A DNA stretch of 64,000 nucleotides, taken from Bilabrum cf. latius. Its lineage: Eukaryota. The DNA is taken from contig OZ237759.1 of NCBI GenBank assembly GCA_965178125.1, forward strand, positions 248,001 to 312,000. Direction: 5' to 3'. Under the pieces are notes generated by a model. It worked only from the letters and a program-made list of their open reading frames with translations, did no database searches and was not told the DNA's origin. The position numbers and the translations under genes were made by a program. Below, piece after piece: positions 1 through 64,000 of the stretch; position 1 is the stretch's first letter, and the number at the start of each line of letters is the position of its first letter.

Positions 1-120
1 TGGCCGTTGGCGCCGAGCCTGCGGAGCGGTTGCAACCTGCGAATGAAGAAGAGGACCAAAATCCACCACGGGCTTCGAATTTGGAAGCACGCACGCCGCA
101 TACCTTTGACGGTGGTGAAA

Positions 121-3100
121 TCATCGATTCAATTCATCGGTTCGCGCAGGTCTCTCGCTCCTGGCACCGGCCTGCCGAAGAGCCTTGACCTTCAAGCTGC
201 CACTGGCACTGGCAACACGCGCTGCCCCAACCCCCGCTCTTGCCGCATAGCCCGCCGGAGGCACTCGCTTCCTGGGCATCTGAACGGGCACCCGCCTGCT
301 CGTAGTAAACCTGCGGGCCTAACGTCCCGACGCAATTCGTGACCGGTCATCCTCGACAAGAGCTGCCACTCCGCTTGGGCTCGGGCTTGAGGGCCCCTGT
401 TGTGCCGCGCCCCGCCTTGTCTGCTCCTTGGAGCCCGGTTTAAAACGTCTGCCCCTCTTCTTCCTCTTGCTACTGACCATGCCGTTGCCTTCGGTCTTGC
501 CTTTGCCGCTCCTACTGACCTTGCCTTTGCTCTTGGCTTTACGTTTTCCCATTGGCACAACTCTTGCCTCGTTGCCACTGCCACTGCCACTGCCACTGCC
601 TGCTTCCTCATGGCGCCCATCAGCAGCGTCCTAACCCTCACCCTCGTCATCGAACGCACCCACAGCTGCAACACCAGACGGAGTGAGAGGCACCTGGCCA
701 TCAGCATGGCCAAAATATACCTGGCCATCATCACGAGCGTGGTCGCGGGCATCGCCCTATTCATGCGTCCTGACTGCCCCTGATATTTCGCCATGCATGC
801 CGGCCCTGTCTCCGTCAATCTCATCCGGGTGAAACACGGAAGGCATGGTGTGCTCATGCAAGCCTGGCCACGGACGGCGCAGCAACTCAGCCGCATCACT
901 GGAGCTGCCCTCTGTACTTAAAAAACCACTATAACCACTTCCCTGTAAACCAGCGCGGACTGTAGGACGTACAGCACCACTGGCACCCTTGGATGCCTCG
1001 TTTTCCCTCCGTTGCTGCACACGCTGAAGAAAACTACCTACGTCAACTCCAGCACGAACGCCAGCCACATCGCCGCCTGCTCCGGCCGTACCCAACGAGC
1101 CTTCTTCGTCTTGCTCCACGGAAGCAGGGCTGGCCCGGGCGCGCAACCTCCAAGCAATCTCTCCGGATGGGCTCGTTGAGGCCTGTCTCACCGCATCATC
1201 GCTGCGCATGGCCCCGCCTGCACCAGGTGCATCGCCGCGCCGTTGAGTCCTCTATCCTGCTTGTAGCGACGTTCCTTCAATATAAGACTCATCTGCTAGG
1301 CTGCTTTTTAATGCGCCATTTGCAGCGGCATCTAGCTTCCAGCGGACACCCAATAGGTGCTGGCTGCCTACTGCAGCCTCGTGGCCTGGCAAACTCCGCG
1401 CAGAGTACCTATCGCCGACCATTGTCGTATCAGCAACGCGCCCAGAGGAAACCAAAACGCGACTCTGCTCTTGGTCTTGCCCCAGCCCTGGCCCGTCCTC
1501 CAGTCTCCTGAGCGCCTCGTCCACCTGAAGGAGAAGTGATCGGTTGCCCCGATATCCCGCATCAACACCTGCGTCTGATCCAGTAGACGCGGATGAATGG
1601 GGACCCCCTGGCTTGGCATACTCCGCACCAGCAGTTGTCGGCGAAGGTGCTACCGTCACGTGCCCAGGGGAATGCACCCCAAGGATGGGTGGCGAGCGAA
1701 GCGCGGCCTGCGTCTGCTCCCGCACTGGCGTATCACAGGACTGAACCGAAAAATCAGAGGTGAGCTGTGGATGTGCGTGTGTTCGAGCATGCGACTATTT
1801 GCTGGCCGGTGATTCATCAGCTGAAATTAAGGCCGCAGCAGGAGCTGCAGGCTGCTCCTCACCTGATGCTGGTGTCGGGGCCTGCACTGGAGCAGCAGGC
1901 TGCTCCTCACCTGATGCTGGTGTCGGGGCCTGCACTGGAGCAGCAGGCTGCTCCTCGGCTGATGCAGGTGCCGGGGCCTGCACTGGAGCAGCAGGCTGCT
2001 CCTCACCTGATGCTGGTGTCGGGGCCTGCACTGGAGCAGCAGGCTGCTCCTCACCTGATGCTGGTGTCGGGGCCTGCACTGGAGCAGCAGGCTGCTCCTC
2101 GGCTGATGCTGGTGTCGGGGCCTGCACTGGAGCAGCAGGCTGCTCCTCGGCTGATGCTGGTGTCGGGGCCTGCACTGGAGCAGCAGGCTGCTCCTCGGCT
2201 GATGCAGGTGTCGGGGCCTGCACTGGAGCTGCATGCTGTTCTTCCGCTGATGCCGGTGACTCAGCATCTGCTGGAGCTGAGTCCCGGGCCAGAGACGGTA
2301 TCGGAGGTCGCATAAGGTTCCGGGGTTCTTCGTTTGCTGGTACATCCGCAGAGGGAAAATATTGCTTGGACACGGTCTGATCTGAAGAGTCCCCGTGCAA
2401 CTGCCCAGCTGCTGCAAGTGCTGATTTGGTGGCGCTCTTGCTCGCCGGTTCGCCAATAGACGCTAGTTCTGACCCCATCCCTGGCGGTGGAGGCGGAGGA
2501 CCCGTTGTTGCCCTTGCTCCCTCCGTACCATCGGACATGCTCCCTTTGCTGTCCCTGGGAGTACCCAACTCGGCGCCTCCGAGCCCGGGCGGGGGCCCAG
2601 ACAGGATTCGGGGTGAGCGAGGAGATCGCGGGGAGCCCGGCCGGGTACGTCTTCGAGCTCGTGGACTGCGGCGAGCTGCCTGACGCGAGCGCGGTGACTG
2701 CGCTTTGTCAGAATCGGGGAGTGGCACGTCACCATCTTGGTGGACTTGGATCGGACTGGGCCTTGCTTTCCGATCGATGGTACGTTGTTGCTCGGGAGTT
2801 GCCGAATCTTCATCAGCCTCTGCAGCTGCGGCCAATCGCGCGTTTACCTGATCAGATGGTTCTGGAATCGCGTCTGCAGCACGCATCTCCTACCCAGCTC
2901 CATGCTGGATCGCAACTTGTCGTGGGGCGGCAAACGGCAGCGGTGCATGATGCCTGGCTACAGGAGTTGCCATTCCATCTTCAGTTGCTCCTATATTGGT
3001 CGTAGCGACTGCCCCATGAGCCTCATTCGCTGACCCATGAGCCTCATTCGCTGCATGCGCCTCATCAACTGCCCCATGAGCCTTGTCGACTGCGCCATGA

Positions 3101-5991
3101 GCCTCATTCGCTGACCCATGAGCCTCATTCGCTGCATGCGCCTCATCAACTGCCCCATGAGCCTTGTCGACTGCGCCATGAGCCTCATTCGCTGACCCAT
3201 GAGCCTCATTCGCTGCATGCGCCTCATCAACTGCCCCATGAGCCTCATCGACTGACCCATGAGCCTCATTCGCTGCATGCGCCTCATCAACTGCCCCATG
3301 AGCCTTGTCGACTGACCCATGAGCCTCAACCGCTGACCCATGGGCCTCATCCGCTGCATGAGCCTCATCGACTGCCCCATGAGCCTCATCAACTGACCCA
3401 TGAGCCTCATCAACTGACCCATGAGCCTCATCGACCAAGTTGCGCGGCTCGGCATCTTGCATACAAGCCATGAGCCGTTCAGCCAATCCGTCTGTAGACG
3501 TAGCGACGTGCTTCCCGATTAGCTCGTGGCTAGGCGGTCTTGGTGGGGTGCATGGTCTCGAATACACCTCGCCTAAGCTCGGCACAGGGATGGCTGCAGC
3601 GGGAGGGCGCACAGAGGCACCAGGGAGATGACCAAATTCCTTCTAAATGGCGGGTTTATCGACGCTTACGGGCATCAGACCCGAGCTATATCCACGATTA
3701 GCTGTATCAGGTGCTTGCTACTCGGTGTGCATTTTTTGCTTGACACTGCTATCCCCATCGAGTGTGCCGTGCATCTGCTAGTCTTCTCTACTGCCCGCAC
3801 CGCTAACTTCTGGAGCGTCACCAAGTGAAGCAGCCCCTGAAGGGCGCATCTGGGCAGCAGCTGCATTTGACGACAAGGCAGCAGCTCCCCTGCCACTCAT
3901 CCCATCAACACCTGAGGTGGGACCCTCACTGGTAGGAACATGATCGCTGCGGGGTTCATGTTCGTCAACAACATGAGGGGAATCAGGGGCAGGCGCCGCC
4001 CTCGACTCGGAGGCAATATAAGGGCTCTGCTGTGAGCTGGTTGCATCGCGGCGTTCCGCTGCTCCGTAGTCTCCGGTTGCGCCCACGCTGTCTTCGGCCT
4101 CTTGCCCGCTGCCCTCCAATCGCTCCACCTGCTCCCCGTCCTACACTCGCCCAGCCTTCCTACCGCGAGACCTCCTCGCTTGCTAGATCCTTCTCGCCTC
4201 TGCATCGGCGCGGTCGGAGCTGACCAGCCCCGCCTGTGCAACCAGGAGGCCGTGACCCACCAGCCGCTCCAGCCGCTCCAGCTCGCCCTCGCCCTCTGGT
4301 GCCGGTGGAACAGGCACGGGGATGCTCGCAGACGATTCGCCCGCGACTGGCCTAGATTGCCTCTGTCCCTCTGTGCCTCTGCCAGCCAAGGCGGTCTCGT
4401 TCGTTTCATGCTCCCGGGACGGGACAGGTGGTGTTTTGGAGAGGTCGCTTGCAAAGGAGTTAGTGGAGTCTGCAGCTACGGAGGCGTGATCCACCACTAG
4501 GGCTGCCTTGGCCCTGCCGATGGCCCGTTGCGGTTCCTAGTCGTCGGCGAACCCGTTACTGCCCTGGCGTTCAACGTCGGGTCCACTGGCATCATCGCGA
4601 TCCTACTTGCTCGACTCCATGGCCCCAGCAATGGCAACCGCTTTCCCCTATTGCTAGCCATTGGGTTCTTGTTGGGGTGGCGTGACCTGCAGCGACTCTG
4701 GCTTAGGAGGCGTGTCAGGCATATCTGCGAGCAGCCCGCCGGCAGGAGAAGAGCCACCAGAGGATACGCTAGATTCTGCAGTATCTCGTCGGGGACGTAC
4801 TGCCTCGGTGGGAACCGGGCATGGATTTGCAACTCCAGTCCCGTCACTAGGACGCGAGCCAACCCCCGCACCAGCCCCCACACCTGCCACCTCAGCTCGC
4901 CAGTCAAACTGCGAGTGAATGCTGCTATACAACGCACCCTGCTGGTCATTCTGATGTTCAGCTGCCACATTCACTTCACTTCTCTGCTGTGAGCCACGGG
5001 AACTTTGCTGAATCGCACGCTCGGCCGAGTCTGATGAAGAATGCATGTCGGTGTGAGTTGCAGCAGAAGCGCCCCCCACATCGACCGCATCGTCGTCCAG
5101 TATCCTAGAGTGCACAGTAGCCCCGCGGCTATGGTATCCTCGCGCCGCATATATCATGCTGGTGGGCGGCGACGCGGCACCGGCGATGCCAGCGGGGTTG
5201 TTGTTGCTGCTGCTGCATTCGCTGGGTTGCCGTCTTGCCGCACCGGGACTCGGAGTGTCCTTTGGCACTGGCAATGATTCTCTGCCAAAATGACTGAAAT
5301 TGTGCTCTTCAGGAGGCGTGGACGGAGGCTGAATGCCGTTACCTTCCGGAGGACTTGCGCTAGCAGTACCCAATCCAGCACCACTGGATTCACCTTCATC
5401 AGAGCCGGTCTCGCTGTACGCTACTGCGACAGCAACACCGCTGAGATCCAAGTCCACATCCCGGCTGTTTGATGCAGAGCCATCGGAACGCATTGATCTC
5501 CGTGAGCGCCTGAAACTCCCACGCAGTCCCAGCATGAGCGGTTGCCCTACCCGAAGGCGCTCGCCTGGTGACAGCTTCCATGCCCTCGAGTGTCGGTCGA
5601 TTGTCTGCCCATCATGCTACTTCGACCTGCTTCTGATTGATCCTTTGGATGCGCTTAGCTTCAACCCTGCTGGATCTTTGCTCCGCTTTGAACCACGCTA
5701 TGAAAAACTCTTGGATGCGTAGCCGCCACCAAAAGTAGTTGGAGATCTTGCAGAAGTCAGGCTTGTGGCGTGAGCCTGGAGCAAGCCTTGCTCAAGCTAT
5801 TCAGTCTATGCTGTCTGTTGCCTGGGCATCTCATGCTTCGAGGCTTGCCGCTTCAAGCGTCGCTTTTCGCGATGGGCTCGAGCAAGGACGAGGTGGGATA
5901 AATGGGCGATATGCTGCTTGTCAGCTCCATGTAGCCTCTCTAAGTTGCCTATTTCCCTTTTCGTCGATGCGAGGAGAGCTTCAAAGTCCAT
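121..5991 (-). CDS. Hypothetical 1956-aa low-complexity (probably disordered) protein with two internal tandem-repeat blocks, read with TAG=Gln
   Basis: ORF-track fragments 319, 757, 1252, 1795, 2890, 3778, 4183, 4654 and 5806 are all in one minus frame. Every interruption I checked (19) is TAG. The frame opens after TAA at 6061, has ATG at 5991 (MDFEALLAST) and ends at TGA 121-123. Confidence 0.8.
1841..2240 (-). repeat. Coding tandem repeat, 48-bp unit, about 8 copies (EEQPAAPVQAPTPAS[G/A])
   Basis: Repeated gcaggctgctcctc..ctgatgc.ggtgtcggggcctgcactggagca units read directly. Confidence 0.95.
3008..3432 (-). repeat. Coding tandem repeat of mixed 18/21-bp units (EAHGAVD / EAHGSAN / EAHAAN)
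   Basis: Repeated catgagcctcat cores; the translation shows EAH-based hexa/heptapeptides. Confidence 0.93.
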
Positions 5992-6059
5992 CCGTACTTT
6001 TTGAAGGATATAGTGTTGGACCTTCCGACAGACCCTGGATTCGGGCGGTCGCAAGTGCT

Positions 6060-6221
6060 TTTAATCTTCTTCTTGAAAGTTCAACACGCTACAAAGGACC
6101 TCTTGCAAACCCCCCGCCCTAATCAGTCATTTCGCGCACGTTTCGCAGGCCTGGTGTCAGCACTCTACTGAGAAACCTTAACCACTGCATGCTCCGCGTT
6201 CACGACATTCCTGAAGTTCGC
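6060..6221 (-). mobile_element. Short interspersed element (SINE-like or 5'-truncated non-LTR 3' end), copy 1
   Basis: 6059-6221 is the exact reverse complement of 21670-21832. It is flanked by an 11-bp direct repeat tcgcaagtgct (6049-6059 and 6218-6228). The 3' end is aagaagaagattaaa. Confidence 0.7.
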
Positions 6222-6296
6222 AAGTGCTCGCAACCTCGAGTGAGGAGGGGTCGCAAGCTTGCACGCATAAAAATCAATCCATCGCTACCGTACTAC

Positions 6297-8702
6297 TCAA
6301 ATTCCCAGTCCACGAAGCAGCTCATCCGCCCCAGCCACATCGCCCCTCTTCCAGACTCCGATGTTCTCCTCTGGAATGCGCTGCCAGCCCCTGCCCCACA
6401 GCGGTGAGTCCGCCCGCAAAGTGAAGTTCAGCGAGTCCATCAATGCCTGCGCAGAGGCCCCTTGCACGAACCCAGGGTCCTTCCCAAACCAGTTGCCCCG
6501 CCCGCCATCCGCCGGAGGCACCAGAAACTAGCTCTCGTTGAAGCCCTCTTGGTCGTACAGGGGCAGAGACAGCCAGCCCCCGCCGAATCTGCCGCCACCC
6601 CCCGTGGCGTTGGCGAACCACTTCTTCTCCGCCTCCCACGGCGTGAGAGGTCCGACCTACACGGCAGCATTCGGCCACCTCGACCCGAATGCGTTGTTCA
6701 GCGGCTGGCACGGGCGTCCGTCCTCCAGGATACGAGCCAGGAGGGGGTATCTCTCGGCCCACAGGGGGGACCGGAATGGCATCGCATGCAGCCTGGTCCA
6801 CAGCGTGTCGTTGTCAGTGCCGCACTCCTGCACGCCGGACTGTCTGACTCCGAGTCCACCGAGGAAGAAGAGGTTGTTGTCCACGCCTCCCTCTGGCGGG
6901 CCGGTGTCCCGCCCATTGTGGGCGAAAATCCCGGCCACCTCCGCCCCCGCAAAGATGTTTCCCCGAATGTCCAGCCCGCCCTCGTGGTCGTCGGCGTACA
7001 CCCCTGTCCGAATGCACGCAGTTGGTGGCGAGTTGCAGGGGAGTGAGCCGTCGGGGCCCGGGTAGAACGCGTACCTCCCGATGTGGTCGAAGAGGTTGTA
7101 CCGAATGGCCCGACCTCTCCATGTCCAGTCCCTGCCCTGGTGTATAGCCGCGGAGTCATGCGCCTCTTTGACCAAATGGTGAAACCGGGAGTACTCCACC
7201 ACGTGGTCGTTCCCTGGCATGCTCAAGGCCTCGTGACGAGCGTCGCTAATTTCGCAGTTGGTGACCCGCACTCCCACGCCGTTCATGCGGATCCCGAACT
7301 GGTAGGTGAACAGCCACTGGGCCACGCGGGTGATGAACGTGTTGGCCACCGTTATGTTGGAAGGGATCAGAGGCACGCGGGCTCCCCCCGATATGACGAT
7401 CCCGCCGCGGCCCATGTCGCTGATGTTCACGCCGGAGATCACGTGACCCGGGCTGGCTGGGGCCGTCCCGTTCTCGAAGTCAGAGGACTGCAGCTCGATG
7501 GCGTTGCCCGCCCCGCCGGCGAACGAGCAGTTGATCACCGCGATGTCCCCCGTGTCTGTGCCAGACAGCATGCCCGCCCCGCGTGACGTCTCGAATCGAA
7601 TATTCACGAACCTGATGTGACGAGTGCCTGGCATGAGGTACACGAGGCCCTGCGGGCCGGCAGAGAGCCGCACCTTGCTCGCCCACCACGGCGAGGAGGA
7701 GGAGGAGTAGGGCCCGCTGTGGCCTCGCTCTTGCCCTCGCTCTTGCGCTGGAGGGTACAGGAACAGCTTGCTCTGGTTGCGGTCGAACCACCACTCCCCC
7801 GGGGCATCCAGCTCCTCGATCAAATTGAGGGCAAAGTACCACTGCCCTTCCGTGACGGGCCAGTAGTGAAGGGGCTTTTCGAACGTGAACGTGCGGTTCT
7901 GCGGGTCAATGGCCGTCAGCGCAGTCACGTCGTCCGCCCAACCGATGTGGAAGTATCCGTTGAGATTGATCTCATCCAGCGGCGTGTGCACCCAGGATGC
8001 CGGCCTGTCTTTCATGTCGTCGCCCCAGCCCACCACGGTCTCATTCAGTCCGGAGTGACCTCCAATTCGAGCGTACGACCTCGTCCGGTTGGCGGGATCA
8101 TTGTTCGGGTATCTCGCGGGCCACATGCGGGCGCCGTCAACGAAGAGCTCGATGCGTTCATCGTCGGGGCTGACTGCTGAAGCGTGACTCGGCAAGTTTG
8201 CATCCAGTCCGGCCTGCTTGAGGTTCAGCTCCCAGACCGCTCCAGCGGGCAAGCCGCTCGGCAGACGCGGATCCACGGAGGGAGTCCACTGTCCCGTTGC
8301 TTGAGACAGGCCAGCGAGTTCTCCTGAGATCACAGATGGTGATAGTGCATCAGCATTCTTCGCAAGGCATGTGTCCGTTCGCACTACTACCGCCAACGAG
8401 GGTGACAGGCCGGATGAAGCATTCGACAGGATAGCCGTGTCCTGCAGCAGGTACCGACCACCTGGAAACAGCCGAACGGCAGCTGGCATACAACCAGATG
8501 TCCTGAATGCAGAACTCCGATCCATTGCCTCTGATAAGTAGCAAACCGGCTGTTGCCGCGTGCCAGGCCCCGTTGAGTTGCACTTCATGGCAGGCACAGT
8601 TGGAGCGACAACTACCGAGCAATCGCCAGTTGTAGCACGAACACTTCGGCCAAAGACTAACAATGACCCAGTTACTACAGCAAGCTACTGCCACACGCGC
8701 AT
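6297..8702 (-). CDS. Secreted right-handed parallel beta-helix protein (pectate-lyase-like fold, probable glycan-active enzyme), about 801 aa
   Basis: ORFs 6657..8663 and 6297..6521 join through TAG. ATG 8702 gives a signal-peptide-like start. Motifs include ELFVDGARMWPARYPN, NLIEELDAPGEWWFD, GNDHVVEYS, DSAAIH and GVYADD. Ends at TGA. Confidence 0.8.
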
Positions 8703-9295
8703 TATAACGATTGATTGTGTGGCGGCTGCCCGAGAGGGAGATCCAATGCATCAAAAGTGAAGTCCGTGATCATGTCCCAGTGGTGGCTAGCTTTCGCCGT
8801 TGCTTCTTGAGGATGAATCCGGCTTCCACTGGGCAGAGCAGCTACGCAGTCACCGCCACAATGTGTCCCGCGACGCAAAGCAACCCGCACGCTGCGATCC
8901 CCGCGCCCAGTGGGATGGACTGCCTCAGCCTCCTCTCCGTCCTGGCCAGTTCCCAGCCGGACCGCAGCACTTGCTCTCCTGCGACGGCAGACCCACTGCC
9001 AGTGCCATCGCTAGCGCCCACCTCATCTCTTTCGAGCAGTCCAGCCCAGGCCGCATCCATCGCTGGGTGCTGCAGCACGGCGGGCCCCGCCACCACCACG
9101 AGCACGCCGGGCAGTGCACCCAGCGCGATGGTGGCGGCCCCAATGCACAGCAAAGACGCAGGCAGCAGGCGAATGGAGCCCAGCCACCGTGGCAAGAAAG
9201 CCAGCCTAGTGACACGCGAGCAGGGGTGCACGTACGCCTGCACAGCCCGCCCAAGCAGCCCCCAGAGAGCCGCCAGGGCCGTCCACTTGGCCCTC
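8195..9295. repeat. 1.1-kb host segment R, copy 1 (5' end of the beta-helix gene plus 3' end of the membrane-protein gene)
   Basis: Near-identical to 18390-19490; a shorter version lies at 13669-14185. Confidence 0.92.
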
Positions 9296-9831
9296 TATGT
9301 AGTACTGCTGCCATATTGCTTATTGGGAGGGGGTGGGCGGTCGCCAGCACCCGTGATTGCGACCCCCCCTCATCAGGGCCGTCCACCGTGACCCCGGGGC
9401 CCCCTTCAAGTTGCGGGGGTCTGGACAGTGCGCCTGAGTGCATCACTTCTTGCTTTTGCCGATGAACAGGGAATTAATATCGCCATCAAGACGACTCACT
9501 CGCAGTCTTTATCGACGTGTACATATCAGGCAGCTTGCCGGATCATTTACAGCCGTGATAAAGGCCAAAAGCAAGATTCCATGTGTGAGAGCCACTCAGT
9601 GCCATTGCTCGTTTGGTTCGTGCATGATGCCTACGAAAGCAGCGGCAATTAGCTGCACGAATATGTAGTTGTATCTGCATTTTGCTACTCTGCTTGACAC
9701 AGGGCGGTATTCAACGGACAGACTTGTCGCGAGGTTTTTGGGTACGGTCTGCGGTTCATCATTCTCGGATTGGCAAAGGGCTGCGAGTGGCAACGCCTCA
9801 AGTGTAGTACATACCCATACATTGGCACGAT

Positions 9832-12800
9832 ATGATCGTATCAATCCCAGGTCAGTCCCTGATACAAGCAAGGCTCCATTCAAGGGTACCAGCTAGCCAT
9901 ATTGATTTCCCTACCTTGCTACACGTTTGGGAACGTAAGATGAACGCCACTGTGATCATATCCACATGGGAACAACTGCCGATGAGGGATGTCCCGCTCA
10001 GTGCGGTGAGTGAGCGCGCTCGGGCAATCCAGCGTGTGCAGACAGATGCGATGATCATAGCTAATGCTGTGAATGATGAGAAAGTAAAGGCAGCAAACTT
10101 GGAAGGCTTGCCATCATCTAAAGTCGGCGATGAGCTCGGACTTCCTGTTGTTCAAGCCGAGCTTGCGAAGAACCTGCACGAGGTGGGGCTCCTCTCGAAG
10201 CTCAAACTCGATGGAGTGTTAGGGTACCTCAGGAGTGACGATGCCAAGGCGGACGCGGCCAGCTTTTCTGATTATCATGTTCAGCTGTAGGAGGACGAGA
10301 GAAAGCGCAAAGAGAGGAAGGATGAGGAGCTAGAGCTGCAGGGCTTGCCCCACTCTGACTATCTCCACAAGGGCGAGAAGGTGAGGGTACCAATGGTGGG
10401 GTAGTTCGTTGGAATGCTCAGCAGGCTTGCGAAGGCGAATGGATTTGAGATTCCGCCGCCGTTTGAGGGTGACACGCTGCTCCAGGCAGTCAAAGGGCGC
10501 ATATAGCGAGAAATTCGCGCCCCTTATGGAGCGATGGCCGATGCTGTGCGGGCCTGTCTTCGGTTGATTGGGGACGCATTCGTACACGTGCACGCAACAG
10601 CTGATTCTAGGCCAAGCCTAGACACGATATCCACTGTCATGATTTTGCCCATCGTGGACTCGGGGTTCAGCACGCAGAGGGAAAGGCTCCTGCAGCGACT
10701 GCTTGCCGAGGCATTTCGGCCGAGGATGAACGTGATCCGTGGAGGGGTCGTGCTTGGGTACCGCGGCTTTGGGAAGTCGCAGCTGGTGCGTCAGCTTGTA
10801 TTCGGCAAGCAGTTGTTGCAGTGGTCCATCGGCAAGCGCAGGTTATACGATGCCTGCCGCCACGTTGGCATGTATGTTGACAACCCGAGCAAGCTGGGCA
10901 AGCCGCTTCAAATGGGCTGCCCCCCTGCTCTGCTGGCTGCTGGCCTGTGCAACGCGGGAGCGATGCAAAGTGCTACTGCACCAGCCTGGACGAAGTCAAT
11001 CCAAGACGGGTTTGACCCGGCGAATGTAGCAGAATGGGTCGATGACAACTAGGTGAATGCCATGCTGGTAATCGACGAGGCCTAGCAAGCACTCTCGGAT
11101 CCGTCGTCTAAGGCATCGACCGAGGTATCGATCGCGCGCTCGAAGGTGTTCTGGGACTCTCTTGATGACTGCTGTTAGAACCCGAAATTCCCGATGACCG
11201 TCATTACTGGAAACGGATCTGAAGTGGCCCACTTGGTGTATACGCGACCTCGAGAGAACTACTTCGAGATGCAGAAGGACAAGTTCCACATGTACTGGCT
11301 CGACTACGAGTACTCTGAGGTGGAGATCTGCCTCATGCTGACTCGGCAAGGTACAATCAGCGCATTTCCGAGTAGCGGCGTGCCGTGGATCCCGGCATAC
11401 TCTTCTGAAGACAAGCCGCTCAATATTGAGTCATTGACGGAAGATGTGGACAAGATTCTGCCAGAAGACGTGACTCTGGCCCTCGCTTTGGCTGTTGTGC
11501 GAGCTTCAGGGTGCGATCCTGCGTCAGACCCGATGTCAAACATTGCAAAGCCGGTGGACAGCCACTGGATTGAGTCGGGACAGGTGGTGCATCCCAGCAT
11601 CGAGCACGTCGTTCAAGGCATCCAGGCCGACGCTTTGGGGGATGTCGGAGCCTGGCACAAGACCAAAGCCAGACCGGGACGACTGACCTTGCAGGCCGCC
11701 ACGAAGGCGCTGAAAGATGAGCGAGTGCTGCGTGCATCTTATGCGTCTAGATCCAAGATCCTGCGGCGAGTTTGGCAGACTGGTATGACAGCCCGTAGCC
11801 TCGTTGGCATCAATACGGAGGAACGAGATACGAACACGAAGCTGCAGGAATGGCATGATGCCATGAATAGTGACGACGACTGCTTCCGGCAGATCATGCT
11901 TGCGCTCCTGGATTGCATGGGCGAGGATAACCCGAACTGGCAGCTTGATGCGCTCACCGACCCTCTGAAGCCGCCTAAACCTGTCACAATGAAGAGGCTG
12001 CTGTTGAGGCACAGGGCGATGCATCCTGACGCTGCAGTCGAAGATGTCAAGCAGTTCGAAAAAAAGCTAAGCCGGTGGAGGCTCAAGCAGCGTGTGGCCT
12101 ACCGGGCCTCGTCGGAGCGAGCTGGCACGCAACGGGAAAAATTGCCTTCAACAGCCGGTTTCCTGAGCAGCATGTTTGCTTTTCTAGCCTTACGGTGGAG
12201 CCTGACGCGGGATTTGTTCGTGACGAGGCGAGAGTTCTGGGCGATCCACAAGCAGACGGGCGAGCTTGGAGAAGACTATGAGCTGGTGGTGGCCGAGTCT
12301 TTGCACCGCAACTTCGTGTCCAAGGTGCTGGCCAGGAAATTAATGCCGTCTGTCCCTCAGTACCTGTGGAAGGAGGAAGATGGCGCTCTAAAGGAGGATC
12401 TTGTGACGCACGACAGAGCGCAGGTGTATGAGAGCGGGAAGAACTCGATTCACCTCACTTCGACCAAGTGGGGCAAGAACCCGAGCAGGGAGGAGATGCT
12501 CGGTCGTGTGCTAAAGGAGGTGCCTGACAAGTTCGGTGGCGATCTGGTGATGATCCTTGAAGACACGCAGGAGCGCAATCCGTAGAGACACCACCTGATT
12601 CGAGTGCATGTCAATGTGGGCGGCGTCGACAAGGTTCTCACGAAAGATAGTTTGGAAAAGTTGCTGTCTCGCGAGAAGGTGCAGGCTGCCCTGGAGCTGT
12701 ACGCCGGAGCCCTGTGCGTGCGACCTGAGCAGCTTGTGATGCATAGGCTGTTGGTGACTCCGAAGAAGCTGCGCCCCAACATCACTAGCCTATTTCCCAA

Positions 12801-13242
12801 ACGTAGTCACGGCAACGACAGCAACACGGGTTCAGACATTGTAGACTCGAGCACCAATGAGCCTCTTCCATTGGGTGACCAAGGACGCGAAGAGTCGGGT
12901 ACTGACGGTACCAACGACACGACGAACCTCTACTACCTCGACCACGAGGACTACAACGAGTTCCTATTCGCAGATGCGCGGCTGCTCTCCTCGAGGATCT
13001 GGGCCAACTCTGCGAGCGACCTCAAGGAGCGGTAGCTACGAGAGGAGAAGGTGGAGGATCTCGAAGGCGACCTTAGTGGCTTGTTGAATGATACCAATCG
13101 AAAGGTTGGGTTAGGCGAGCCTTCAAACATGGAGAAATGGACGGAGCAGTTCCCTATCAGCAGTAGGGGCCATCATGGCGACGCCGAGGGCGATTCGGAT
13201 ATGGAGGATGCCCCCGAGGGAACGGAAACAGACAAAGAGTGA
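9832..13242 (+). CDS. P-loop NTPase with a possible C-terminal restriction-endonuclease-like domain (Crinkler/RHS-like architecture), copy 1, about 1100-1136 aa; start uncertain (ATG 9832 or 9940)
   Basis: Five ORF-track pieces lie in one frame separated only by TAG. Walker A GVVLGYRGFGKS at about 10744-10779, Walker B AMLVIDEAQ at about 11059-11085. C-terminal PDKFGGDLVMIL...LIRVHV resembles a PD-(D/E)xK core. Acidic tail, TGA stop. Confidence 0.7.
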
Positions 13243-13589
13243 GGGGCACGTCGAGAATCCGGATGTTGGTGGACACCATCTGGCACTACAGCGGAGCGCT
13301 GCTGCGGTGGTATTGCCAGCCGCAGCCGGATGCAACGTGCGCGTAGTGGTTTGCTCTTTGAGCCCGGGTTGAACTTGGCTCAAGGGCCTGTGGCCGAGTT
13401 TACCTGGAAGTATCACGAATTCATGATTATAATTTTCTTGCGCGTCATTCCGGATCCAGACGATGCAGGTTTCCAGTGTGTTTTCTGACTTTGAAAACTT
13501 CTGATCCACTTTAGAACTTAGGGTACAGGCCCAATTGTTTGCCTCCTGAGTGAACGGGGCCAAATCCTTGGATGGTGTGGGTAGCACTG

Positions 13590-13648
13590 TGGGTTTTCAG
13601 TGTGGATGACGTCAGATAGGCTTGGACGTCATCCACACTGAAAACCCA
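13590..13648. repeat. Perfect 24-bp inverted repeat with an 11-nt loop, inside a unique ~190-bp spacer
   Basis: tgggttttcagtgtggatgacgtc (13590-13613) and gacgtcatccacactgaaaaccca (13625-13648). Confidence 0.95.
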
Positions 13649-13668
13649 TAATGTTACCCACGTCAACT

Positions 13669-14185
13669 CCGAGAGGGAGATCCAATGCAACATAAAGAAG
13701 GATGAATCCGGCTTCCACTGGGCAGAGCAGCTGCGCAGTCACCGCCACAATGTGTCCCGCGACGCAAAGCAGCCCGCACGCCGCGATCCCTGCTCCCAGT
13801 GGGATGGACTGCCTCAGCCTCCTCTCCGTCCTGGCCAGTTCCCAGCCGGACCGCAGCACTTGCTCTCCTGCGACGGCAGACCCACTGCCAGTGCCATCGC
13901 TAGCGCCCACCTCATCTCTTTCGAGCAGTCCAGCCCAGGCCGCATCCATCGCTGGGTGCTGCAGCACGGCGGGCCCCGCCACCACCACGAGCACGCCGGG
14001 CAGTGCACCCAGCGCGATGGTGGCGGCCCCAATGCACAGCAAAGACGCAGGCAGCAGGCGAATGGAGCCCAGCCACCGTGGCAAGAAAGCCAGCCTAGTG
14101 ACACGCGAGCAGGGGTGCACGTACGCCTGCAGAGCCCGCCCAAGCAGCCCCCAGAGAGCCGCCAGGGCCGTCCACTTGGCCCTCT
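13669..14185 (-). pseudogene. Duplicated 3' fragment of the membrane-protein gene (shortened copy of segment R)
   Basis: Matches about 8730-9295 and the corresponding part of 18390-19490, with an internal deletion removing the native stop region. Confidence 0.8.
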
Positions 14186-14711
14186 ATGTAGTACTGCTGC
14201 CATATTGCTTATTGGGAGGGGGTGGGCGGTCGCCAGCACCCGTGATTGCGACCCCCTCATCAGGGCCGTCCACCGTGACCCCCCTTGCGGGGGTCTGGAC
14301 AGTGCGCCTGAGTGCATCACTTCTTGCTTTTGCCGATGAACAGGGAATTAATATCGCCATCAAGACGACTCACTCGCAGTCTTTATCGACGTGTACATAT
14401 CAGGCAGCTTGCCGGATCATTTACAGCCGTGATAAAGGCCAAAAGCAAGATTCCATGTGTGAGAGCCACTCAGTGCCATTGCTCGTTTGGTTCGTGCATG
14501 ATGCCTACGAAAGCAGCGGCAATTTGCTGCACGAATATGTAGTTGTATCTGCATTTTGCTACTCTGCTTGACACAGGGCGGTATTCAACGGACAGACTTG
14601 TCGCGAGGTTTTTGGGTACGGTCTGCGGTTCATCATTCTCGGATTGGCAAAGGGCTGCGAGTGGCAACGCCTCGAATGTACTAGTAGTGCATACCCATAC
14701 ATTGGCACGAT

Positions 14712-17700
14712 ATGATCGTATCAATCCCAGGTCAGTCCCTGATACAAGCAAGGCTCCATTCAAGGGTACCAGCTAGCCATATTGATTTCCCTACCTTGCT
14801 ACACGTTTGGGAACGTAAGATGAACGCCACTGTGATCATATCCACATGGGAACAACTGCCGATGAGGGATGTCCCGCTCAGTGCGGTGAGTGAGCGCGCT
14901 CGAGCAATCCAGCGTGTGCAGACAGATGCGATGATCATAGCTAATGCTGTGAATGATGAGAAAGTAAAGGCAGCAAACTTGGAAGGCTTGCCATCATCTA
15001 AAGTCGGCGATGAGCTCGGACTTCCTGTTGTTCAAGCCGAGCTTGCGAAGAACCTGCACGAGGTGGGGCTCCTCTCGAAGCTCAAACTCGATGGAGTGTT
15101 AGGGTACCTCAGGAGTGACGATGCCAAGGCGGACGCGGCCAGCTTTTCTGATTATCATGTTCAGCTGTAGAAGGGAATACTAATCCTGTAGGAGGAAGAG
15201 AGAAAGCGCAAAGAGAGGAAGGATGAGGAGCTAGAGCTGCAGGGCTTGCCCCACTCTGACTATCTCCACAAGGGCGAGAAGGTGAGGGTACCAATGGTGG
15301 GGTAGTTCGTTGGAATGCTCAGCAGGCTTGCGAAGGCGAATGGATTTGAGATTCCGCCGCCGTTTGAGGGTGACACGCTGCTCCAGGCAGTCAAAGGGCG
15401 CATATAGCGAGAAATTCGCGCCCCTTATGGAGCGATGGCCGATGCTGTGCGGGCCTGTCTTCGGTTGATTGGGGACGCATTCGTACACGTGCACGCAACA
15501 GCTGATTCTAGGCCAAGCCTAGACACGATATCCACTGTCATGATTTTGCCCATCGTGGACTCGGGGTTCAGCACGCAGAGGGAAAGGCTCCTGCAGCGAC
15601 TGCTTGCCGAGGCATTTCGGCCGAGGATGAACGTGATCCGTGGAGGGGTCGTGCTTGGGTACCGCGGCTTTGGGAAGTCACAGCTGGTGCGTCAGCTTGT
15701 ATTCGGCAAGCAGTTGTTGCAGTGGTCCATCGGCAAGCGCAGGTTATACGATGCCTGCCGCCACGTTGGCATGTATGTTGACAACCCGAACAAGCTGGGC
15801 AAGCCGCTTCAAATGGGCTGCCCCCCTGCTCTGCTGGCTGCTGGCCTGTGCAACGCGGGAGCGATGCAAAGTGCTACTGCACCAGCCTGGACGAAGTCAA
15901 TCCAAGACGGGTTTGACCCGGCGAATGTAGCAGAATGGGTCGATGACAACTAGGTGAATGCCATGCTGGTAATCGACGAGGCCTAGCAAGCACTCTCGGA
16001 TCCGTCGCCTAAGGCATCGACTGAGGTATCGATCGCGCGCTCGAAGGTATTCTGGGACTCTCTTGATGACTGCTGTTAGAACCCGAAATTCCCGATGATT
16101 GTCATTACTGGAACGGGATCTGAAGTGGCCCACTTGGTGTATACGCGACCTCGAGAGAACTACTTCGAGATGCAGAAGGACAAGTTCCACATGTACTGGC
16201 TCGACTACGAGTACTCTGAGGTGGAGATCTGCCTCATGCTGACTCGGCAAGGTACAATCAGCGCATTTCCGAGTAGCGGCGTGCCGTGGATCCCGGCATA
16301 CTCTTCTGAAGACAAGCCGCTCAATATTGAGTCATTGACGGAAGATGTGGACAAGATTCTGCCAGAAGACGTGACTCTGGCCCTCGCTTTGGCTGTTGCG
16401 CGAGCTTCAGGGTGCGATCCTGCGTCACATTTGATGTCAAACAGTGCAAAGCCGGTGGACAGCCACTGGATTGAGTCGGGACAGGTGGTGCATCCCAGCA
16501 TCGAGCACGTCGTTCAAGGCATCCAGGCCGACGCTTTGGGGGATGTCGGAGCCTGGCACAAGACCAAAGCCAGACCGGGACGACTTACCTTGCAGGCTGC
16601 CACGGAGGCGCTGAAAGATGAGCGAGTGCTGCGTGCATCTTATGCGTCTAGATCCAAGATCCTGCGGCGAGTTTGGCAGACTGGTATGACAGCCCGTAGC
16701 CTCGTTGGCATCAATACGGAGGAACGAGATACGAACACGAAGCTGCAGGAATGGCATGATGCCATGAATAGTGACGACGACTGCTTCCAGCAGATCATGC
16801 TTGCGCTCCTGGATTGCATGGGCGAGGATAACCCGAACTGGCAGCTTGATGCGCTCACCGACCCTCTGAAGCCGCCCAAACCTGTCACAGTGAAGAGGCT
16901 GCTGTTAAGGCACAGGGCGATGCATCCTGACGCTGCAGTCGAAGATGTCAAGCAGTTCGAGAAAAAGCTAAGCCGGTGGAGGCTCAAGCAGCGTGTGGCC
17001 TACCGGGCCTCGTCGGAGCGAGCTGGCATGCAAGGGGAAGAATTGCCTTCAACAGCCGGTTTCCTGAGCAGCATGTTTGCTTTTCTAGCCTTACAGTGGA
17101 GCCTGACGCGGGATTTGTTCGTGACGAGGCGAGAGTTCTGGGCGATCCACAAGCAGACGGGCGAGCTTGGAGAAGACTATGAGCTGGTGGTGGCCGAGTC
17201 TTTGCACCGCAACTTCGTGTCCAAGGTGCTGGCCAGGAAATTAATGCCGTCTGTCCCTCAGTACCTGTGGAAGGAGGAAGATGGCGCTCTAAAGGAGGAT
17301 CTTGTGACGCACGACAGGACGCAGGTGTATGAGAGCGGGAAGAACTCGATTCACCTCACTTCGACCAAGTGGGGCAAGAACCCGAGCAGGGAGGAGATGC
17401 TCGGTCGTGTGCTAAAGGAGGTGCCTGACAAGTTCGGTGGCGATCTGGTGATGATCCTTGAAGACACGTAGGAGCGCGATCCGTAGAAATACCACCTGAT
17501 TCGAGTGCAGGTCGAGGCGGGCGGCGTCGACAAGGTTCTCACGAAAAAAAGCTTGGAAAAGTTGCTGTCTCGCGAGAAGGTGCAGGCTGCGCTGGAGCTG
17601 TACGCCGGAGCCCTGGGCGTGCGACCTGAGCAGCTTGTGATGCATAGGCTGTTGGTGACTCCGAAGAAGCTGCGCCCCAACATCACTAGCCTATTTCCCA

Positions 17701-18143
17701 AACGTAGTCACGGCACTGACAGCAACACGGGTTCAGACATTGTAGACTCGAGCACCAATGAGCCTCTTCCATTGGGTGACCAAGGACGCGAAGAGTCGGG
17801 TACTGACGGTACCAACGACACGACGAACCTCTACTACCTCGACCACGAGGACTACAACGAGTTCCTATTCGCAGATGCGCGGCTGCTCTCCTCGAGGATC
17901 TGGGCCAACTCTGCGAGTGACCTCAAGGAGCGGTAGCTACGAGAGGAGAAGGTGGAGGATCTCGAAGGCGACCTTAGTGGCTTGTTGAATGACACCAATC
18001 GAAAGGTTGGGTTAGGCGAGCCTTCAAACATGGAGAAATGGACGGAGTAGTTCCCTATCAGCAGTAGGGGCCATCATGGCGACGCTGAGGGCGATTCGGA
18101 TATGGAGGATGCCCCCGAGGGAACGGAAACAGACAAGGAGTGA
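14712..18143 (+). CDS. P-loop NTPase/putative endonuclease protein, copy 2
   Basis: Near-identical to 9832-13242, with an in-frame 21-bp indel near 15171 and two additional TAGs where copy 1 has CAG. TGA at 18141-18143. Confidence 0.7.
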
Positions 18144-18389
18144 GGGGCACGTCGAGAATGTTGGTGGACACCATCTGGCACTGCGGCGGAGCGCTGCTGC
18201 GGTGGTATTGCCAGCCGCAGCCGGATGCAACGTGCGCGTAGTGGTTTGCTGTTTGTGCGCGGGTTGAACTTGGCTCAAGGGCCTGTGTCCGAGTCTACCT
18301 GTAAGTATCACGAATTCATGATTGTATCGGATCCAGGATAATTTTCTTGCGCGTAATTCCGACTCCGGATCCAGACGATGCAGGTTTCC

Positions 18390-18889
18390 AGTTTGCATCC
18401 AGTCCGGTCTGCTTGAGGTCCAGCTACCAAACCGCTCCAGTCGGCAAGCCGCTCGGCAGACGCGGATCCACGGAGGGAGTCCACTGTCCCGTTGCTTGAG
18501 ACAGGCCAGCGAGTTCTCCTGAGATCACAGCTGGTGATAGTGCATCAGCATTGCCCGCAAGGCTTGTGTCCGTTCGCACCACTACCGCCAATGAGGGTGA
18601 CAGGCCGGATGAAGCATTCGACAGGATAGCCGTGTCCTGCAGAAGGTACCGACCACCTGGAAACAGCCGAACGGCAGCTGGCATACAACCAGATGTCCTG
18701 AATGCAGAACTCCGATCCATTGCCTCTGACAAGGAGCTGCTGTGGCGTGCCAGGCCCCGTTGAGTTGCACTTCATGGCAGGCACAGTTGGAGCGACAACT
18801 ACCGAGCAATCGCCAGTGGTAGCACGAACACTTCGGCCAAAGACTAACAATGACCCAGTTACTACAGCAAGCTACTGCCACACGCGCAT
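18390..18889 (-). pseudogene. Truncated, frameshifted 5' fragment of the beta-helix gene (part of segment R copy 18390-19490)
   Basis: Matches 8195-8702, has a small deletion near 18730 that shifts the frame, and is cut off at the cassette end. Confidence 0.8.
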
Positions 18890-18964
18890 TAAAGCGATTT
18901 ATTGTGTGGCGGCTGCCCGAGAGGGAGATCCAATGCATCAAAAAGAACCGCAACACCGCGGCGA

Positions 18965-21607
18965 TCATGTCCCAGTGGTGGCTAGCTTTCGCCGTTGCTT
19001 CTTGAGGATGAATCCGGCTTCCACTGGGCAGAGCAGCTGCGCAGTCACCGCCACAATGTGTCCCGCGACGCAAAGCAACCCGCACGCCGCGATCCCCGCG
19101 CCCAGTGGGATGGACTGCCTCAGCCTCCTCTCCGTCCTGGCCAGCTCCCAGCCGGACCGCAGCACTTGCTCTCCTGCGACGGCAGACCCACTGCCAGTGC
19201 CATCGCTAGCGCCCACCTCATCTCTTTCGAGCAGTCCAGCCCAAGCCCCATCCATCGCTGGGTGCTGCAGCACGGCGGGCCCCGCCACCACCACGAGCAC
19301 GCCGGGCAGTGCACCCAGCGCGATGGTGGCGGCCCCAATGCACAGCAAAGACGCAGGCAGCAGGCGAATGGAGCCCAGCCACCGTGGCAAGAAAGCCAGC
19401 CTAGTGACACGCGAGCAGGGGTGCACGTACGCCTGCAGAGCCCGCCCAAGCAGCCCCCAGAGAGCCGCCAGGGCCATCCACTTGGCCCTCGAGGCAGCGG
19501 CCAGCAGCGGCAGGTGCCTCGCGATGGACTCGCTTGCTTCTTGCCACGCGGGCAAAAGACCCACCGACATGCGGGCGGCAAGAGCGTCCATCAGCGTGGT
19601 GTCTGTCCCGCTGCGGCTCTTGGCTAATGAGATGTCCTCGACTTGTTGATGCAGGCCCTCCGCTATACATTTCATCCTGTGTCGCCTCGCGGCAGCGCGC
19701 ACGTCGCTCGGCAGCATCACCCCCATGGCCAACAGTAGGTGCGAGGGCAAGCGGTGGGTCGGGATCCTGGGGCGTGACCCGTCCTCCATGGCTTGCTCAG
19801 AGGTCATGCTATCGCCATTCTCTTCCACGCTCCCATCGGGCCGCAGTTCTACCATGTTCAATGAGTCTTCTTCGAACTCGTCGCCAGCGCTGCCACCCTC
19901 CCACTCGCCCTCTTCGCTAGCAGTCTCCACATGCGGCACAGCACCTGCAGCACCCGCAGCACCTGCAGCAATAGACGCATAGTATCCCTGCCAGCTGCTG
20001 CCTCGGTCGGCCCTCTACCTCGCTTTCTGCCAGCACGACTCCATGGCCTGCACTGCCTCCCACACCACGATCGAGGTGGACTCCTCTGGCACGTAGCCCC
20101 TTCGCCCACCTCGACCACGCTCGGATTCACCACCCCGACCTTCTTCTGCTGTTTGATACCGCAAGGGAGGGTCTACGAAGGCCTCAAGGTCGGCTGTCTC
20201 AGCAACATTCACCCCTCTGTCTCCCAGCACAGCGGCGGTGGCAGCCACGGCCCGGGCCCCCTCCCAGTGCCTCCACCCCTGCCTTGCTGACACATCCAGA
20301 ATAGACCACTGCGTCGCTGTCTCCACCACGTCAGCGATGCCTGCAACGAAGGCTAGAAACACCAAGATGGAGACCCACGACCGGCTTCCAAGCTCGGGCC
20401 CGCAGCCGCACCGGACCGACGCGCTGCCGTCTGCCCCCGCATCCGCGCCGGCGATGCCCGTCCCCTCAGGCGATGCACCCAAGCCGCTGTTTTCATTGGG
20501 AGACAGGTCGCTGCAGCACTTGCAAAGGACTGCACCAAGTGCAGGAGGTAACTCAAAGCAGCGCTCTTTTCTCCGCCATGACGAATCGTCCCGAAGCCAC
20601 TCGCGGGCAGCGAACGTTCTGTACGGCAGCACCCGGCTGCTTGCCGCAGACGTTCTTGGGCTTGCGCTTGCGGGCGGCGTGCCATTGGAGGCAGCTCCTT
20701 CGTCTTTCGGCGAAGATTTCTCCTTGTCGCTGCCTGCATCATTTTCATCCCCATCGCCCAGCCCCACCGCGTCAGCATCGCCCACTGGCAGTTGTGGGCC
20801 ATCTTGCCGCTCGTCATCTCCAGACGAATCGGAGCTGCTGGCAGACCCAGAGCCTCGACTATGTTGCGTGGTTGCTCCACACTCTTTACTGCCACTGTTA
20901 CGACGCTTAACGTGATTTTGGACCTTCAATTCCCACCGGTGGGCCCACCCAACGTCGGCAGCGGCGTGGAGCTGCCCAAGCAGTGCTGCTGCCAGCACGT
21001 GCAGTGCCGTGTATGACGCGATTAAGATGAAGTCGGCAACTTGAGTCTACCTCGATGCAAGCCGAACGATGGCTGCTCGTGCTGTCGCATTCAAACCTGC
21101 AAACGCAGTCACATTGGATGGCGGCGGCTGGTACCACCTGCCTCCCGCTAGCTAGGGCTGCCGCACCCGCCGGCTCAAATCCGATTCAAGGGACAGCTGT
21201 GGCTTAAATGCAGGGTCAGATAGAATCTTAACGTAACGCTCACGCGTTGCATCTTGCAACGTTGCAGTCGTTGCTGATGCAGGCACCGCAATGCTGTCCT
21301 CTCCAATGGCTGCATACACGTCAACTTCAGACGTAGCAAGCTGAAGAGTGAGATCTGCAGGCGCCTGACGGGCCATTTCAAATGAGTTGGTTGCAGCCCC
21401 AGCCTATTGAATCCTGTAGGCTGCAAACACGAGAAGGCCGCAGCATATACTGCCGATCATTGCTATTTTTGAAATTCCTCTAAATCGATTTCCATACACA
21501 CCCATCTCAATAGCCGGATCCCAAAGCGGCTCAAGAAGAAGCTATTTCTTATTCGGACTGCTCATCGCGCTGTTGCGCTGGGGCCTGCCTGCCCTCGGAA
21601 GAGACAT
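18965..21607 (-). CDS. Hypothetical multi-pass membrane protein, about 880 aa
   Basis: ORFs 18965, 20015 and 21152 share one frame linked by TAG. ATG at 21607 (or 21565), several hydrophobic segments, TGA stop. Confidence 0.65.
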
Positions 21608-21659
21608 GATTCCTGCCTGGCGGGTTCCGGGTTTTCCCCGGTTGCAACCACTCTATGCA

Positions 21660-21830
21660 TTTTTGTCCCGCGAACTTCAGGAATGTCGTGAACGCGGAGC
21701 ATGCAGTGGTTAAGGTTTCTCAGTAGAGTGCTGACACCAGGCCTGCGAAACGTGCGCGAAATGACTGATTAGGGCGGGGGGTTTGCAAGAGGTCCTTTGT
21801 AGCGTGTTGAACTTTCAAGAAGAAGATTAA
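21660..21830 (+). mobile_element. Short interspersed element, copy 2
   Basis: Same 163-bp core as copy 1, in the opposite orientation. Flanked by a 14-bp direct repeat aaccactctatgca (21646-21659 and 21831-21844). Confidence 0.72.
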
Positions 21831-22328
21831 AACCACTCTATGCACGTACAACAAATGGAGGTGGATCTATCCACCGGGACACACACTAGTGGCTAATTGG
21901 TGACAGGCCCAAGCCGGCGATCGAACTGCCTCCGGGGGGGAGATCCCGGCTGCATGTCTGCCAAGCTGTTGCGGGAGTCGGCGTGTGTCTGCACCCGACT
22001 GGGTGGGTGGGGTTTGTCGGGTTGTCCGACCTTAGAGCGGTGCCTACTACGGTAGGAGACGCAGGTATGGACCCCGTGCGGTCGTGTACTGCGCGCTCCG
22101 GAAAACCGCGCGTTACTTTGTGAGTAAAGCATTTGTTTCTGCCAGGGCAACCTCACTGGCAGGCTAGGTCCGGATAATGATACCTCATAATGCGTGTTGA
22201 GCAGCAAAATAGCGAAATGTGGGCCGGCTCGCTGTCTGCCTTGTAACATTTCTCGTGTGTAGGCCTCTCCCCAGCTTGAACCACGCCCAACGCAAGCAGG
22301 ACAGCAGCCCACCTGAGGGTGGCCCACC

Positions 22329-24683
22329 TCACGTGTCAGGCAGCTAGTGCAGCTTGCCCCGAGAGGCAGCATCGCCGAAGACTAGCTTGTAGAACGGCAG
22401 CCAGAGCTTCTAACCAGTCGACACTGATAGACCGGGCTATCGAAACCGGATCCTGACCTTGCCGCTCTTCCCGAATCCCCCCTCGATGGCCCCAGTGGCC
22501 ACAACGCCAGCCCCTTCACCGCGTGTCACCATGCTCGAGGCACCCCCCTCACTTGCGCCCCCAGCAGCAGCCACATCCCTGCTGCCCTCCTCCACAGCAC
22601 CTGCACCCTACTCGCCCTCGCCCCCCAGCAGCTGCACCTTGAGCCCGACAAACGGTGCCAGCTCCGTCCCTTTGCCGAAGAGCCCTCTCGCGATCACCAC
22701 GGTCGCACCCGACCGGCCGTCTCCGCCCTCTGCCACTCGATCCACTGCCCCATCCTTACCCTTCTTCCTGTAGAGGCGGACAGCTCCCAGGCTGCTCTTG
22801 CGATCCCCGGGGCCGGCAGCAGATCCACCACCGGTTGCAACCACTCCTCCCACGCCCCCCCCGCTCCATCCACCCGCCGCAGGTAACTCAGCCCTCACCG
22901 CCCCGTGGAAGGCCAGCCGGCACCCCGGAGCATGCGTGTCTCCATCCAGTCGACTTCCGATCACCGTGCTGCCCTCGGGGCACACAACGGGCGAGTCAAG
23001 CTCGAGGAGCGCCCACTGCCAGCGAGGGCTGTGCATGTGCATGGGAGCCTGAGAGGAGGGTCTTGAGGAGGGGGCTGTAGAGGGCGTTGCAGATGCAGCC
23101 GAGCCCTTGCCCTTGTCCTTGCCCTTGTCCTTGCCCTTGTCCTTGGGTCCAGTTTTTCCTCTGGATGCGCTTTTTCCCGTCTGTTTCCCTTCCTTCTGTT
23201 TGCCCCCCTGCTTCTTCTTCGTCCTCCCCCCGCTTAATGGCCCCATCAACTCGTCCTGCCACTCGAACAAGGCGCCCCAGTCATACACTAGCTCGGGCAC
23301 CTGCAGCCCATGCGATAGATCTGATGAACCCATAGCGCTGCCACCGACCCCATCCATGGAGCTGGCGGCGCCCTCGCCGAGATCCCTACCAGCACCACTT
23401 GAAGCAACATCCTCTGCCCCTTCACCCGCACCGGCCCCTTCGCCGTCTTCTAGAGCCACCGCGCTCGCCCTCTCTGCCGCAGCCAGCTCCCTGCTGCTTT
23501 CGTCCTGCCCCACCCCAGCCGCAGCCAGCTCCCCGGCACCGAAGAAAGTGGCCGTGCCCATCACCGTGGCATGCCCCACCGTCAGGTGAAACCGAGCCCC
23601 GCTCGAGCAGCTACCCTTGAAAAAGCGCACCCGCTGCACTAACGCCAGCAGCCGATCCGCCTGTCGCACCGAGCCTGGCGTTGCAACCACGGCCCGCTCC
23701 AGACCGGCGGGGTCCAGCCCGGCCACGCAGAGGCCCAGCCGATCCCCTGCCGCGGCGCCGCGCACGGGCTTGCGGAACATCTGCATGGACTTGACTTTTT
23801 TGGTTTGTTTCAGGTGCACCAACTCCACCTCATCTCCCACTGTGACCCTGCCCCTGAGCGCGGTGCCGGTCAGCACAGTCCCGTGCCCCTTGACGGCGAA
23901 GCAGTGGTCTGCTGCCATCAAAAAGGGGCCCGTGCGAGCACGGCGGGGTACTCGTATGCTAGACAAGAGAAGGGAAGACAGGGAAGATACATCTGCTAGG
24001 GGCGTTGGAGCTCCCATGTCGCCTGGGGAAGCAGCCTTGGCGGAGGCTGCTGCGGCATCAGCAGCAGCACCTGCCCCGCCTTTGCCAGCCCCGCCTGGTG
24101 CCGCAGACAGCGCGACGATCGGAGCTTCGGAAAATCGCGTGGACGACAGTATTTTCCGCACCTTTGCGCTCATCTTGGCTGTCTTCTCTTCCCGTTTGTC
24201 TTCCGGAAGAAGGTCCGTCTTGTTGAGGACGACTACCAGCTGCTCTGCTGTGATTTCGCCAATCACCAAGCACTCGGCGGTCTGCGTCTAGAATCCCTTG
24301 GTGACATCGACGACAAGAACAATCATATCGATGATCTAAGCGCCCCCTATGATTGTTCGAATCAAGCTTGCGTGCCCAGGACAGTCAACAAGGGTGAACT
24401 GCAACCGCGACGGAGGCCTCGACAGGCCCTCTGATGCTGCATACTCCACGGCCCCTGGCTTCAGACGCTCAGGAAGTTCTGTCAAGTATGATGAAAACCC
24501 CAAGTCAAGCGTGATTCCCCTTCGCTTGCTTTCAGGGTGCTTGTCTAGAGCTGCTGTTGAGAGGTGAGTGCTCAGAGCAGCAACTAGGCTTGTTTTGCCA
24601 GAATCGACGTGCCCCATCACACCGACATTCACATTAATTACATCACTTGCCTTCAATTCCTTCGCCTTGGCCGGATCGCCCAT
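22329..24683 (-). CDS. EEFSEC: Selenocysteine-specific translation elongation factor, about 784 aa with low-complexity insertions
   Basis: NVNVGVMGHVDSGKTSL, RGITLDLGFS, DCPGHASLIRTIIGGA(Q)IIDM, KGF(Q)TQTAECLVIGE, NKTD, DHCFAVKGHGTVLTGT, CRLAFHG and GGFGKSGK. TAGs at 24336 and 24288 occupy conserved Gln. TGA stop. Confidence 0.93.
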
Positions 24684-24853
24684 GGTGCTGACGGAACGAC
24701 CGAAGTGTGCAGACACGTCGCCCGGTGCCACCACACAGTGCAATGCCGCTCAGCTCTGCAGTGCCAATTGCTCCGAGTCTCGAGGTGTGGCACAAACCTG
24801 ACCGATCAGGCTTCAACCCGTCGCCATTTCTGCCCCGCCTGCCCGCCCATAAT

Positions 24854-26943
24854 TCAAACCGACTTGGTTGCAAGCTCCTTCCGCAGTGCCTCGGCCAGGT
24901 ACCACCCCTGCTGCTGATCGCGTTCGCTGCTAGCCGCCGAGGACCCCTCCAGTTCGACCTGGATCGACCCCCGGGGAACTAGGCGCGTCTCCGCAAGCAC
25001 CAGGCCGTCCTAGCCCACACCGAGCTCCCCCATGCCTCCCCCCCTCAGCCCTTTCAGCCGCGCCCCGGTCCCCGCATCCAGCGCGCCGTGCACCAGCTCC
25101 AGCACCGCACCCACGCGCTCGTACGGACTCACCCTCGCACGCAGCGCCACCCCGTCGGGGAACACAACTCGAAGAGGGCACCCGCCTGCGCCCACCTCCT
25201 CGCCCCGGCCCACGGCAGCCGATGCCCGGGGCCCCTCCCCTGCCTCCCGACCGACCCCCGCACTGCCGGTCCCGAACCTCTCCAGCGCCCGCAGCCGGTT
25301 TGCCTCCCTCTCCTCCTCACTGATGGGCCGGCCCCCGCGCGCCTTTCCGTGCTACAGGGCGCGCATCAGCGCGGAGACATCCTCCTGCGGGTCTGCATTA
25401 GTCGATAAGGCCGTGGAGGACCCGGCGGCTGCTGCTGCACCGCCAGTTGCCGGCACTTCCAATTCCTGCGTCTACTGCTCGCCGGCACCTGCGCTAGCCG
25501 GCTGCACGTCCTCGTCCTCGTCTTTGCAGCCGCCCTGCTTTGACTCGGACGCCCCAGCCCCCTAGCTCTCTTCCGCAACGCTGCCGTCACGGCCTTTCAA
25601 TGCCTCTCTCGCTGCCCTCGCCGCCGCCTCCTCCTCCTCGCGCGCCAGACGCAGCTCCCGCAGCTCTGCAGACTGACCCGCCGATCGAGCGCGCAGCTCC
25701 GCACTCGTCACACACTACCGATTGGGCCACACCTCCAGCATCCTCGGAGGCGGCCGGGCGGCAGGACTGCCTGCCAGCTCCCGCATCCTGGCCTGTGCTG
25801 CTGCCAGCTTGGTCCGCGCGTTCGACACGGGCAGCGCTGAAGCTGACGGCGCGCTGCTACTCCTCCTCCCTGACCCGCTGGCCGCACCGCTTCCAGAGTC
25901 TTGTACAGCCTGCGCGCCTGAAGGTGCCTCGGCTGACGCTGCGGATGCGGCCCCACGACCCGACACCCCGGTGGCAGCAGCGGTGGTTGCCCTCGCCGTC
26001 CTCCTTGGCAGGTGGGATCTCACCGAGGGAACAGAGGCCGCCACGCGGAGCTCCAGTGCCCTAAGGGCCGCAAATACCTCCTAGGTTATGTGCTTGCCCT
26101 CTGGCAGGACTAGAGCAGAGGGCACGGGCCTGGGGCCGCCGGGTGGGGACATCGCTCCTGGGACGGCGGCTTCCTCCTCCAGAGTGCGGAGGGTGCCGGC
26201 GGCGGCGGCTGCGTGCTCCCCTTCTGCGGGGCGTTCAAACCCGGCTGCCTCTAGCAGTGCCGGCCCGAGGCCGTCTTGCAAATTGCCGAGTTTGCTTCGC
26301 ACTTTCTCGTTCGTGAAAGGGATCCGTCGAAACTTGGGCTCTGGCTTGGCCGTGTTCTCGAGGATGCGGCGGAGCATCTTTAGCGAGCCAGATATCGTCG
26401 TGGCGCGCTCCCGTGCTTCCAATCGCCGCGCAATACCGGAAAATAGGGGGTCAGGCTGAGATTCGCGAGTGTTCTTGGCTGCAATTGCGGCGGTTGCACT
26501 TGCGAAGTCTGGTCCTGCGGCAGCCACGCCCGATTCTGCTTCTGATACCGCAGCAATCAGCACGTCTCCGGGCTCAATTTCATCTAGATCTTCAATTATT
26601 GTTCCTGTGCAATCGTGAACAGTGGCTAAATCGCAACACATTGCATGTCAAGCCACAAAAGACCGACAAGACCAAGGTAGAGGCACTCACCGTCTTCCAG
26701 TTGCACCACAGGCTCAGTTCTAAGCCCAAATTTAGCTTGTAACTTAGACTTTAGATCGCAGAAACTCCTGCGGATGGGATGTGTGAGCGTATGATTACTA
26801 TACTTGCGCGTTCTTGCAAGAATCTTGCGCTTCCATCGCTGCTGAGAACTATCTCACTCCCCAGGCTTGACCACAACACGCTTTGAAATAGAGGGGTTGT
26901 TGCTGGCATGCGCGGTAAATATCATTTTTTGTGTTGCCGCCAT
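24854..26943 (-). CDS. PUB- and UBX-domain protein (p97/Cdc48 cofactor) with an N-terminal ubiquitin-like domain; predicted introns 26768-26857 and 26605-26690
   Basis: PUB motif LRRILENTAKPEPKFRRIPFTN...LLEAAGF and UBX-like LRVVFPDGVALRA. The GT-AG introns give a continuous frame. TAG-linked fragments end at TGA 24854. Confidence 0.7.
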
Positions 26944-27423
26944 GGCACCAAAAAGTTTGCTGCGAAGCGGCGGAGATCCAATCATTGCACTGTCGTGCAG
27001 TGAAACAGTGGCACTCGTCATCACATAACTCCAAGATCGACTCGCGCAACCGTCTACCACAACAGATCAACGAAGAATGTGAGTCAATCGTTGAAGCTAG
27101 CTTCATGTGATTCTGCTGCTCATCCTATTGATGTGGTCATCGTTCTGTAAGTTGCACCAGATGAGTATACACCTCGTGTTGGACTGAGAAGCGCGTGCCA
27201 ACAATGCACGTCATTGTAGGTTGGCCTGTGTGCAAACGTATATAACACGCGCATAATTATGTTTATTTAAAATCCGCACCTGGCCCTGCGTTCTGCGTAT
27301 GGGCTGTACGATGCTCGCTGTGATTGATTTCATACACAACTGACGAATTCGCGTGTAATTCATCGCAGGCTGGGCACATACAGTGTTCTCTTCGGCGCGG
27401 TCTCTGCAGGGTTACTTCATGGC

Positions 27424-29700
27424 ATGACTAGCGCAGCTACGTGCGATATGGCCGGTGACTGGCTCATGTTTCCAGGGAGTGGGGTGGTCAGCAACAAGTA
27501 CTATCCAGCCGTGGACATTCCCGGTCACCCGGGCGACTTCAACATCAGCATCGATCTGCGACATGGTCCACAGACAGTGCCCGGTCATGTTGATTCAAGT
27601 AATGCCGTCACGGTGCAGATGTCGGACACGGTCGTGCTGCATGGCCAGTTTACGTCCAATTGTTCCTAGATCAGCTGGAACAGCAGCGGCACAGCCCAGT
27701 ACAACTACGGCACGGCCTGGTGCAGGGCGTGGGCCCCCGGCTGCAACTTTTTCCCTCCTCCGTACATGAAAGGGTTCGCGTTCTGGGACAACTTCCACGA
27801 CTACATGGTGCTGCAGCAGGCCCCCCAGAAGTCGGCCGTGTACGGCATGGTCTTCGGTTCGGACAAGCCTCAGGTGCAGGTCGAGGTGCAGGGGGACGAT
27901 GGCACCAACTACATGGTAGACGCGGAGATCAACACCGTGAACCAGCCGTTCGGGCCTGGATTCGAGTACCCGTGGCCCTACCCTGGCCCTTTCACCACGT
28001 GGAAGGCCCTGCTGAAGCCGCACGCGGCCGGTGGCAACTTCCGGATCACCTCCCGCTGCCTCAACTGCGTGGACAGAGACCCCATGTTCAACGTGGCCAA
28101 CATCTCCAACGTGACCTTCGGCGACGTGTGGTACTGCAGCGGGCAGTCCAACATGTGGCTCCCTGTGGGCCACAGCTTCGAGCGCAACAACACGGTGGAT
28201 GCCATCCGCAAGGGGCAGTACAACAACGTCCGGATCATGGCGGGCAACTCCGGATACCAGTCCAAAGGCATCTTTAACCCCTGGATGACCGCTGCGCAGT
28301 CTGTCGTGGATCCCAAGGGCGGCGTGGACTACCCTCTCTTCCAATTCGGGGCAGCGTGCTGGTACTTTGCGCAGAAACTCGCCGACGAGCTGCAGAAGGC
28401 GGGCAAGTCCGTCCCCATCGGCCTGGCCGACACGGCTGTTGGCGGGCAGAGGATCGAGGAGTACATGGACAACACCACCATAAGCAGGTGCACGGACCGC
28501 TCGGGAGAAAACATCCCCCAGTGGGACGGGCCTCTGTACGGCAAGCTGGTGGTGCCCTTTTTGGACATGACCGTCAAGGGGTTCCTCTGGTACCAGGGAG
28601 AGAACAACATGGGAGCCACCAAGGGCAACTCCATTGCCAACGTGGGGTACGGCTGCGAGATGGTGGACCTGGTGCAGTCCTGGCGCAGGAACTGGAGCAA
28701 GGTGCCGGGCACCACGGACCCGGACGCGCCCTTTGGCATCGTCACCCTGGCATCGAGCGGCTCTGAGGGCGGGCCCAACATGGGTGCCATGCGCTGGGCG
28801 CAGACGGGGAACTACGGGGTCCTGCCCAACCCGCTCATCCCCAACAGCTTCGTGGCGCAGGCCTACGACCTGGACGATCCCTGGGGCCCTAACGCCGGAC
28901 CGTGCTTCGAGTGGCAGTGCTGCGAGGCCTGGCACGCCAAGCAGAACATGACTGCGTGCAACATCGGCACCAACAACAACCCCAAGATGTGCGATCTCGC
29001 GTGCGCCGCCGCAGCTGACACCACCCCCGTGATGGGTGGCATCCACCCAAGGGACAAGAAGCCCGTGGGCGACCGCCTCGGGCTCGCGGCCTTCAACACC
29101 GTGTACGGCGGCGACGGCCCCGTCACCGGACCTACACTCTCTGGATGCGCGGTGCAGGACGGCTCCCTGGTGGTGCAGTTCAACCAGACGATGCTAAAGG
29201 GAGACACCGTGATCATCCAGCCGTACAGCCAGACCCTCAACATGTCCTACCTCGAGGTCATGACGGACCCCACCATCTTCTGCGTGGAGGTGCGCAAGAG
29301 AAACGAGTCATGCCGCTCCCACTGCGAGCTGTACTGTCCCACCTGGGCGGGCGGGTCCTCCATCACCAACAACTCCGCGCTCAACGGACACGACTCCCAG
29401 GGCTGGCAGCCCCTCAACATCTCCATGGCCGGAAGTTCGGCCATCAAGGCAGACCTGTCGCCTCTGGGAGAGCAGCCACCTGTCGCCGTGAGGTACGCGT
29501 GGGGCCTGTCCGAGTGCTGCGACAAGACTGACCCCGATCTCTACGTCAAGTACCCCTGCGGACCCGCCCCCTGCCCGCTCATGCTCGGCTCCAAGTCCTT
29601 CCCGGCCAACCCCTTCATCGCCAAGATCAAGGACGGGAAGTGCGAGTGCATCGCGCCCCAGACGTGCGACGGGCCCGTGGGAGAGAGCGTGCTGGCGTGA
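27424..29700 (+). CDS. Secreted sialate O-acetylesterase (SASA)-family protein; the 5' end probably extends upstream through an intron
   Basis: FGDVWYCSGQSNM, PIGLADTAVGG, KGFLWYQGENN, IHPRDKKPVGDRL and PVAVRYAW. One TAG (27667) joins the N-terminal part. Confidence 0.85.
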
Positions 29701-30142
29701 GCCCCGGGGAGAGCTGCCAGTGGTCGAGACTTGTGCCAGTTTCACGTCGCCTCACGAATGCAGCGGATTGGTAGGCAGCGGTGACGCCGTTCCATCCCAG
29801 CTTTGTTGGCGTGTAGTCGATGTTTTGCTTTGTTTTTGCTTGCTACGTATGCCTTTGCTTGATTCAAAATGGAAACGTTCTGGTATCCGCAGGGCTCGCG
29901 CCAGCACGACGCTCTCTCCCACGGGCCCGTGGCACGTCCACTGCCACTGCCAGTGGCAGTGTGGGGCCGGGCGGCAAGTGCCACTTGCCGCCAGCATGGT
30001 GGTGGCAAGCACTCGCCCCACTGATTAAACTTGCTTCACATTTCAAAGTCTCTCAGCAAGTAGCGAGTCCAATAAATAATCAATATTGTTTGGGTGAAGG
30101 TCCGTTCCAAACAGTGACAGCTGGGAGGAGCACCTTGGCGGC

Positions 30143-31919
30143 ATGTGGCGAACGAGCCTGCGTCTGTCTCAAGTCCTGGCTGTGACAGCATGCGCGATGC
30201 AGGTATCATCAGCACTCCACCAAAATGTGCTTCTTCTTGTAATCGACGATCTGCGCCCCCAGATCAAGTCATTCGGCGTGCCAACAATGGTAACCCCAAA
30301 CATAGACGGTCTCGCGTCGTCAGGCGTGCTCTTTGAGCGAGCCTACGCGTAGCAAGCCATATGCAGCCCCACTAGAAACAGTTTTCTTAGCGGTCGGCGT
30401 CCAGACAAAACCAGAACGTGGAATTTCTTCGACCATTTCAGGAACGGGTCTGCTGAGGGTGAGACTTGGATTGCCTTGCCCGAGTTCTTTAAGGATCAGG
30501 GATATTTCTCGGGCGGGGTAGGCAAAGTGTACCACCCAAACCACGTGAGTCATTCCAATGCGCTGCAGAAGGGGGATGCATGCCGCTGTCAGGCAGCAAC
30601 GGCCAACTTCAGCGCAATCACATTCGTTTCGCCGGCGGTACTAGACTCTACTCACCCCGCAGCCACCACACTTTGACGAGCCGAGATCCTGGAGCTAGCC
30701 GTGGCCGGGCGAATACGGCAACTGCTCGTGCCTGAACGTGGACCAGCCCGGCCCGGACGGGGCTGCCTCCCCCCAGGCCTCCTGCGAGGGCCTCCGCCCC
30801 GACACGCTCGACTGCCAGGACGAACAGATCGTTGCTACCGCAGTGCAGCAGCTCCATGGGCTGGCAGAGGCATACACTGCCTCCTCTCAGCCGTTCTTCT
30901 ATGCCGCGGGCTTGCACAAGCCACACCTGCCGTTCTTCGCGGACCCCTCCGACTTTGCCATGTACCGCGGCGTGGACGAGCGGCCCCCGAACCCCGACGT
31001 GCCTGAGGGCATGCCATACGTCGCTTGGCACTCGTGCCTGTCCAACGCACCAGGCGGGAACGGATCAAACTGGGGCAACTTCACGGACATCCCTAACCGC
31101 ATGACATTCGAGACGCCCATGGGCAGCGAGACGGCAGCCCGCCTGAGGAGGGGGTACATGGCCAGCGTGACGTACACGGACAGGAGCGTGGGCCGCATCC
31201 TGGATGCCATAGAGGCGGTGCGGAACGACACGGTGGTGGTGTTGCTAGGGGATCACGGCTGGTCCCTGCTTGAGCAGAACATCGCGTGCAAGATGACCAA
31301 CACGGAGAACGGGGTCCGCGTCCCGCTCGTCATCCGCGCCCCGGGCGTGCAGGCGGGCGAGGGTCTGCGGGTGCGGGAGCTGGCAGAGGCGGTGGACCTG
31401 TACCGCACCCTGGCAGACCTCACGGGTGTAGGCGCGGAGAAGGTGCAGCCGAGCGTGGATGGGGTGTCCCTTGGGCCCATGGTGAGGCAGGCCACTGCGC
31501 CTGCACTGCACGATGCTGCCATGTCCCAGTTCCCGAGGTGCTACAGCCACGTGCCTGGCCTGCCCAACACCACCCGAGCTGATGATGGCGAAGAGGCTGC
31601 CTCCCGTCCCCTGGGGTTCCCATTGCCCGCCCTCGACCGCACGGACTGTCAGGACATTGACCGGACTATGTTCGACTACATGGGGTATTCCATCCGCACG
31701 AAGGAATGGAGGTACACGGAGTGGAGGAGGTGGAAGGGGCAGGAGCTGGTGGCTGACTGGGAGGCCGAGCCATACGCCGTGGAGCTGTACGACCACAGGC
31801 AGGACGACCAAGCAGAGCCGTTCGGGACGGAGACCCGCAACGAGGCGGGAAGCAAGGCCGTCGCAATGGAGCAGGCGCAGCTCGCTGCGATTCTGAGGGG
31901 TAAGTTTTGCCCCCGATGA
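30143..31919 (+). CDS. Sulfatase, iduronate-2-sulfatase-like; intron 30545-30662
   Basis: NVLLLVIDDLRP, AYA(Q)QAICSPTRNSFLSG (formylglycine CxPxR motif), GKVYH, HKPHLPF, GDHGW, GYSIRT and ELYDH. The GTGAGT...CAG intron restores the frame. Confidence 0.9.
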
Positions 31920-32114
31920 CGGTTTTTGGCAGCCGCCGGGGCTTTCGATGCATACAAGCAAACCTCTATTAGTAAGTATTGGATCTGTCTACGAGCAAAA
32001 CAAGCAAGGGCAAGTCACACCCTAAAATGTACTGCACCACAGCGCCGAAGCGGGCCTCGCACCGCCGCGGGCAGGCTGTCTCCCGCAAAGGCACTAGCCA
32101 GGGTGCTGCCCCTC

Positions 32115-34082
32115 TCAGGCGCCCTGCGTCACCACCGCCACGGCAAACGCGCCCAGCGGAAGGACGCCATCACTCCCGGTGGTGACCAGCCGCGCAGGGC
32201 CGAATCCGGTTTCTTCGTCCACGACCCGTGCCAGTAGCGGGTTCTTCCCGGTTCCGAACACTCCAGCGAGGTCCGCCTTGATGGGCCCCGCGTTGGTGTT
32301 CACCACCAGCACGCGCCTTTCCCCTTTGAGCCCCGTGGCACCGGGGGCGGGGGCGAAGGCCTGCGCGAAGTAGGACGAGGGACCGGGGGATGCGCTCCCG
32401 CCCTGCCCGTCGCTGCACCGCGCCTGCACGATCAGCCGCTTGTAGGTATCGTAGCACGGATCACCCAGCGCAGGGTACGACGGGACGGAGCAGCTGGCCT
32501 GGCCCAGACACAGCTTTTCGGCGACCTCCGTGGCATTCGCGGCATCGCAGCTGGCGTTGTGGTGGTAGTCGCCGCAGGTTCCGTACGGTGTCCCGAACGC
32601 GGCAAAGTCGATGCTGCTGATGGTCGCACCTTCGCCGGCGCATCGCAGCGTGATGTTGCCGTACCCGCCCCCGTTGGTGGCCGCGTCCATCACGCCGCAC
32701 ATGGGCGACTCGGCAACGGTGGTGCTCACCAGCCTGTCCCCCGGCTGGAATGCCTCCAGCATCAGCTTGAGCGTCCAGTACCTGGCCGTGCCCTCTCCCG
32801 TGGTGTAGTTCATGATGCTGACGGAGGGGTACTGCACGCTGGCCTCCATCCCCGCGATGGTCATGGCCGGATTTCCCGCCCACTGCGACATGCCCACGAT
32901 CTCCACGCCGGCCTCGGCCAGGCGAGCGTACTCGTAGGCATACAGTGCTGCTGCTGCGTTCCAGTACACGAGCGGGAACTGCGGCGAGCTGGGGTCGTTG
33001 TCCCCTGGCAGGATGACTCCCAGCTCGTCCGCATCAAAGCGGGTGCTTGGACTGAGCTAAGCCCTGGCTGCCACGGCCGGCTTGACGAACGTGGCGATCC
33101 ACTGGTCGGCAGAATCGAAGAATCCCTCGTAGTCGGCTGGGACCGTCCGGCTGTGCGCGCTGGCGTAGTGGTGGAAGGAAGCGATCCCGCTGGACACGGC
33201 GTCAAACGTCCCCGGCAGGTGCGTGGACTCGCTCAGGAACGGCACCAGCCAGTCCAGCTTGGGGTAGGCCAGGGCCAGGCCGACGTAGGTCAGGTCCTTC
33301 TCGCCCTGGGGCAAGCCAGCCCTCACTGCCTGCACGAAGCGGTCGAAGTAGAGCGTGTACTATTCGATCGTCTGGCCCCGGCACGCGTCTGGCTCGTTCA
33401 GGAACTCGTCGTGGTCCATGGGGTACTTGGGACCGCCGTGCTCTCCGTACCTGATCCAGCCAACGACGTCAGCGAAATACTAGCCCATTGCCTTGCCCGT
33501 TGGGTCGGCCAGTACCTTGCCCTTGGGATAGCCAAAGTCAGTCGCCAGCGGATTCGATGGCACCGAGTAGTTGGTTACGTCAGAATAGAGCCACACGGGC
33601 TGCGTGCTGAAGTTGATGATGGTGCGAGCATCGCTGCGATTACCACCCGTCGCTGCCCACAGGTCATCCAGCATCTGCGTCGCCCGCGTGGTGTCCCACG
33701 CCCCGGGCGTCAGCTCAGGCACGCCAAACTGAGGAAGCGGAAACCAAGGCACGTATCTCGTGTACTGCATTCCGATGGCAGTTAGCTCTTGCAATCGCTT
33801 AAAGCTGAGTCTAGATGGAGGCCACTCCCTGGCTAGGATTGCGTTGGACACCACCTGGCACGTCGCTGAAGAGTTACTCAGAGCAACGATATCATTCCAA
33901 TCGACGGCCACGTGAGGGGGCGCGCCAGCCTGCTGGGCAACTGAGCCGTACCATCGCTCCTCGCGCGATCTTTTTGGCGCAATGTGCGCGTGCTTCATTC
34001 CCCCCCCTGCCTGGTGATGTCCTGATGCGAGCGATACACACACTTGTGAAGATAAGGCCAGTAAGACGGCAAGCGACATCAT
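32115..34082 (-). CDS. Secreted glycoside hydrolase-like protein (GH39-like) with a C-terminal SUEL/galactose-binding lectin domain
   Basis: Three ORFs in one frame joined by TAG. Signal peptide; EFLNEPD and DELGVILP putative catalytic motifs; lectin motif ISSIDFAAFGTPYGTCG...CLGQASC...GDPC...KRL. Confidence 0.7.
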
Positions 34083-34262
34083 GTTCTGTTCTGAGCACAA
34101 CTTGCTGCTACGTAATGCGAATTTGAGCATTTGCTATTTTTTTGTTGCGGAACCATGAGCAAACCAAACCGGCGGAACGCGCGGCGCCGGTGCAGGCACG
34201 CTCTGCTGCGTTGTGTAGCCCATTCCATCCATTGTTTATGCATCGCGCTGTTGTTTCAAGAA

Positions 34263-37200
34263 TCAGAGTCCCATCAGCGGACTTGACCCATCACTGCCTG
34301 CAGCTGATCCATCGCCGTTGCCTGCTTGCCCTTGTCCGCCGGTAGGCCCGAAGCCAGGCGGCTGGGGCTGCGAAGGGGCGGCTGGGTACGGCACAAGCGG
34401 CGCTGTGAGGCCTCCTTGCCCGCCCGCACCCGGCCCCGCCCCGTACGGCGCAGCGTAAGGGTCCACCGCAGCGTAGCCCCCTGCCCCTGCAGCCGGGCCT
34501 GAACCCGTGCCAGTGCCAGTACCGGTGCCGGCGCCGGTGTTAGAACCAGGGTAAGGAGCCACGCCGGCAGGGGCACCCACCATGCCCGGTGCAGGGTAGG
34601 GGTACGGGTTAGGCCCCGCCCCAGCCGTCTCACCTGCCGCCTGCATCTTCTTGGCCATCACAGCGTCATCAGATCCCGCCCCTTTGCCTGCACCCGCCCC
34701 TGGCCCTGGCCCTGCGCCAGGTGCGCTGGGCGGGTATGGCATGGCGGGCGGGGCGCTCGGGTCCGGCCCCTGACCCATGGCCCCGGGAAGCGGGTTAATC
34801 CCAACGAAACCAGCCACTCCAGCGGCCCCGCCCCCCCCTGGCCCCCCCGGCTGAGTGCGCGGCGCCGAGGGCGGCAACACGACCCTCTGGCCCGTCTGGC
34901 TCGTCTCTGTGAACTTGGGCCCGGGGAGCTCCTCCATGTCAGCCTTCGCCGCTGGCTCTTGTATGGACCGGAGGCACGCGAGCACCTCCTGGTTGATGGT
35001 CGGAGTGGCTGCCATGAAGTGTGACGAAGAGACGCACAGCTTGTAGGCCTTCCAGGCGGGCGAGCCGGAGAGGTGCATCTCCACCACGGGTGCCTGCTGG
35101 GTCTGGCGCCCGAACAGCGCGGCGTGGTTGCCCTGCATCTTGTGGTAGAAAGCCTTGCGGGCCACGACCGTGGTCTTGAGCTTGAACCCGTCCGACGTGC
35201 CCTTGCCCTCTCCCGACCACGTGGCGGGTCCCAGACTAGAGGCAAACCCCACGGCTGGGTTGAAGGTCGTGTTGGAGGCTGCCGCCGCCTTGGCCGCCTC
35301 GGCTTCCATCCACGGTGGCGGGGCGAGCTTGTCCGTGGCGGGCTGGAAGCAGAAGGCGAAGGGGGCGCCCCCGATGCATAGGATCCTGACCCAGATGACG
35401 AGGAACATGACGGTCAGCGGGACCAGCGGACCCAGAGTTTTGGCCAGCAGCTCGCCCTGCAGCGCCTCTCGCAGCCTCCGGTACTGCGCTGGCATGCCGT
35501 GAGGCCACCTCGTCTGGTGGTCCGCATCGAAGAAGATCTGGCTCCAGGACGGCACCGGGATGTCGCGGTAGGAATAGTCCTAGAAGTCCGACGTGAGCTG
35601 GCCGGGCTCCCTCGTGTCGCAAAAGACGTGCGCTCCGGTCTCGTTGAGGAAGTCCGTGGGCAGCGTGCCCGGGTCCATCGCGACCCTCTAAAAGTCGTTG
35701 GGATCGGGGCTGTCATCGTAGCCACCGTCATTGATCAAAGGAGGGTAGTTCCAGTACCTGTCGTACCAACACGGGATCTCAACAGGAGCGCTGTTTGCGG
35801 TGGAGATACCCCTCCCGCGAACATCGGCGTCCTCGCAGCCGCTGCGTGTCAAAAGCTCAGAGGGCACCTCGTCCGCCTTGACCCTCTCGAAATCGACAAA
35901 GGCGCCGTACCACCGGAAGTAGCCATACCCCGAGGAGCTGCCGCGTACTAAGCGCTTCACCCCGTCGTCGTCCGCGCGCACGCCATCCGTCTCAAACGTG
36001 TAGCCCCGGAAGTCATCATCGGACCATGCCTCTGGCACGGCATAGCTGCTGACAGGCGAGGTCACGGCGCGGTTGATGGTCGACACGCGGAACCACGCCT
36101 TGCAGGTGCCGCCCACCCAGTCCGCTCGCTGCACGGCGCACGTGGTGGGCACGGGTGCATAGTAGGTCGACTTGTCGAAGAGCTTCTTGGAGGTCTGGCT
36201 CAGCGGGATGGAGTAGGCAGGCCCGAACGACAGCGCGGCTCGCATCATCATCGCGGGCAGCACCGCCGTCAGCAGCACCACAGTGAGACCGCAGACGCCG
36301 CACACCGCCGCACAGCTGCTCCTTGTCCACATCTTGTCGCTGCAGGCCGCTGCCAGCGCCAGAATGGCCAGGATAGACACCCCCGCGGCCATGAACCCGG
36401 CCGCCTGCAGCAGAGCCTCGGGCGCCTGCTCCACCTGCTGGTCGGGACCCACGGACTGCGGCCTGGGGCCCACCTTGGACACGCAGATCTTTGAGAAGGG
36501 CGCCTCCCTGGCCACCTTGAAGGCCTCGTTGTCGCCCGCATCCGCCGACACCTCCTCGAGCTCGTAGATGGGCTCTGTGGGAGCGGGCACGTCGTCGTCG
36601 AAAGCGGAGGGCCGGGGCAGGGTGTTTGTGCCCATCTGCTTCAGTTGAGCAGCTGCCAGGTAGCACGGCTGCGGCTCCGACCGCTGCGCGACGATCTGCG
36701 CGCAGCTCTGCCTCGAGTACGAGATGGGCCTGGAGGTGATGCGCCCCCTGCTGTTGAGGGGGACACCTCCGTTGAGCCTGGGCTCCCTGAGCACTCGCGC
36801 ATAGACAGCAGGGGAGCTAGGTACCTGCCCCGGGACATACCGGCTGCTGTACTGCCGCACCTGCCCCACCTGCCCCATGACGTGCACGGGGGGCCATACC
36901 TCGCCCATGGTGACCTGCCCCACCAGCTCCTGCTCGCTGCCGCTGCCAGCGTCCATCACGATGTCCAGCATGGTGCAACCCTCCTCCCACGGGCCGTACT
37001 CGGAACCATACTCGTTCTAAAACTCGACAGGGTCGTACGCGATCACGTTGGTGACCTCGTCGGGGCCTTCTACCCCTGCGGCGAGGTAGTTGAGCCTGCC
37101 TCTGTTCGCAGTCGGCACGCGGTACGTGCAGGTCGCAGTTGGTGTACTGGCGGCTCGCATGGGTACATTCACGCTTCCCGACACGCCCGGGACGTCTCCA

Positions 37201-37670
37201 CCCGCGGCATTTCCCGAGGCCTCGAGAAACGAGAACAATCCTAGCCCGAAAAAGAAAAACGCAAGAAAACCGCAGTACGTTGGCAGTCTGCTGCTCTCGC
37301 CGCACAAACCTGCGTGTTTTTTGTCATCCATGAAATATGACGGCAGTATTGGCTGGCAGTTGAACCCAAAGTCCATGCAAGTCGTGGCCTCTGCGCAGCA
37401 AAACACCTTGAAGCTCCCCATGTCTTCACTGGAGCAATCACAGTCACCTCCCCCGCCACCTCCACCCCCAACGCGAGTAGAGCGTCTGTTTCCAAATCTT
37501 GACCCCAATCTGCTGTGCGACGAGCTGCCAAACGTGTGGCTGTGGTGCGATATCCCGTGGTGACTGTGTGAGATCCCGTGGTGGTGAGATGTGTGGTGAG
37601 ATGTGTGTGACCTGTGGTGCGAGCGGTGGGAGCGATGCCCCCGTCCACCGCGCCTGCCACCTTTTCCCAT
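34263..37670 (-). CDS. Hypothetical membrane protein, about 1135 aa (His-rich N-terminus, Gly/Pro/Tyr-rich C-terminus)
   Basis: ORFs 34263, 35688 and 37017 share one frame interrupted only by TAG (35580, 35688, 37017). Several transmembrane-like stretches. Confidence 0.7.
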
Positions 37671-37957
37671 TGGAGGTCGCTAGACAACTGAACTGAGGGA
37701 GATAAGAGCTAGATTTCCCGCAGAATAGGATGGAAAGCACAAGTCGGCTACGGTGGTTGCAACCATCATCGAAGAAGAAGATAAAAACAACCGATGGCCT
37801 GCCTCGCAAACCTTCAGATCGCACGGAGAACCAGCTTTTCTTAGAAACCAAAATAGGTTTATTATGCAATACATCAGACCTATAAAACCAACGCCTGCTA
37901 GAGACATCAAGACAGCCCCAGTCCAACAGCACCACCATCCCAGGCGATGAGACCCAT

Positions 37958-38915
37958 TCACTTGCCACCCATGGTCCCCCGAAGCACCCCGGTCGAATCG
38001 GACGAGGGGAAGAAAGCACCGTCCTTCATCTCCGAGTCCAGGTGGTACAGAAGCCCGGGCATGCGTGCATAGGCAAGGGCCTGTTTCCTCACAGAGTCCT
38101 TCTCCTCTGTTTCCATCACCTGGTGCCGCAGGAACGGCTGCAGGAAAGCCGCCGTCTGCTCGTCACCTTCCTCCCGCGAGAGTGATGCAAGCTTCTCGAT
38201 GTTCTTGGTTGTGTCTAGCTCGGCCTGCGCGGCGCTGTTGAACACGTCGATCGGTTTCTTCCAGCCCTCGATGAGTCCCTCGACCCTCTCCGCCGTGGTG
38301 CTCGGCAGCAAGAGGGCGGCGTCATCCACCCCGCGGTCGATCAAATAGTCCATGAATAGGAGCGCGTGCTTGTGCTCATCGGCGGCCTCGGCCCTGCGGT
38401 CATCAGGAGGCTTGCAGTGTGGTGCTCTCGCGTGACGTGACGACTGGGAAAGTGCGTAGGATCGACACCTACCCTCGTAAATTGTGCTCTCACCTGGCCC
38501 AAGAAGCTAGTCCGTCGAAATTGGCCCGCCGGAAGAAAATTGAAGCTTGTAAGTATGCCTGCGAGTGAGTTTACTTGCACAAGAACGACTTGAGGGCCAG
38601 TAAATACGGGACGTCGAGCCGGAACCGTTCCAACTGCAACTACACAACTGTTCTCACCTGCTCGTTAAACAACTCCGTATTCATCTACTCAATCAAGCCT
38701 TTCGCCACAGATTCTGGCGGAGTGTTGTCTACTTTGAACGCACTCCTTCCTTTGCCAACAGCTGCTTCTGGAACCACTACGGCAGCCATTTCGTCTTCTA
38801 CAAGCACTTCTGATGTGCGGGCACTCCCGGCAATCCGACGCATACGCGTAAAAGTGCACGCCACAGACATTGGTCGAAATACCTGCTTGCATACTTGTTT
38901 CACAGTTGCTAGCAT
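37958..38915 (-). CDS. Ferritin with a probable organellar transit peptide; introns 38558-38657 and 38394-38493
   Basis: The spliced product reads LIE(Q)MNTELFNEQAYLQASIFF...GLASWARAEAADEHKHALLFMDYL...AELDTT...FLRHQVME...LYHLDSEM, the ferroxidase four-helix pattern. Confidence 0.82.
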
Positions 38916-39181
38916 AATATGAGGATTTGATCCAGGCAGCGTCCGTATCTCGGATAAGTGCGACGTCGTTGCGGGATCGGCAAACCAGACGCCGTTGTAC
39001 GAACGATTCGGAGTGCTAAGCTATTCACCACTGGTCTTTCGACTTGTGTTTGCAGGCTGTGCGAACAGTGTACGCGTACGAATTGAGGGCGCCCACCGAT
39101 CGCTGTCTGTTTCCCGATTCCAGCCACCGTGTCGCCGGCACCACCGCGAGCATCCAGCCTTAGCCTGAGGCAACTTGAAGC

Positions 39182-41446
39182 TCACTTGCGCACTGCCCCC
39201 AGCAATGCATCCATGTGGTCGTTCAAAAGCACCCCCTGCGGATCCCTCCGACCCCTCAGCTCCTCGAACCTGGCCAGTCGCTCGCCGAACCGGGCCCTCA
39301 CGACCGCAAGGGCCTCAGCCCGGTCCTGCGCACTCGTCACGCTTGATCGCGCCGCCAACGTCTCCCAATCGGCATCCATTGATGCATCCTTGGCGGCGCC
39401 CCCTTCGTCTCCTTCTTCTATGTGTCCTCTCCCATCCCCATCCTCATTCCCATGCCCATTCCCATCCCCAACCCCATTCTCATTCTCGTCCGGCACCAGC
39501 TCGATCTTGGCCCAATGCTGCGCCGCCTCGAAGGGCCCCCACAGCTCCCGCCTCCAGAGCCCCTCGTACGCCTTGAAGGCCGCCGTGATGCGCTCCCTCT
39601 GCGCCTCGTCCTGTGTGGGAAGGTACATGATGATGCCCACCCAGGAGAAGACCTACTCGGGGTCCTGGCTGTAGGCGGGTGACATGGGTGACCGGCTCCG
39701 GGCCGTCCACCTCTGTTCGATGGGACAGGCAGCAGGGGTGCCTATGCCCTCGATCATTGCGAGCAGCCGCAGCATAAAGGCCATGTCAGGTGCATCAGAC
39801 CCAGCAGGGGTAGAGCCATCAGAGGGCGAGGAGGATGAGGAGATCTTGTCGGCAGCTGGAGGTGTCGTTGTTGTTGTTGGTGGCGGTCCATTGGCCAGCT
39901 CCCGGAGGTCTTTCAGGCTCCGAGTCCCGAGCCTGCCGGCGGGGAAGCACACCTCACTGACCCACTGTTGCCCCCCGCAGTCAAAGCCCAGCAGCTCGTC
40001 GCTCCATCCCTCCCTCGTGCTGCCGCTGATGCCCCGCCAGTACTCCGCCTCCGCTGCGTTCACGCGCTGCACCCATCCTGAGCTGAGTGGATCCCGGGCC
40101 AGGAGGAGATCCCTCAGGCCGGTGAAGCCCATCTCCAGCAGCCCCTCCTCGGACACTTGGCCCTCCCCAGCCTGCTCCTCCCGATCCACCACCAGTCCGA
40201 CAGCCCTTGCCAGCTCGCGCATGGCCGACTCAGGGGCGGCACCCATCGAGCTGTCGTGCAGTGCACCCGCTTCCACCGCGCGTCTGCATTCCTCCGTCAG
40301 CCCGAGATTACTGCCGCGGTTTCCCGCGGAACTGTTTCCGCGCGTATCACCAGGGAACAACTCCTGGCCATGGTCCATGTCCGTCGCCCGCACGGCCTCC
40401 CCCGCCGCTCTGAGCCTGGCCTCGTCCTCGTGGGTGGAGGGGTCGCAGGCCACCACCACCACGGCGTCTGTGTACGGCAGCCACATGTAGCGCACGTGAC
40501 GATGGCTGCGCAATCGCTCCGCGTGGCCCTTGACCGCCTGTTCCCTGGATATGACGAACGTTCGCTCGGTGAGGCGGTGCCTGGGCACGGCCCTGACAGT
40601 GAGCGAGGTCACCACACCCAGGGTGCCCAGGCCCACCCGGGTCATCAGAAAGTCGTCTGTCGGATTTGAGGCTGCATTCCTTAGAGGGTTTACTTGAGGC
40701 GGCTGCGTCGACTGTGTGGGTATGCTATCGCAGCCCGAGTGGCAGCCGAGCTGCACTATCCCGGTTGGGTGCTCGGTCGAGGGTGGCACCACCACAGTCA
40801 TCCCAAGCACCGTCTCATCGACCGGAGGGATCGTCACACCGGTCCCATGCGCCGATACTTGCGTGAACCCGGCCATCTGCTGGTCGTCGATCGAGGCGTA
40901 ATTCTGCAGCACGAGGCCGTGACGTCGCAATGCCGCAGTTACTTGCTTCACCCTTACACCGGCCTGCACCCGCACAGTTCCAGTATGCGTATCAATGGAT
41001 TGTATGCTGTCTTGTAGTGCGACAGAAATCATTCCATCCCTTGACAACCCGCATCCATTTGGCGAAATCTGTGAGCCAACTGCTCGGATTCTGCTGCTTA
41101 GCGCAGCGCGTGATCCGAGGGACTTTGCTACGGCGGCCTCGCTCTCAGGTGTTTCAAAATATGGTGCGTGGACCGCGTGGGTGCCGGACCAATTCTGATA
41201 TTCTGCCGACTCTATAACCGGCCTCGCCGTGCTGGACACGTCACTGGTAACAACAGGTGCTGTGCCAGCCAACTCTGGACCGACATCGCCTGCGTGCACT
41301 GCAACATGGGGATCTTCCAACTCATGCACTAAATTCCTCTCGGCCTCGCAATCTCCAAGCTATTTGTAAGCAATTGCAACAGCTGCTACAAGCCCTGAAC
41401 CGATCGCTCCTGCTGGTTTGTTGTAGCGGCGGCACAACGATACCAT
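39182..41446 (-). CDS. GLDH: L-galactono-1,4-lactone dehydrogenase (FAD-linked, ascorbate biosynthesis)
   Basis: NWSGTH, VGSQISPNG, LQNYASI, QVSAHGTG, FDCGGQQWVSEVCF, PIEQRWTARSRSPMSPA, FSWVGIIMYLP and HWAKIE. TAG at 39653 joins the two halves. Confidence 0.9.
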
Positions 41447-41653
41447 CTACCGGAGTCGTGATGTCAACGTTAGTGTGCGACTCATGGATGATTTGAACAT
41501 CTAAACGACAAGAGATGTATAGTGTTCATGTATGGGTTTGGCTGCTGGTGTAAGCATAGTATTGCGACCAAAAAGGTTGTGCACTGCACGGTCCCGGAAA
41601 TTGCGACGTCAGGAACTATACCAACAGTTCAAGCAATCGGCCGTTTACGCAAC

Positions 41654-44600
41654 ATGTTTGCCAAAATGAAAAGGGGATTCGATGACTCTCTTATGTGCGC
41701 CTTGTTGCTCGTCATGTGTTCATGCCTGAACAAAACAAGCTGCACGTCTGTTGTGCCTGCAATGCATAGCTAGAGACCGCAGCTGTCTATTCCAATTGGA
41801 ATGCAGCCTTCAGAGGGCCATTTCGGAGGATCCAGCTTTCAAGTAGGCAACTCCTCAATTGATGCGGTAGTGAATGGTGAGTTCGAAGGATAGAGGTCGT
41901 TTCGAGTTCTGTTGATACACTTCACTAGTAGTGTCAATGACCGCAATTGTTGAGCTGAACACTGCAGATACATGGTACTCGTCCAGCGGCCCAGTTGAAT
42001 TAGGCGTTGGCGGCTTGCAGTGCCGAGATTGTCGGATTCTGTCATCAGCGAAGGCAAGAGTTGCCTCTGGGGCCGGAAGCCTGGCATACAGTCTCGCATC
42101 GCGACCATGGATGAATCAAATTGGACTATACTCGTACTGGAAAGATATGTACTTTAGATGGGAGTGGCCTATCGGACCTGGTATTCCCAGTCAGCGTACT
42201 AGGAATACAACAAGTGAGATGCCAACACATTGATGGTCCGGACAGCAGCTGCTTCCTAGGGTATTTCAATACGGCGCTGATCCTTTATACTTACCTCGCA
42301 GAGTATTTAATACCTTCTCGCTCGGTGCCAACTAATGCGCCGGCCCTCGTGACCCCCCAGCTGCAGCCGGCGCACCTTGGCCACAACGCCAGCGACTACG
42401 CGATGAGCCTCCCCACCAGGGCGGCCGAGCCGTGGAGCGTGGAGAACTGGTTCGCCACCTTGTCAATTTTATCAGGTTCATTGTACAGCCAAAGTTGGCA
42501 GGCGTATGCCACGACTCCATCGCTGGCCAGTGGAGGGTACAGGGATGGGTTTGCCCCTTCTTCGACTGGAGCCCGCTCAGGCTTCGGGGCACAATTTCAC
42601 GCCAAAGTTCTGGGCAGTCCTGTGGAGACACAACTATGCTTTGTAATTTCTGTGGTATTATGTCCCCGTACTATATACAGTCTCGCCAACACAACCTGGA
42701 ACACCACCATTGAGGGCAACGACGTCTGCAGGCAGCTCACCGTGTGGCCCCCCAAGCAAAGGTGGCCGGCCGTGCGGAGCTCAGGCAGTGGAGATGGGCC
42801 ACCAAACTCGACCTGTCCAGTGTGGAAAGGCCGCAATATCGACAGCTTTCAACCCAGCCTTCAAATAGCGGAACCCGCCACAGCCAAGCAGATTCGCATG
42901 TGTTCCAGTGGCACAGTGGACCTGCGGCAGCGCAACGACGTCTAGGCCAAGTATGGAACGCCCCGCTGGCATCAATCTCTCATGACCGTGTACCCGCCTG
43001 GAACAGTGGCCGTGCTTCCCATCACCCCCGGGTCCCCCATCGTGGGGGATAGCCCCGACTACCAGTGGAGGGTCAATCGGGCGCACGTGGTGGCAATGAC
43101 GGTCGATGCCGCCCCCTCAGCTCTGTTTGACAACAACACGATCTCAACGATGGGTGCAGCCTAGCCATCGGGTCGTAGTGTTACGCAGTGTACTGTGATC
43201 CCTTCTGCTGCCAATGACAAGGGGTATGGGGATGAAACGAAGGGCATTCAGGTGCTGCTGGACGACCCCTGGTGCGTCCAGGGCCGCAACTGCACCCCCG
43301 ACGTGGGCATGGCCTCGTGGAACTCCACGCCCAGCCTGACGCATCTGCTGGAGCAGTACAGCAGGACGGATGCGGTGAGCGGGCTGTTCCCTCGGGTAAG
43401 GATGGGGTGCGCGTTAGCATACGACGTGGACCACGCTGCGTGGAACGTGGACCTGATGCCGACCGACCTGCCGGCTTCTCAGAACACGTTCGGGTTTGGA
43501 CTCGGCGACACTTGGCGCCCGTATCGGAGCCCTTACTTTGTTTCTGCTCCGCTGCTTCCCGCCACGTCTGCGAGGTACCCCATCGCTGCCGGCACCCCGC
43601 CCAACGTTACCTCCAACTACACGGGTGGGCTTGGTCGATACTCAACGTTCGATCACTGCGTGCCTCGTCCCCCGGTCGACTAGGGGCTGCCAAGGCAAGA
43701 GCCCGCTGTAGTTGGCCCGCTGGCCGTGTACCGTGGTGCCGTCCCCTCCCGCATCTTCCCGCTGCACCCGGACAGCTCCCTGCCGCGCATCCAGGGGGGC
43801 TCGTGGGTCTGCCACCGATCCAGCCTGCTGGGCAACTTCGCGGGCCGGCCCGTGTGCGTGGCAGTGTGCGATAATCCCACCCGGCTGCCAGTAGATGTGG
43901 GCCTGGAGCAGTCTGGGGGTGCTTGGGAGCAGGTGGCGAGCGTGGTGCGGGTGTGGTACGGCGAGTGGCTTGGTCACCCTCGGCTGCGCCAATCGGATAA
44001 TCTGCTGTAGTTGGACCGTCTAGCTCGGGCCCCTGCGGTAGCTCCGCTTGACCCTTCGTTGAACAAGACGAGGCATGAGCATTGGCCCATGTATCAGGCC
44101 GGTGGCGAGCTCAGTAGCCCCGACATGGTGTGCAGCAGGGATGTGCCGGCAGACAAACACATGCACGCAGGATACAGCCCAGATTGGGCATCGCGGGAGC
44201 GCGTGTCGCATGCAGTGCTCACATTTGACCTTCTATTTGACAGGAACGTGTGGCTGCCTGCACAGGCCATGGCAATCTGGTGGGGCGCGGATCAGCCGCC
44301 TGGGTTAGACTACCCGAACCCTGGCCCAACTCAGCTCAGGTGGATGATTGCAGACCTAACGAGTGACCTGGCAGACCTGGCAGGGGACTGGGGTATACTC
44401 AGAGCGTGGCATATCTCTGTGGACAGGGTGCAAGCGAACGCAACTGCAACTGGCCTGCATGCATGTCCCGCAGACCGCCCTGTCCTGCCCATGCGCATCT
44501 CAGTGACCGTGCACATTCAACCGGTGCACATCGATCCAGAAGAGAAACAGCCGGTGGAGCATTTGTAGCAACGCGCTCGGTCCGCCGGCGCCGTGGCCCA

Positions 44601-46710
44601 GCGCCTGGCCGCCACTCTCCGGGGCCAGCGACCGGGCAGCGAGGGCGGCACCTGGCTGCTGGCGGTGGATCCCGAGTCCGTGTCGTACAGCGTGCAGCTG
44701 CCATGCCTGAAGGCGATGGACAAGGTAAGAGCAGAGCACTGCGAGCAGGAGTGGGGCGTGCTACTTGGGCAGTCGACGATGTGGCCGCAGCTGGTGCTTG
44801 CTGGTGTCAGCGTGCTTGTCTTTATCTCCTCTCTCTGTGGGGCTATCGACGTGAGGGCCATGAGAGACACACTGTATTCCTATGGTCACGGACACAACGG
44901 AACCGGTCATGATTCTGCTGATGCTAGTGAAGTACATGATGGACTGCATGATACGCATCCAGCGTGGGAAGACGGCGTCCGAAGGGCTCGAACGGAGCCA
45001 AGTCGCGGTGATGACACCACTGCCCCCGCTTGGCACGACTTGTCAGGTGGAAGTGCTGCTGCTGTCAGGGTTGCTTGGCTTTGGACGCTGGTGGTGACCC
45101 TCGTGTATGCCGAGTGCTCGCTGCCTGCACTGGTGCTGGGACTGGGGCTGGTGATCATGTGCGTGGTTCGACTCGGAATGGTGCTCGGGTGTGGGCTAGA
45201 TCTGCTTGGGTCTGCTGCTGAGGCGGGGCGAGCTGCGAGGACTAGCGGCGGCGCCAGTGGCCTGGGCTTAGGACAAGCACAGGTCACGGACGCGACGTAC
45301 GCTGACCACAGTCCCGGTATGGCTGGTGAACACGAGGCTCGGGATGCTTCCACCCTGCAATGTCTGTGTGGTGATCGGTGCAAACCGGGTGGCTCTTTTA
45401 TGCACTGCTGCGACGGATGCAACGCCATGTGTGCCAGAATAACGGCCGCACTCGTTGGTGCTGGTGGGTGGGGAGATTCATCCGAGAACCAAACATCCGG
45501 AGAGTCTGACCCTGCCGCGCTGTGGACAAGTGTGGGGGCTCCCCTTCAGGGCCGACAGCTGAGGAGGGCGGGGCGCAAGACGGATGGGACCGAGCAGGCA
45601 TGGGCTCCTCCTGAGATTGACAGGGGTCGGGGAAAGCCGGTTCCTTCTGCCGGTGGGTCTGCCAATTCGCCTAAGGCAGCAGCAAACTGGAACAATGCAT
45701 CGCATCAAGATCCTAGCAGCCGCCCACAAGGCTCTGCGTCGAGGCTGGCCAGGACCAGACTGGCGCTGAGACAAGCGGCGGTGCAGAGCAAGCACGTCGT
45801 CTAGGCCGGGACCACTAGGGCGCGTGCGAGGCAGTGGTCAGACTCGAACTCCATTTCGGACTCGGAAGATTTCCCGTACGACCCACGGAGCTCTCTGCAT
45901 GACCTGGCAGGTTCCATGGACTTCTTGGACACCGAGGATGGGTAGATGGGTCACAAGTATGGAGGGGCGCTGGAGCATGGTCAACCCAACCATGAGCAGA
46001 GGGGGGATGCAAGTAAAACCGACGATGACCATCGAGCCACCCCAACCGCTGTCCAACGACGCCATGCACCGCCTAGATCAAAAGATCAGGATCCTGCGGT
46101 ATTGACAGACAGGCTACAGAGCTATGCCTCCAGCGAGGACCGAGCCATCGCTGGACTGGCCCGCATGCAGGCCCTGCAGCCCGCCCTCTTCTCGGCCATC
46201 AGGGGCCTGTCCGTGCTGGCATGGGAGGCTCAGGCAGCCGCGGCATGGATGGCATACAGGGACGATGTGCAGGCAGCCAGGCATGTCAACAAGCGGCCGT
46301 TGCTGCAGGGCCATGCAGACAATAATGGTGTTGGGCAAAAGGAAGGGCCCCGCAAGTCTCCGCAAGAGCTGGCTTGGCGGGCACTGCAGCTGCGCCTTGG
46401 CGTTGTGCACAGGTACGGATGGTGGCTTCGCCTGGCGGAGGACGTGCTGGTGGCGGGCGTGCTGGTGTGGGTGGTGCTGTGCGTGCTCGGGGTGTGTGGC
46501 TGGCAGGAGTGCTCGCTGGCAGCGGCTCAGCTGGCAGCGGGCGGGGATGATGCCGAGCTACTTCGGTCAGTGCTCCAGGAGTCGGAGGATCGCGCTGTGT
46601 ATGGGCTGGAGCCCGTACTGGTGGGTCTGCAGCGGCTGCAGCTGCTGAGCGTGTCGGTGCCGATGGTGATGCTTACTCGAGTGCTCGGAGTGGTAGGTCG
46701 CTTTGCATGA
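41654..46710 (+). CDS. Large hypothetical membrane protein (about 1500+ aa); 5' exons and start uncertain
   Basis: Seven ORF-track pieces from 42121 to 46710 share one frame and are separated only by TAG. Likely introns near 41900-41967 and 42214-42301. Signal-like and transmembrane segments. Confidence 0.6.
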
Positions 46711-47029
46711 CCCCTCGTAGTAAAGCGCATCCGATGGATGGATTATGTAAGCATTGGATACAGATTATGTAGCAATATGACACAGTCCACCTCCTCCTTA
46801 TAACCTTATCGGCACCGCGATCGCTTTTGGCCCTTTGTTGACATCCAAGATCCCGATTTGCCGTAGCAGTTCTCTGAACTTGAGAGTCTGAAGCCATAGT
46901 ATACCATAATATGGTAACCAAATCCTCCTACCCTCCATACGCTGCAAGTTCAAGAGTCGAGTTGAGACGCGGATGAGCAGCTCCCATTGAACAATGCAAG
47001 TCTTATTAATAACTCAAGAAACCAAAAAT

Positions 47030-50000
47030 TCATGACACTGAGCAAATCGACGAGCCCTTCGCCGCCAAGTCGTCCTGCGCTTTCTTCGCGTCCGCCTCGG
47101 CCTTCTCACGGGCCGTCTTCTCCTCTGCCAACTGCTTCTTGAGCGCCTCTAGCTCGCTCAGAGCGCCCTTGCCCGCGTCACCGGAGGCTTGCCGCAGCAC
47201 GTCTGCCTCCTGCTTGGCCCTGCTCGCCTCGTCCCTGAGCCGGTCCATCTCCTCCTTCTGCGCCGCCTCTATCTTGGCCTTCTCCGCCGCAATGGCAGTG
47301 CGCACCTGTTCGTCGCTGCCACCCGCGGCAGCACCCCCGGCAGCAGCGGCGCCTGCCCCTGCCCCGCTCCCCCCGGCTGCTCTCGCCTCCGCCAGCTCCC
47401 TCTCCAGCTCTTGCCTCCTCTGCGCCTCCCTCTGCAGCGCCTCATCCTTCTCCTGGATCTGCTTCTCCCTGGCCTCGATCTCCTGGGCGGCCGCCTGCTT
47501 CGCCTTGAGCTCGGCATCGATCGCCACCTGCGAGATGATAGACTGCCGGGCGGACTTGCCCGCCTTGGCCGTGCCGTCATCAGGGGTGCCCCACACCTGC
47601 AGCACCATGCTCTGAGTGCCCACGTACTCCAGGAACTCCTTGGTCACAACCACCGAGAAGGTCTTCCGGTGGTTGAAGTTAGGGTTCATGGCCTTGCCCT
47701 TGACCGGCACCGTCTGGTGCCACCTGTCGTCCAAGAAGAACTTGTACTTTACGTGCACGTCCACGCTTTGGTCCTTGGGCAGCGATCGGGCGCCCTCGAT
47801 GATGAGGGTGAAGTTCACCTTGCGGCCCTCCAGCTGCTCGAGCTGGTCCACGAACGTGGGCTCCCCGTCGTCCCCCTCAATCTCGATCCCGTCGTCCTCG
47901 TCCTCCCCCTCCGGGGGTTCTGGAGTCAGGTGCGGGATCAGCTTGAGCAGCAGCTTGCCCACCTCCTTGCCCTGATGGTTCAAGATGGCCACACTCTCCT
48001 GGATGGGCAGCGCGTGGACCAGCGAGTCCAGCAGCAGCCTCACCTTGCCCAGCTCCAGCGGGACCGCAACGATGTGGAACGGGTCCTCCTCGGGGTCGAT
48101 GAAACCGGTGCGACCCACGTCCCGGTCGGCCTCCAAGAACTCCTGGTAGAACTCCCGCATGATGTACAGCCGCTCCATGAACTCTTCGTGAGCCCACAGC
48201 GCGCGCAGAGGACCCTTCTTCTTGGGCTGCGCCAGCACGTACACCTCAGTGTCGAGCTCGGCGTCCTCCTGCTCCTTGCTCTCCTCGTCTTCATCTTCCT
48301 CGTCCTCATCCTCCTCATCGTCCTCCTCGCCGTCCTTGGACTCGTCAGCCCCAGCCCCGCTGGCCGGCCCCTGCTGCAGTCTCTTCCTGCCGCCTCTGTA
48401 GGTCGACTCGCCCCTCTGGTTCGCCATGAGCGTCACCTCAAGGGTGACTTCCTTGCCCACCTCCTCGGCGATGGCGTTGGCCTCGTTCACCAGGGGGATG
48501 GTGCGCAGCAGCTTCTCGTCCAGCAGTGTCCTCTCCCGCATCTCCTTCTGCTTCTTGGCGTGTAGCCTCTCCGTCTCCTGGATCTGCTCCTCGAGCTTCT
48601 TCTGCAGTTCCTCCTGCTGCTTCCTGGCCCTCGCCATGAGCTTCTCCTGCTCCTTCTGCATCTCCTGCATGGCCTTCTATTCGCCCGCCTCCTACATCTT
48701 CTTCATCTTCTCCTCGAGAGCAGCCGCGCGCTGCCTCTCCTCCTCCTCTGCCTTCGCCCTCTCCGCCTGCATCTTCTGCTCCAGCGCCTGCACCTTCTCC
48801 TCCGCCTCTTTGCGCATCCGCTCTGCCTCCGCGCGGCGTTCGGCCTCCTGCCTCTGCACGGCCTCCACCTGCGCCTTGTTGACCTCGTTGATCGCGAACT
48901 CGAACGTGATGTCAGTAGGCACGTCGTCCTCCACGGGGGCCGTACCGGCCGCGACCTCGGCGGGGATCTGCACGAGGAACACGTGGTTGTTGCCGAAGAT
49001 GACGCGGTTGCGGTGGTGCAGCTCCACGCCATCCATGCTGTCGATCTCCTTGCCGTTGACGAGGATCTTGGCGCCTTCCTCGCCCGGCTTGAGCGCGATG
49101 CGGCCCCCGGAGTTGATGACCACGGCATGCTTGGTCTTGATCGACAGACCGCCCAGCGTCACATCCATGGCCTCGTCGGCGTCGTCCCTCCCCACCCTCA
49201 GCTGCTTGCCCTCGTCGAAGAAGTGGAAGATCTACCGGTCCATCAGCTGGTCCTCATGCAGGTTGACGATGTTGGGCTCCACCTCCGCGCGCTTGCGGGC
49301 CGCCTCCAGGTCAGCCCCGGTGAGCACACCCAGCGACTTGAGCCGGTCGGTGGCCATCCTAGCGCGCGCGTCCGTGGCCAGCGCGTCCTGCTCCATCTCG
49401 GCCTTCATCTTGGCCTCCATCTCTTCCCTGAGCTTGCGCTCCATCTCCTCCCTGATCTTGGCCTCATCCACGCCGCCGCCGGCGGCCCCGGGCACCATCC
49501 CCGCGCCGCCTCCCCCAAGCTGTGCCTTGAGGGCCATGATCTGCTCCTTGAGCTCACGGATCATCCGCTCGTTCGGGTCCTCGTTCACAACGGCCTTGTT
49601 CTTGATCTTCTTGGCGCGATCAGCGTACCGCAGCGTGGACAGCGTCTCGTCGTAGTTGACGTCTGCTGGGCTCACGGCCGCGATCATGATGGTCTTGGAG
49701 TTGCCTCCCAGCGCGTTTTTGAGCAGCTGCGTGAGCACAGAGTCCCTGAAAGGCACCTTTTTCTTCTTTTTGTGGGCGGGGTCGCTGTTAAAAGCCAGCG
49801 TCTCGATGACCCGACCGAGCGAGGACAGCGACATGTTGATGGCGGAGCCCTCCTTGAGCCGGGCGCCAGAGGCCCCCGTGCCCTTCTGCCTCTCGCTCCC
49901 CGCGAGATCCACCAGGTTGATGACGCTCGTCTTGTCCGTGGCCTTACCCGCGGCTGCGTCTAGCTTGGTCTGCGTGAAGGTGATCTGGAATATAGTGTGG

Positions 50001-51047
50001 GCCCTGGAGGAGGTCTTGTTCATGTTGGTGGATGCCACCGTCCTGGCCTTGCTGCCCGCCTCCATGAGCCTCTCGATGGTCTCGAAGTCCCTGACGGCGT
50101 TCTTGGTCAGGTCCTTGACGAAGAAGCCGATCTTGGGGTCCAGGCGCACCTTGAGCTCCCCCGCGCCAGGGTTGAAGAGGTCCCTGATCTTCTCCATGTA
50201 GATCTCCAGCATGGCCGTCTCCACCTTGAAGGACATGCCCTCCTCGGTGTTGGCGGTGATGCGATCGAAGATCCTGGAGCATGCGATCGGGATGATGCCC
50301 TTGTCCGGCCCGTACCCCATCATCGAGTAGCTCTTCCCCGCGCCGGTCTACCCGTAGGCGAACAGAGAGCAATTGTAGCCGTCGAACGCGTTATTCAGCA
50401 CCCCCACGCCAATGTCTTTCCAAACCGTGTCTTGCGAGGCGTACTTCGGGTCGTCTCGCGGCACGAAGCTGTCGTAACTATAATCGAAGGTAAACTTCTT
50501 CTCCTTCCCTGCGATGATAACTTGCACAAGAAATAGTTAGCCACGGTGAACACTTTAACATAGCCTGGCGCCAACTACTAGACGAATCAAGACGCGCACT
50601 TCGTCTTTTCCGCTGCTGTGTAATGGCCTCAAGACAAACTGGAACTGACGACCGACTAGCCTGCACTTATTGAGCTAGTATAGCTAATATGCACCGGAAA
50701 GCACCACTCGACCCCCGCGATACCACCTTCGCCTCTGCCGAGGGCCGCAGTTGAATCGACATATCGGTTTCTTCTTGGAGCAGCGAATCCTGGTTACGGT
50801 ACCGCATGCACAAACAAACATAGCATACACATAGATTGTTTCACACAATAAGAACCTAAACGTAAGGAAATCAGCGAGATAGCAAGGTCAAAATGGGGTA
50901 CACGTGCTAAAGCCTGCCCTCACCATCGGCTGGGTTGGTGATAATGGTGTCCTTGCCAGACATTGTAATACAGTTCTTCGCGCCCATGTCCTTTTCACGA
51001 CCATTGTAGGGTCGCACTCGCACTGCGACCTTGACGGCTTCCGCCAT
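47030..51047 (-). CDS. Kinesin-3 family motor (motor, FHA, C2-like and coiled-coil regions, C-terminal CaaX-like CSVS); intron 50509-50923
   Basis: [13 protein letters not shown](Q)[52 protein letters not shown] and FHA-like [10 protein letters not shown]. Confidence 0.93.
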
Positions 51048-51371
51048 GGTTTTCAGTCACAAAAGGACGAAGGAAATTTTGGTGCGAATCGAGAAGGCGC
51101 CGCGGTTGTAACCGGTATAACGCGATGGATTGAAGATGAAGATTTAAAACGAGAATTGACGGGAAGCAGAGCCACCACTTCTATTGAGCCCGACACGGCC
51201 CTCGAGGCAGTCGCGCTGCATGATGCAGCAGTAATCCACGCTGCCAGCGTGTGACTGCCAGCAGCAGGGGCGCCGCACCGTGGCCCGTGGCAACGTCCCG
51301 AGGACCACAACCAGCCAAGATAAGCACCTGCCACTTTACATGCAGATCCAACTCTTCTTTTTCTCATCCAT

Positions 51372-51968
51372 TCAGCCGCGCCCCGCCCCCGCGTACCCTC
51401 TGAGGGATACTGCCCTCCCGTCCGGGGCCGTGCCCTCGCCGAACAGAACGGGCACGGGGGCCTTGTCGCCTGCTGCAGCTCCGCCGAAACACGCGGTGTC
51501 ATTGAGGCGAGCCTTGCACGCCTGCTCCGTGTCCGACGACTGGTACCACGAGAAGATGCAGTTAGCGGGAACGAACGGGAATTGGACGATGTCCGTGTCC
51601 TCGTCCTCGTCGTACGTGCCTGCGTCCCAGGTGGTGTCGGGCCCGTCGCTCTGGATTGACACAAAGTACGTGTAGTTGCCCCTGTCCTTGGAATCGGTGA
51701 ACGTGTAGGTCGTGTTCACCTGCACGTCGCCTCCCGAGCCGGTGTTTACGATGTAGATGCCAGTCGTGTTGGACTCGACCGCCTTTGGCGGCTGCTTCTG
51801 GTATGTTGCGCCCCCTGTTGTGCCACTGTAGTACAACGTATCAATGCAGTTGTTGATGTGGACCTCCAGCGTTCTACGAACAAGCGAAAATACCAAAAAG
51901 GGTAGCGAAACATCGACAGCAACAAAGATCCACCGCACCACTGCTTTGCACGGCTTACTATGCCGCAT
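51372..51968 (-). CDS. Hypothetical protein (last exon well supported, 5' structure uncertain)
   Basis: 198-codon ORF with strong GC3 bias in its 3' two-thirds. Possible intron GTAAGC...TAG near 51874-51958. Confidence 0.45.
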   Translation of the reverse strand: MRHSKPCKAVVRWIFVAVDVSLPFLVFSLVRRTLEVHINNCIDTLYYSGTTGGATYQKQPPKAVESNTTGIYIVNTGSGGDVQVNTTYTFTDSKDRGNYTYFVSIQSDGPDTTWDAGTYDEDEDTDIVQFPFVPANCIFSWYQSSDTEQACKARLNDTACFGGAAAGDKAPVPVLFGEGTAPDGRAVSLRGYAGAGRG

Positions 51969-52529
51969 TGATCCAAAGCAGACTGATCTGTCTCAACCGC
52001 ACTATCATCATAACCCAAACCATGCCATGCACGCCTCCACAACCCGAAGTGATCTTGTTGGTTCTTGACCAACGCGATAGTTCTTGCGACTGCAGTCTTG
52101 CACTGAGGCGCAGCATCTAGTGGTAGCTCCTACTCACGCAACTGCAACACATGCCAAGCTAATGACTGCTGCAACGATTCGCATAGCGCTGCTGCTGACT
52201 TTGATACTTGTGAGATGCCCAACGAGACAATTCGACCCGTAACCTGCGACCACAGTGTGCCCGAGCTTTTATGAGCGGGAGCGGTGATGAAAAGTCCACA
52301 TACCACCCTCAAACAGGCGAGCTTGTTACAACATGGTAATACAACATTCGTCTCGCAGAGTCTTGACCATGAAGCGGCTCGGCATTGCGATATTTATGGC
52401 CGGCCGTCGCTGAAGAAGACCTGCTCCAAATATCCTATTGATGGATCCGCGATGTTTGTAAGAAACATCACAACTCCGATCCTCATATCTTACCCGACTG
52501 TACGCAGTCCATGCTCTTTGGCTGCCATT

Positions 52530-53145
52530 TTACGCGAACGCAATAATTTCCACCTCCATCATTAGCGCAGCTCTAGGGGGAATGATCGGCGGGTACCCCC
52601 TCTCTCCATAAGCTAGTGATGCAGGAATAGACACTTTTGCTCGCTGACCGCGGGACATTGACTTGATGGCGATATCGAGGCCGCGCACAACCTGACCGAC
52701 GCCGACCCTGAACTCGAATGGCATCTTCCTGTCTCTCGAGGAATCAAGCTTCGTGTTGTCAGCGGCAAGAAACGTTTCGTAGTGAATGCGGACAGTGTGA
52801 CCATCCTTTGGGAAATGTGTCGCGTCGCTACGAGTGAAAGCAGGTCGGTTGTGCGCCTCAAACAGTCTTTGAGTAAGGGCGTATCACAAAATCTTGAAAT
52901 CGAGCGCACAGAAGGTCTTACCCAGCGACAATGGTCTGAATCTTGAGACTGGAGCCCGAATCGGATCCCACGACTACCCCACGACTCTCCGAGTGTCCTT
53001 TGGCCGCAGCTAGGCCACTTCGATCAATTTTGTGCTCCTCGTGACCCTACTCTGCTGACCCCATGTCTTGCTCGCTTGCGCCAGCAGACGTCTGAAAGTC
53101 AGACACCGGCGCTGGTTCGTCTGAGCCGCCTGATTGCGCTGCCAT
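52530..53145 (-). CDS. FKBP-type peptidyl-prolyl isomerase with an N-terminal extension; intron 52828-52921; ends in TAA
   Basis: GDATHFPKDGHTVRIHY...DSSRDRKMPFEFRVGVGQVVRGLD...LAYGERGYPPIIPPRAALMMEVEII. Confidence 0.88.
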
Positions 53146-53254
53146 GAGGCAACGAGCGCCGCTTTTGCTTGTTGTTGTGCAGTGTCCGCGGTACGTTCCG
53201 GAGCCAAAACTAACAACGAGCAACCGATGGACTTGTATTATTATTGCCCCCCGC

Positions 53255-55597
53255 ATGGCGGCCTCAACTCAATATGTCCGTTTAATTGTACCTTTGTTTG
53301 CGATGCTAGTCAGCTACACGGCTGCAGAGAACTGTACCCACTTGCTAGGCTCCAATTCGAACCTTGAAGGAAGCACTACTCTCGATACGTCAATCGAGTA
53401 CACTGTCGACCACCATGTCTTCGGGGGCCGTTTGTTCATGCGATTGAGTGCAATGCATGATGGATGGGTTGGAATCGGTCTAGCAGAATCGGTAAGACCA
53501 GGAGCAGTCGGAGCGTTTCCGCGATGTCCGATGCGGGTATGAATGTCTGCGAATATGCGCTTTGGTCACTCGTTGCCGACCTCCTGCACGCAGACCAGCG
53601 GCCACATGAAAGGTTCGGATCTTGTGACGGCTTACGTCACAAGCAGCGGCGATGTGCAAGTGAAGGACAGGTATGCTCCTTTCGTCCCCGTTTCCTACGA
53701 CACCGGCACGGGCGCCGCGTCCTATCCGGGGCTTACCGCCATTGCCGATGACCACAACGACTGGGCCATACACAACGGATTCCGCACCGCCGACGGCTAC
53801 ATGCGAATAGAGCTGAGCCGGCCCCTGGACACGGGCGACTCCCAGGACCGTCCAGTTGTTGCCGGGCCGCAGCGGATCGTGTGGGCATGGGGCGAGTCCG
53901 GCGCGGTGGGATATCACGGCAGCCACAGGGGCACTGGAACGATCGAGTTCATCCCCGCGGCAGGAAACGCACCAACTGCGAGGGAGCTGCTGCCTGAGCG
54001 GGGGGGTGAGGGTAATGGACCGCCGGCACAGGGCGAGTCAGCCCAGCCAGCCCAGCCAGCCCGTGGCGACTCCAATACGCAGGGGCCCGGAGCTGCGAAG
54101 CATGCAGTACGCCGCGCATCACTCGCGTCGGGGTAGCGATAGATCCCCCCGCACGACGGCTACTGGGACATCCGCGCGGAGAACTACACGATCCCCCCCC
54201 AGCGCACCACGTACGCCTGCTAGGCGGCCTACCTGCCCACGGACCGGAAGAGGCACGTGGTCGCATTCAGGCCCATCATCCAGGAGGACAGCACCAGGCT
54301 CGTGCACCACGCCATCGTGCACATATGCACAGGGAACACGACCTACTTCAGGGACCACCTGACCCCCATGAAGTGCGGGGGGGAGCACGAGAGCGGGGAG
54401 GGGTCCTCCCCCCTCGGGGACCAGTCCTCCAGGTGCTCGGGTCTCATGTACTCGTGGGCCGTGGGGCACGGAGACTGGGTGCTGCCCCAGGAGGCGGGCC
54501 TGCCCGTGGGACCTGGCTCAACGGACATATCCCAGATCATCCTGGAGATCCACTACGACAACCCCAGCGGGATCCAGGGCCACGTAGACAGCAGCGGCTT
54601 CCGGGCTTTCTATTCCGAGTCCCTCAGGGAACACGACGCGGGAGGCATGACGATCGGAGACCCGCTCACCAGCATGCAGCGCCTGCCAGCCGGCCAGAGC
54701 CGCGTGCATCGCCAGGCCACGTGCCCCTCCGCCTGCACCGACGGCTTTTCCGAGGCCGTGACCGTCTTTGCCGAGTTCCCGCACGCGCACTACTACGGGA
54801 AGCGCCTGTACACGGAACTGTACAACGAGGAAGGGGACTTCCAGCGGGTCACCACCCGGATCGACTTCTGGGACAACGGCTTTTAGCAGATGCTGCAGGG
54901 ATCCGACTTTGAGCAGTACCAGATCCGCCCGGGCGACTCGATGCAGACTCACTGCTTCTACGACACGGCGGGGTCCAGCAGCCGGGTGCGGTTCGGCACC
55001 GAGACGCGCGACGAAATGTGCATGATATTTTTATTCTTTTACCCGGCTCAGTTCCGCGGAGTGGACGAGAGCGGGCAGCCCGCGAGTCTGGCGTTCTGTG
55101 GGCTCGCGGACAGCCGGTTTCAGGTGTCTGCTTGCGGTGGCCTGTCGCAGGTTCCGATAGAGTATGGCCTCCTGCTGTTCACGCAGGTAGAGAGGCAGGC
55201 AATCGACCCGGAGGCCACGGACAGATTTGGTGTCTCGAGCGTTTCGGGACCTGGGGAGCCCTCCGAGGCGGCAGCTTGCAGCGGTGTGTATCAGGCCGGC
55301 TAGCTGTCATGGGGCGGTGGCATTGACGATTCTGCAAGGGGTAAGCCGCTGGAGGCCTGGGTGATTGGATTGATCGCTGCAGGTGCCGCTTTGGTGCTTG
55401 TCGGAGTTGTGGCCGCGGTCTTCCTGGCAGCGCGGCCAGCGACTCCGGGTGTTGCTGCGGATGCCTCTGCTGGTGGGGCGAGCAACACACATCAAACGGG
55501 CGCATAGGCTAGCGGTAGAGGATTGGCGTCCTTTAAGGACCCCTCGAGCAACTCAACCGAGCTGAGCCATGTGCCAGCAGGAGCCGAGCAGGCGTGA
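53255..55597 (+). CDS. DBH-like copper type II ascorbate-dependent monooxygenase (DOMON plus catalytic domains, C-terminal transmembrane segment); intron 53492-53593
   Basis: DOMON GWVGIG...MKGSD...RPLDTGD...WAWG; copper ligands VHH, EIHYDN, HAH and EMC. WDNGF(Q) has TAG at the conserved Gln. Confidence 0.88.
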
Positions 55598-55939
55598 GGC
55601 GTACCTGTCGTGGGGTAGTTTGCGAGAGTGTCGTGTCTGTGGTTTGCTCATTGATCCAGGATGTGTTGTTGCTCGTGACTTTCACCTGCACATTCAATGC
55701 CGGGTATTTCGAGTAGCATACGTGGTAAAGCACTGGCAACGCGTGCATCTGGATGCGCGCAACAAATCGGGCCTCGTTTAGGATCGGATCGGAGCAAGGC
55801 AACACTGACCCGGCCGGAGGCTTCACACATGCCAGGTACCAATCGAGTGAGTGGATGAAAGGCCAGCGTAGCTGTCGCCAACAGCTCATGCGGCGGATTC
55901 GGGTCCCGCGGTTCGGACCTGACCCGATGATCTTCTTGG

Positions 55940-58666
55940 TCACGTTTCCTCCACGATGAACAGCCCGCTGCCCCCGCTGCTGTCCACACCCGGCGCCCAT
56001 ACGTTGCCGTCGAGGCTGTAGATAGTCTGCGCATCGGAGCTGCCTCCTGCCCGCAGATCCACATACTTGACGTCACCGGACAGCGTGTTGTACCTCCACA
56101 GCTCTCGGTCGCTCTGCGAGTCGAAGTTTCCCGACAGGTACACGTTGGTGCCCAGCGCCACGGCATTCCCGCCCTGCGTGTCGTTGCTGGGGTCTAGCGT
56201 CACGAAGTAGTACTCGCTCGAGGTGACGTTGAACACGTGCAGGCCAGAGTCAGACCCGATGCTGCCGGCGACAGCGTACATGTCTCCGGCTCCAGCAGCC
56301 TCCGCATCGAACGATGTGCTGCCCGCCCCTGCCGTGGCGTCCACTACCATGGTCGCGCTGGGACTGCCCCCTGAGAGGTCAAGAGCGTGCAGCTCCACTC
56401 CGCTGCTGGCCGAGCTCTCCGCGGAAAAGTAGAGGGCACCGTTGACCACGGCCAGGCGAGCAGGGTTGCTGCTGCCGGCCCCGGCCTTGATGTCCACGAC
56501 GAGCGTTGCAGACGATGCGTCCGCCCTGAATAGCTCCCTCCCGTTGGCGCTGTCCGTGGCTGAGAAGTACACGTAGTCTCCGAAGGGAGTGAGGTTCTGC
56601 GGGTCCGAGCTCGTGGATCCGGGGAAGATGTCCGTGATGAGTGTGTACGTGCTTCGGCTGTTCTTGTTCCACACGTACGGCTCGAAGCCCAGGTTTGATG
56701 AGCTGGCGTCGGCGATGAGGATGACATTGGAACCGTCCAGACCAACGGCCTCGCGAATCAAGCCAAAATCGAACTTAGTCACGGACGGGAACGATCCAGA
56801 AATAGAGTAGGCAAACGTGCTGGTGGATCCAATGCTAATTACGAAGTAGAGGGTGTCGCCCAAGTCGACGAGCCCGAACGGGTCCGCGTTATCTGGCGAA
56901 CCGCTGACGATGTTGCTCTTGAGCCGAGTGGAGCTGCCATCCAGCTGCACGGTGCACAGCTCCTGTCCATACGAGCTAAGCGAGCTCCCAAACGCCAATC
57001 CCTTGTGCAGCACAAGGTTCTTGAAGTTGCTGAAGGACCCCCTTGTGACCTCCGTGATAGCCACGAGCGGAGGCGTGGATGGCGTGACAGATGGTGTAGG
57101 CGAAGTACTGGGAGTCGTAGACGGTGTCGGCGAGGTGCTGGGAGTTGTAGATGGTGTTGGCGAGTTGCTGGGAGTCGTAGATGGTGTTGGGCTGTTGCTG
57201 GGGCTGCTGCTGGGGCTGCTGGATACACTCGGCGTGGGCGAGGTGCTGGGGCTGCTGGATACACTCGGCGTGGGCGAGGTGCTGGGGCTGCTGGATACAC
57301 TCGGCGTGGGCGAGGTGCTGGGGCTGCTGGATACACTCGGCGTAGGCGAGGTGCTGGGGCTGCTGGATACACTCGGCGTAGGCGAGGTGCTGGGGCTGCT
57401 GGATACACTCGGCGTAGGCGAAGTGCTGGGGCTGCTGGATACACTCGGCGTAGGCGAGGTGCTGGGGCTGCTGGATACGCTCGGCGTAGGCGAGGTGCTG
57501 GGGCTGCTGGATACGCTCGGCGTAGGCGAGTTGCTGGGGCTGCTGGATACACTCGGCGTGGGCGAGTTGCTGGGGCTGCTGGATACACTCGGCGTGGGCG
57601 AAGTGCTGGGGCTGCTGGATACACTCGGCGTGGGCGAGTTGCTGGGGCTGCTGGATACACTCGGCGTGGGCGAGGTGCTGGGGCTGCTGGATACACTCGG
57701 CGTGGGCGAAGTGCTGGGGCTGCTGGATACACTCGGCGTGGGCGAGGTGCTGGGGCTGCTGGATACACTCGGCGTAGGTGAAGTGCTGGGGCTGCTGGAT
57801 ACACTCGGCGTAGGTGAAGTGCTGGGGCTGCTGGATACACTCGGCGTAGGTGAAGTGCTGGGGCTGCTGGACACACTCGGCAATGGAGACGCGAAAACAG
57901 AGCCGCCTGCGCTCGCGGCCGCATCCAGCACGCCCACGCGTATAGGCGTGTCTTGGTCCACGTCAACTACAATTTCCTGATCCGGCTCGATGATTCGAAG
58001 CGCGATTTGGATGGACCCAGAGGCAGAGTCCAAGGATTCCGCCACGTCCATTGCCCCCTCGGTACCGTCCTCGTCGAGCACCATCACGAGGATACGGACG
58101 GCTCGCCCTCGCCCTCGCCGACGCTGCTGCTGCAGACCGCGCCTGAGTCCACCCGAGGGTGCAGCCGCGGCAGTGTCGTTGGATTCGGTCACATCCACGC
58201 TGTCGACGAGGACAGTGCTGGGGTCCACCGCAAGCTAGGCTGCCACGGCGGCCGAGACATTGCGCAGCTGCTCGCAGGATGGGCGGCTGGAGAGGCCATC
58301 GACAGCAAATGCAGCTCTGGCGTAACTGGAGAACTGTGTTGCGTCGATTGGTCCAAAGGGCGGGCATACGATGCCTTCCGAAGCGACGACTGAATCCAGG
58401 TCCTTAGAGATCTGCTGCGACTGGTCGGCCGTCGCGATGGTCGCACCGCTGGTGGCTTCGTCGTCGGAGTCCTGCCCCAGAGAAGCGCCAAGAAACGCCA
58501 CGAGAGCCGCTAGAACCACAATGATCAATATGACCGGTACTAGCGTGAGTCCGCAGCACCTGGTGTTGCAGCCTTGACGGGTCCCACGCAGCTTGCTCGA
58601 TGGTCCATACGCCTCTCTTGGACTGTCTGGGTCGACTCCAGAAGGGTTAAGAGCCTCTTTACTCAT
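55940..58666 (-). CDS. Type II membrane mucin-like protein with an S/P/T repeat stalk and C-terminal ELWxxDGT-type beta-propeller repeats
   Basis: ORFs 55940 and 58235 join through TAG. N-terminal transmembrane segment; motifs GQELCTVQLDG, GFEPYVW, DIFPGSTSSDP, YFSATDSANGRELF and RELWRY. Confidence 0.8.
57209..57880 (-). repeat. Coding tandem repeat, 36-bp unit, about 18 copies (PSVSSSPSTSPT)
   Basis: Repeated gctggggctgctggatacactcggcgt.ggcga.gt units. Confidence 0.95.
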
Positions 58667-58761
58667 GGAGTTTGGTGCCAGCATACTAGATGGTCTTGTT
58701 GAATAAGCTGCGTAACCGCGGAAACAAGCGATGCCCACCTCGCTACACATGACAGGTGGAC

Positions 58762-58819
58762 CTCTCGCAGTCCATGTGAAACCCCCTGTATACAGGGGGT
58801 TTCACATGGACTGCGAGAG
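58762..58819. repeat. Perfect 58-bp palindrome at the host/virophage junction
   Basis: ctctcgcagtccatgtgaaaccccctgta|tacagggggtttcacatggactgcgagag, with no loop and no mismatch. Confidence 0.97.
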
Positions 58820-59104
58820 TAGAATATCGGGGATTTTACTTTTAATTAAAAGGGTTACTTTCCATAAAACGTACAAGAGTCTAAATTTCTGACTGGGTTA
58901 TTCTGTACGTGATAATTCGGGAGGGAGATGGTCCGGGAGTGAGTGTTGCTGGTCACGAACAGATTCTCCCATGTTCCAGTGGATTCCCCGTGATTCCCCA
59001 TGGTTCCCCTGATTTCCCGAATGGATATAATTTACTTCTCTGGGGGTTTCACGCTGGGTGCGGGGAGGCACGTGCACGGCGCGTGATGCAAGACCTCTGC
59101 CAGT

Positions 59105-59670
59105 CCTCTGCACATCCCACTACCACACACGCCCAGTGGATACCCACCTACCATCACTCACTGTTCTATTCCGTTCCTACAAAATGCCAGTACTCGGTCA
59201 CATACAGAAAATCAGTTGGTTTCATACAGAAATGCATTTTTCCGCTTTTCCTTTATAAAGTAATTCTGGTAAAATGCATTTCCAAATAATTTGTGTTCCT
59301 TTCCGTTCCAAAGCAAGTAACGAGAATCGTCTTTGAACAAAATCGTTCAGCCTTACTTTTTTTCTACTGGCATTCTCGCCCCAAACCCTTAAACCTCTGC
59401 ACACACCACTACCACACACGCCCAGTGGATACTCATTTACCCTTACTTACTGTTCCTTTCTGTACCTCAAAAATGCCAGTACTCGGTCACATACAGAAAA
59501 TCAGTTGGTTTCGTACAGAAATGCATTTTTCCGCTTTTCCTTTATAAAGTAATTCTGGTAAAATGCATTTCCAAATAATTTGTGTTCCTTTCCGTTCCAA
59601 AGCAAGTAACGAGAATCGTCTTTGAACAAAATAGTTCAGCCTTACTTTTTTTCTACTGGCATTTTCGCCC
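59105..59670. repeat. Two direct copies of a ~277-bp unit (period 289 bp) in the non-coding terminal region of the virophage
   Basis: 59105-59381 matches 59394-59670 (for example gcccagtgga at 59131 and 59420). Confidence 0.93.
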
Positions 59671-59811
59671 TTACTCCTTGTCTACTTTCCAAGAACTATT
59701 CTAATGAATAGTACCGTTCATTCTTACAGTTCTAAAAGTTGTCTGGTTCATCAATAGGATTTTCATATTGATATTCTAGTTCAATATAATTATCCTCAAT
59801 CCTTAATTTTC

Positions 59812-59815
59812 TCTA
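59812..59815 (+). promoter_or_regulatory. TCTA late-promoter-like motif 11 nt upstream of the protease ATG
   Basis: ttaattttcTCTAcctaagattatATG; position and AT-rich context match the CroV/mavirus late motif. Confidence 0.5.
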
Positions 59816-59826
59816 CCTAAGATTAT

Positions 59827-60348
59827 ATGGATCAAACCCTAAACCCCACACAACTAACTCATCTTGCCAATCGTTTCAGCATACCCAATTTCAATTGGAT
59901 ACAATACAAAGATATCTTACATCATGGTTTACCCCAAGGCGATTTCGTACTTTTTTACCCTCAAGAACAATCCGGCAACACCATCAGCGGTCACTACACC
60001 TGTGTTATTCAAACTCCCAATGTTATCTATTTCTACGATCCTTATGGCGAACTTCCTGATACACACAAAGTAAACCTTTCTGGTGCACAAAAACAAATCC
60101 TATACGATCGCAAACTCAACCACCAAAACCTCACCAAGTTACTCTGGCAAACTGGTAAGTTAGTTGATTATTCACACTACCCACACCAACAATACTCCGA
60201 TGATATCGCAACATGTGGTCGACACTGCGTCTTACGCCTTGCCAATCGCTAGATGAGCAATGATCAATACCACAAGTACCTCAAATACCTTAGCAAACTA
60301 AACAATCAACCCAATCTAGATAAACTAGTGTTTCAAATAACTCAGTAA
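59827..60348 (+). CDS. Virophage maturation cysteine protease (adenain/Ulp1-like), 173 aa
   Basis: SGHYTC (His), YFYDPYG (Asp) and HQQ...ATCGRHCVLR (Gln, Cys). One TAG at 60250, TAA stop. Confidence 0.9.
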
Positions 60349-60371
60349 TTATTATCACTGGTAGTAATTAT

Positions 60372-61283
60372 ATGGCAAAAAGTCACGTAATTGATTACCA
60401 ATACGTAAACCTATAGTAGTTCAACCAAGGCAAAACCGATCTTGAAACCAATCTTGAACAAACACGACAATCAACCTTCCTCAAACCCAACAAAGGATAC
60501 CTGTTTGGCATTGTTAGATGGTTTATTAGCAACGGTGTTGCCTTACCTGTTTTCCAAGCACCACTCAATCCACTTTCAATTAGTGTTGAACCCAATTCTG
60601 GCACTGCCGAAATAATTGATCTTACCTTTTCCGAGGATCTGTACTACAACATGCAGGATCTCGTCGCCGAACTCAATGCCTCAATCAAAGTTGCATGTGA
60701 TAATCTATCTATTGGTACAGGTGATCAACCATCAGTTAGTTTCGACGGCAAACTATTTTCCATCAACTCCAATACCGCCTTTCGTTCCGCCAATCGTCTT
60801 GGATTCAACCCCAGATTAACCCGAATGTTACACACTTTTCGTTTTGAATCAGGCAGCGGCAATCCATCCGATAGTTGGAACTGGCTACTACTAGAAAATG
60901 ATCTCGAAACACAATTCACCGATTCACTCGAAAATATCGATCCTGTTGCCCGTATCCTTATCAAAGCACGGGGTTTACCCATTAATCAAGAACTAACACC
61001 TTTACCACTCAACTCACAAGGCAAAATCTCCGATAAAAGCGAAAGTATTGTTACCGATTTTAAAGTGGTTATGACCAACGGATCTCCTTATAGATCTTTC
61101 TTATATAATGCTAGTAGCACTCCACGATGGACTCAAATGCTGGATGTATCTGGTAGTACTAAAAACTTAACCTTTGAATTATACTGGTTAGATTATAGAG
61201 GTGTTGAAACAAGAATAAGTTTACCCAGCGAATCAGCCGGCGATATCAAAGGTTTGTTTAAGGAAATTAGCGAATTCACTTGA
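60372..61283 (+). CDS. Virophage minor capsid protein (penton), 303 aa
   Basis: YVNL(Q)(Q)FN...EQTRQSTFL.P...Y.FGIVRW.I....LPVF N-terminal pattern and C-terminal ELYWLDYRG...I.LP...IK.LF. Lies between protease and MCP. Tandem TAGTAG at 60414-60419. Confidence 0.8.
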
Positions 61284-61291
61284 TTTTTTTT

Positions 61292-61295
61292 TCTA
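61292..61295 (+). promoter_or_regulatory. TCTA late-promoter-like motif 13 nt upstream of the MCP ATG
   Basis: ttttttttTCTAcaacctagttataATG. Confidence 0.55.
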
Positions 61296-61308
61296 CAACC
61301 TAGTTATA

Positions 61309-63030
61309 ATGAGTGAAATTAACTCTAATCTCCCTTTAGAAATTGGAATCAGCAAAAGCTACCAATTTACCGCCCCCTCTCAACTTAAGTACCAAAGTCA
61401 AGCCGATGCACGTAATGCCGTTTATGAGGATCACCCATCAACCAAACCACTTTCAAACACTGGTTGGAGCTACCGTTGGCAGTTTGATCCTGCTGATGGA
61501 TTGCTTGGTATTCCCGATATGGAATTCTAGAACCTTAGTTTCTTACTAACTCTCAATGGTGGTGGCAATCTTGTCCCCGATGACCTTAAAAACAACCTTG
61601 GTATCGCCACCTTCGGCGAATCATCAGTTGTTGAGAGAATCGATTTCAATCAAGCAGGACAAAATATCCAAACCGAGCCATCCAAAATGCGATACATCTG
61701 GGCTGGTATGAACTCCATTGAAGTCAACTCCCTTATCACCAATGGTCCTGAACCTGATACCAGTTCAAAATATGTACCTCTGGCACAAAGCAATGTGCTT
61801 CGGGATGGTTTTAACTCCACCTCAAACACCAACACTCGCGGTTTAGGCTTACGGTACAATGCCACTCTAGAGGCTGTAGATGCCGCCACCGTTAGATTTA
61901 CTATTCCTAGTTTAATTTGCCGTCTACCCTCCGATGCTTTTGATTTCAAATCAGAGTACCCAAAACCATGCAATAGCATGGATCAATGGAGTCTTGAACT
62001 AAAACTTAATAACGTTGCCGCCAGCCTTGTTCGTTCTGGTCTTGACGACTTAAGAGTTGCATTAGAAGGAGGAACTGTAAATATGCGTCTACACACTAAG
62101 AACGCTGCACTCCAAGTTCCTCTCAGCACCAATTACGCCTACCCATGGGAAAAAACAATTCCTCATGAATTTGTGGGTAATACTGCTTTACTTGCTAATA
62201 GCGAAACCGTTGTCAACATTCCCATCATCAGAGAAGACGTTGTTCCCGATATGTTTGTTCCTCATGTTGTGGTCAATCGTGGTGCTGATGATTATGGTCC
62301 TGATATAACTCTACCTATTACTCACATAAGTTGCACCGTCGGCAATAAATTCAAACTTCTTGATGATCACAGCACTCGCGATCTTTACGATTTAGCCGTT
62401 TCAAATGGTTACGTTGGTAGTTATGCCTAGTTTGCTGGTTTACTACTCAACCCCGCTGAAAGTACCCTTGCCAATTAGGTACTCGCCAATTGGAGCATCT
62501 TACCTTTACGCCCCAGTTAGATGCCACTAGATGCCGAATTAATGAGTGGTGTCAAGAAAGAGTTTAGACTCACCAGCCTACAACTCACCATTGCCAACCG
62601 CACAGCCAATGCAATCGCAGCCGGCGATTACACCATCCAAATCCCTTTCATGTATGGCGGATACATTGAATTTAAAAATGGACGCATTCAAGCCAAAGAG
62701 GTTGTTATTCCAGTAGCCAAAACACTCACCAGCGCTCCTGTGGTCTATCTTGAGGATGACAGCGAACATGCTATTCAAGGCGGACGCGGTGGACGCGGTT
62801 GGAAGAAATTCAAGAACTTCGTCAAGAAAGCTACACCATTTGTCCAAAAAGCCAGCAAATTTGTACGCAACCTACCAGGTGTAAACAAGGTCGCTGGTGA
62901 TAGTACCGCTCTAGGACAGGTTATGGCTCTTGCGGGGGCTGGAACAACTCACGTTGGCGGTGGGGTTTAGATGGTTGGAGGTCAAGTGATGAGTTCAAGC
63001 TAGGCAGATGCAATGGGAGGTTCTTACTAA
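61309..63030 (+). CDS. Virophage major capsid protein (double jelly-roll), 573 aa
   Basis: One frame with six TAGs (61528, 62428, 62476, 62518, 62968, 63001) and a TAA stop. Size, position after the penton, PDMF..HV and RDLYDLAVSNGY motifs, and a diglycine followed by a basic amphipathic Gly-rich tail all fit virophage MCPs. Confidence 0.85.
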
Positions 63031-63075
63031 TCAATAAATTCATTCTAAATTATATATCTCACTATGTAATATAGA

Positions 63076-64000
63076 ATGTTTGCTGGAAAGCGAAAAAAAG
63101 CCCGTAATTTAAACGAAGTCAGATAGTTGCAACACCTAGTCAAAGCATCTGGTCAAGCCTATCAATCACCCAATGCCCGAACCACAATAATCTCCAAACA
63201 AGGAAAATATATGTACATCCCCAGTTTAAGCGATACCAAACGAGCCGTCTATCGTAACGATAAAAATCAATATATTGTTGCTTTTCGAGGAACAGTTGTC
63301 AGCGATCCTGAGGATCTATTAGACGATGCTCGAATCATTAAAAACACACTTCCTAATGGAAATAGATTTCAACGAGAGAAAAAAAAGGTTGAGGAAATCA
63401 AACAACTTAGCAATGGACAAGTTGTGCTTACTGGACACTCATTAGGAGGTGCTTTAGCCAATTAGATTGGATAGCAATTAGGAATCGAAAGTGTGGGTTG
63501 GAATGCTGGAACAGCCCCTACCGCTCGAAACTTAGTTGGCAACACCATTCGACGATTTGCCACCCAAGGCAAAACCAAAAGTTACAACGTTAGTAGCGAT
63601 CCTATTTCTCTTGGAAATCCTTTTAGCAAACGCATCAATCGCAAAGCTGGTCTAGATCCACACAGTCTTGGAAACTTTGTAATTCAAGGCGGTAAAGCAC
63701 AAACTGATCCCATTATTCGCAAATTCAACTTGTTTAACTTTGCTAAACCACTACTCAAAGTTGCCAATCTTTTAGAATTAGATAATACCTCCAAACAATC
63801 CGTGATTGAACTTAAAGGTTCGCAAACCAATCCCGTTATTTCCTTGTACGCTAGTGATTACGATTTCTTTCAACAACTAACACAAAAAGATATTCCAATG
63901 TTTGTACCACACTTAATCCATCTAGTAGAATTATTGAGTTCCAAAAGTTCTCCCCTTCGACCAGTGGAACTTAAACTAGGTGGCAAACACTACAAACCCA
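63076..64000 (+). CDS. Class-3 lipase-like alpha/beta hydrolase fused to a putative nucleotidyltransferase domain (partial, runs off the window)
   Basis: IVAFRGT, LTGHSLGG, DPIS and HSL (Ser-Asp-His triad), then LKGSQ-x8-ASDYDFF (hGS..DxD). Three in-frame TAGs. Confidence 0.75.

Follow-up and report, generated by a model that had tools for sequence, protein, structure and literature searches.

The stretch of DNA analysed here (64,000 nt, GC ~60%; hereafter the window) contains many TAG codons within its apparent genes, which raises the question of whether UAG is translated, into which amino acid, and whether UAA and UGA continue to end translation. Reading frames, codon counts and gene ends were all taken from the window. 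It is highly likely, in our view, that the window comes from the nuclear genome of a protist in which UAG is read as glutamine, with UGA (the usual stop) and UAA terminating, a code type that we take to be NCBI table 15.

TAG as a sense codon in long reading frames

When the window was read with the standard code, the longest stop-to-stop frame spanned 764 codons. When TAG was set as sense, the longest frames spanned 1979, 1531, and 1299 codons; when TGA was set as sense, the maximum was 818 codons, and setting TAA as sense left the top of the frame list as it was under the standard code. These lengths bear out the statement of an earlier note on this DNA that open reading frame fragments join in frame only through TAG. 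The longest frame (121..6054, minus strand) encodes a low-complexity protein of 1977 aa, contains 19 in-frame TAG codons and stops at TGA.

Codons were then counted over 17 large host frames comprising 15,838 codons. TAG was found 95 times in frame, and 104 and 79 times in the +1 and +2 frames, respectively; the corresponding counts were 0, 52, and 59 for TAA and 0, 282, and 332 for TGA. Because TAA and TGA set the limits of these frames, the in-frame zeros for those two codons are partly built in; the existence of such long TAA-free frames is the part that frame drawing does not build in. In-frame TAG occurred at 6.0 per 1000 codons and made up 13.6% of the Gln codons. Had TAA also been Gln, in the proportion of CAA to CAG, some 27 in-frame TAA (95 × 136/468) should have been seen; none was observed. 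In the six frames of the host part, stops flanked on both sides by at least 120 open codons numbered 22 of 797 for TAG, 9 of 1610 for TGA, and 3 of 388 for TAA, a symmetric test that is noisy in GC-rich DNA.

Glutamine at conserved TAG columns

Given that a translated TAG should fall on recognizable residues in conserved proteins, alignment columns were inspected in the host genes. The conserved TAG columns corresponded to Gln in 6 of 6 cases (one in kinesin, two in eEFSec, one in a sulfatase, and two in a DBH-like gene). The frame for eEFSec, the selenocysteine elongation factor (22329..24743, minus strand; Pfam euk_SelB_III, GTP_EFTU, and eEFSec_4th), has 6 in-frame TAG codons and a TGA stop. 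Its two GTPase-domain TAGs, at 24336-24338 and 24288-24290, each fall opposite a Q when human eEFSec (5izk) is aligned; the columns of its C-terminal TAGs are unreadable, the alignment to 5izk being too weak there. In the first coding exon of the sulfatase (30143..30555, plus strand; Pfam Sulfatase), the TAG at 30350-30352 stands directly ahead of the CxPxR active-site motif and is matched by Q in human iduronate-2-sulfatase (5fql, 6ioz). The sulfatase resumes in a different frame at ~30800-31919, where Pfam Sulfatase is also matched, and an intron is therefore likely between the two parts. The DBH-like copper monooxygenase gene (53543..55597, plus strand; Pfam DOMON and Cu2_monooxygen), in which an upstream exon precedes an intron at 53491-53592, has 6 in-frame TAG codons. 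Its two conserved TAG columns, at 54221-54223 and 54884-54886, are occupied by Q in 22 of the 29 and 26 of the 28 homologues without a gap there; for residue 448, human DBH (4zel) has Q as well.

Other genes were less informative. The gene for L-galactono-1,4-lactone dehydrogenase (GLDH; 39182..41557, minus strand; PDB GLDH 8qmy, E 4.5e-122; stop TGA) has 4 in-frame TAG codons, all in variable columns; at the residue-635 TAG, homologues have S, E or T. For ferritin (37958..38744, minus strand), the Ferritin domain (Pfam, E 2.5e-12) is in the lower exon, and the TAG at 38685-38687 is in a putative upstream exon, of which a 30-aa piece had no PDB match (E up to 10) and a 48-aa piece no Pfam match (E up to 1). 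Thus, among the six positions at which TAG had been placed at conserved Gln sites in the earlier note, five were upheld (kinesin 50348, eEFSec 24336 and 24288, sulfatase 30350, and DBH-like 54884), and the ferritin position (38685) falls in an exon without PDB or Pfam matches.

A small-scale version of the genome-wide codon inference that had been proposed as a check was run with a Codetta-like script, which assigned all 9 control codons to their correct residues. Over 14 host TAG columns it picked Q, with a log-odds of +4.7; the next residue was S at -6.9, a gap of 11.6 natural-log units. Variable columns, uninformative either way, made up 10 of the 14, and several columns weakly favoured S, T, E or V; no residue other than Q reached 60% in any of the 14.

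TAG in a relative, in paralogues and in spliced transcripts

The kinesin-3 gene (KIF1A/KIF28-like) allowed TAG codons to be followed across organisms and in transcripts. Its main exon (47030..50507, minus strand; Pfam Kinesin, E 1e-97) has 4 in-frame TAG codons and the stop TGA at 47030-47032. The TAG at 50348-50350, in the P-loop, corresponds to Q in KIF1A; of the 114 homologues without a gap in this column, 113 have Q. Exon 1 (50923..51047, minus strand) is joined to the main exon over a 415-nt GT..AG intron (50508-50922); this joint is present in contigs of runs X5, X6, and X7 and absent from X1, and the exon is conserved in a relative (metagenome locus L005).

Kinesin genes 80% and 92% identical to that of the window were found in metagenome loci L001 and L005. 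At the window's four kinesin TAGs, these loci have CAG, CAG, CAG, and CAA, Gln codons in 4 of 4 cases. They contain 7 in-frame TAG codons of their own, 4 of which are CAG in the window, and the stop is likewise TGA. The one CAA in the relative is two base changes from TAG. A frame upstream in L005 was considered as coding and set aside; nothing in the window corresponds to it, and it has the look of non-coding sequence. A pair of tandem paralogues of 1136 and 1155 aa, without a Pfam family, was identified by repeat map and codon alignment at 9832..18143 (plus strand; copies 9832-13242 and 14676-18143). In the codon alignment, 9 TAGs are common to both copies, and 2 sites are CAG in one copy and TAG in the other. 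TAG is therefore interchangeable with CAG or CAA between paralogues and between the organism and its close relative.

Seven canonical GT..AG introns are spliced in contigs of runs X5, X6, and X7, which come from two studies, and are kept in X1; the spliced joints suggest that X5-X7 derive from RNA. The earlier description of the host as intron-poor thus needs correcting, seven spliceosomal introns having been seen in 20 kb. In the spliced kinesin contigs from X5, X6, and X7, the TAGs showed no other letters, and the same was true of the TAGs of the DBH-like exon 53593-54358 in the spliced contig from X5. Because the letters are unchanged in spliced contigs, the TAGs of these two genes, kinesin and DBH-like, are neither edited nor spliced out. 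Taken together, the conserved columns, the close relative, the paralogue pair, and the TAGs kept in spliced transcripts agree with the earlier proposal that TAG encodes Gln.

TGA and TAA at the ends of host and virophage genes

All 17 large host frames stop at TGA, and the kinesin transcript contigs stop ~46 nt past the TGA, which fits termination at that codon. UGA still terminates. As for TAA, a single host case was seen, in an FKBP12-like gene whose last coding exon (52530..52827, minus strand) ends, in the spliced translation, at TAA 52530-52532; aligned with 107-aa FKBP12 chains, its FKBP domain comes to within 1-2 residues of their end. Further gene ends were provided by an integrated mavirus-like virophage of 41% GC (59105..64000, plus strand; Pfam MCP_V20_C, PDB 6g45 and 6g41), whose left end is uncertain and which runs off the window. 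On its plus strand are a putatively protease-like frame (59827-60348, stop TAA), the penton (60372-61283, stop TGA; PDB 6g41 minor capsid, E 1.8e-22), the major capsid protein, or MCP (61309-63030, stop TAA; Pfam MCP_V20_C; PDB 6g45 major capsid, E 1.4e-10), and a lipase-like frame (63076-63999). The TAA of the MCP falls at the position where its homologues stop. These four frames contain 12 TAG codons in frame, and TAA is found 0 times in frame versus 27 and 33 times off frame.

TAG was required as a stop at none of the ~20 gene ends inspected (the 17 large frames, FKBP, ferritin, and the three complete virophage genes). The gene ends thus match the earlier claim that genes end in TGA or TAA, with TGA in 17 of 17 large host frames, TAA in FKBP, and two TAA and one TGA in the virophage. 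That UAA still terminates, as the earlier note had it, is supported on fewer data, namely the absent in-frame TAA and a small sample of gene ends, in which FKBP, as the one host gene, and two genes of the virophage end in TAA at the homologous C-terminus.

Alternative readings of TAG

A code in which UAG is ambiguous, being Gln within genes and a context-dependent stop for some of them, as in Condylostoma and karyorelict ciliates, has a slim chance of being correct. One of the eEFSec TAGs is 4 codons ahead of the TGA stop, and just ~20 gene ends were inspected; even so, none of these needed a TAG stop, and the kinesin transcript contigs extend to ~46 nt past TGA. It is less likely again that both UAA and UAG encode Gln (the ciliate/Hexamita type, table 6) and that TAA is scarce merely from GC-richness. 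The exclusive use of TGA by the 17 large host frames, none of which stops at TAA, and the overall scarcity of TAA (388 versus 797 TAG in the six frames of the host part) would suit such a code. It is opposed by the absence of in-frame TAA where ~27 were expected and 52 and 59 occurred off frame, by the stops of FKBP and the virophage MCP at TAA at the homologous C-terminus, and by the AT-rich virophage frames (41% GC), in which a sense TAA ought to be plentiful but in-frame TAA is likewise absent.

That TAG is sense with a residue other than Gln is very improbable. Glu, Tyr, Leu, Ser, and Lys are all known meanings of UAG in other eukaryotes. Such a residue might be sought in the host columns that lean weakly to S, T, E or V, or in the TAG column at residue 404 of the virophage MCP, where 37 of 42 homologues have Asp and a single one has Gln; the other five MCP TAG columns are variable, and the virophage thus does not itself show Gln. 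All conserved host columns, however, are Q, which leads the next residue by the 11.6 natural-log units given above, and in the relative all four sites are CAG or CAA, the single CAA lying two base changes off TAG. The idea that the TAGs are untranslated, whether as errors of sequencing or assembly, as nonsense mutations in genes under decay, or as codons lost through RNA editing or splicing, we regard as close to negligible, nothing having been found in its favour. TAG alone is affected (95 in frame versus 0 TAA and 0 TGA), essential motifs such as the kinesin P-loop bear it, and the relative has TAG at other Gln sites of the kinesin gene. Moreover, the same letters are found in spliced contigs of independent runs from other studies, which refutes the idea for the kinesin and DBH-like genes. 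We accordingly retain the reading of UAG as Gln with UGA and UAA as stops.

Lineage of the organism and comparison with known codes

In a kinesin tree, which is of one gene and under a simpler substitution model, the window was sister (SH-aLRT 99) to a clade with Cafeteria roenbergensis, within a clade of Platysulcus, Hondaea, and oomycetes. In a GLDH tree the window formed a long branch and was not placed. The nearest named GLDH matches were green algae, plants, and Tribonema; a green alga as host was dropped, the GLDH tree leaving the organism unplaced despite its green-algal matches. On the kinesin sequence, the most likely position of the organism is among the stramenopiles, close to the bicosoecids, the group of Cafeteria. 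If this placement is right, the UAG change is separate from those of Iotanema and the ciliates. The independent origin suggested earlier is thus favoured by one gene tree, in which the window groups with Cafeteria, far from fornicates and ciliates, and the GLDH tree gave no placement. No Rfam family, rRNA included, was matched in the 64-kb window, and no tRNA gene was found in the window or in L001/L005. No nuclear UAG reassignment in stramenopiles or bicosoecids was found in searches of PMC (Creative Commons) and bioRxiv. This is a real code of known type in what is probably a new lineage.

As far as the cited parts of PMC5304391 go, the nuclear code of the fornicate Iotanema spirale has UAG as Gln and UAA and UGA as stops. 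The window resembles it in reading UAG as Gln and keeping UAA as a stop, and by analogy a tRNA-Gln(CUA) and an altered eRF1 would be expected here. Based on other UAG-only codes in the same parts of that source (PMC5304391), the tRNA-Gln, with anticodon CUA, would pair with UAG but not with UAA, and eRF1 would no longer grip UAG; neither gene is present in the window. The stop-recognition motifs of eRF1 are GTS, NIKS, and YxCxxxF, and in Iotanema the substitution T32G faces the third base of the stop codon. Unlike Iotanema, a member of Metamonada, the organism is apparently a stramenopile, with 60% GC and TGA as its dominant stop. In the portion of PMC11687900 drawn on here, UAG-only Gln is reported for Protocruzia tuzeti and two phyllopharyngean lineages among ciliates, and UAR as Gln for many ciliates, Hexamita, Streblomastix, ulvophytes, and Amoeboaphelidium. 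The window shares with the Protocruzia and phyllopharyngean codes both UAG as Gln and the retention of UAA as a stop, but it differs from ciliates, which have nuclear dimorphism and are mostly AT-rich, in being a GC-rich chromosome whose introns are ordinary GT..AG ones and whose genes show an apparent affinity to stramenopiles. The UAG-only Gln code of ciliates is presumably labelled NCBI table 15 as well. With the UAR codes the window has in common that a stop codon is reassigned to Gln; in those codes UAA and UAG shift jointly, whereas here TAA is absent from frames and ends genes.

Codes that split UAA from UAG are rarer still than nuclear code changes generally, which are themselves rare, a handful of lineages being named in the cited portion of PMC11687900. 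An independent origin in a GC-rich stramenopile, if true, bears on the usual coupling of UAA and UAG, and on whether UAG is captured more easily under GC pressure where TGA is the chief stop. With standard gene callers, most of this organism's genes come out broken, and its proteins will therefore be largely missing or fragmented in databases.

A virophage that uses the altered code

The element at the end of the window has a virophage-type double jelly-roll MCP and a penton in adjacent genes, as identified by Pfam and PDB matches. The MCP is ~25-28% identical to database relatives, and a single-protein scan of IMG/VR found no MCP relatives. A PHROGs search returned nothing beyond the lipase-like match, and the frame at 59827-60348 had no significant family match; the remainder of the element, in which a packaging ATPase, an integrase, and terminal repeats would be sought, extends past the window end. 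We take the mavirus-like endogenous virophages of Cafeteria to be the comparable system, 6g45 and 6g41 being titled merely 'major capsid protein' and 'minor capsid protein'. As in those virophages, this is a low-GC element in a GC-rich host chromosome with a gene order of putatively protease-like frame, penton, and MCP, and the nearest named relative of its host is Cafeteria; unlike them, it has 12 in-frame TAG codons and is expressible only under the altered code of its host.

The recoded virophage shows that mobile elements follow the host code, and it could serve to connect recoded giant viruses with the hosts they infect; alternative codes in giant-virus metagenome-assembled genomes have been surveyed (PMC13524828, as far as cited here). 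We tentatively raise a wider possibility, which we consider rather unlikely as a whole, that a bicosoecid-related stramenopile lineage, of which at least two members have been sampled, independently evolved UAG as Gln, that its endogenous mavirus-like virophage and, by implication, the giant virus on which that virophage depends are locked to this code, and that the lineage is a candidate host of the metagenomic giant viruses in which TAG is Gln. Were this joint code true, it would be the first system known in which a host, a giant virus, and a virophage have a common altered code. We also observed that TAG is used here by an integrated virophage of base composition quite unlike that of the host.

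Results

Read with the standard code, no stop-to-stop frame in the window exceeded 764 codons. When TAG was read as sense, the longest frames were 1979, 1531, 1299 and 1213 codons and on down, whereas reading TGA as sense gave a longest frame of 818 codons and reading TAA as sense left the top of the list unaltered. The claim of the earlier note that ORF pieces fuse only via TAG is borne out, and its coordinates were all re-located. Codons were also counted in 17 large host frames (15,838 codons) lying outside the virophage-like region and delimited by TAA and TGA. In frame, +1 and +2, TAG occurred 95, 104 and 79 times, TAA 0, 52 and 59 times, and TGA 0, 282 and 332 times, respectively; TAG is therefore equally common in and out of frame, and TAA and TGA are excluded. 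The two zeros are partly built in, because the frames were drawn between TAA and TGA; the existence of such long TAA-free frames is independent of that delimitation. A symmetric test, which counted stops having at least 120 open codons on each side (TAG, 22 of 797; TGA, 9 of 1610; TAA, 3 of 388), pointed the expected way, though it is noisy in GC-rich DNA. Codon usage per 1000 was 6.0 for TAG, 29.5 for CAG and 8.6 for CAA, so that TAG, if glutamine, makes up 13.6% of glutamine codons.

The amino acid read at TAG was examined by comparison with solved structures and homologues. TAG lay opposite glutamine in the kinesin P-loop (KIF1A), at two sites of the eEFSec GTPase domain (human structure), just before the catalytic cysteine of iduronate-2-sulfatase, and at residue 448 of the copper monooxygenase (DBH-like) protein. 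Among 120 kinesin homologues, 114 had a residue in the P-loop column, and in 113 of these it was Gln. In a set of 30 homologues, the DBH-like columns held Gln in 22 of 29 (residue 227) and 26 of 28 (residue 448), and residue 198 was Gln in the five nearest homologues. The other 10 of the 14 scored host TAG columns were variable (for example S, E and T at residue 635 of L-galactono-1,4-lactone dehydrogenase, GLDH; V, M, K and Q at kinesin residue 432), and in none of these ten did a non-Gln residue reach 60% or more. A small Codetta-like log-odds score over the 14 columns gave Q +4.7 and S −6.9 for TAG; the same script was correct for CAG, CAA, GAG, AAG, TAC, TGG, CTG, TCG and GAC. The earlier placing of TAG at conserved glutamine sites thus stands for the kinesin, eEFSec, sulfatase and DBH-like genes; for the ferritin site at 38685, glutamine was not established.

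Exchange between TAG and glutamine codons was also seen among related genes. Two tandem paralogues had 9 TAGs in common, and at two further sites one copy had CAG where its partner had TAG. Searching metagenomes with the window kinesin yielded two loci of a close relative, L001 and L005, both from one metagenome (GC 57-58%; 76-80% DNA identity to the window; 80% and 92% kinesin protein identity). At the four window kinesin TAGs the relative has CAG, CAG, CAG and CAA; of its own seven in-frame TAGs, four correspond to window CAGs and three fall in the variable tail, and its kinesin gene stops at TGA. No TAG was found within the aligned blocks of kinesin loci at 45-62% identity (L002-L004, L007 and L011). 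Many in-frame stops within aligned blocks were seen at two distant kinesin loci of other metagenomes, L013 (TAA and TAG; 33% GC, ciliate-like) and L006 (chiefly TAG), which may represent other recoded eukaryotes.

Contigs from sequencing runs X5, X6 and X7 (two studies, labelled as other organisms) join over seven canonical GT..AG introns that are retained in contigs of run X1; from these spliced joints and gene-wise depth we infer that X5-X7 derive from RNA. For kinesin, the contigs from X5, X6 and X7 each differed from the window at 0 letters, and so did the X5 contig for the DBH-like gene. The earlier note had raised the possibility that TAGs are edited or spliced out, but those of both genes stand unaltered in the spliced contigs, which excludes editing, splicing-out and assembly error for these two genes.

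As claimed previously, genes end in TGA or TAA. TGA closes all 17 large host frames, ferritin and the ORF lying downstream of FKBP, and kinesin transcript contigs finish about 46 nt past the TGA. The FKBP TAA (52530-52532) lies 1-2 residues from the end of 107-aa FKBP12 chains, and the TAA of the virophage major capsid protein (MCP) gene coincides exactly with the end of some twenty homologues. Were TAA glutamine at the CAA:CAG ratio, about 27 in-frame copies would be expected in the host frames; 0 were observed, in frames drawn TAA-free. Virophage frames likewise had 0 TAA in frame versus 27 and 33 off frame, together with 12 in-frame TAG; in this AT-rich part in-frame TAA should be common if it were sense. 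An ambiguous code, with UAG as both glutamine and stop, is unlikely: although the gene ends inspected number only about 20, none requires TAG as a stop. The eEFSec gene (22329-24743) implies selenoprotein synthesis, so that UGA, the main stop here, would also be selenocysteine in some genes.

GC content was 60% over the first 59 kb and 41% over the last 4-5 kb, where a mavirus-like virophage element, putatively integrated, occupies 59105-64000 (41% GC; left edge at about 59.1 kb) and reaches the window end. Its MCP (Pfam MCP_V20_C; PDB 6g45, E 1.4e-10) and penton (PDB 6g41, E 1.8e-22) matched what we take to be mavirus capsid proteins; two other frames were present, one small and upstream, the other lipase-like. 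The four frames held 12 TAG, 4 CAG and 59 CAA, the shift expected with TAG a glutamine codon under AT pressure. Capsid, penton and adjacent genes stop at TAA or TGA, and with 12 in-frame TAGs the element appears adapted to the altered host code. The TAG columns of the MCP alignment do not by themselves show glutamine: one had Q as its commonest residue (12 of 42), four others were variable, and residue 404 (TAG 62518-62520) was Asp in 37 of 42 homologues and Gln in 1, explicable either by tolerance of glutamine at this site or by decay of this copy. One database fragment, sharing 85% identity with MCP residues 127-288, begins at an internal Met, as would be expected of a TAG-broken call in a sister element. 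At the left edge, 59105-59679 comprises two tandem 286-nt units (93% alike), each containing a 27-nt imperfect palindrome; these may represent either terminal repeats or an array of promoters. A perfect 29+29-nt palindrome without spacer (58762-58819) closely precedes the start of a 936-aa gene, on the host side of the point where GC content falls towards the virophage.

The best full-length kinesin matches were 48-50% identical, and the nearest named kinesins were from Cafeteria roenbergensis (P0049 cluster), Platysulcus tardus, Hondaea fermentalgiana and oomycetes. A 45-row maximum-likelihood tree placed the window kinesin as sister (SH-aLRT 99) to a group formed by Cafeteria and four further rows, and this assemblage was nested in turn in a clade with other named stramenopiles; the sister rows had been called at full length with the standard code. 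Neither the GLDH matches nor the GLDH tree placed the host. The kinesin sequences thus suggest, as a one-gene result, a stramenopile beside Cafeteria; a mavirus-like element is presumably consistent with a Cafeteria-like host.

Discussion

By analogy to other UAG-only codes, we propose that a tRNA-Gln with anticodon CUA, which would pair with UAG and not UAA, acts together with an eRF1 whose UAG recognition would be weakened. This logic is set out for UAG-only codes in PMC5304391, which also gives a T32G change in Iotanema eRF1. Neither tRNA genes nor Rfam families were found in the window. UAG-only glutamine codes named in PMC11687900 are those of Iotanema spirale, Protocruzia tuzeti and two phyllopharyngean ciliate lineages, with UAG-only leucine or serine in one rhizarian and Scotinosphaera; the code type here is thus already known from Iotanema and ciliates. 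Among open-access articles in PMC and preprints in bioRxiv, no change of UAG meaning in the nuclear code of a stramenopile or bicosoecid came to light. What appears new is the lineage, together with a GC-rich setting in which nearly all genes stop at TGA and an endogenous virophage that is itself recoded. Among viral studies, a virophage survey mentions that an ochre-suppressor tRNA hints at hosts with altered codes (PMC6905037), and a catalogue paper reports giant-virus MAGs that were better annotated under single-stop reassignments (PMC13524828).

By domain and structure matches, the window genes are eukaryotic in character. Domain matches identified eEFSec, a kinesin-3 and the sulfatase, and the window also encodes GLDH, the DBH-like monooxygenase, FKBP, ferritin, a SASA esterase, a SUEL-lectin protein and a PUB-domain protein. 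Over 8195-19490, a unit of 4.6-4.9 kb is repeated in tandem (two complete copies, 97.5% alike, plus the beginning of a third), and each copy encodes a 1136/1155-aa protein that contains a GxxGxGKS-like motif and has no Pfam family. In-frame repeats were present in the 1977-aa gene (48- and 81-nt units, 1831-3432) and in the 936-aa gene (36-nt unit SPSTSPTPSVSS, about 20 times, 57208-57881). Transcript contigs over 51137-53300 span FKBP, its TAA stop and two further introns and run into the next ORF, reflecting either overlapping transcripts or one two-gene transcript; the ORF at 51137-51873 next to FKBP is signal-peptide-like, with very high depth in X5.

What the first reader, a model, noticed from the sequence alone, without database searches (positions are those of the whole stretch)
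58762..64000. Endogenous virophage whose genes are written in the host's non-standard code (TAG=Gln)
Seen: the AT-rich insert carries protease, penton, MCP and lipase-fusion genes containing 12 in-frame TAGs (1, 2, 6, 3), with no in-frame TAA or TGA and no frameshifts. Reading through TAG gives full-length proteins (173, 303 and 573 aa) that end in TAA or TGA. Known: protease, penton and MCP belong to the virophage morphogenesis core; virophages are transcribed by a giant-virus helper and translated on host ribosomes; integrated mavirus can reactivate as anti-giant-virus defence in Cafeteria. Inference: this is an apparently intact virophage adapted to a stop-recoded host. That would confine it to TAG=Gln hosts, hide it from standard-code gene calling, and imply a helper giant virus that also tolerates or uses this code. 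I am not aware of a described recoded virophage but cannot verify novelty.
Basis: partly seen in the sequence, partly recalled or inferred. Interest (0 to 1): 0.95.

Follow-up and report, generated by a model that had tools for sequence, protein, structure and literature searches.

The report
Integrated virophage using TAG=glutamine code
A small virus of the kind that parasitises giant viruses sits in the genome of a protist that reads the stop codon TAG as glutamine, and its capsid genes use that same rare code, so the giant virus it depends on probably has to cope with that code too.

Summary
From 58762 to the window end, a 41% GC block lies in a roughly 60% GC eukaryotic genome. It carries four same-strand genes in the virophage order: clan-CE protease, penton, double-jelly-roll capsid protein (MCP), and a lipase-like gene that runs off the end. 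Together they hold 12 in-frame TAG codons and no internal TAA or TGA.

TAG means glutamine:
- Five of the six MCP TAGs align to Gln in a relative that is 72% identical.
- One TAG is CAG in other copies of the element.
- Standard-code gene callers cut two database relatives exactly at these TAGs.
- Host kinesin and eEFSec have TAG at invariant Gln positions.

TAA and TGA still end genes.

Contigs from public sequencing runs show related elements in at least three differently labelled organisms. Depth of the capsid genes is about ten times the host flank in one run and about equal in another. Most listed differences between copies are synonymous.

Not shown:
- the other end of the element
- a packaging ATPase or an integrase
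- expression
- any helper giant virus

A perfect 58-nt palindrome at the junction stops short-read contigs from independently bridging host and element.

The nearest precedent I found in print is integrated viruses of Streblomastix that use that host's TAA/TAG=Gln code. I call this a new variant of a known kind.

The parts
58762..58819 (.). Left terminus of the element: a perfect 58-nt palindrome (29+29 nt, no loop)
   Evidence: I2. It is unique in the window. A contig of run X1 matches from 58762 onward but has a different GC-rich flank before it. The X1 host-flank contig ends at the palindrome centre, 58790.
58820..59826 (.). Non-coding terminal region of about 1 kb. It includes a 286-nt tandem repeat (59105-59390 and 59394-59679, 93% identical). 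It may be a terminal repeat region, and it varies between copies.
   Evidence: D1. The region holds no ORF of 80 aa or more, and the ORFs of 40 aa or more that lie within it are 48, 40 and 67 aa. Several loose ends fall at 59168, 59389, 59493, 59690 and 59823 in runs X1 and X5.
59827..60348 (+). Clan-CE (Ulp1/adenain-like) cysteine protease, 173 aa. TAG at codon 142; ends in TAA.
   Evidence: 12 homologues. H56, D71, Q121 and C130 are invariant in 13 sequences. The AF2 model has pLDDT 71.3. The listed Foldseek hits are almost all clan-CE proteases. 185 IMG/VR contigs encode relatives.
60372..61283 (+). Penton (minor capsid) protein, 303 aa. Tandem TAG TAG at codons 15-16; ends in TGA.
   Evidence: PDB mavirus minor capsid protein 6g41, E 1.8e-22, residues 27-299. 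Sputnik 3j26_N, E 3.5e-4.
61309..63030 (+). Double-jelly-roll major capsid protein, 573 aa. TAG at codons 74, 374, 390, 404, 554 and 565; ends in TAA. The C-terminal tail has 5 GG|X motifs.
   Evidence: Pfam MCP_V20_C, 44.3 bits (cut-off 27). Mavirus MCP 6g45, E 1.4e-10, and Sputnik V20, E 5.7e-5. Alignment to P0001 and P0002. GG motif count.
63076..64000 (+). Lipase-like alpha/beta hydrolase gene (GHSLGG), with TAG at codons 17, 130 and 133. The frame is still open at the window end, so it is probably a longer multi-domain protein.
   Evidence: Weak Pfam matches: Lipase_3 at 1.9e-4, just under the cut-off. 38% identity over 94 aa to the N-terminus of the 732-aa P0086.
55940..58750 (-). Context only: a host Ser/Pro-repeat gene whose first ATG lies 11 nt from the element's end
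   Evidence: The host flank stands at single-copy depth (54.9) in X1.

Best explanation
This is the left 5.2 kb of a mavirus-type virophage integrated in the nuclear genome of a GC-rich, intron-poor protist. That protist reads TAG as glutamine and keeps TGA as a stop (TAA could not be tested in its own genes). In the element both TAA and TGA end genes. The element's virion-building genes (protease, penton, MCP) and a lipase-like gene are written in that same code. The virophage uses TAG for 12 of 75 Gln codons, so it can make capsids only on ribosomes that decode TAG as Gln.

The way it works is inferred by analogy with mavirus, not shown here. The provirus stays silent until a giant virus infects the cell, and the giant virus's transcription machinery then expresses the virophage genes. 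A TCTA motif lies upstream of 3 of 4 genes, which is a weak hint. Host ribosomes translate the transcripts and read TAG as Gln. MCP and penton assemble, and the clan-CE protease trims the GG-rich C-terminal tail of MCP.

Shown here: gene identities, gene order, the code, presence in several organisms, and mostly synonymous differences between copies. Inferred: integration by an integrase, inducibility, dependence on a helper virus, and any defensive role.
For: Virophage identity:
- MCP reaches Pfam MCP_V20_C (44.3 bits against a cut-off of 27). It also matches mavirus MCP (E 1.4e-10) and Sputnik V20 (E 5.7e-5) in the PDB.
- The penton matches the mavirus penton at E 1.8e-22.
- The protease has an invariant His/Asp/Gln/Cys set in 13 of 13 aligned sequences. 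The Foldseek hits to its model that I could place are clan-CE proteases.
- An IMG/VR virophage contig, L001, has the same order and strand: protease, then penton, then MCP.

TAG = Gln in the element:
- Five of six MCP TAG columns are Q in P0001 (72% identical). Three of the three covered by P0002 are Q.
- MCP codon 374 is CAG in the contigs of runs X1 and X7.
- P0002 and P0003 end exactly at the TAG positions.
- The penton has no ATG between codons 2 and 93, so its TAG-TAG at 15-16 must be read through (translation).

TAA is a stop:
- There is no internal TAA in 1,358 codons, although CAA outnumbers CAG 59 to 4.
- The MCP and protease C-termini coincide with those of homologues.

Host code:
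- TAG stands at the kinesin P-loop Gln (GQTGAGKS) and at two Gln positions conserved in human eEFSec.
- Reading TAG as sense raises the longest ORF from 764 to 1,979 aa.
- All 16 host ORFs examined end in TGA.
- TAG is 12.4% of host Gln codons and 16% of the element's.

Integration and activity:
- The window joins host and element.
- The X1 host-flank contig runs 29 nt into the palindrome, and a second, different flank abuts 58762.
- In X7 the host flank (about 90-93% identical, depth about 8-23) and a 14.6-kb virophage contig (about 94% identical, depth 11) have similar depth.
- Among the listed differences in X1, 19 codon changes are synonymous and 7 are not.
Against: - No short-read contig bridges the junction with 31 nt or more on both sides. 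The palindrome folds the assembly graph, so 'host, palindrome, element' cannot be told from 'host, palindrome, inverted host' plus 'element, palindrome, inverted element' with these data.
- In X1 the core genes stand at depth 522-642 against 54.9 for the host flank. That fits about ten integrated copies, but it fits free virophage DNA equally well.
- Only one end of the element is visible. No ATPase, integrase or polymerase, no second terminal repeat and no target-site duplication could be examined, because no genome is held.
- The terminal 1 kb has lower depth (122-160) than the core. Several alternative continuations exist, so it might be a separate repeat.
- Not all TAG columns support Gln. 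MCP TAG 554 aligns to Thr in P0001. The protease TAG aligns to D/S/P/A in relatives that are 30-44% identical. Two lipase TAGs align to S and K. The two penton TAGs and lipase TAG 17 have no aligned relative.
- The syn/nonsyn count rests on 32 of 345 differences, because the rest were not listed.
- No tRNA gene lies in the window.
- P0001, the closest full-length MCP relative, has no in-frame stop at all.
Confidence: 0.85

Rival explanations
1. Assembly chimera. The virophage is free (episomal or virion) DNA in the culture, and the assembler joined it to a host contig at the 58-nt palindrome. It would still be a TAG=Gln virophage of this host, but not endogenous.
For: Core depth is about ten times host depth in X1. 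Contigs break exactly at the palindrome centre. No independent contig bridges the junction.
Against: The X1 host-flank contig continues 29 nt into the palindrome. A second host-like flank abuts the same first base, 58762. In X7 the virophage contig and the host flank have similar depth (11 against about 8-23). Low-GC virophage islands in high-GC hosts are the documented state in Cafeteria (PMC8547959, passages).
Confidence: 0.1
2. Decaying pseudogenes. The TAGs are nonsense mutations in a dead insertion.
For: Under the standard code all four genes are interrupted.
Against: Only TAG occurs in frame (12, against 0 TAA and 0 TGA), and there are no frameshifts. The TAGs align to Gln and alternate with CAG. 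Host housekeeping genes carry TAG at invariant Gln positions. Listed differences between copies are 19 synonymous to 7 non-synonymous.
Confidence: 0.01
3. Virus-driven recoding, as in code-15 phages. The element or its helper virus reassigns TAG during infection, independently of the host.
For: Giant-virus genomes from metagenomes are reported to be best annotated with alternative codes, and a code15 category appears in a figure legend (PMC13524828, passages). Earlier notes of this scan describe soil giant viruses that read TAG as Gln (not tested here).
Against: Host genes across the whole 58.7 kb flank need TAG to be a sense codon. No suppressor tRNA lies in the visible part. TAG usage is similar in host and element.
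Confidence: 0.02
4. The element is a polinton-like virus or Maverick rather than a virophage, so it would not depend on a giant virus.
For: The replication and integration genes that would separate these groups are unseen. The MCP lineage is isolated: the best full-length representative is 28% identical.
Against: The only Pfam and PDB matches of MCP and penton are to Sputnik and mavirus proteins. The gene order equals that of virophage contig L001. The protease family is shared with 185 IMG/VR contigs, and the one examined, L001, is Sputnik-type.
Confidence: 0.07

Closest known systems
Endogenous mavirus-like elements (EMALEs) and integrated mavirus in Cafeteria burkhardae (Hackl et al. 2021, PMC8547959, passages read)
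   Same: Both are low-GC virophage islands in a high-GC protist genome and occur in many copies per genome. The penton and MCP here are closest to mavirus among solved structures. The gene order protease, penton, MCP matches that of virophage contig L001; that mavirus itself has this order is recalled, not checked here.
   Different: The genes here are written with TAG=Gln. The MCP is only distantly related (E 1.4e-10 to mavirus, and 28% identity to the nearest full-length representative). The visible end is a perfect 58-nt palindrome followed by a tandem repeat. The TIR pair, the 3-5 bp target duplication and the integrase that define full EMALEs could not be examined.
Integrated viruses of Streblomastix strix that use the host's TAA/TAG=Gln table (Bellas et al. 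2023, PMC10120064, passages read)
   Same: Both are integrated double-jelly-roll-capsid viruses whose genes follow the host's non-standard nuclear code.
   Different: Those capsid proteins belong to the paper's 'Metamonada group', which was seeded from Trichomonas, and both TAA and TAG are reassigned there. Here the capsid genes match virophage families, only TAG is reassigned, and TAA still ends genes.
Giant-virus metagenome genomes annotated with alternative codes (GVMAGs V2, PMC13524828, passages read)
   Same: Both concern stop-codon reassignment in the giant-virus world. The paper names a code15 category in a figure legend.
   Different: Those are giant viruses without known hosts. The paper states that all isolates come from standard-code hosts, and the word 'virophage' does not occur in it. 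Here a host is attached.
Code-15 (TAG=Gln) bacteriophages (crAss-like, Lak and others; seen only in search listings and one abstract, PMC9523058)
   Same: The same codon takes the same new meaning.
   Different: In those phages the code differs from that of the bacterial host and is thought to be phage-driven. Here the virus simply shares its eukaryotic host's code.

Membership tests
Virophage morphogenesis module | Virophage-type double-jelly-roll major capsid protein | tested here: met
   Pfam MCP_V20_C, 44.3 bits, cut-off 27. PDB mavirus MCP E 1.4e-10 and Sputnik V20 E 5.7e-5.
Virophage morphogenesis module | Penton (minor capsid) protein | tested here: met
   Mavirus 6g41, E 1.8e-22 over residues 27-299. 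Sputnik 3j26_N, E 3.5e-4.
Virophage morphogenesis module | Clan-CE cysteine protease with a His/Asp/Cys triad | tested here: met
   H56, D71, Q121 and C130 are invariant in 13 of 13 sequences. Fold matches go to Ulp1/SENP/NEDP1, poxvirus I7L and ASFV pS273R, with E 2e-4 to 1e-2 and TM only 0.3-0.45. There is no significant sequence match in Pfam or PDB.
Virophage morphogenesis module | FtsK/HerA-type packaging ATPase | not testable with these tools
   It is not in 58762-64000. The rest of the element lies beyond the window and no genome is held.
Virophage morphogenesis module | Gene order protease, penton, MCP on one strand | tested here: met
   Window compared with IMG/VR locus L001. 54 of 55 protease-bearing loci with enough sequence have a 480-aa or longer ORF downstream on the same strand.
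Virophage (biological definition) | Replication depends on a co-infecting giant virus | not testable with these tools
   The only hint is a TCTA motif within 45 nt upstream of 3 of 4 genes, P about 0.03. That this motif is a late promoter of mimivirus relatives is recalled, not checked.
Endogenous virophage (EMALE-like provirus) | Flanked by host DNA on both sides, with terminal inverted repeats and a target-site duplication | tested here: inconclusive
   Only the left junction is visible (58761/58762). It is supported by the window and by the X1 flank contig up to the palindrome centre, but it is not bridged.
Endogenous virophage (EMALE-like provirus) | Integrase (rve or tyrosine recombinase) | not testable with these tools
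   Beyond the window.
Nuclear code with TAG=Gln and TAA/TGA as stops (as NCBI table 15) | In-frame TAG at conserved Gln positions | tested here: met
   Host: kinesin P-loop and two eEFSec positions. Element: 5 of 6 MCP TAGs, plus a TAG/CAG alternation.
Nuclear code with TAG=Gln and TAA/TGA as stops (as NCBI table 15) | TAA and TGA still terminate | tested here: met
   Element: TAA ends the protease and MCP genes at the same columns as homologues, TGA ends the penton gene, and there is no internal TAA or TGA. Host: 16 of 16 ORFs end in TGA. TAA is unused as a stop in this sample, and the three TAA-bounded upstream extensions do not look coding. So the status of TAA in host genes themselves is not settled.
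Nuclear code with TAG=Gln and TAA/TGA as stops (as NCBI table 15) | A tRNA-Gln with anticodon CUA | tested here: inconclusive
   There are no tRNA genes in the 64 kb, and the genome is not available.
Polinton-like virus / Maverick | PLV- or polinton-type capsid, protein-primed polymerase, integrase | tested here: inconclusive
   The capsid genes match virophage families only. The replication genes are unseen.

The most novel reading that the evidence does not exclude
A complete host, giant virus and virophage system runs on the TAG=Gln code. On this reading the virophage lineage is active: it is multi-copy, under purifying selection, and shared at 94-99.8% identity among several related protists. 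It is locked to TAG=Gln hosts. This host lineage would then be a natural host of the TAG-recoded giant viruses so far known only from metagenomes, with the provirophage acting as an inducible defence against them. A bolder side reading is that the perfect terminal palindrome marks an end structure or integration route different from the TIR-plus-integrase route of mavirus.
Probability: 0.4. Interest if true: 0.85.

Novelty: new variant of a known kind. Interest (0 to 1): 0.72.

Why it matters
Virophages are translated by the host but transcribed by a giant virus. A virophage that needs TAG=Gln therefore points to a giant virus that infects a recoded eukaryote. According to the 2026 giant-virus catalogue (PMC13524828, passages), every isolated giant virus so far comes from a standard-code host. 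The recoded giant-virus genomes known from metagenomes have no host, and this element supplies a candidate host lineage and a testable system.

It also shows in practice that standard-code gene calling cuts such viruses into pieces, since two database proteins end at these TAGs. Surveys of virophages and integrated viruses therefore probably undercount them in recoded protists. Finally, a code that reassigns TAG alone is rare among eukaryotes, and a virus lineage confined to it is a natural test of whether code changes act as barriers to viruses.

Tried and rejected
- No whole genome is held for this window, so the rest of the element could not be read.
- Close MCP relatives were sought in IMG/VR and in JGI metagenomes, and none was found. 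The INPHARED phage collection has no match to MCP or penton. The 58-nt palindrome has no exact match in IMG/VR.
- The single-sequence fold of the protease was useless (pLDDT 37.8). The fold made with a 12-sequence alignment was used instead.
- The protease profile against PDB sequences gave only E 0.21 to SdeA DUB. Pfam gave nothing significant for the protease family.
- The distant MCP alignment (A4, 15 sequences, 19-25% identity apart from the 72%-identical P0001) is too divergent to read the TAG columns. It was also too divergent to seed a locus search.
- A first attempt to detect recoding in the 80 IMG/VR loci by summed ORF length was confounded by overlapping frames and was dropped. The downstream-long-ORF test replaced it.
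- No RNA holder was listed among the sequencing runs.
- Parts without cover in the laid runs carry no weight. These are the host flank in X5 and the core genes in X8, whose contigs cover 58100-58698 and 58834-59223 at 100% identity.
- There are no tRNA genes and no Rfam matches in the window. The sigma-70 and terminator scan is irrelevant for a eukaryotic virus and was below shuffle expectation.
- No notes of this scan exist for this genome or for this MCP sequence.
- Literature searches for a recoded virophage found only the Streblomastix case. Supplements were not seen, so tables of integrated viruses in those papers could hold further cases.

Full report
**What is there.** The window is about 60% GC up to roughly 58.8 kb and 39-46% GC from 59 kb to its end. 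In the AT-richer block, four ORFs on the + strand are open only if TAG is read as a sense codon:
- 59827-60348 (173 aa, 1 TAG, ends TAA)
- 60372-61283 (303 aa, 2 TAG, ends TGA)
- 61309-63030 (573 aa, 6 TAG, ends TAA)
- 63076 to the window end (308 aa seen, 3 TAG, still open)

The coding frames hold 12 TAG and no internal TAA or TGA in 1,358 codons. The other two frames hold 26 and 26 TAG, 27 and 33 TAA, and 9 and 43 TGA.

**What the genes are.**
- MCP. The 573-aa protein passes Pfam's threshold for the C-terminal domain of the Sputnik V20 capsid protein (44.3 bits, cut-off 27). By sequence alone it matches the solved mavirus capsid protein (E 1.4e-10) and Sputnik V20 (E 5.7e-5).
- Penton. The 303-aa protein matches the mavirus penton (E 1.8e-22 over residues 27-299) and the Sputnik penton (E 3.5e-4).
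- Protease. The 173-aa protein has no significant Pfam or PDB sequence match. It does have 12 database homologues, and His56, Asp71, Gln121 and Cys130 are invariant in all 13 aligned sequences. A model built with 12 sequences (pLDDT 71.3) finds clan-CE proteases in the listed Foldseek results: Ulp1/SENP, NEDP1, bacterial deubiquitinases, poxvirus I7L and ASFV pS273R. Scores are modest (E 2e-4 to 1e-2, TM 0.3-0.45). Relatives of this protease are encoded on 185 IMG/VR contigs.
- Gene order. On the contig I annotated, L001, the order is protease, Sputnik-type penton, Sputnik-type MCP, on one strand. That is the order seen here.
- Lipase-like gene. The fourth gene has a GHSLGG serine-hydrolase motif and sub-threshold lipase matches. 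Its N-terminus resembles that of a 732-aa protein (38% over 94 aa), so 'lipase fusion' is plausible but weakly supported.
- MCP tail. The MCP C-terminal 93 residues carry 5 GG|X motifs against 3 in the first 480. In mavirus the protease cuts the MCP tail at such motifs (PMC6048507, passages read).

**What TAG means.**
- The closest full-length MCP relative is P0001 (72% identical). It has Gln at five of the six TAG columns (74, 374, 390, 404, 565) and Thr at the sixth (554, in the low-complexity tail).
- P0002 (76% identical) has Gln at the three columns it covers and then ends exactly where the window has TAG 404.
- P0003, a 99%-identical protease, is 141 aa long, so it was cut at TAG codon 142.
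- In the contigs of two public runs, MCP codon 374 reads CAG instead of TAG.
- The penton has no methionine between residues 2 and 93, and its conserved part starts at residue 27. Its tandem TAGs at codons 15-16 must therefore be read through.
- The remaining TAGs are uninformative. The protease TAG faces D/S/P/A in relatives that are 30-44% identical. Two lipase TAGs face S and K. Three TAGs have no aligned partner.
- TAA is not a sense codon. The element prefers A-ending Gln codons 59 to 4 yet has no internal TAA. Its TAA stops also coincide with the C-termini of homologues.

**The host uses the same code.**
- With TAG as sense, host ORFs reach 1,979, 1,531, 1,299, 1,213 and 1,204 aa. Under the standard code the longest is 764 aa.
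- Nine of the 16 long ORFs I picked have ordinary eukaryotic Pfam domains, including kinesin, eEFSec, sulfatase, arabinonolactone oxidase and a copper monooxygenase. Seven have none.
- TAG stands at the invariant Gln of the kinesin P-loop and at two Gln positions conserved in human eEFSec. A third aligned eEFSec TAG lies opposite Ile, in a stretch that is not significant on its own (E 0.97).
- All 16 ORFs end in TGA. TAG makes up 73 of 587 Gln codons (12.4%) in 14 of them (the two tandem paralogues are left out of this count), against 12 of 75 (16%) in the element.
- I found no sign that TAA is sense in host genes. Because no host gene in this sample ends in TAA, its role there is not directly shown.

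**Is it integrated, and is it alive?** The element begins at 58762 with a perfect 29+29-nt palindrome, 11 nt from the first ATG of a host gene on the other strand. About 1 kb without ORFs follows, holding a 286-nt tandem repeat. Contigs of four public runs were laid on 58100-64000.
- X1 (possibly the source sample). The host flank is at depth 54.9, and its contig ends at the palindrome centre. The next contig starts there at depth 122. The capsid genes stand at depth 522-642, in a variant with 47 differences over 3,444 nt. Another contig matches from 58762 on but has a different GC-rich flank.
- X5 (a differently labelled organism). A 6.3-kb contig carries 59823-64000 with 10 differences.
- X7 (a third label). 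The host flank is about 90-93% identical at depth about 8-23. A 14.6-kb contig is about 94% identical to the element at depth 11 and reaches about 10 kb beyond the window end.

So related elements occur in several related hosts, at about one copy in one and about ten in another. Of the differences that the tool listed (32 of 345), X1 shows 19 synonymous and 7 non-synonymous codon changes. That fits genes under selection.

The weak point is the junction. The palindrome folds the k-mer graph, so no independent contig bridges it. High depth in X1 would also fit free virophage DNA.

**How unusual is it?**
- The MCP lineage is isolated. There are 71 representatives at E of 1e-3 or better, and the best full-length one is 28% identical. 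No close relative appears in IMG/VR or JGI metagenomes.
- Among 80 IMG/VR loci with the protease, 55 have at least 3.3 kb of sequence downstream. Of these, 54 show an uninterrupted ORF of 480 aa or more there under the standard code. The environmental relatives are therefore not recoded.
- In the literature searched, the only link between virophage-like integrated viruses and a variant code is Bellas et al. 2023. They report that integrated viruses of Streblomastix strix use that host's TAA/TAG=Gln table (passages).
- The 2026 giant-virus catalogue reports metagenome genomes best annotated with alternative codes. It states that all isolates come from standard-code hosts, and it never mentions virophages (passages).
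- Two earlier notes of this scan describe soil giant viruses that read TAG as Gln. I did not test them.
- Supplementary files of these papers were not available to me.

**Verdict.** This is a mavirus-type virophage, most likely integrated, that shares its host's TAG=Gln code. The rest of the element, its mode of integration, its expression and the inferred recoded helper virus remain to be shown.

Noticed in passing
window 58762-58819: A perfect 58-nt palindrome sits exactly at the host-element boundary. It is unusual for a virophage end (mavirus-type elements are described with TIRs and short target duplications), and it is the reason short-read contigs break here.
   Followed up: partly
window 8549-19304: A tandem duplication of about 4.9 kb (copies 97-100% identical) carries two near-identical ORFs of 1,204 and 1,213 aa (9628-13242 and 14502-18143). 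They hold 9 and 13 in-frame TAGs and have no Pfam match, and GC is slightly lower (55-57%). This may be another repeated or mobile gene.
   Followed up: partly
window 22329-24749 (-): The host encodes a selenocysteine-specific elongation factor (eEFSec). TGA, the stop of all 16 host ORFs examined, is therefore probably also read as selenocysteine in some genes.
   Followed up: no
window 47030-50536 (-): The kinesin-3 ORF starts at the equivalent of KIF1A residue 47. The first roughly 45 residues are missing upstream, so there is probably an intron. The TAA-bounded extension does not look coding.
   Followed up: partly
window 56800-58000: A long array of 10-residue Ser/Pro repeats (SPSTSPTPSV and variants, about 30 units) lies in the host gene next to the insertion.
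   Followed up: no
window 58100-59223, run X8: One run of another labelled organism has contigs 100% identical to the host flank (58100-58698) and to the element's terminal region (58834-59223), but none was listed over the capsid genes. The terminal 1 kb could also occur as a separate or solo repeat. The tool warns that holes prove nothing.
   Followed up: no
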